Notes: generated by a model from the letters alone, not told the origin. DNA of 23,231 bases from Promethearchaeota archaeon (GCA_016926735.1 JAFGOA010000201.1:1-23231); one strand, 5' to 3'. Positions 1 through 23,231 are shown, counted from the first letter of the stretch. Program-made: numbers and translations.

Positions 1-273
1 CATTTTCTTTGTTGTATCATGAAATTACGAATTTATGGGAAGATTTAAAAATTTCAAAAATAAGATTAATAATTTATTTTTTCGTTAATGAAATTAAATT
101 CAAATATTATTTTGTTTTCTATAATTGGATTTTTTCTGAATTTACTTATTAAATCTGCTAAATTTTAATAAAATTTTTTGAACAAAAATATATATTGAAA
201 AATTATTATTAAAAATATATTATAATATTCTTTAGATAATTAAATTCTTATTTTTATAGCTTGTGATTTCTTT

Positions 274-645
274 ATGGAAATTGAAAAAAAAAGAGAAACC
301 TCATGGAAGATACAATTAAAAAGAGAAAATGATAGAATTCAATTAACTTCAGTAGAGATAAGTGGAGAGGTTAGACAAATAAGGTTAGCGATCATAAATC
401 AAGAAGAAAAAACAGAAGTTACCATGAATAAAGAAGAATTTTTCAATTTTCTATCACTTATCTCAGCATTTAAAGATGTTGTTGTTGGAGAGATCTCAAC
501 ATTTGAGGAAGAGCAGTTTGAAATTAATATGAATAATGAAAAAAAAAAAGAAAATATGCCATATTCCAATTCAAAAAACCCAGATAACCCTTTTGAGTCT
601 TCAGATGAAGATGATTTAAACCCAAAAGATTGGGATCCTTGGTAG
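274..645 (+). CDS. Hypothetical protein; possible PUR/PC4-like (beta4-alpha) nucleic-acid-binding domain with acidic C-terminal tail
   Basis: 123 aa ORF with GTGAT SD-like motif upstream. Alternating beta-strand pattern followed by an amphipathic helix (NKEEFFNFLSLISAFKDVV), then a low-complexity acidic tail ending DEDDLNPKDWDPW. Fold is inference only. Confidence 0.6.
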   Translation: MEIEKKRETSWKIQLKRENDRIQLTSVEISGEVRQIRLAIINQEEKTEVTMNKEEFFNFLSLISAFKDVVVGEISTFEEEQFEINMNNEKKKENMPYSNSKNPDNPFESSDEDDLNPKDWDPW

Positions 646-653
646 TAGTAACA

Positions 654-1142
654 TTATCCTATTTTAGTGATATTATATTCACATATATTACTTTTTTTAT
701 CATCAAAACAGCATTTTATTTCACTTGTACTTACTCTGTATAAAGCATATTCACCAAATCCAGTAAGTAATCCTGTAATAAAGTAGCATATATATTTTGA
801 ATCACTTTCTAATTCTGTAGAAATATTATGTTGAAGTCTAATGGTTATAGATTTTTCAGAAAAATTTTTCACAATAAAATTTCCCCAACCTAAATTACTT
901 ATAAGTTCTGTGAATTGTGTTACAAGATCCTGTAAATTTTTTGGTTTTAGTTTATCTTCCCAATTTTGAATTAATGTCCAACCTGCTTTTTTACCTAACC
1001 ATACTAAAAGAGATTTTGCACCTTCACCATAAATAGACGATAAGATATCTATAAGCTTTGGGGGAAAAAAAACAAATCGATCATTATATAGATCATATTT
1101 ACCTTGATTATATTTCAAACCTTTTAATTTAAAATTCTTCAT
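654..1142 (-). CDS. Stand-alone V4R (4-vinyl reductase) domain protein
   Basis: Typical V4R pattern: LxxLGKKAG, LGWG, ICYFITGLLTG, EIKC...CEY. Confidence 0.85.
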   Translation of the reverse strand: MKNFKLKGLKYNQGKYDLYNDRFVFFPPKLIDILSSIYGEGAKSLLVWLGKKAGWTLIQNWEDKLKPKNLQDLVTQFTELISNLGWGNFIVKNFSEKSITIRLQHNISTELESDSKYICYFITGLLTGFGEYALYRVSTSEIKCCFDDKKSNICEYNITKIG

Positions 1143-1280
1143 GATTTTTTCTTTATTTTTAAGACCTTAAATACCTAATTTATCAATAATAAATTCAAAA
1201 TAATAAACATTTGGAAAAAAAAAACATGTTTGCAATAAAATCAAGGATTTTATTAAATAAATTTTAGAAATTAAAATAAT

Positions 1281-1577
1281 ATGATTGAAGTCGATCTAAT
1301 GATATTAGAAATAGGTTTAATTATCTCTATAACAATTTTAGTTTTTCTTTATTCATTGATATCTTCTGATTTAGTAGTGACAATAATATGTATTTCTTTA
1401 TATTTTATATTTTTAGGACCATTAATCATTATTCTCGAGAGATTTAGATTAATTGTAATTAACATTCCAATATTATTTGATTTATATAAAATTATTTTTT
1501 ATGCTTGTTTTTCTATTTTTATATTAGTGGGTCTGATATTATTGATTCAATTGATCTATCTTGTCATTTTCTCTTAA
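1281..1577 (+). CDS. Small integral membrane protein (about 3 TM helices), unknown function
   Basis: 98 aa, almost entirely hydrophobic; fills the gap between convergent/divergent neighbours. Confidence 0.6.
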   Translation: MIEVDLMILEIGLIISITILVFLYSLISSDLVVTIICISLYFIFLGPLIIILERFRLIVINIPILFDLYKIIFYACFSIFILVGLILLIQLIYLVIFS

Positions 1578-1579
1578 AA

Positions 1580-3109
1580 TTATGCAATAAAATTTATAAT
1601 ATTAATAAGAGAGAGCATGAACGTAAACAAAAAAATTAACCCTGAAATTAACATAAAAAATATTTTGCTTCGACTATAAACAATTTTTAAAAAATAATAT
1701 GAGGAGATCAAATTGCTGGTTAATAGAATCATAATAATAAAAAGAAGATCTATTGGATTAATAGAATCAAATAATAATAATGTATCACCTAATTCCCCTA
1801 AAGATATTAAAGACATAGAGATTTCTGGTAAAAATGGTAATAGTGCTCCTATCGATCCTGTTATTATTGGGAGAATTAATAAAAATAAAAATATTTTAAA
1901 TTTCTCTCCTTTCATAATTATATTTAATTTGTCTTCTAATTTTCTATGATAGTTAAGAATATTGATGATCTCTATTATTTTATATGAACTCTGAAATGAA
2001 TCTTCATTAATCATATTTAGAATAGAATTTATTATAGTATGATATCGAAAAGAGTTTAGTTTTTTTTTAAGGGAATTAATTATTTGATGAAAATCATAAA
2101 CACCATTTAAAAATAAAGTAATATCCCTTTCAAATATTCTTGTTAATAATGGTATATCCCTCTTTTCTTCCTCAAAAGCTCTAATTAGAGCCCGTTCTGG
2201 GGATATATTATGTTTTAGATAAAGTGAAAACTTTTTAATCAAATAAAGAAACTCCTCAAGCTTTTTTTTTTCATATTTTGAATCATCTTGAATAAATCCA
2301 ATTAAATAGTGATTTACAGAAATAAATTTTTTAAATAAATAGTTTAAAAAGAGTATAAGTATTGGTATGAATGAAATCATCATAAATTTATTCAAGGATA
2401 ATAAAAAAAGTAAAAAACAAAATCCTATTGGAAAAAAAATCCCAATAAAAAAAACTATACTTAATTTTGTAGTTAATTGCTTTAAATATACTTTAAAATC
2501 TTTTTCTAATGAATAGGAATAATGAGCATCTGAATATTCATCACATTGAAAATTATTCATTAAAAGATTTTTGATATAATTTTTAAAATCTCTCGAAGGA
2601 TAGAGACAATTAGTTAATTCCTTTTCTGGTGAAGCCCCAAAATGAATTTTAGATAAAATATTTTTAAAATTCTTAGAAATAAAAATATTATAATCAATAA
2701 TTAATTTTATAAAATTCAAAGAATTATCTGTTTGGATTTTTCCTATTTTTTGAATAAGAGAAAAATCAATTTTGATGAAATATAATAATGAATTTAATTT
2801 ATCTTCGGCAATTTTTACTTTTCTATAAAGATATAGATTGAATTGAATAGCAAGGAATAAAGATAATAATATAGAAGACAAAAGAATAATTAAAATCTGA
2901 ATTCTCAAAAAGAGAAATGATAGACTAAAAATAACAAATATACTAAGAATAAAGACTGTAAAGGAAGCTTTATTAACTTCATTTTCGCTAATTTTATATA
3001 AATTTTTATATTGCTCTTTATAATGTTCATTTAATTCTTTGATCTTAAAATTAGGAGCCCAATTAAAACTAAGATATTTGCACAATTTTAAATAAATGGA
3101 TCTTGGCAT
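1580..3109 (-). CDS. Type II/IV secretion system F-family membrane platform protein (TadB/TadC/ArlJ-like)
   Basis: 509 aa with two repeats of TM pair + cytoplasmic helical domain (GASPEKEL; NISPERAL) + TM segments; downstream of a secretion ATPase in the same orientation. Confidence 0.75.
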   Translation of the reverse strand: MPRSIYLKLCKYLSFNWAPNFKIKELNEHYKEQYKNLYKISENEVNKASFTVFILSIFVIFSLSFLFLRIQILIILLSSILLSLFLAIQFNLYLYRKVKIAEDKLNSLLYFIKIDFSLIQKIGKIQTDNSLNFIKLIIDYNIFISKNFKNILSKIHFGASPEKELTNCLYPSRDFKNYIKNLLMNNFQCDEYSDAHYSYSLEKDFKVYLKQLTTKLSIVFFIGIFFPIGFCFLLFLLSLNKFMMISFIPILILFLNYLFKKFISVNHYLIGFIQDDSKYEKKKLEEFLYLIKKFSLYLKHNISPERALIRAFEEEKRDIPLLTRIFERDITLFLNGVYDFHQIINSLKKKLNSFRYHTIINSILNMINEDSFQSSYKIIEIINILNYHRKLEDKLNIIMKGEKFKIFLFLLILPIITGSIGALLPFLPEISMSLISLGELGDTLLLFDSINPIDLLFIIMILLTSNLISSYYFLKIVYSRSKIFFMLISGLIFLFTFMLSLINIINFIA

Positions 3110-3114
3110 CTTTT

Positions 3115-3534
3115 TTATTCCAATAATGTAAAGTTTATATCTATTGAATAAGATTTATAAGAAATACTAAGATTATACCACATATTATGGATTAAGTTAA
3201 ACTTTTTATTATTAAGTATAATATTATGAGTACAAGTGATTTTTTTAACTTCTTGATTTATTTTAAAAAAATATTCAATTTTACTTTCTTCAATACTAAT
3301 ATTAAGATTATTGCTTATTTCTAATTCTTTGGAAATAGAAGAATTGTGATATATAGAGATATATTGGACACAATTATCTATTTCATTTATATTTATTAAT
3401 GTTTCATTAACATCATCTTTGTAATCATCATACTCATTAAATAAATTAGTTAAAGGAGCAATAATGAAAAAGAATGACATTAATACAAAAATCCCGAACC
3501 CAGTAAGTAATATTTTTTCAATCAGATTTGTCAT
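3115..3534 (-). CDS. Pilin-like protein (putative minor pilin), apparently leaderless
   Basis: N-terminus MTNLIEKILL followed by a hydrophobic helix and a beta-rich C-terminal domain; lies between ATPase and platform genes; in-frame TAA two codons upstream of the ATG. Confidence 0.6.
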   Translation of the reverse strand: MTNLIEKILLTGFGIFVLMSFFFIIAPLTNLFNEYDDYKDDVNETLININEIDNCVQYISIYHNSSISKELEISNNLNISIEESKIEYFFKINQEVKKITCTHNIILNNKKFNLIHNMWYNLSISYKSYSIDINFTLLE

Positions 3535-3583
3535 ACATTATTTTATTTCGATCAATCTTTAAAAATCCCAAGTCTTTTTTTAT

Positions 3584-3903
3584 CATGATTACTCAAGAAA
3601 AACCCTCTTTTTAGAGAATTATTATTTGTGACTATGTTATTAAAACTAATAAAACCTATAAAGTGGTTTATTAAATGATATAAATCATATGGATCGAGAT
3701 CTTAATTCAGCAATTAATGTTATGGTCTCTTTTCTTTTCCTAAAAAAAGTACAGACGTATGATTTCCTATTACATCACCTCTCTATGAACGAAGAATCTT
3801 TCCTAAAGCAATGGAGGGGCTTTCTACAAAAAACAGACCGATCCGTAAGAGATATCGTTGCGTACTCGTAGGAAACCATAACTTTTAGGTTATGTTAGTT
3901 CAC
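3584..3903 (+). mobile_element. Internally deleted IS200/IS605-family (tnpB) element, 320 bp (copy A1)
   Basis: Preceded by TTTAT (3579-3583). Degenerate left end CATGATTACTCAAGAAAAACCCTCTTTTTAGAG; TnpB RuvC-III remnant DRDLNSAINV; right-end hairpin CATAAC-TTTTAG-GTTATG ending TAGTTCAC. Removing it leaves the flanking ATPase frame open across the junction. Confidence 0.85.
3689..3871 (+). pseudogene. tnpB: tnpB C-terminal fragment (RuvC-III motif and tail)
   Basis: MDRDLNSAINVM matches the TnpB DRDxNAAxNI motif; ORF ends just before the right-end hairpin. Confidence 0.85.
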
Positions 3904-6061
3904 CAAATAAAGGATTAATTTCATTTTCAAGATAATCTTCCAATTTTTCTATTGAATTATTTGAGAAATAAGAAATTTGATCAAAGAATTCTATCAAAGT
4001 CTTATTTTTAATTTTTATATTTCTTAAAATCTGTTCAAATCCTTTTTCATACAGATTAATCAGAAAATTAAGACTTTCTTCGCTATACGCTTCATATTTT
4101 TTAATTTTTGTTATCAATTTTGTTAATAAAATTGGCGTTTTTTCTTCCCATATTTCAATAGCAGGATTATACTCAAAAATGGGATTAATATTTATAGATT
4201 TATTAGAATCTATATTAATTTCACTAATAGAAAATACCTTTCTAGTATTATTTGTTCTATTTTTTTTCATTAATATTAAAATATCTAAATCATTTAAACA
4301 CTCTATATTTATATTAAAATGATACATGAATCTATTCATTAGTGATTCTAAAGAGTCTGCATGAATCGTTTGAAATCCTTTTAATCCTGCAGCTAAACAA
4401 TGAAATAATGCTTTTGATTCTTCTTCAGTAAGTATTTCACCCAGATAAATTAAATCTGGGGTTCGATGTAATAATTTTTTGATTTGTTTACTCTTAGTTG
4501 ACTGAGAATGATCTTCATCTTCTAATGAATCTACTGTGTATTTGATTTGGTGTTTATTGTATTTAATTTCATCAAGAGATTCTATAATATTCTCAATGTA
4601 TATTTTTCTATAATCTTTAGGAGTTATAAAATCTAATGCATTTATTAATGTTGTTTTTCCTGAATCCGTTGTACCAACAACGGTAATATTAGATTGTTTT
4701 AAAATGCATAAATAAAGGAAAGCAGCCATTCTTGAATTTAGTGTTTTATTTTTCAATAAATCTTGAATTGTAAAAATATTTTTATTTAATTTTCTTATGT
4801 CTAATGAGAAATTGTAATAATTGATTGGTTCAATATCAATAGCAAATCTACAATAAAAATATCTATTCTTTATTACTAATTTAATACTTGGATTTGAATG
4901 ATCAAGTCTTTTTCCGCTATAAAGTCGAATTAATGTTTTTATTCGTTCAATATCTTCATCATTTAATTTAATAGAGGTTCTACACCTTCCATTCTTTTGA
5001 TGATTAATATATATGGTATCTGTAGGAGAATCTAAAAATATCTCTTCGATATAATCATCTATTAACAGAGGAAAGAGTTTTTCTAAATTTAAAATTTTTA
5101 ATGCAACTATAATTCCAATTCGTTTTTTATTCAATTTAGACAATGTATACTTTTGATCAATATATTTCACAGCTTCAGAATGATAAAAATTAATTAAATT
5201 CTCAATAGAAATGATCTCTTTAACATTAGATAACTCTAAATTTTTATATGTATTATTGATAATCCCTATAAAAAATTCTTTTTTTTTTGTATTATCAAAA
5301 AACTCTTTAACAGTGTATAATTTTTCAATTTCATTTTTTATGCTATAAATTTCACACTGATAAAGTTTGTATTTTACTATATTATATTTATCAGATAAAA
5401 CTCTATCTTTTTCTATAATCTGAATTTTATTTTCTTTTTTATTTAAGTGTAGAGATAAATCTGAGAATAAATATTCAAAAAAGTTATTGAATTTTTTAAA
5501 CAATTCCTTTTTTTTCATATAATTTTGATATTTTGAAATAATAGAAAGATCTGATAAAATATCTAATAAATTTTTAAAATTCAAAATTAGTTCGTGATAA
5601 CAATTTGTACATTGAGATGATGGATTATGATTTGATAGAATTGAATGAATTTCATAGATTAAACAATAAAAAGAGATAGGATTGTAGAGATTACTTTTAA
5701 AATCCAAATTATAGATTGATTTTGATAGAATTGAGCACTTAAATTCATTATAAATACAATTGTCTCGCTTTCTCTCAATCCTCTTGAGGATTTGAAGAAT
5801 TTTTTTTATAAAAGGATAATATTCAAAAAAATAGGAGAGTTTTTTATATCCTATAAGAAGATCATACGATTCTAAATATATTGAAGGTTCCTTTTTCTTT
5901 TTATTATATAAATATTTTGATAAACATGATATACACTCATTACTAAAAATATAATTTGATGAATTTGAGCATTCATTACACTTTATATTAATTATAGAAT
6001 TAGATAATGATTTATTTTCAGATTCTTGATTAATCTGAGATCTATCCAAAATTTCATTCAT
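3890..6061 (-). CDS. Type IV pilus/Tad assembly ATPase (TadA/CpaF/VirB11/ArlI family) with long Cys-rich N-terminal extension
   Basis: Walker A VVGTTDSGKTT, Asp box IYIENIIES, Walker B RTPDLIYLGEI, His box FQTIHADS. Likely start is ATG 6061 (AGAGGAT upstream) rather than TTG 6103. The last codons (GELT*) lie inside the IS right end. Confidence 0.9.
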   Translation of the reverse strand: MNEILDRSQINQESENKSLSNSIINIKCNECSNSSNYIFSNECISCLSKYLYNKKKKEPSIYLESYDLLIGYKKLSYFFEYYPFIKKILQILKRIERKRDNCIYNEFKCSILSKSIYNLDFKSNLYNPISFYCLIYEIHSILSNHNPSSQCTNCYHELILNFKNLLDILSDLSIISKYQNYMKKKELFKKFNNFFEYLFSDLSLHLNKKENKIQIIEKDRVLSDKYNIVKYKLYQCEIYSIKNEIEKLYTVKEFFDNTKKKEFFIGIINNTYKNLELSNVKEIISIENLINFYHSEAVKYIDQKYTLSKLNKKRIGIIVALKILNLEKLFPLLIDDYIEEIFLDSPTDTIYINHQKNGRCRTSIKLNDEDIERIKTLIRLYSGKRLDHSNPSIKLVIKNRYFYCRFAIDIEPINYYNFSLDIRKLNKNIFTIQDLLKNKTLNSRMAAFLYLCILKQSNITVVGTTDSGKTTLINALDFITPKDYRKIYIENIIESLDEIKYNKHQIKYTVDSLEDEDHSQSTKSKQIKKLLHRTPDLIYLGEILTEEESKALFHCLAAGLKGFQTIHADSLESLMNRFMYHFNINIECLNDLDILILMKKNRTNNTRKVFSISEINIDSNKSININPIFEYNPAIEIWEEKTPILLTKLITKIKKYEAYSEESLNFLINLYEKGFEQILRNIKIKNKTLIEFFDQISYFSNNSIEKLEDYLENEINPLFGELT

Positions 6062-6235
6062 ATCCTCTATTTGAAATAAGATATTATAAATACCACACTT
6101 CAATTTTAAATATCAAATAAAGGAACATAGATGGAATAATTTTGAAAAGCCGTAAACTGCTTTATTGAGGTTTATGACAATCAAAAAATTTATTTAATTT
6201 AAAACATTTTCAATTTTAAAATCTTAGTGATAATT

Positions 6236-7255
6236 ATGGGACATCGTAAAAGGTCAGCTCCAAGACGTGGTTCATTAGCTTATCTCCCAAGAAAAAGAGC
6301 CGCACAAATTAAAGGTAGAGTAAGAAGTTGGGCAGATGTAACAGAGGATTTAAATTTTCTTGGGTTTGCTGGTTTTAAAGCAGGTATGACTCATATTACA
6401 TATATAGAGGATCAAGAAAATAGTCCTTATTATGGAAAAGAACTTATGAAACCAGTTACAATAATCGAAACACCTCCTCTCTTATTAATTGGTATACGTA
6501 TATATAATGAGGATGATTATGGTAAATATATTGTAGGAGAAGTTTTTTCAGAGAAATTTAATGCAAATTTAAATCGAGCAATAAATCCTCCCAACTCAGA
6601 GAATTATAATTCAAAATCCATCCAAAAAGAACTTCAAAAAAAGATAAATAAAAGTAGTGAAATTAGAGGTATTTTTCAAACTCAACCTTATAAAACATCA
6701 TTATCTCGAAAAAAGCCAGATATTATTGAAATAAAGGTGAATTCAACAGAAGATCCTCTAAAGGAATTTAAATATTCTATCAAACAATTAGGAAAAGAAA
6801 TCAGAGCTCGTGATGTATTAAATGAAGGAGAATTATTGGATGCTATAGCAGTTACTAAAGGTAAAGGATTTCAGGGGCCTGTAAAAAGATATGGTGTTAG
6901 AAAATTAACAAGAAAGAATAGTAAAGTACAACGTGCTGTGGCATGTATCGGTGCATGGCATCCTGCTAGAGTAAGTTATACAGTTCCTCGAGCAGGTCAA
7001 ATGGGATTCCATCAAAGAACAGAATATCATAAAAGACTTATGTTTATTGGTGAAAATGAGGAAGAGATCAATCCTAAAGGAGGTTTTATTAATTATGGTA
7101 AGATCAGTGGAGATTATATTCTAGTTTTAGGCTCGGTTCCTGGTCCAAAAAAGAGATTAATTAGATTAAGAAAAACAATACGACAAAAAGAATCTTTTAG
7201 TATAAAATCTCCAGAAGTAATATTTGTAAATCGAGAAAGTCAACAACGTAAATAA
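6236..7255 (+). CDS. rpl3: 50S ribosomal protein uL3
   Basis: MGHRKRSAPRRGSLAYLPRKRA, GFKAGMTH, TKGKGFQGPVKR, IGAWHP, RAGQMGFHQRTE; ATG 6236 preceded by GTGAT. Confidence 0.98.
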   Translation: MGHRKRSAPRRGSLAYLPRKRAAQIKGRVRSWADVTEDLNFLGFAGFKAGMTHITYIEDQENSPYYGKELMKPVTIIETPPLLLIGIRIYNEDDYGKYIVGEVFSEKFNANLNRAINPPNSENYNSKSIQKELQKKINKSSEIRGIFQTQPYKTSLSRKKPDIIEIKVNSTEDPLKEFKYSIKQLGKEIRARDVLNEGELLDAIAVTKGKGFQGPVKRYGVRKLTRKNSKVQRAVACIGAWHPARVSYTVPRAGQMGFHQRTEYHKRLMFIGENEEEINPKGGFINYGKISGDYILVLGSVPGPKKRLIRLRKTIRQKESFSIKSPEVIFVNRESQQRK

Positions 7256-7273
7256 TACAAGAGAGGATTTTAA

Positions 7274-8065
7274 ATGGATAAGATAAATGTTTATAATTTA
7301 AAAGGGAATAAAACAGTAATAGTTGAAAAACCAAAAGTTTTTGCATTTAAACCTAGAAAAGATCTGATAGAAATTGCATCAGAAGTTTCTCAAAGTCATA
7401 GAACCCAACCACAAGGAAGAAATAAAAGAGCTGGTCTTAGAAATGTCGCGGTGAGTTGGGGAACAGGCCACGCGATGGCACGGACTCCAAGAATAAAAGG
7501 ATCTGGTTTTTCAACAGCCCATAATGCTGGAAGAGTACCTTATGCTAAAGGCGGTAGAACAACTCATCCAATAAAGGTTGAAAAAAATCTAAATAAAAAA
7601 ATAAATAGAACCGTTAATAAAATATCTATTGCTTCTGCTATTTCAGCAAGTGGAAATATTGATTGGATTAAGAAAAGAGGTCATATAATAGACAAAATTC
7701 CAGAAATACCATTGGTTGTTGATGATAAAATACAAACTATAAAAAAAACATCAAAATTATATTCAATCCTGGAAGATTTAGGTCTAAAACAAGACTTATT
7801 AAGAGCAAAAATTAAAAATAAGAAAATTAGACCTGGAAAAGGTAAGAGAAGGGGTAGAAAATATAAAAATTCCAAGAGTATTTTATTAGTAATTAAAGAA
7901 GATTTTGGTATTGTCCGAGCTGGAAGAAATATTTCAGGAATTGATATTATAACAATTCAAAATTTATCAATTAATGAATTAGCTCCAGGAGGTCTATCTG
8001 GAAGATTAATACTCTGGACACAATCCGCTTTTAACGAATTGAATAATTATGAGGAGATAATTTAA
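7274..8065 (+). CDS. rpl4: 50S ribosomal protein uL4
   Basis: SWGTGHAMARTPR, KGGRTTHP, IRPGKGKRRGRKY, LAPGG..GRLILWT. Confidence 0.98.
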   Translation: MDKINVYNLKGNKTVIVEKPKVFAFKPRKDLIEIASEVSQSHRTQPQGRNKRAGLRNVAVSWGTGHAMARTPRIKGSGFSTAHNAGRVPYAKGGRTTHPIKVEKNLNKKINRTVNKISIASAISASGNIDWIKKRGHIIDKIPEIPLVVDDKIQTIKKTSKLYSILEDLGLKQDLLRAKIKNKKIRPGKGKRRGRKYKNSKSILLVIKEDFGIVRAGRNISGIDIITIQNLSINELAPGGLSGRLILWTQSAFNELNNYEEII

Positions 8066-8066
8066 A

Positions 8067-8330
8067 ATGGAAAAATATTATAAGATAATTAAGAAACCTC
8101 TTGTAACAGAGAAAACATTTGATTTAATTGAAAATGAAAATAAGTTAGTAATTATTGTAAGTAAATCTGCCAATAAGACCCAAATTAAAAAAGCTATTGA
8201 GGGGATATATAATGTTAAAGTTATCAAAATTAATACTTTAATAACTCCAAGTGGCGATAAGAAAGCATTTGTAAAATTACATCCTGATAATTCTGCTCAA
8301 TCAATAGCAATTGATCTTGGTATTTTTTAA
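8067..8330 (+). CDS. rpl23: 50S ribosomal protein uL23
   Basis: IIKKPLVTEK, ENKLVIIV, ANKTQIKKAIE, INTLITPSGDKKAFVKL. Confidence 0.97.
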   Translation: MEKYYKIIKKPLVTEKTFDLIENENKLVIIVSKSANKTQIKKAIEGIYNVKVIKINTLITPSGDKKAFVKLHPDNSAQSIAIDLGIF

Positions 8331-8342
8331 TTTTATTTCTAT

Positions 8343-9446
8343 TTATCTGAAAACATTAATATTTAATTCAAAAAATTGATTTTTATTTATAATTTTAATC
8401 TTATCGAGAGAAATTAATTCTTGAATTCTAATAATATTTTCATAATCAATTGAATCAAAAAATATTAGAAAGATATTATATTTCTCATAATAATTTTTAA
8501 TAATTTTTTTTAATAAAGGTAAATTCATTCTTTGAATCAAAACACATATAATATTTTCATTTATAAGGACTATTTCATCATTAATTTTAAGAGATTTAAT
8601 TGAATTTTTATCCAGTTCCTCTTTAATGTTGGTTATAATATCTGAAAGATTGTGAGATTTATATTTATTACCTAAATAGAAAGTCTCTGTGTAATCTAAT
8701 AAATAAAAATATTCAATATCAATTGATAATCTCCACATGATTAATCCTATTTTATTAATCGTTAGTTTTTTTTTCTCTAAGATTTTACTATTAAAAAAAT
8801 TATTTATTTCAAGATCTAATAATAGATTGTTTTTACTTTTCTGTTGAAATTCTATACAATAAGGATATAGAATTATTTGATTATTCCTATTTATTTTAAA
8901 ATTGATTATGAGGATTATATCATTGAGAAGGTTTTTTGATAAATTAACAAATGTATCAAAAAAAGATTCTTTTTTTGAAATGAGTTCAAAATTTATTTTA
9001 AAATAATTTATAAGTGTATAATTATCATTGTTTGTTCCTTGATTATTCTTTTTTTTATTATTATGGAATTGAATAAGATCTAATGAACAATTTACTAATT
9101 TTAAGAACTTATTTTCTAATTCTTTTTCTTCTAAAAATATTATTGAATTATTGATTCTAGTTAGTTCATTATATATAATACTATGACATTTTAATATTGT
9201 ATTTTTATTTAAATCCTTGAAGCACATTATTATCAAATTCTTATTCTCAGAATCTAGTTGAAGAGAATAATAATTAAAATATCGTTTTTTAAGAAAATAG
9301 TTCATATATGGGATAATTGATTCGATAGATTTACAGGATAATAGAGAAAATCCAATAAAAGTTTTCTTTTTATTAGTGCTTTTATAAAAAATAAGATTAT
9401 GATTTATTATAAATGATAATAATCTGAATTTTCCTTTATTTACCAT
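8343..9446 (-). CDS. Hypothetical protein
   Basis: 367 aa open frame directly downstream of the signal peptidase on the same strand; no motif recognised. Confidence 0.6.
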   Translation of the reverse strand: MVNKGKFRLLSFIINHNLIFYKSTNKKKTFIGFSLLSCKSIESIIPYMNYFLKKRYFNYYSLQLDSENKNLIIMCFKDLNKNTILKCHSIIYNELTRINNSIIFLEEKELENKFLKLVNCSLDLIQFHNNKKKNNQGTNNDNYTLINYFKINFELISKKESFFDTFVNLSKNLLNDIILIINFKINRNNQIILYPYCIEFQQKSKNNLLLDLEINNFFNSKILEKKKLTINKIGLIMWRLSIDIEYFYLLDYTETFYLGNKYKSHNLSDIITNIKEELDKNSIKSLKINDEIVLINENIICVLIQRMNLPLLKKIIKNYYEKYNIFLIFFDSIDYENIIRIQELISLDKIKIINKNQFFELNINVFR

Positions 9447-9469
9447 GAAATTATCAAATTTTTTTTTTT

Positions 9470-10090
9470 TTATGATCTTGATATTTTTTCAATTTTAATT
9501 TTATATTTTAAAATATGTAGAATACAAACTATTATTCCAATTACTATAATCGTAATTAAAATATGAATGAAATAAATTTTAAAATATCCAATAAAAGATA
9601 TTTTTATACTTACTATTCCTATTATTTCTGATTCAGGAATATATATACCATCGGTATAATTAATTTGAATAGTTATAGAATTATTATTTTCATTGATAAT
9701 CTCATAAGCTCCATCTGGTGCTCTATTATTATCACCTTTAGTTAGAAATAACCAAGTATCATTTATCAATATTTTATTAATTGCTCTATGAATTATAATC
9801 GTATTATTATTAAGATTATTCCAAAAAATTGGATTGAGTCCTTTACGATAATAATATTCAGGACCCTTAATTATTAAGATATCTCCATTTATATCATCTG
9901 CAATAATTTTTTCTGAAGATTTCTCGCCCTTTATTACTAAATCTCCTATTTTTAAAGAAGGTTCCATAGATTTATCCATTATAACAAACAAAGAATTTTT
10001 AAAACATAAAAAGGGTAATAAAACTATAAAACAAATGATAATAACACTTAAAATACCTTTTTTTTTTATTATTGTCTTTTTTAATGACAT
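9470..10090 (-). CDS. sec11: Signal peptidase I, Sec11/S26B type
   Basis: N-terminal TM; catalytic Ser in KSMEPSLKIGDL; His in IIHRAI; TKGDNN..PD; C-terminal TM. Confidence 0.9.
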   Translation of the reverse strand: MSLKKTIIKKKGILSVIIICFIVLLPFLCFKNSLFVIMDKSMEPSLKIGDLVIKGEKSSEKIIADDINGDILIIKGPEYYYRKGLNPIFWNNLNNNTIIIHRAINKILINDTWLFLTKGDNNRAPDGAYEIINENNNSITIQINYTDGIYIPESEIIGIVSIKISFIGYFKIYFIHILITIIVIGIIVCILHILKYKIKIEKISRS

Positions 10091-10167
10091 AAAATACTAT
10101 CTATTTTTCTTTTTAAAAATTCCGAAGTTTTTTATCAAATTGATTTAATTTTTTTAAATTATAAGTA

Positions 10168-10359
10168 GTGACCTACATATGACATAAAGGTTGTGTTTTC
10201 CTACGAGTAGCGAGCCCTTAATCTTTTGTTCACGTTTTAATAACAAAAAAGATAATGGTTTTGCTTAAAAAGAAGAAGATAAGGATAATTTGTTGATTTT
10301 TTTCTCTCTACTCAATTCATCCTTTCTTTTAAAGAAGAGATCTCCTTAAGTGTTCAAAG
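10168..10359 (-). mobile_element. Ends-only IS200/IS605 derivative (PATE/MITE-like), 192 bp (copy A2)
   Basis: On the minus strand: TTTAT (10364-10360), then left end CTTTGAACACTTAAGGAGATCTCTTCTTTAAAAGAAAGGATGAATTGAGT. Right end TACTCGTAGGAAAACACAACCTTTATGTCATATGTAGGTCAC aligns with the copy A1 right end TACTCGTAGGAAACCATAACTTTTAGGTTATGTTAGTTCAC. No tnpB motif recognised inside. Confidence 0.8.
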
Positions 10360-10464
10360 ATAAAATATAGTTCTCTATTTTTCTATTTATAAAAAAAAAA
10401 TAAAAGGAGTTAATCATTTAAATATAAATATAAAGAAGAAATATTTTTATAGAGTGAATTTTAT

Positions 10465-10656
10465 TTGAGTAAATTTGAACGACATAAAAAATCAGAGGAA
10501 TATGTTTATCCTCACAAACATTGTAAAAAATGTGAGGATATGATTATAGAATCATATACCTATTGTCCAAAATGTTATAAGGAACTCCTTGAACGTAAAA
10601 ATAAAAAAGGCTTTTTCAAAAGAATTTTTTCACGAAAAAAAAAAAATAAAATCTAA
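10465..10656 (+). CDS. Small Zn-ribbon protein (DUF2116-like)
   Basis: PHKHCKKC...YCPKC followed by basic tail; TTG start with GTGA upstream. Confidence 0.7.
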   Translation: MSKFERHKKSEEYVYPHKHCKKCEDMIIESYTYCPKCYKELLERKNKKGFFKRIFSRKKKNKI

Positions 10657-12359
10657 ATATTAAGTCTTTTTAATAACCATTCTTTATCTAACATAGATAG
10701 AAATGATCCTAATCTTGGACCATTTTTTTTCCCAAAAATAATCAGATAAATTGCTTCAAATAACTTTTTTGGGGATATTTTTAATTCTTCTGAAGCAATT
10801 GTAAAAATTTTATTTTGAATTCCATCTGCATTAAGGTTTTCATTTTTTATCAAGAATTGTCTAAACATCCTAATACCTAACTTTTGATTGTCTTGGATTC
10901 GATCTAGTATTTCATTATCAATTTTAATTGGTATAGAAAAAAGATCTAATTTTCTCATTATCTCTTTTTTAGTCTTAATATCACTTGTTTCTTCAATAAT
11001 TTTTTTTACTTCTTCAATCCAATGGTAAGATCTTTCAAGTAATATTTTAAATTCATCGGCAGAAATTATTTTATCAAAATTATGATCTTTCATATATTTG
11101 ATAGATTGTTTGTAAAGAATATCTTCTGGAATTATATTTTGAATCTGAGTTAAGAAAGATAATAATTTTAAAGAAAGTCTTTGAGGTTTAATTTTAGGAA
11201 TTTCTTTGACATGGGTTAATGGATAAGTATATTTTAAAAACTTATTCTTAGCTTCATCATCTAACTTAATTAATCCAAAATAAACATTTTCCATCTTCTC
11301 ATAATAATCATAATATTGCGATAATTCTTCTATTCTAAAAGCTATATGTTTATTTGGATTAGTTTTTAAAATTATTGCTCTATAGATTTCAGGTTCTGCC
11401 ATATTAAGATATTTTTCAGGTGTAAATACAATTCCTTTTGAAGTTTTCATATCATAATTACCTAGTCTTAGCCATTCATATGATACTTTTACAGGCCCTT
11501 CATATTCATATAATTTTTGACATAATTCTAATCCCGTATCATAAGCACCCCCCCTAACACTATGATCTTTGCCAGCAGGTTCACAAGTTGTTTTCAACAT
11601 AGCCCATTTAGCTGGCCAATCAATTCTCCAATTTAATTTTAATCTTCCACCCCAGATAGATACATCTCCGGAGTATTCACAATATTCACAATTATATGAT
11701 ACAGTTTCCTCCTTTTTATTATATTTCTGAACTCGATTTGGGACGATGTTCCCTGCTTTATCTTTACTTTGGATTCTATTACATTTCTCACAAATAACCA
11801 TCGCAGGCATCCAACTTTTTTGCATTTTATTGAACTTATCTTTATTTATATCATCTAAAGTAGGTAATATATATTTTTTGAGAATATTTTTTATAAGCTC
11901 ATTATTTTCCAAAGCAATTTTAATATATTCTTGCATTTTTCTTTGCTTATATAATTCATGAGTCCATAAAATCTTCAATTTAATACCAAATTTTGGAAAA
12001 GTTTTACTTAATTCATTTCCAAAATGATGAGCATAGCTTTCACATTTACAACTTTTAAAAGGACATGGAATTAAAGCAAATGGTTTACCAATATGTTTTT
12101 TTTGGAAATCTTTTGGAATATATATTGGAAATCTTTTTGCAGCATCTAAACTATCAAAAAATAAGATATTTTTTACATTATAACCACGATTTTCGAGAAT
12201 TCTTCTTAATGCATCGCAAATAAGTATTTCTCTTAAAATTCCTAAATGAATATGACCAGAAGGAGTTTTTCCAGTAGAAAGAGTAATATCTTTAACAGAA
12301 CGATTAATTATTTCTTCAGCAATTTCTTCTAACCAATGAATTTGAAACTCTTTATTCAT
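10653..12359 (-). CDS. lysS: Lysyl-tRNA synthetase, class I
   Basis: HW near N-terminus, TPSGHIHLG (HIGH-like), KLNWRIDWPAKW, EPAGKDH, MKTSKG (KMSKS-like), GPRLGSFL. Confidence 0.97.
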   Translation of the reverse strand: MNKEFQIHWLEEIAEEIINRSVKDITLSTGKTPSGHIHLGILREILICDALRRILENRGYNVKNILFFDSLDAAKRFPIYIPKDFQKKHIGKPFALIPCPFKSCKCESYAHHFGNELSKTFPKFGIKLKILWTHELYKQRKMQEYIKIALENNELIKNILKKYILPTLDDINKDKFNKMQKSWMPAMVICEKCNRIQSKDKAGNIVPNRVQKYNKKEETVSYNCEYCEYSGDVSIWGGRLKLNWRIDWPAKWAMLKTTCEPAGKDHSVRGGAYDTGLELCQKLYEYEGPVKVSYEWLRLGNYDMKTSKGIVFTPEKYLNMAEPEIYRAIILKTNPNKHIAFRIEELSQYYDYYEKMENVYFGLIKLDDEAKNKFLKYTYPLTHVKEIPKIKPQRLSLKLLSFLTQIQNIIPEDILYKQSIKYMKDHNFDKIISADEFKILLERSYHWIEEVKKIIEETSDIKTKKEIMRKLDLFSIPIKIDNEILDRIQDNQKLGIRMFRQFLIKNENLNADGIQNKIFTIASEELKISPKKLFEAIYLIIFGKKNGPRLGSFLSMLDKEWLLKRLNI

Positions 12360-12448
12360 AAAACTTTCACTATTATAAAGATTGTATTTATTGAGTTAAT
12401 GAATACATTTATTTATCATTTTTGATTTAAGACTATAGTGAATTTAAA

Positions 12449-14272
12449 ATGAGAATTGCTGTTCTAAATAAAGATAGATGTAAACCAGATAAATGTAGTC
12501 CTTTTGAAAAAAAACCTTGTATAATTTACTGTCCGAGAGTAAGAACTGGAGATAAAACAATTGTTCTCAATACTACGATTAATAAAGTTGAAATAATAGA
12601 AAGTTTATGCTCTGGATGTGGAATATGCATTAAAAAATGCCCTTTTGAGGCAATAAATATTATTAACTTACCCGATCCATTAGAGAATGATATTACATTC
12701 AGATATGGTCCAGATCAGTTTTGTTTATTTAGAATGGCTATTCCAAAAAAAAATAAAGTATTAGGAATTATTGGTCAAAACGGTATTGGAAAAAGTACTC
12801 TATTAAAAATCTTATCTGGAAGCCTAAAAATAAATTTCGGTAATTTTGAGTCTAAACCTTTTGAATGGAATGACATTATAACTTATTTTCGAGGTTCAGA
12901 ACTTCAGCAATATTTCTTGGATTTAAGTGAAGAAAAATTAAAAATTATACATAAACCTCAAGATATTACAACAATCCCAAAATATGTAGATGGTAAGGTT
13001 TTTAATCTTTTAAAGAAAAATGATAACCTCGATAAATTAGATAGCATATCAGAGAATTTAAATTTGAATAAAATATTAGATAGAGACATTAAAGTCCTAT
13101 CTGGGGGAGAATTACAAAGAGTTGCTATCGCAGCAGCGTATTTAAAAGATGGAGATATCTATTTATTTGATGAACCCAGTTCATATTTAGATGTTAGTGA
13201 AAGAATTAATATGGCTAAATTAATTAGATCGTTAACCAGCGAAAATAAAACTATAATTGTTGTGGAACATGATTTAGCAATTTTAGATTATTTAAGTGAT
13301 TATGTATCACTTTTATATGGTATACCTGGAGTTTATGGGATTATATCTCATCCACAAGGAGTTAGAGTTGGTATAAATATTTATCTGAATGGATATATTA
13401 AAGATGAAAATCTTAGATTTAGAGAGAAACCGATTATATTTCACGAACGTCCACCTCAAGAATCACTTTATGACTCCGGTAATATTATATTTTCATACAA
13501 TAATATGGAAACACATTTAGGTGAATTTCAATTAAAGATTTCTGGAAGTGAAATTCATGCAGGTGAGATAATTGGAATATTAGGTCCTAATGGAATAGGA
13601 AAATCAACATTCATAAACTTAATTGCTGAAAATATAAATTCCAATAATCAAAATATCCAAAACTTTGAAATTGATGCAGAAGATAAAATGAAAGTTTCAA
13701 TTAAACCACAATACATAAAAATAGAAAATTATAATAAAGTATCAGAAATAATTAATAACATAAAATTAGCACCTCACATAAGTCAATCTTATAAAAAAAG
13801 GTTGATTGGACATCTTAAATTGGATAATATTAAAGAGCGCCTGATTGATGAACTTAGTGGAGGAGAATTGCAGAGAATTGCAATTGCTAATTGTTTATCA
13901 ACTAAAGCAGATATTTATCTTCTCGATGAACCTTCAGCATTTTTAGATGTTGAAATGCGTCTTCAAGTAGCACAATTAATTAGAAAATCAATTGAAGAAA
14001 TAAAAAAATCTGCTTTTGTAGTTGAACATGATATAATTACTCAAGATTTTATTGCGGATTCAATTTTAGTATTTCAGGGATTACCTGGTATTAATGGAAA
14101 AGCAAATCCACCTCAAAATCTCAGAGAAGGATTTAATCTTTTTCTAAAAATGATGAATATTACTTTCCGAAGAGATAATATTTCAAAACGACCAAGAGTT
14201 AATAAAACAGGAAGCAATAAAGATACCTATCAAAAGAGTATTAATGAGTACTATTATGTAGCTAAATCTTAG
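12449..14272 (+). CDS. rli: Ribosome recycling ATPase ABCE1/RLI
   Basis: N-terminal FeS domain (RIAVL..DRCKPDKC..C...CP; CSGCGICIKKCPF); two ABC domains (GQNGIGKST, GPNGIGKST, LSGGELQR twice); TFRRD...RPRVNK. Confidence 0.98.
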   Translation: MRIAVLNKDRCKPDKCSPFEKKPCIIYCPRVRTGDKTIVLNTTINKVEIIESLCSGCGICIKKCPFEAINIINLPDPLENDITFRYGPDQFCLFRMAIPKKNKVLGIIGQNGIGKSTLLKILSGSLKINFGNFESKPFEWNDIITYFRGSELQQYFLDLSEEKLKIIHKPQDITTIPKYVDGKVFNLLKKNDNLDKLDSISENLNLNKILDRDIKVLSGGELQRVAIAAAYLKDGDIYLFDEPSSYLDVSERINMAKLIRSLTSENKTIIVVEHDLAILDYLSDYVSLLYGIPGVYGIISHPQGVRVGINIYLNGYIKDENLRFREKPIIFHERPPQESLYDSGNIIFSYNNMETHLGEFQLKISGSEIHAGEIIGILGPNGIGKSTFINLIAENINSNNQNIQNFEIDAEDKMKVSIKPQYIKIENYNKVSEIINNIKLAPHISQSYKKRLIGHLKLDNIKERLIDELSGGELQRIAIANCLSTKADIYLLDEPSAFLDVEMRLQVAQLIRKSIEEIKKSAFVVEHDIITQDFIADSILVFQGLPGINGKANPPQNLREGFNLFLKMMNITFRRDNISKRPRVNKTGSNKDTYQKSINEYYYVAKS

Positions 14273-14329
14273 TTTCAAATTAATTAAAAATTATATAAAA
14301 AAAGGAAAAAAATTGTAGAAAAGAAGGTA

Positions 14330-15316
14330 TTAAATCTTAATATAATCTGCTTGATCAGCAGATTTGAGAACTTCTCTATTTTTTCTTTTTATCATTTCAA
14401 TTAATTCTTTTCGGGCTAATCCCAAATATTTTCTTGGATCAAATTCTTTAGGATGTTCTGATAAATATTTTCTCACCATTGCTGTAAAAACTAATCTTCC
14501 ATCTGTATCTATATTAATTTTACTTACTCCAAATTCAGTTGCTTTTCTTAATTGTGTTTCTGGAATTCCAAACGCTTTTTCTAAGGCACCTCCATATTGA
14601 TTTACTATATCTACATATTCTTTTAATACAGAAGATGATCCATGTAAAACAATTGGATACTTTCCTAATCGTTTTTTAACATCATTTAATATATCAAATC
14701 TTAACTCTGGAATATCCTCTTCTTTCTCTACTTTAAATTTATATGCGCCATGAGATGTTCCAATTGCAATTGCTAATGAATCACAATTTGTTCTAGTTAC
14801 AAAATCTTCAACTTGTTCTGGATCTGTATAATGATGTTCTTCTGAAATAACATGTTCTTCAATTCCAGCCAAAACACCTAATTCTGCTTCAACAGAAACA
14901 TCTCTTTCATGAGCATATTCAACGACCTTTTTTGTTACTTTAATATTTTCTTCATAATCTAAATGACTACCATCAAACATTACACTTGAAAATCCAAAAT
15001 CTATACATGATTTACAAAGCTCGAATGAATCTCCATGGTCTAAATGTAAAACGATTGGAATCGAATATCCTAATTCTTTTGCCATCTCTACTCCACCTTG
15101 ACCTAAATATTTTAACATTGTTTGATTAGCATATTCTCTTGCTCCTTTGCTTATTTGTATGATAACTGGAGATTTTGTCTCTCCACAACCGGATATTATT
15201 GCTTGTAATTGTTCTAAATTATTAATATTATACCCAGGTACAGCGAACTTACGCTCTAAAGCAACTTTAAACATTTCTTTTGTATTAACAAAACCTAATT
15301 CTTTATATGATACCAT
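14330..15316 (-). CDS. fba: Fructose-1,6-bisphosphate aldolase, class II
   Basis: LHLDHG, SSVMFDGSH, VEAELGVLAGIE, GTSHGAYK, VLHGSS, KINIDTD, FDPRKYL. Confidence 0.97.
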   Translation of the reverse strand: MVSYKELGFVNTKEMFKVALERKFAVPGYNINNLEQLQAIISGCGETKSPVIIQISKGAREYANQTMLKYLGQGGVEMAKELGYSIPIVLHLDHGDSFELCKSCIDFGFSSVMFDGSHLDYEENIKVTKKVVEYAHERDVSVEAELGVLAGIEEHVISEEHHYTDPEQVEDFVTRTNCDSLAIAIGTSHGAYKFKVEKEEDIPELRFDILNDVKKRLGKYPIVLHGSSSVLKEYVDIVNQYGGALEKAFGIPETQLRKATEFGVSKINIDTDGRLVFTAMVRKYLSEHPKEFDPRKYLGLARKELIEMIKRKNREVLKSADQADYIKI

Positions 15317-15379
15317 ATCAATTACTATATTTCATAATTTTATTAAATTTAATCTTTAGAATTGTGAAAACTATTTATC

Positions 15380-15520
15380 ATTTTCCTAGTTGAATTTAAT
15401 TGAACTACCATTCCTTAAAGGGAATGAATTCCTAATTCATCGACTGCTGCCTCAATTAAATGATGTCTTACACAATCTCCAAACGCGTGAATTCCCATAG
15501 TCCCTACGGTATTAAGAGTA
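15380..15520 (-). ncRNA. Putative TnpB omegaRNA/reRNA scaffold plus flank-derived guide
   Basis: GC-richer right-end region with GGGAATTCACGCGTTTGGAGA...CGATGAATTAGGAATTC and terminal hairpin, typical of IS605 right ends. Predicted guide TTAAATTCAACTAGGAAAAT. Boundaries approximate; expression not shown. Confidence 0.6.
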
Positions 15521-15918
15521 TCTAACGTGATAATTGTGATTCCTTTTTCTTTTCACATCCGGATTCCTTCTTAATGAATATTGATAGAAGCATTGACATC
15601 TCTTTTGTGTTTCTTTTATAAACGAATAATCCCGCAATGCTAGGCAATCTTTTTTGTATTTTTTATAGATGTTAATTCTTTCTTTCAACTTTTTATTATA
15701 CACGAATCTGCAATGTCCGAAATTCATCAAAAAAATGCTTTTTGCTCGGTATTCGGATGGATTCGTATTTTCATCGCATGGTTACTCGACATAGATAGAC
15801 TTCTATAGAAGAGAACATTATTATGATATGGGATAGAATAGAATCTGTATATTTCATTTAAACCCTAGTATTCAATTCATCTCCTCCCTAAAGAAGGAAG
15901 TTTTCTTGAATTGTTATG
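15400..15918 (-). mobile_element. Internally deleted IS200/IS605-family (IS1341-like, tnpB-only) element, 519 bp (copy B1)
   Basis: Minus strand: TTTAT (15923-15919); left-end hairpin CAATTCA-AGAAAA-CTTCCTTC-TTTA-GGGAGGAG-A-TGAATTG; tnpB N-terminal HTH joined to RuvC-III remnant; right-end hairpin CATTCC-CTTTAA-GGAATG ending GTAGTTCAA. Confidence 0.92.
15466..15792 (-). pseudogene. tnpB: tnpB pseudogene (frameshifted, central part deleted)
   Basis: ATG 15792 MSSNHAMKIRIHPNTEQKAFF, frameshift in the T7 run (15735-15729), then LMNFGHCRFVYN (IS605 OrfB HTH). In another frame HKRDVNASINIH* (RuvC-III), and further on the tail TVGTMGIHAFGDCVR. Confidence 0.9.
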
Positions 15919-15984
15919 ATAAAATTAAATAAAAAAAATATTGATTAGTTTAATCTAAACTTAAATAAATTAAACTAAGTAATG

Positions 15985-16163
15985 ATACTCCTTAATTTCC
16001 ACTGCAATATAACTAAATAAAAAAGAATTTTAGATCTAATTTCTAATTAATAATTAATATTATATACTATTTTGCTTTATTTTACTGGGATCCATTTATA
16101 TTATTATTATTATTAATATTTTTTATAATAATTTGTTATTCTGGAGTGGAAATTAAGGAGTAT
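15985..16163. mobile_element. MITE with terminal inverted repeats (possibly IS630/Tc1-mariner type, TA target)
   Basis: ATACTCCTTAATTTCCACT (15985-16003) and AGTGGAAATTAAGGAGTAT (16145-16163) are a perfect 19-bp inverted pair with imperfect inward extension; AT-rich non-coding interior. Confidence 0.7.
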
Positions 16164-16169
16164 ATAATA

Positions 16170-16988
16170 TTACAAATAAATTCTTAATAAATCATCAGAC
16201 TCAAATAATAAAAACTCAGAATAAGGAAATTCAAGACTCAAATAATTTTGTAATTTGATTAGAGTTAATAAAATTATATTATGATAGGATAAATTGATCA
16301 TGTCTAATCCTATTTCTTTTCCATAGGTTATATATTTGTGATTTGTATTGCATGAAATATAACAATCACATTTCTTCTTTTCTGCTTTTTTTAAATAGAG
16401 AATATTGTTTAAATATCCTCCAACAATACATATTTTTTTAAGTTCTTTATTTAGATTACCTGAATAATATATTTCATTCATATTTAAATTAGTCTTTATT
16501 CTTTGTAGTAAAATTTCTAATGTAAATGACTGTTTTTTATCATTTGGATAATATATTGGAGAGCATAATCTTCCTATAGGAATAATTTCATTATTATAAT
16601 TCTTTATACTAAAAACATTTTCAATTCTTAAGCATAATATCTTTGATATAGTTTCTGATATTCCTTCTTCAGAACTAATGAAAGGAGAACCTAATATGAA
16701 TATATTTATTGGATATCTTGATAATAAATTCAATTTATTTATTAAAGTCTTATCAAAATTATTAATTGGTGAATTAATGATTCCATGATATGATAAAATA
16801 AGATCAATTTTATGTTTTATAGCATAATGTATTACATCTAAATTCAGATCTACCGTCAATAAAATTTTTTTTATAATTTTATTTTTTTTTTTTTCACCAT
16901 ATTGTATTCCATATAACTCTCTTTTTTTTTTAAAAATTTTTGGAGAAATATGATTTTCTATCTCTAGCAGGATTTCATTTAAAAGCAT
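16170..16988 (-). CDS. Nif3/YbgI-like (dinuclear metal centre hexamer) family protein, divergent
   Basis: YGIQYG, IKKILLTVDL...AI....DLILSYHG, IGRL, KKICIVGG, CDCYIS: Nif3 architecture; several canonical metal ligands appear substituted. Confidence 0.8.
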   Translation of the reverse strand: MLLNEILLEIENHISPKIFKKKRELYGIQYGEKKKNKIIKKILLTVDLNLDVIHYAIKHKIDLILSYHGIINSPINNFDKTLINKLNLLSRYPINIFILGSPFISSEEGISETISKILCLRIENVFSIKNYNNEIIPIGRLCSPIYYPNDKKQSFTLEILLQRIKTNLNMNEIYYSGNLNKELKKICIVGGYLNNILYLKKAEKKKCDCYISCNTNHKYITYGKEIGLDMINLSYHNIILLTLIKLQNYLSLEFPYSEFLLFESDDLLRIYL

Positions 16989-17139
16989 AATATTAGAACA
17001 ATTTAGGATTGTAAAGTTAAAAAGAATTTATGAAAAAAAAAAAAAAAGTCTCTGATGGTTTTTCAAAAAATTGAACTGTTTTATTATTTTAGAGATAAAA
17101 GTTGAGTTTATAAAGATTAAGAATAAAATATAGTGAAAT

Positions 17140-17340
17140 ATGAAATTTAGAGAAAAAATTACTAAGATCAAAAAAAAGATTAAAAAATTCTTTATTGATG
17201 AATTTGGAGGAAATCTTGTAGAATATGCACTTTTAATTGGATTTGCATTATTTATATTTTTTATTATCTTTAATATAATATCTTCAATTATAGATTGGAC
17301 ATTAGGGCTCACAGATGATTTTTTTGGTCTCACAGGGTGA
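17140..17340 (+). CDS. Flp/Fap-type pilin (Tad pilus major pilin-like)
   Basis: 66 aa; basic leader, KKFFIDEFG/GNLVEYALL with Glu+5 Tyr+6 Flp motif, then hydrophobic helix; GTGA SD-like motif upstream. Confidence 0.85.
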   Translation: MKFREKITKIKKKIKKFFIDEFGGNLVEYALLIGFALFIFFIIFNIISSIIDWTLGLTDDFFGLTG

Positions 17341-17700
17341 TCATGTTATAATTTTATCATAATCTAGTTCAAAATGGAATTTATTTTTCCATTCTTCTAA
17401 ATTTTCAAAAAGAATATCCCTATCAATTTCTAAATATTCAAGAAAATGATTTAATTGAATACTTTTTACTCCTTTTAAAATTTTTTTTATCTTATCTTCA
17501 ATTATTATTAAATTAGGTTCTCTCTTTTTTCTTGATCTTAGTTCCCTTAATAATTCAAAATTATTACTATTATTAAAAAAATATTGAACAATATTATTGA
17601 TAACAGCAGCTTGAGTTCTTCCAAAAACTCCAACTAAGTCATCAATCATATCCATATATATTTTACTGAGAGTAACCGTGGTTCGTTTTACATCTGTCAT
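17341..17700 (-). CDS. Ribbon-helix-helix (CopG/MetJ-like) DNA-binding protein with C-terminal extension
   Basis: KRTTVTLS beta-ribbon, helix A, G-R-T turn, helix B (QAAVINNIVQYF). Confidence 0.75.
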   Translation of the reverse strand: MTDVKRTTVTLSKIYMDMIDDLVGVFGRTQAAVINNIVQYFFNNSNNFELLRELRSRKKREPNLIIIEDKIKKILKGVKSIQLNHFLEYLEIDRDILFENLEEWKNKFHFELDYDKIIT

Positions 17701-17759
17701 TGTTTTAAAATAAAAAAATTTATTCTTGATTTTAGAATATTTTTCTTAATATATATTTT

Positions 17760-17778
17760 TATGTTAATCTATGTTAAT
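17760..17778. promoter_or_regulatory. Direct repeat TATGTTAAT x2 at 10-bp period; candidate operator upstream of the RHH gene
   Basis: TATGTTAAT-C-TATGTTAAT, 60 bp upstream of the RHH start. Confidence 0.35.
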
Positions 17779-17855
17779 AATGCATAAATAAGCATCATTT
17801 ATATATGAAATTGATTTAATTAATATTATAGAACTTATAAAAAAGAATAAAATTC

Positions 17856-17880
17856 AAAATGTCGAAAAATTGTCGATTTT
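17856..17880. promoter_or_regulatory. TGTCGA x2 repeat; candidate operator upstream of the wHTH gene
   Basis: AAAATGTCGAAAAATTGTCGATTTT: two TGTCGA at 11-bp period in otherwise AT-rich DNA, about 25 bp before the start codon. Confidence 0.4.
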
Positions 17881-17902
17881 AGAATAAAATGGAGGAAAAA
17901 TT

Positions 17903-18160
17903 ATGGCTAACAATATTTTATATACTAAATTTATGGATGAAAATTTTTTATTATCTCCCATCCAAAATAATCTTATAAGACTTTTAAAAAATGATGGGCC
18001 ATTAACACGAAAACAAATAGTAAATCAATTGGATACCCCTAGAACTACGGTTTTTGATAATTTAACAAAATTGCAAAAAAGAAGAGTTGTAGAAAAATTC
18101 TCTAGAAATAATGGAAAAAGAGGACGACCAAAGGTATATTGGAGAATTAAAAATAACTAG
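17903..18160 (+). CDS. Winged-helix transcriptional regulator (TrmB/MarR-like)
   Basis: LLKNDGPLTRKQIVNQLDTPRTTVFDNLTKL....VVEK......RGRPKVYW; GGAGG SD. Confidence 0.9.
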   Translation: MANNILYTKFMDENFLLSPIQNNLIRLLKNDGPLTRKQIVNQLDTPRTTVFDNLTKLQKRRVVEKFSRNNGKRGRPKVYWRIKNN

Positions 18161-18161
18161 A

Positions 18162-18178
18162 TTTTTTTCTTTTTTTTT
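18162..18178 (+). terminator. Oligo-T archaeal terminator candidate
   Basis: T-rich run interrupted by one C immediately after the wHTH stop codon. Confidence 0.45.
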
Positions 18179-18336
18179 AAATTTTATGATATCGATATAT
18201 TATTCAATTTATTATAGAAATACGATTTCTAAATATAATTATATTATTTTATTTTAGTCTGATTTCATAATAATTAAATTTAAAAGATTTCAAAAGATCT
18301 ATTGTTTAATTTTATTAAAACATTTCTGGATATAAG

Positions 18337-18912
18337 ATGGTTCTTATAGAATATAATGGAAAAAAACCAATTATAAGTGAAAATGCTTATGTCTCCCCTC
18401 AGGCTACACTAATAGGAGATATAAAAGTAAATGATAATGTAATCATTTGGCCTGGAGCTATAATTCGAGCTGAAAGTTCACAAATCAGTATAAGTGAATA
18501 TACCACCATATTCGATGGAGTTATATTATTGACAAGGTCATCTAAAAGTTCTATACATATTGGTAGATATTGTATATTAGATTCAGGAGTTACTATATTA
18601 GGATGTTTTATGGAAGACTATGTTCAAATTATGGAGGGAACTATGATTTTTGAAGAAACATCCATAGGAGAAGGATCTGTCATTTTAAATAATAGTCAAG
18701 TACCTCCTGGACTAGTAATTCCCGCTAGATCCGTTATGAGGGGTGTACCTGTTGAATTAATACGAGAACAAACTAGAAATGATGTTTTAGAACAAAAAGA
18801 AAGAGCTCATTATTATTCTAATCTATTTACAAAAATTAAAAATCATATGCCTAATGCTCAAGGATATATGCTTTCTTTTTCTGATTTTATGAAATTTATG
18901 TTGGAAAAATAG
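18337..18912 (+). CDS. Gamma-carbonic-anhydrase-like left-handed beta-helix protein, lacking Zn-binding histidines
   Basis: YrdA/Cam-like N-terminus (GKKPIISENAYVSPQATLIGDI...IWPGAIIRAE), hexapeptide repeats, VPPG..IP..SV..GVP, C-terminal helix with A..Y. Confidence 0.85.
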   Translation: MVLIEYNGKKPIISENAYVSPQATLIGDIKVNDNVIIWPGAIIRAESSQISISEYTTIFDGVILLTRSSKSSIHIGRYCILDSGVTILGCFMEDYVQIMEGTMIFEETSIGEGSVILNNSQVPPGLVIPARSVMRGVPVELIREQTRNDVLEQKERAHYYSNLFTKIKNHMPNAQGYMLSFSDFMKFMLEK

Positions 18913-18940
18913 AAAGAAAATGATAAAAAAAAAAAATAAA

Positions 18941-19828
18941 TTATATTTTAAAATTTAATTTTTTTACTATATCTTTATACCTAGAACGTAGAGTAACTTC
19001 AGTAACTCCAACTAGACTAGCAATTTCTTTTTGAGATATTTTTTTATTATAATTTTTACAAATAAAATAAAGAGCACCTGCACATAATCCTTTAGGATCT
19101 TTACCACTTATAGAATAATTTGATGTAAAACTCTTTAAAATTTTAATAGTTGAGTTCTCTGCCTCTGTATTTAGACCTAATTCTGCAACATAACGGGGAA
19201 TGAGAGAAATTGGATCGGTTGAAGGTACTTTTAAATTTAATTCACGTATAATTGTACGATAACATCTTCTTACATTTTTTGCATTTATAGATGATTCTTC
19301 TAATATTTCTTGTAATGTTCGTGGAATTCCCCTTTCCCTACAAGCAAAATATAAACAAGCTGCAACCATACCATTAATAGATCTTCCCCTTAATAATTTC
19401 TTTTTAAAAGCATCAATGTATATCCTGATTGCGGTCTTTTTTACATGTGAAGGAAGATTAAGATTACTCCCTATTCTTTTTAACTCTGTTGTTGCAATCA
19501 GCATATTTCGTTTATCCCATGTCATTCTAGAATTCCATTTTGCAGCTCTCTTTAAATCTGGACTTTTTATATTAGTTTTATCAATAATTGTACTCAATCC
19601 CATATCTGGAAGTAGTATTGAGATTGGTGAGCCTGTTCTTTCTCTCCTTTCTTTTTCATTTTTAGTAAAAGCTCTTTTTCCACTATGAGCAACATCTACT
19701 ATTCTCTCACTGACAACTAACCCACATTGGCTGCATACATTTTCTCCTTTCTCTTGAATTGGTATGATCTTTCCTCCACATTCTGGACAAGAACTTGATA
19801 ATAGACTTATATCTGATTTTACTTCCAT
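18941..19828 (-). CDS. tfb: Transcription initiation factor IIB
   Basis: Zn ribbon CPECGG...VCSQCGLV, RAF...RERTG, LLRGRS, PRTLQEI, GKDPKGLCAGALY, GVTEVTLRSRYK; ATG 19828 preceded by GGTGA. Confidence 0.97.
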   Translation of the reverse strand: MEVKSDISLLSSSCPECGGKIIPIQEKGENVCSQCGLVVSERIVDVAHSGKRAFTKNEKERRERTGSPISILLPDMGLSTIIDKTNIKSPDLKRAAKWNSRMTWDKRNMLIATTELKRIGSNLNLPSHVKKTAIRIYIDAFKKKLLRGRSINGMVAACLYFACRERGIPRTLQEILEESSINAKNVRRCYRTIIRELNLKVPSTDPISLIPRYVAELGLNTEAENSTIKILKSFTSNYSISGKDPKGLCAGALYFICKNYNKKISQKEIASLVGVTEVTLRSRYKDIVKKLNFKI

Positions 19829-20097
19829 TATTTTCACCCTTAACTATTTATCATTAAAAATATTAAATTTATTAATGTATAAATGATTCAACCCAAGTAA
19901 TGATAAACTTACGTAATCGTGACTGATTAAAAGTTACCCGATGCAAATGATCTATATTTAATTCTAGTATTTAAATCTTTGCTTTTTCTTAAAAGAACTA
20001 TTAATTATATGAAAAAAAAAATTATATAGGTCACATCCAAATTGAAATTTAAAATTCAAAGGATATTAAATATATATTTTTCTAATATCTTAAGATA

Positions 20098-21483
20098 ATG
20101 AATATAATAGATGATTTTGATATTGAATCCCTAATAATAAACTTTTTAGAGTCAAAAGGAATTATAAAGGCATGTCTACTCTTTAAATTAGAAAAATGGA
20201 TGATAGAACATTATTCAAAAAGATATAAATTTACAAGAAAAGATATAAATAAGAGCATTATCTCACTTTTAAAAAAAAAAAGAATCAATATAATAATCCT
20301 CCCAATTTTTAAAATTACATGGAGGGTTAAAGAATTGAATCATTTGAAATATTTAGAAGATGGAACTTATCTTACAAGAGTAATTAAAACAAAAATGAAT
20401 AGTTTAGAACAAAAGGATTTTAGTTCTAGAAAAATTGATACAAATAATGACTATAAAATCAATAAATTAATCCAAAACTTTCTTGAATTAAGAGGAGAAA
20501 AAAGAAGAAAAATAATTCTCACTCTCTCCACAAATAATAACTCTTTAGATATTTTTGATAATTTTAAAGAAAATTTTTATATAAAAACATCTAATAATCA
20601 CATCCCCTTTTGTGAAAAAATAAAAAATAAAATCAAAATTCCTCTAAAAGAACAAGAAAATTATCAATTAATAATATATAAGTATAGAAAAAAATACATG
20701 TGTTTTTATGTTACCATAATAGAAGCAATTCAAAATATTCTTTTTTATTTAACTTCTCAAAAAAAAAAACCATCGAATTACAAAATGAAAATAAGTGATT
20801 TTACAACAAAATTTGCATTTTATTGTGATTCATTTGTTAACAGTGATTGGATTGATTTAAAACCAAATTCCTACAGATGGGAGTCCTTTTTTAAATATTA
20901 TAATATTCCAATATCAATAAATCTATTGTTTAAAAATATAAAATTTACTGGGAGAACTTTTGAATTACATTTAAAATTTAATTATGAAATAAAAATTAAA
21001 AAATATGCGAAATTAACTATACAAAATCTTAAAAGATTTGGATATTCAATAAAAAAAAAAGATATGGAGACCTTCTCTATTGGATATACTCATAATGCAT
21101 TTATTCCATGTTCTTCAATAGAATATTTTTATTTTTGTGGAAAATATTTTTTTTATTATCATCTTTTTCTTATATTTCATCATTCATTTGCCTATATCAA
21201 AAAAGAATATCCTCTTTGTAAATTTTCTCGAACAGATAAAGATTTATATAAGATATTTTTACCAATTGCAAAATTAATATCTAATTTTAAAGAAAATCAA
21301 CTGAATAGGAATATAATTTTTAAATATTATACAAAAAATACTGAAGAACTGGAGATAATCTATAATAAATTTCTTCTACCATATATAAAACCAATAGAAA
21401 AAAAATTATATAATTATTTTTTAATAAGAAGTTCATTTATTAAAAACCCAAACAATAATTCCATAAAACCAATTGCTATCTAA
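20098..21483 (+). CDS. Hypothetical protein
   Basis: 461 aa open frame; possible N-terminal helix-turn-helix-like segment; no motif recognised. Confidence 0.55.
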   Translation: MNIIDDFDIESLIINFLESKGIIKACLLFKLEKWMIEHYSKRYKFTRKDINKSIISLLKKKRINIIILPIFKITWRVKELNHLKYLEDGTYLTRVIKTKMNSLEQKDFSSRKIDTNNDYKINKLIQNFLELRGEKRRKIILTLSTNNNSLDIFDNFKENFYIKTSNNHIPFCEKIKNKIKIPLKEQENYQLIIYKYRKKYMCFYVTIIEAIQNILFYLTSQKKKPSNYKMKISDFTTKFAFYCDSFVNSDWIDLKPNSYRWESFFKYYNIPISINLLFKNIKFTGRTFELHLKFNYEIKIKKYAKLTIQNLKRFGYSIKKKDMETFSIGYTHNAFIPCSSIEYFYFCGKYFFYYHLFLIFHHSFAYIKKEYPLCKFSRTDKDLYKIFLPIAKLISNFKENQLNRNIIFKYYTKNTEELEIIYNKFLLPYIKPIEKKLYNYFLIRSSFIKNPNNNSIKPIAI

Positions 21484-21558
21484 AAAATAATAATTCTTTT
21501 CAAATTATTGTTTATTATTTTTGGGGTTTTTATATCTATTTTAAAAAAAAAATATAAA

Positions 21559-23124
21559 ATGATCAAGAAAGTTCTATTTATCCAACCATTCTCTCTTATA
21601 GACGAACATTTGTCTAATATATTATTAACATGGCCTATATATTTGGAAAATTATCTTAGATTCAAATGTTCGAATTTAGAATTTGATATTTTATATTTAC
21701 CTATAGAACAAAAAAAAAAGAACATAAACATAAATGCCTATAGTAAAGATCAAATGAAATTATTTGAAATTCAAATGAATAATTTAATTTCAAAATTAAA
21801 ATTTGATATTGATGATAAAACAATAATCTGTATATCCTGTACTTTTAGTTCTTTAGTAATACCAACAAAATGGGTTGTTAGATTTTTTAATCGATATTTT
21901 CATAGAGCTATTATAATTTTAGGTGGGATACATATCTCGGTTTTGAATAAAGATTATTTAGATGATAATCTACATATAGATTATTTTATTCAAGGAGAAG
22001 GGGAAGCCCCTCTCTATGATCTTATAAAACGAGACTTAGGAAAAAGAAAAAATACTTATCTAATAAAAAATGAATTATTATATAATCTAGATGAATTACC
22101 TATTCTTAATCTTTCAGAGCTTTCTATAATTAAATACATAAGATATTCCTCCAATTTATCTATTTCTTTAAGCAGGGGGTGTCCCTTTAATTGCCATTTT
22201 TGTATTGAAAAAACATTATCATGCATAAATAAAGATATCAGACGATGGAGAGTCTTCTCACCTTCTCGGGCATTTACTGAAGTAAAAAATATGATAGAAA
22301 CAGGTGAAGAATATGGTATTAAAGAATATGGATTTATAGACAGCATTTTTGGATTGAATAAAAATTGGGTAAATAAATTTTTAGATCTTTATAATTTTGA
22401 GGATTATAAGCCTATTTGGGTTGAAACAAGATTGGATATAATGAATGAAAAATTAATTACTAAGCTATGTAAAAAAAGATTTTATAATATGTACGGATTA
22501 GAAAGTTTATCTCCGAATATTTTAAAGATTATGAATAAGACTAATAATTCAAAAAAATATTTAGATAAGTTTTGGAATATATTAGATATTCATAAAAAAT
22601 TAGAACATACATGCGCAATAAATATTATAATAGCTCACCCTGGAGAAACAAACCATTCTCTAAAAATGACATTCAAAAATTTAGAGAAAATAACGATAGA
22701 AGATAATGAAGATAATATATACCTAAACATTAGATATTATCATCATTTTCCAGGTACATATATTTATAATCATCAAAATGAATTTAAGGAAAGATATGGA
22801 ACGATATTTTATCCTATTTCAAAAGATTGGTGGAATTCTAACAATTTATCTATTCAAAGATTTGCACCAATGTGTATTAAACCATCAACAAAATTATCCC
22901 TAAGAACATCAATGAATATGTTCATAGAAAATTATTTAAGATTAAATAAGTATAATTTGGAAAAATTAAAAAAAAATAAACTGGATCCGTTCTCTCGTCT
23001 TCAAAAAGCAATTATTATAAAGAAAACTAATAGTAAATTAATAGGTTTAGCGAATGAATTTCTTAATTTCTTAGACTTTTATCATGACAATTCAAGAACA
23101 CTCCCTTTTTTAGGGGGGAGATGA
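21559..23124 (+). CDS. B12-binding radical SAM protein
   Basis: KKVLFIQP start, IILGGIHIS and GEGE (cobalamin-binding domain), SRGCPFNCHFC (CxxxCxxC), GLES, HPGET, PGT. ATG 21559 preferred over TTG 21508. Last 13 residues come from the IS left end. Confidence 0.92.
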   Translation: MIKKVLFIQPFSLIDEHLSNILLTWPIYLENYLRFKCSNLEFDILYLPIEQKKKNININAYSKDQMKLFEIQMNNLISKLKFDIDDKTIICISCTFSSLVIPTKWVVRFFNRYFHRAIIILGGIHISVLNKDYLDDNLHIDYFIQGEGEAPLYDLIKRDLGKRKNTYLIKNELLYNLDELPILNLSELSIIKYIRYSSNLSISLSRGCPFNCHFCIEKTLSCINKDIRRWRVFSPSRAFTEVKNMIETGEEYGIKEYGFIDSIFGLNKNWVNKFLDLYNFEDYKPIWVETRLDIMNEKLITKLCKKRFYNMYGLESLSPNILKIMNKTNNSKKYLDKFWNILDIHKKLEHTCAINIIIAHPGETNHSLKMTFKNLEKITIEDNEDNIYLNIRYYHHFPGTYIYNHQNEFKERYGTIFYPISKDWWNSNNLSIQRFAPMCIKPSTKLSLRTSMNMFIENYLRLNKYNLEKLKKNKLDPFSRLQKAIIIKKTNSKLIGLANEFLNFLDFYHDNSRTLPFLGGR

Positions 23125-23231
23125 ATTAAATTGTAGGTTTTAAATGAAATATACTAATTCTATTCTCTCCTATATCATAATAATGATTTCATCTATACAC
23201 TTCTATCTATGTCGAGTAATCATTCGATGAA
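23083..23231 (+). mobile_element. Left end and tnpB start of an IS200/IS605-family element (copy B2), truncated by the window edge
   Basis: TTTAT at 23078-23082; ungapped manual alignment to the reverse complement of 15770-15918 gives about 128/149 identities; left-end hairpin CTCCCTT...GGGGGAG; ATG 23209 MSSNHSM matches B1 MSSNHAM. Confidence 0.92.

Follow-up and report, generated by a model that had tools for sequence, protein, structure and literature searches.

Internally deleted IS200/IS605-family elements beside TTTAT in an archaeal genome are probably relics of an active transposon population

IS608 and ISDra2 are the model elements of the IS200/IS605 family, and their TnpB protein is an RNA-guided nuclease (PMC8612924). 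The concept of PATEs is of haloarchaeal origin (doi 10.1101/2023.03.14.532601), and PATE-like, protein-less IS200/IS605 derivatives that carry an omegaRNA and are served in trans have been described for the ISGst families of Geobacillus stearothermophilus (Meers et al., 2023, doi 10.1101/2023.03.14.532601); the idea of an omegaRNA working with proteins supplied in trans is thus already in print. TnpB clades with a rearranged RuvC-II motif (RIIr) are viewed as active (Altae-Tran et al., 2023, PMC10691335), and a paper on circular archaeal omegaRNAs (PMC12558985) contains nothing on gene-less elements. The elements described here are of an ordinary type that has already been described and do not represent a new guide-RNA system.

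The window, by which we mean the whole stretch of 23,231 nucleotides that was analysed, belongs to an archaeal metagenome-assembled genome (G000; 26% G+C, 238 contigs, 4.8% estimated contamination). It contains four tnpB-derived elements adjacent to TTTAT, each with a left-end hairpin; the final bases are TCAC in A1 and A2, and TCAA in B1. An earlier note, made from the sequence alone, had reported the positions, the TTTAT as 5' neighbour, the hairpins and the TCAC/TCAA finish, and direct reading agreed with it for all four elements. In nhmmer searches the left ends of the window copies had E-values of 1e-10 to 1e-15 and their right ends 4e-9 to 4e-14, and the density of left ends (4 in 23 kb) compares with 0.25 expected. 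These features are most probably non-autonomous, internally deleted, PATE/MITE-like elements of the IS200/IS605 family that fall into two related subfamilies, and they are best read as what an active transposon population leaves behind, relics and by-products, rather than as a guide-RNA set selected by the host.

A1 (3584-3903, plus strand; delimited by sequence comparison and nhmmer) is a 320-bp internal-deletion derivative with an orthologue in the congener G003 (L095), and its TTTAT target, also the predicted TAM, lies directly 5' at positions 3579-3583. Its left end is short, at about 55 nt; the remainder is an indel region of 44 nt and the last 230 nt or so of an A-family tnpB element. 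Its residual tnpB frame (3689-3871, plus strand; ORF and tblastn) covers the last 60 or so amino acids, from the RuvC-III motif DRDLNSAINV to the stop, and is 60% identical to residues 373-435 of the TnpB that is intact in the congener G001 (last 63 aa; tblastn, E 6e-16), while this frame by itself gave no Pfam match. The structured, omegaRNA-like right-end scaffold of A1 (3754-3903, plus strand) is nearly complete, keeping 29 of the 33 consensus pairs and scoring 140 bits against the scaffold model R1 (E 6e-29). A2 (10168-10359, minus strand; TTTAT at 10360-10364; sequence comparison, nhmmer and R1) is a 192-bp protein-less remnant, in which no coding remnant was found. Here an A-family left end resembling that of the copy on contig C61 is joined to only the last 45-50 nt or so of the right end; the terminal hairpin is broken and the R1 score is 31 bits, against 160-175 bits for intact copies. 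A2 is present in G003 and absent in G001 and G002, whose intergenic DNA is too diverged for the exact empty site to be read.

B1 (15400-15918, minus strand; TTTAT at 15919-15923; sequence comparison and profiles) is a B-subfamily deletion derivative of 519 bp. It combines a left end, an HTH remnant (15650-15730; PF12323, E 2e-6), a RuvC-III remnant (HKRDVNASINI) and a B-type right-end scaffold of about 120 nt, and both coding remnants are frameshifted. A second copy, at positions 2-453 of contig C212, carries the same deletion with 82% identity over 451 nt, so that B1 is a member of a deletion derivative with at least two copies. It is absent in G001 and G002, where the intergenic DNA has diverged and the exact empty site is not readable. 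In G003 the B1 locus, like the C16 locus, is interrupted by contig breaks. B2 (23083-23231, plus strand; TTTAT at 23078-23082; sequence comparison) is a B-subfamily left end cut by the contig end, and its body lies beyond that end. Its left end is 86% identical to that of B1 and 95% to that of the C212 copy.

As the earlier note had it, the coding content shrinks from HTH and RuvC-III remnants in B1, through RuvC-III onward in A1, to none in A2, and its pairing of the elements stands as well, the right-end type being common to A1 and A2 and the left end common to B1 and B2 (86% over 155 nt). The single deletion series that it had proposed has to be abandoned: the four elements are independent internal-deletion derivatives of two subfamilies, differing in age, and not successive steps. 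Retention of the guide-RNA end, claimed for the whole set, applies to A1 and B1 with their entire right-end scaffolds and fails for A2; in B2 this part is cut off by the contig end.

Assignment to the IS200/IS605 family follows from cargo, ends and target. An intact congener copy encodes PF12323, PF01385 and PF07282, of which A1 retains the last 63 amino acids and B1 the PF12323 part. The ends are asymmetric, with subterminal hairpins rather than terminal inverted repeats: on the left a hairpin followed by GATGAATTGAG, on the right a hairpin followed by GTAGTTCA(C/A), with compensatory changes in both. Insertion takes place 3' of a short motif without target-site duplication.

The genome-wide population suspected earlier was borne out by counting ends. 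A genome search returned 41 left-end and 29 right-end matches and at least 12 short elements with paired ends (minis, up to 600 bp), and the A-type scaffold model matched 31 times. Exact TTTAT stands in register at 28 of the 41 left ends (4% expected; P ~2e-29), which together with precise pairs of filled and empty sites upholds TTTAT as the target and predicted TAM. At contig ends lie at least eight A-family left ends, nearly identical to one another, and five or more B-type right ends. Across four congeners the scaffold model found 31, 16, 134 and 32 matches, and one congener thus carries at least 134 right ends. The minis on contigs C69, C78 and C13 share one structure, lack an intact gene, keep both ends and occur as same-structure copies at new sites, as is typical of PATE/MITE-like elements.

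Comparison with G003, the closest congener, bears on how such elements move. The C69 and C13 minis and B2 are missing there from precise empty sites. Precise filled/empty pairs without duplication were obtained for C69 (TTTAT|), C13 (TTGAT| in G003), C133 (TTTAT|), C116 (TCTAT|) and B2, while the pair C229/C50 of G003 and G000 gave no clean junction. Because the B2 site is empty in the G003 orthologue, B2 is a recent insertion; because the C69 and C13 minis are protein-less and missing from their G003 sites, they must have been mobilised recently in trans. Mobilisation of the cassettes in trans, as the earlier note had suggested, therefore fits these sites and also the deletion shared by B1 and the C212 copy. 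In outline, full-length elements with tnpB, ending in a subterminal hairpin and TCAC/TCAA, enter on the 3' side of TTTAT and do not duplicate the target; internal deletion yields minis that retain both ends; and these are moved in trans, presumably by a Y1 TnpA. Derivatives with a right-end scaffold of about 130-150 nt may in addition be retained in place by TnpB supplied in trans, and the nearly universal retention of the scaffold among deletion classes would follow from this.

The right ends form a structured scaffold followed by a variable flank as a putative guide. A first RNAalifold run on all 18 right ends gave only a partial structure because degenerate copies were included; refolding without these produced a 33-pair model that is 86.8% paired, compared with 35-49% in slid controls. 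Fourteen pairs show changes on both sides, none of 500 shuffles attains the observed score, and the structure thus shows covariation; by this model the A1 scaffold is nearly complete and that of A2 mostly lost. Flanks beyond TCAC/TCAA are unrelated between copies. An Rfam search of the window, run at gathering thresholds, returned nothing, and a sigma-70 promoter scan was set aside as meaningless for an archaeon. The C69, C78 and C13 minis keep 32-33 of the 33 pairs. As a separate observation, the C78 scaffold is far better conserved than this mini's own left end and spacer, which is unexpected under pure neutral decay.

The earlier note had placed an intact or catalytically dead TnpB elsewhere in the genome. 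In G000 the cognate A-family tnpB is represented by a two-stop pseudogene (C61) and by open fragments at contig ends only, and no tnpA was found (no match to the PF01797 profile; best tblastn E 0.85 with a congener TnpA) in an assembly that omits contigs below 2.5 kb, breaks in these repeats and lacks collapsed ones. The cognate pair is thus not assembled here; an intact A-family TnpB with HTH, OrfB and TNB domains is present in G001, and a Y1 (HUH) TnpA adjoins a canonical tnpB in G002 and G003. The intact congener A-family copy lies at L106:1533-2837 on the minus strand. G000 itself encodes intact TnpBs of other subfamilies. The A-family TnpB has Gly at the position of the RuvC-II Glu and keeps the RuvC-I and RuvC-III aspartates and the zinc finger. 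A catalytically dead partner was considered and rejected, as the replacement corresponds to the published rearranged type, which is presumably active, and the family is expanding; a dead TnpB is unnecessary given that type (PMC10691335). Proliferation of the A family agrees with the view of RIIr enzymes as active. TldR-type proteins have lost catalytic residues and transposon ends; in this family only the RuvC-II Glu is replaced, and it is mobile.

Orthologues in G000 and G003 differ by 14.5% in A1 and by 19.8% in A2. Being twice the divergence at four-fold degenerate sites, these values had suggested decay faster than neutral, a reading that was dropped since the excess is gone after stratification by base class: the elements diverge by 35.5% in the G/C class and 4.6% in the A/T class, and four-fold sites by 38% and 3.9%, respectively. 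The apparent excess arises because the elements have a higher G+C content than the AT-pressured DNA around them. The A1 scaffold, 19% diverged from its G003 orthologue, is no better conserved than the rest of the element. Other shared copies behave alike, with scaffold divergences of 18.9% (C17b) and 16.8% (C180) against 8.5% at four-fold sites, and with equal class-stratified rates. A1 and A2 are single copies fixed at orthologous G003 sites; by these comparisons they appear to be old, immobile and decaying at the neutral rate, A2 already without most of its scaffold. A scaffold decaying as fast as the interior is the outcome that the earlier note had set against its guide-RNA repertoire, and both elements show it. 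Minis that have become fixed decay neutrally here, and the accepted picture stays as it was.

The foremost alternative treats the cassettes that lack a nuclease as a functional repertoire dispersed over the genome, their own-flank omegaRNAs being used by a TnpB encoded elsewhere for homing retention or another host-level purpose. In the window the proposal is not supported, as the fixed A1 and A2 decay at the four-fold-site rate, scaffold included. Beyond it, the complete scaffold, or more, is retained in seven of eight deletion classes, although about the final 50 nt should suffice for TnpA; the scaffolds of young mobile minis are intact and covarying; that of C78 has 6 differences in 143 positions compared with 21 in the 151 remaining positions of the element; other-subfamily TnpBs are at hand in the genome; and the concept is accepted for PATEs. 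Against this stand the divergence of the A1 scaffold and the near absence of one in A2, decay at the four-fold-site rate in four of five shared old copies, and the lack of an assembled intact cognate TnpB or TnpA in G000. Selection among elements explains scaffold retention by young minis with no need of a host function, and we regard such a repertoire as unlikely. Slightly less likely still is a narrower form of it, in which a minority of protein-less minis, for example G000:C78:195-492, would be kept after loss of mobility as omegaRNA genes under purifying selection, serving the Gly-type (RuvC-II-rearranged) TnpB, with right ends exchanged between subfamilies by recombination as at C212.

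Domestication of a few immobilised minis of the C78 type is another reading: they would be stand-alone guide RNAs serving a TnpB-derived regulator or nuclease, TldR-like or with a fixed guide. The TAM of C78 is mutated (TTTTT) in both species and its left end has decayed in G003, while the scaffold is 96% conserved, conservation of the flank extends over some 100 nt, and a 444-aa ORF lies about 100 nt downstream. This is, however, a single locus whose flanks are also unusually similar (2.5-2.8% divergence), and the G/C-class difference between scaffold and spacer (4/63 vs 6/20) is borderline given that five shared copies were examined. Gene conversion between copies occurs, the C212 orthologues carrying right ends of different subfamilies, and the A-family TnpB with its retained aspartates and zinc finger bears no sign of a dead repressor; domestication thus seems very improbable. 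An artefact of assembly or binning, or ends of another transposon class (IS607 serine recombinase, DDE-type MITE), can practically be dismissed: despite the fragmented, 4.8%-contaminated assembly and the position of B2 at a contig end, A1 and A2 are contig-internal with conserved archaeal genes on either side, and an independently assembled congener has them at the same sites. The IS200/IS605 signature, moreover, is seen in the asymmetric ends with their subterminal hairpins, in the constant pentanucleotide on the 5' side and in the lack of target duplication.

We define in an Asgard genus a proliferating IS200/IS605 family, for which TTTAT is the predicted TAM, the right-end scaffold has been modelled and the TnpB is of the Gly type at RuvC-II. 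The precise empty sites in a sister species are direct comparative evidence for movement of gene-less minis in trans. The family may be of interest for mining compact RNA-guided nucleases, or for tracing TnpB/Fanzor ancestry near the eukaryote root.

The Geobacillus PATEs are close counterparts: in both cases the ends resemble those of tnpB-bearing elements of the same genome, no intact gene is present, copies are numerous, TnpA is needed in trans, and the right end carries an omegaRNA scaffold, for which TnpB is then also needed in trans, as stated by Meers et al. (2023). The present elements differ in their Asgard-type archaeal host, in the TTTAT target and in the Gly at the RuvC-II Glu position of the main-subfamily partner TnpB; moreover, the old copies A1 and A2 are fixed and decay neutrally, the latter having lost its scaffold. 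As in IS608 and ISDra2, insertion occurs on the 3' side of a short, specific motif, which also serves, here by prediction, as the TnpB TAM; hairpins are subterminal, the right end is TCAA/TCAC-like, and the predicted omegaRNA scaffold overlaps the tnpB 3' end and takes its guide from the flank. Unlike those models, the family has no tnpA in the assembly, uses TTTAT instead of TTAC or TTGAT and is known here from sequence alone. With RIIr TnpBs the A-family protein shares, by alignment, a Gly opposite the canonical RuvC-II Glu together with retained RuvC-I and RuvC-III aspartates and zinc finger.

Direct reading of the sequence confirmed the four IS200/IS605 elements described in the earlier note, A1 (3584-3903, +), A2 (10168-10359, -), B1 (15400-15918, -) and B2 (23083 to the contig end, +), each located 3' of TTTAT. 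All four left ends share the same layout of about 10 nt, (C/T)TCAAGAA, a hairpin and a GATGAATTGA-like sequence. The right ends of A1 and A2 consist of a hairpin followed by GT(A/T)AG(T/G)TCAC, and that of B1 is GGTAGTTCAA; B1 and B2 are 86% identical across the 155 nt available. The reading frame of A1 corresponds to the last ~60 residues of TnpB, from the RuvC-III motif on (60% identity to an intact congener TnpB, E 6e-16), B1 contains a frameshifted HTH piece (PF12323) joined to a RuvC-III piece, and a coding remnant is absent from A2. The four elements do not form the single deletion series that had been proposed. Some element ends overlap host genes: the right end of A1 (3890-3903) provides the final four codons and stop of a T2SSE-like ATPase ORF (3890-6103, minus strand), and the left end of B2 (23083-23124) the final codons and stop of a radical-SAM ORF (21508-23124), which terminates differently in the closest congener genome, G003, where B2 is missing.

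The window is the whole contig C22 (23,231 bp) of a 3.88-Mb genome (G000; 238 contigs, 26% G+C), and its genes are archaeal in type (long L3, class-I LysRS, RLI/ABCE1 protein). Iterated nhmmer profiles of the A and B subfamilies detected 41 left and 29 right ends in G000; the four left ends in the 23-kb window exceed the 0.25 predicted by the genome-wide count. The smallest contig of the assembly measures 2.5 kb and many contigs terminate within these repeats, so that the interiors of collapsed repeats are absent from it. At least eight near-identical left ends of the A subfamily, and several right ends likewise, lie at contig ends; this subfamily is a recently active multi-copy element, whose interior was assembled only once, as a pseudogene with two stops on contig C61. 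For the B subfamily, at least five near-identical right ends were found at contig ends. At least 12 left-right pairs no more than 600 bp apart represent protein-less, internally deleted copies (minis) of about 290-580 bp.

Insertion ages were assessed against three congeners, of which G003 differs from G000 by 8.5% at four-fold degenerate sites. Copies of A1 and A2 occupy the same sites in G003, and A2 and B1 are missing from G001 and G002. B2 is missing at the orthologous G003 site, where the sequence continues directly past GACTTTTTT, and is therefore a recent insertion. The empty G003 sites of two minis, on contigs C69 and C13, are precise (TTTAT|flank and TTGAT|flank) and show no duplication; conversely, A-type insertions of G003 correspond to empty sites in G000 at C133 (TTTAT|) and C116 (TCTAT|). 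It follows that minis lacking any protein were moved in trans after G000 and G003 split, and that TTTAT is the target. The latter, predicted in the earlier note, was also borne out by the in-register left ends, 28 of 41 carrying the exact motif (4% expected, P ~2e-29) and 37 of 41 carrying it with at most one mismatch.

Eighteen A-type right ends, from full-length copies as well as minis, were aligned, and the alignment supported a 33-pair structure covering approximately the last 130 nt. Paired cells amounted to 86.8%, compared with 35-49% when partners were slid; both sides had changed in 14 pairs, and none of 500 shuffles attained the observed score. In full-length copies, helices 1-4 coincide with sequence encoding the TnpB C-terminus; minis that have lost this coding function still preserve the helices through compensatory changes, as expected of an omegaRNA scaffold, its expression being putative. 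The resulting covariance model (R1) matched 31 times in G000 and 16, 134, and 32 times in the three congeners. A1 scored 140 bits and retained 29 of the 33 pairs, while the match of A2 (31 bits) was limited to about the last 45 nt with a damaged hairpin. Being a member of the other subfamily, B1 matched at the terminal hairpin only; it retains a complete B-type right-end region of ~120 nt, whose last hairpin shows compensatory changes. The claim that the guide-RNA end is kept therefore holds for A1 and B1 and fails for A2, B2 being cut by the contig end. Overall, the scaffold is retained in seven of eight deletion classes, for which selection acting among elements during their mobile phase offers the best explanation.

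A1 and A2 diverge from their G003 orthologues by 14.5% and 19.8%, roughly double the rate at four-fold sites and in intergenic DNA. This excess over four-fold sites vanished after splitting sites by base class: at G/C-class sites (G or C in either genome) elements differed by 35.5% and four-fold sites by 38%, and at A/T-only sites by 4.6% and 3.9%. The genome is under strong pressure towards AT and A1 and A2 have a higher G+C content; they therefore evolve neutrally. At four-fold positions of the window flanks (loci L095, L120, and L132, compared with G003), the rate of difference at G/C-class sites was about nine times that at A/T-only sites, which reveals a regime of very strongly AT-biased substitution; such a regime inflates the apparent divergence of any insert richer in G+C. 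Within A1, divergence of the scaffold (19%) was not below that of the left end (13%) or of the middle (12.5%); the last 43 nt diverge less (9%), and the final 14 nt double as the end of the coding sequence of the ATPase-like neighbour, stop codon included. A 44-nt AT-rich stretch of A1 (3651-3694), situated where the left end meets the tnpB remnant, is missing from the G003 orthologue, so that either G000 gained it or G003 lost it. Two other shared minis behaved alike (scaffold divergence 18.9% for C17b and 16.8% for C180); the scaffold of the C17 mini is decaying neutrally.

One mini was an exception. In the C78 mini (G000:C78:195-492, L007; compared with G003:C426, L151) the scaffold showed only 6/143 differences (4.2%; 4/63 at G/C-class sites), with 9.5% divergence in the spacer and 13/67 (19%) in the left end. 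Constraint or gene conversion could account for this similarity. As the flanks of this mini are likewise unusually similar between G000 and G003, and gene conversion demonstrably occurs, we regard it as a lead rather than a finding. Its TAM is TTTTT in both genomes, and a 444-aa ORF lies ~100 nt downstream. The C212 mini (G000:C212:16255-16545, L005) and its orthologue (G003:C520, L175) match from the left end through the spacer to ~45 nt into the A-type scaffold; beyond this point their right ends belong to different subfamilies, A-type in G000 and B-type in G003. The crossover lies at a common AGGAATCA, and both copies finish with TAGTTCAA ahead of the same flanking sequence; a right end has here been exchanged through recombination or conversion.

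A Y1 TnpA was not detectable in the G000 assembly with the Pfam profile or by tblastn with congener TnpA. G002 and G003 each encode a Y1 TnpA of 141 aa directly upstream of a canonical tnpB, and the left-end hairpin there has the same design. The G000 transposase may have escaped assembly, or its loss may be recent. The insertions of B2 and of the minis on C69 and C13 postdate the split from G003 although Y1 tnpA was undetected in G000. TnpBs of other subfamilies are intact in G000 (366-455 aa). G001 encodes an intact A-family TnpB (L106:1533-2837, -; 434 aa) with HTH, OrfB, and TNB domains, and the pseudogene copy in G000 lies at C61:1-1175 (-). The RuvC-II motif of the A-family TnpB reads IIVGKL, the Gly aligning to the Glu of a canonical copy; both the RuvC-I and RuvC-III aspartates remain, as does the zinc finger. 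Large TnpB clades carry exactly this Gly replacement, with a compensating Glu predicted (Altae-Tran et al., PMC10691335). Since no other TnpB family of the genus has expanded as far as the A family, which has at least 134 right ends in one congener, an active enzyme is the better reading of this sequence.

The window copies are relics. Mechanistically, the population follows the usual course of IS200/IS605 transposons and the non-autonomous copies derived from them, in which selection among mobile elements for the scaffold would give way to neutral decay once copies are fixed. The host, the motif and the family are new; the principle is already known. PATE-like gene-less elements occur beside ISGst families, and the omegaRNAs often encoded by PATEs would depend on a TnpB supplied in trans (Meers et al. 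2023, doi 10.1101/2023.03.14.532601). The earlier note's suggestion that nuclease-less cassettes supply guides in trans is thus a statement already made for PATEs by Meers et al.
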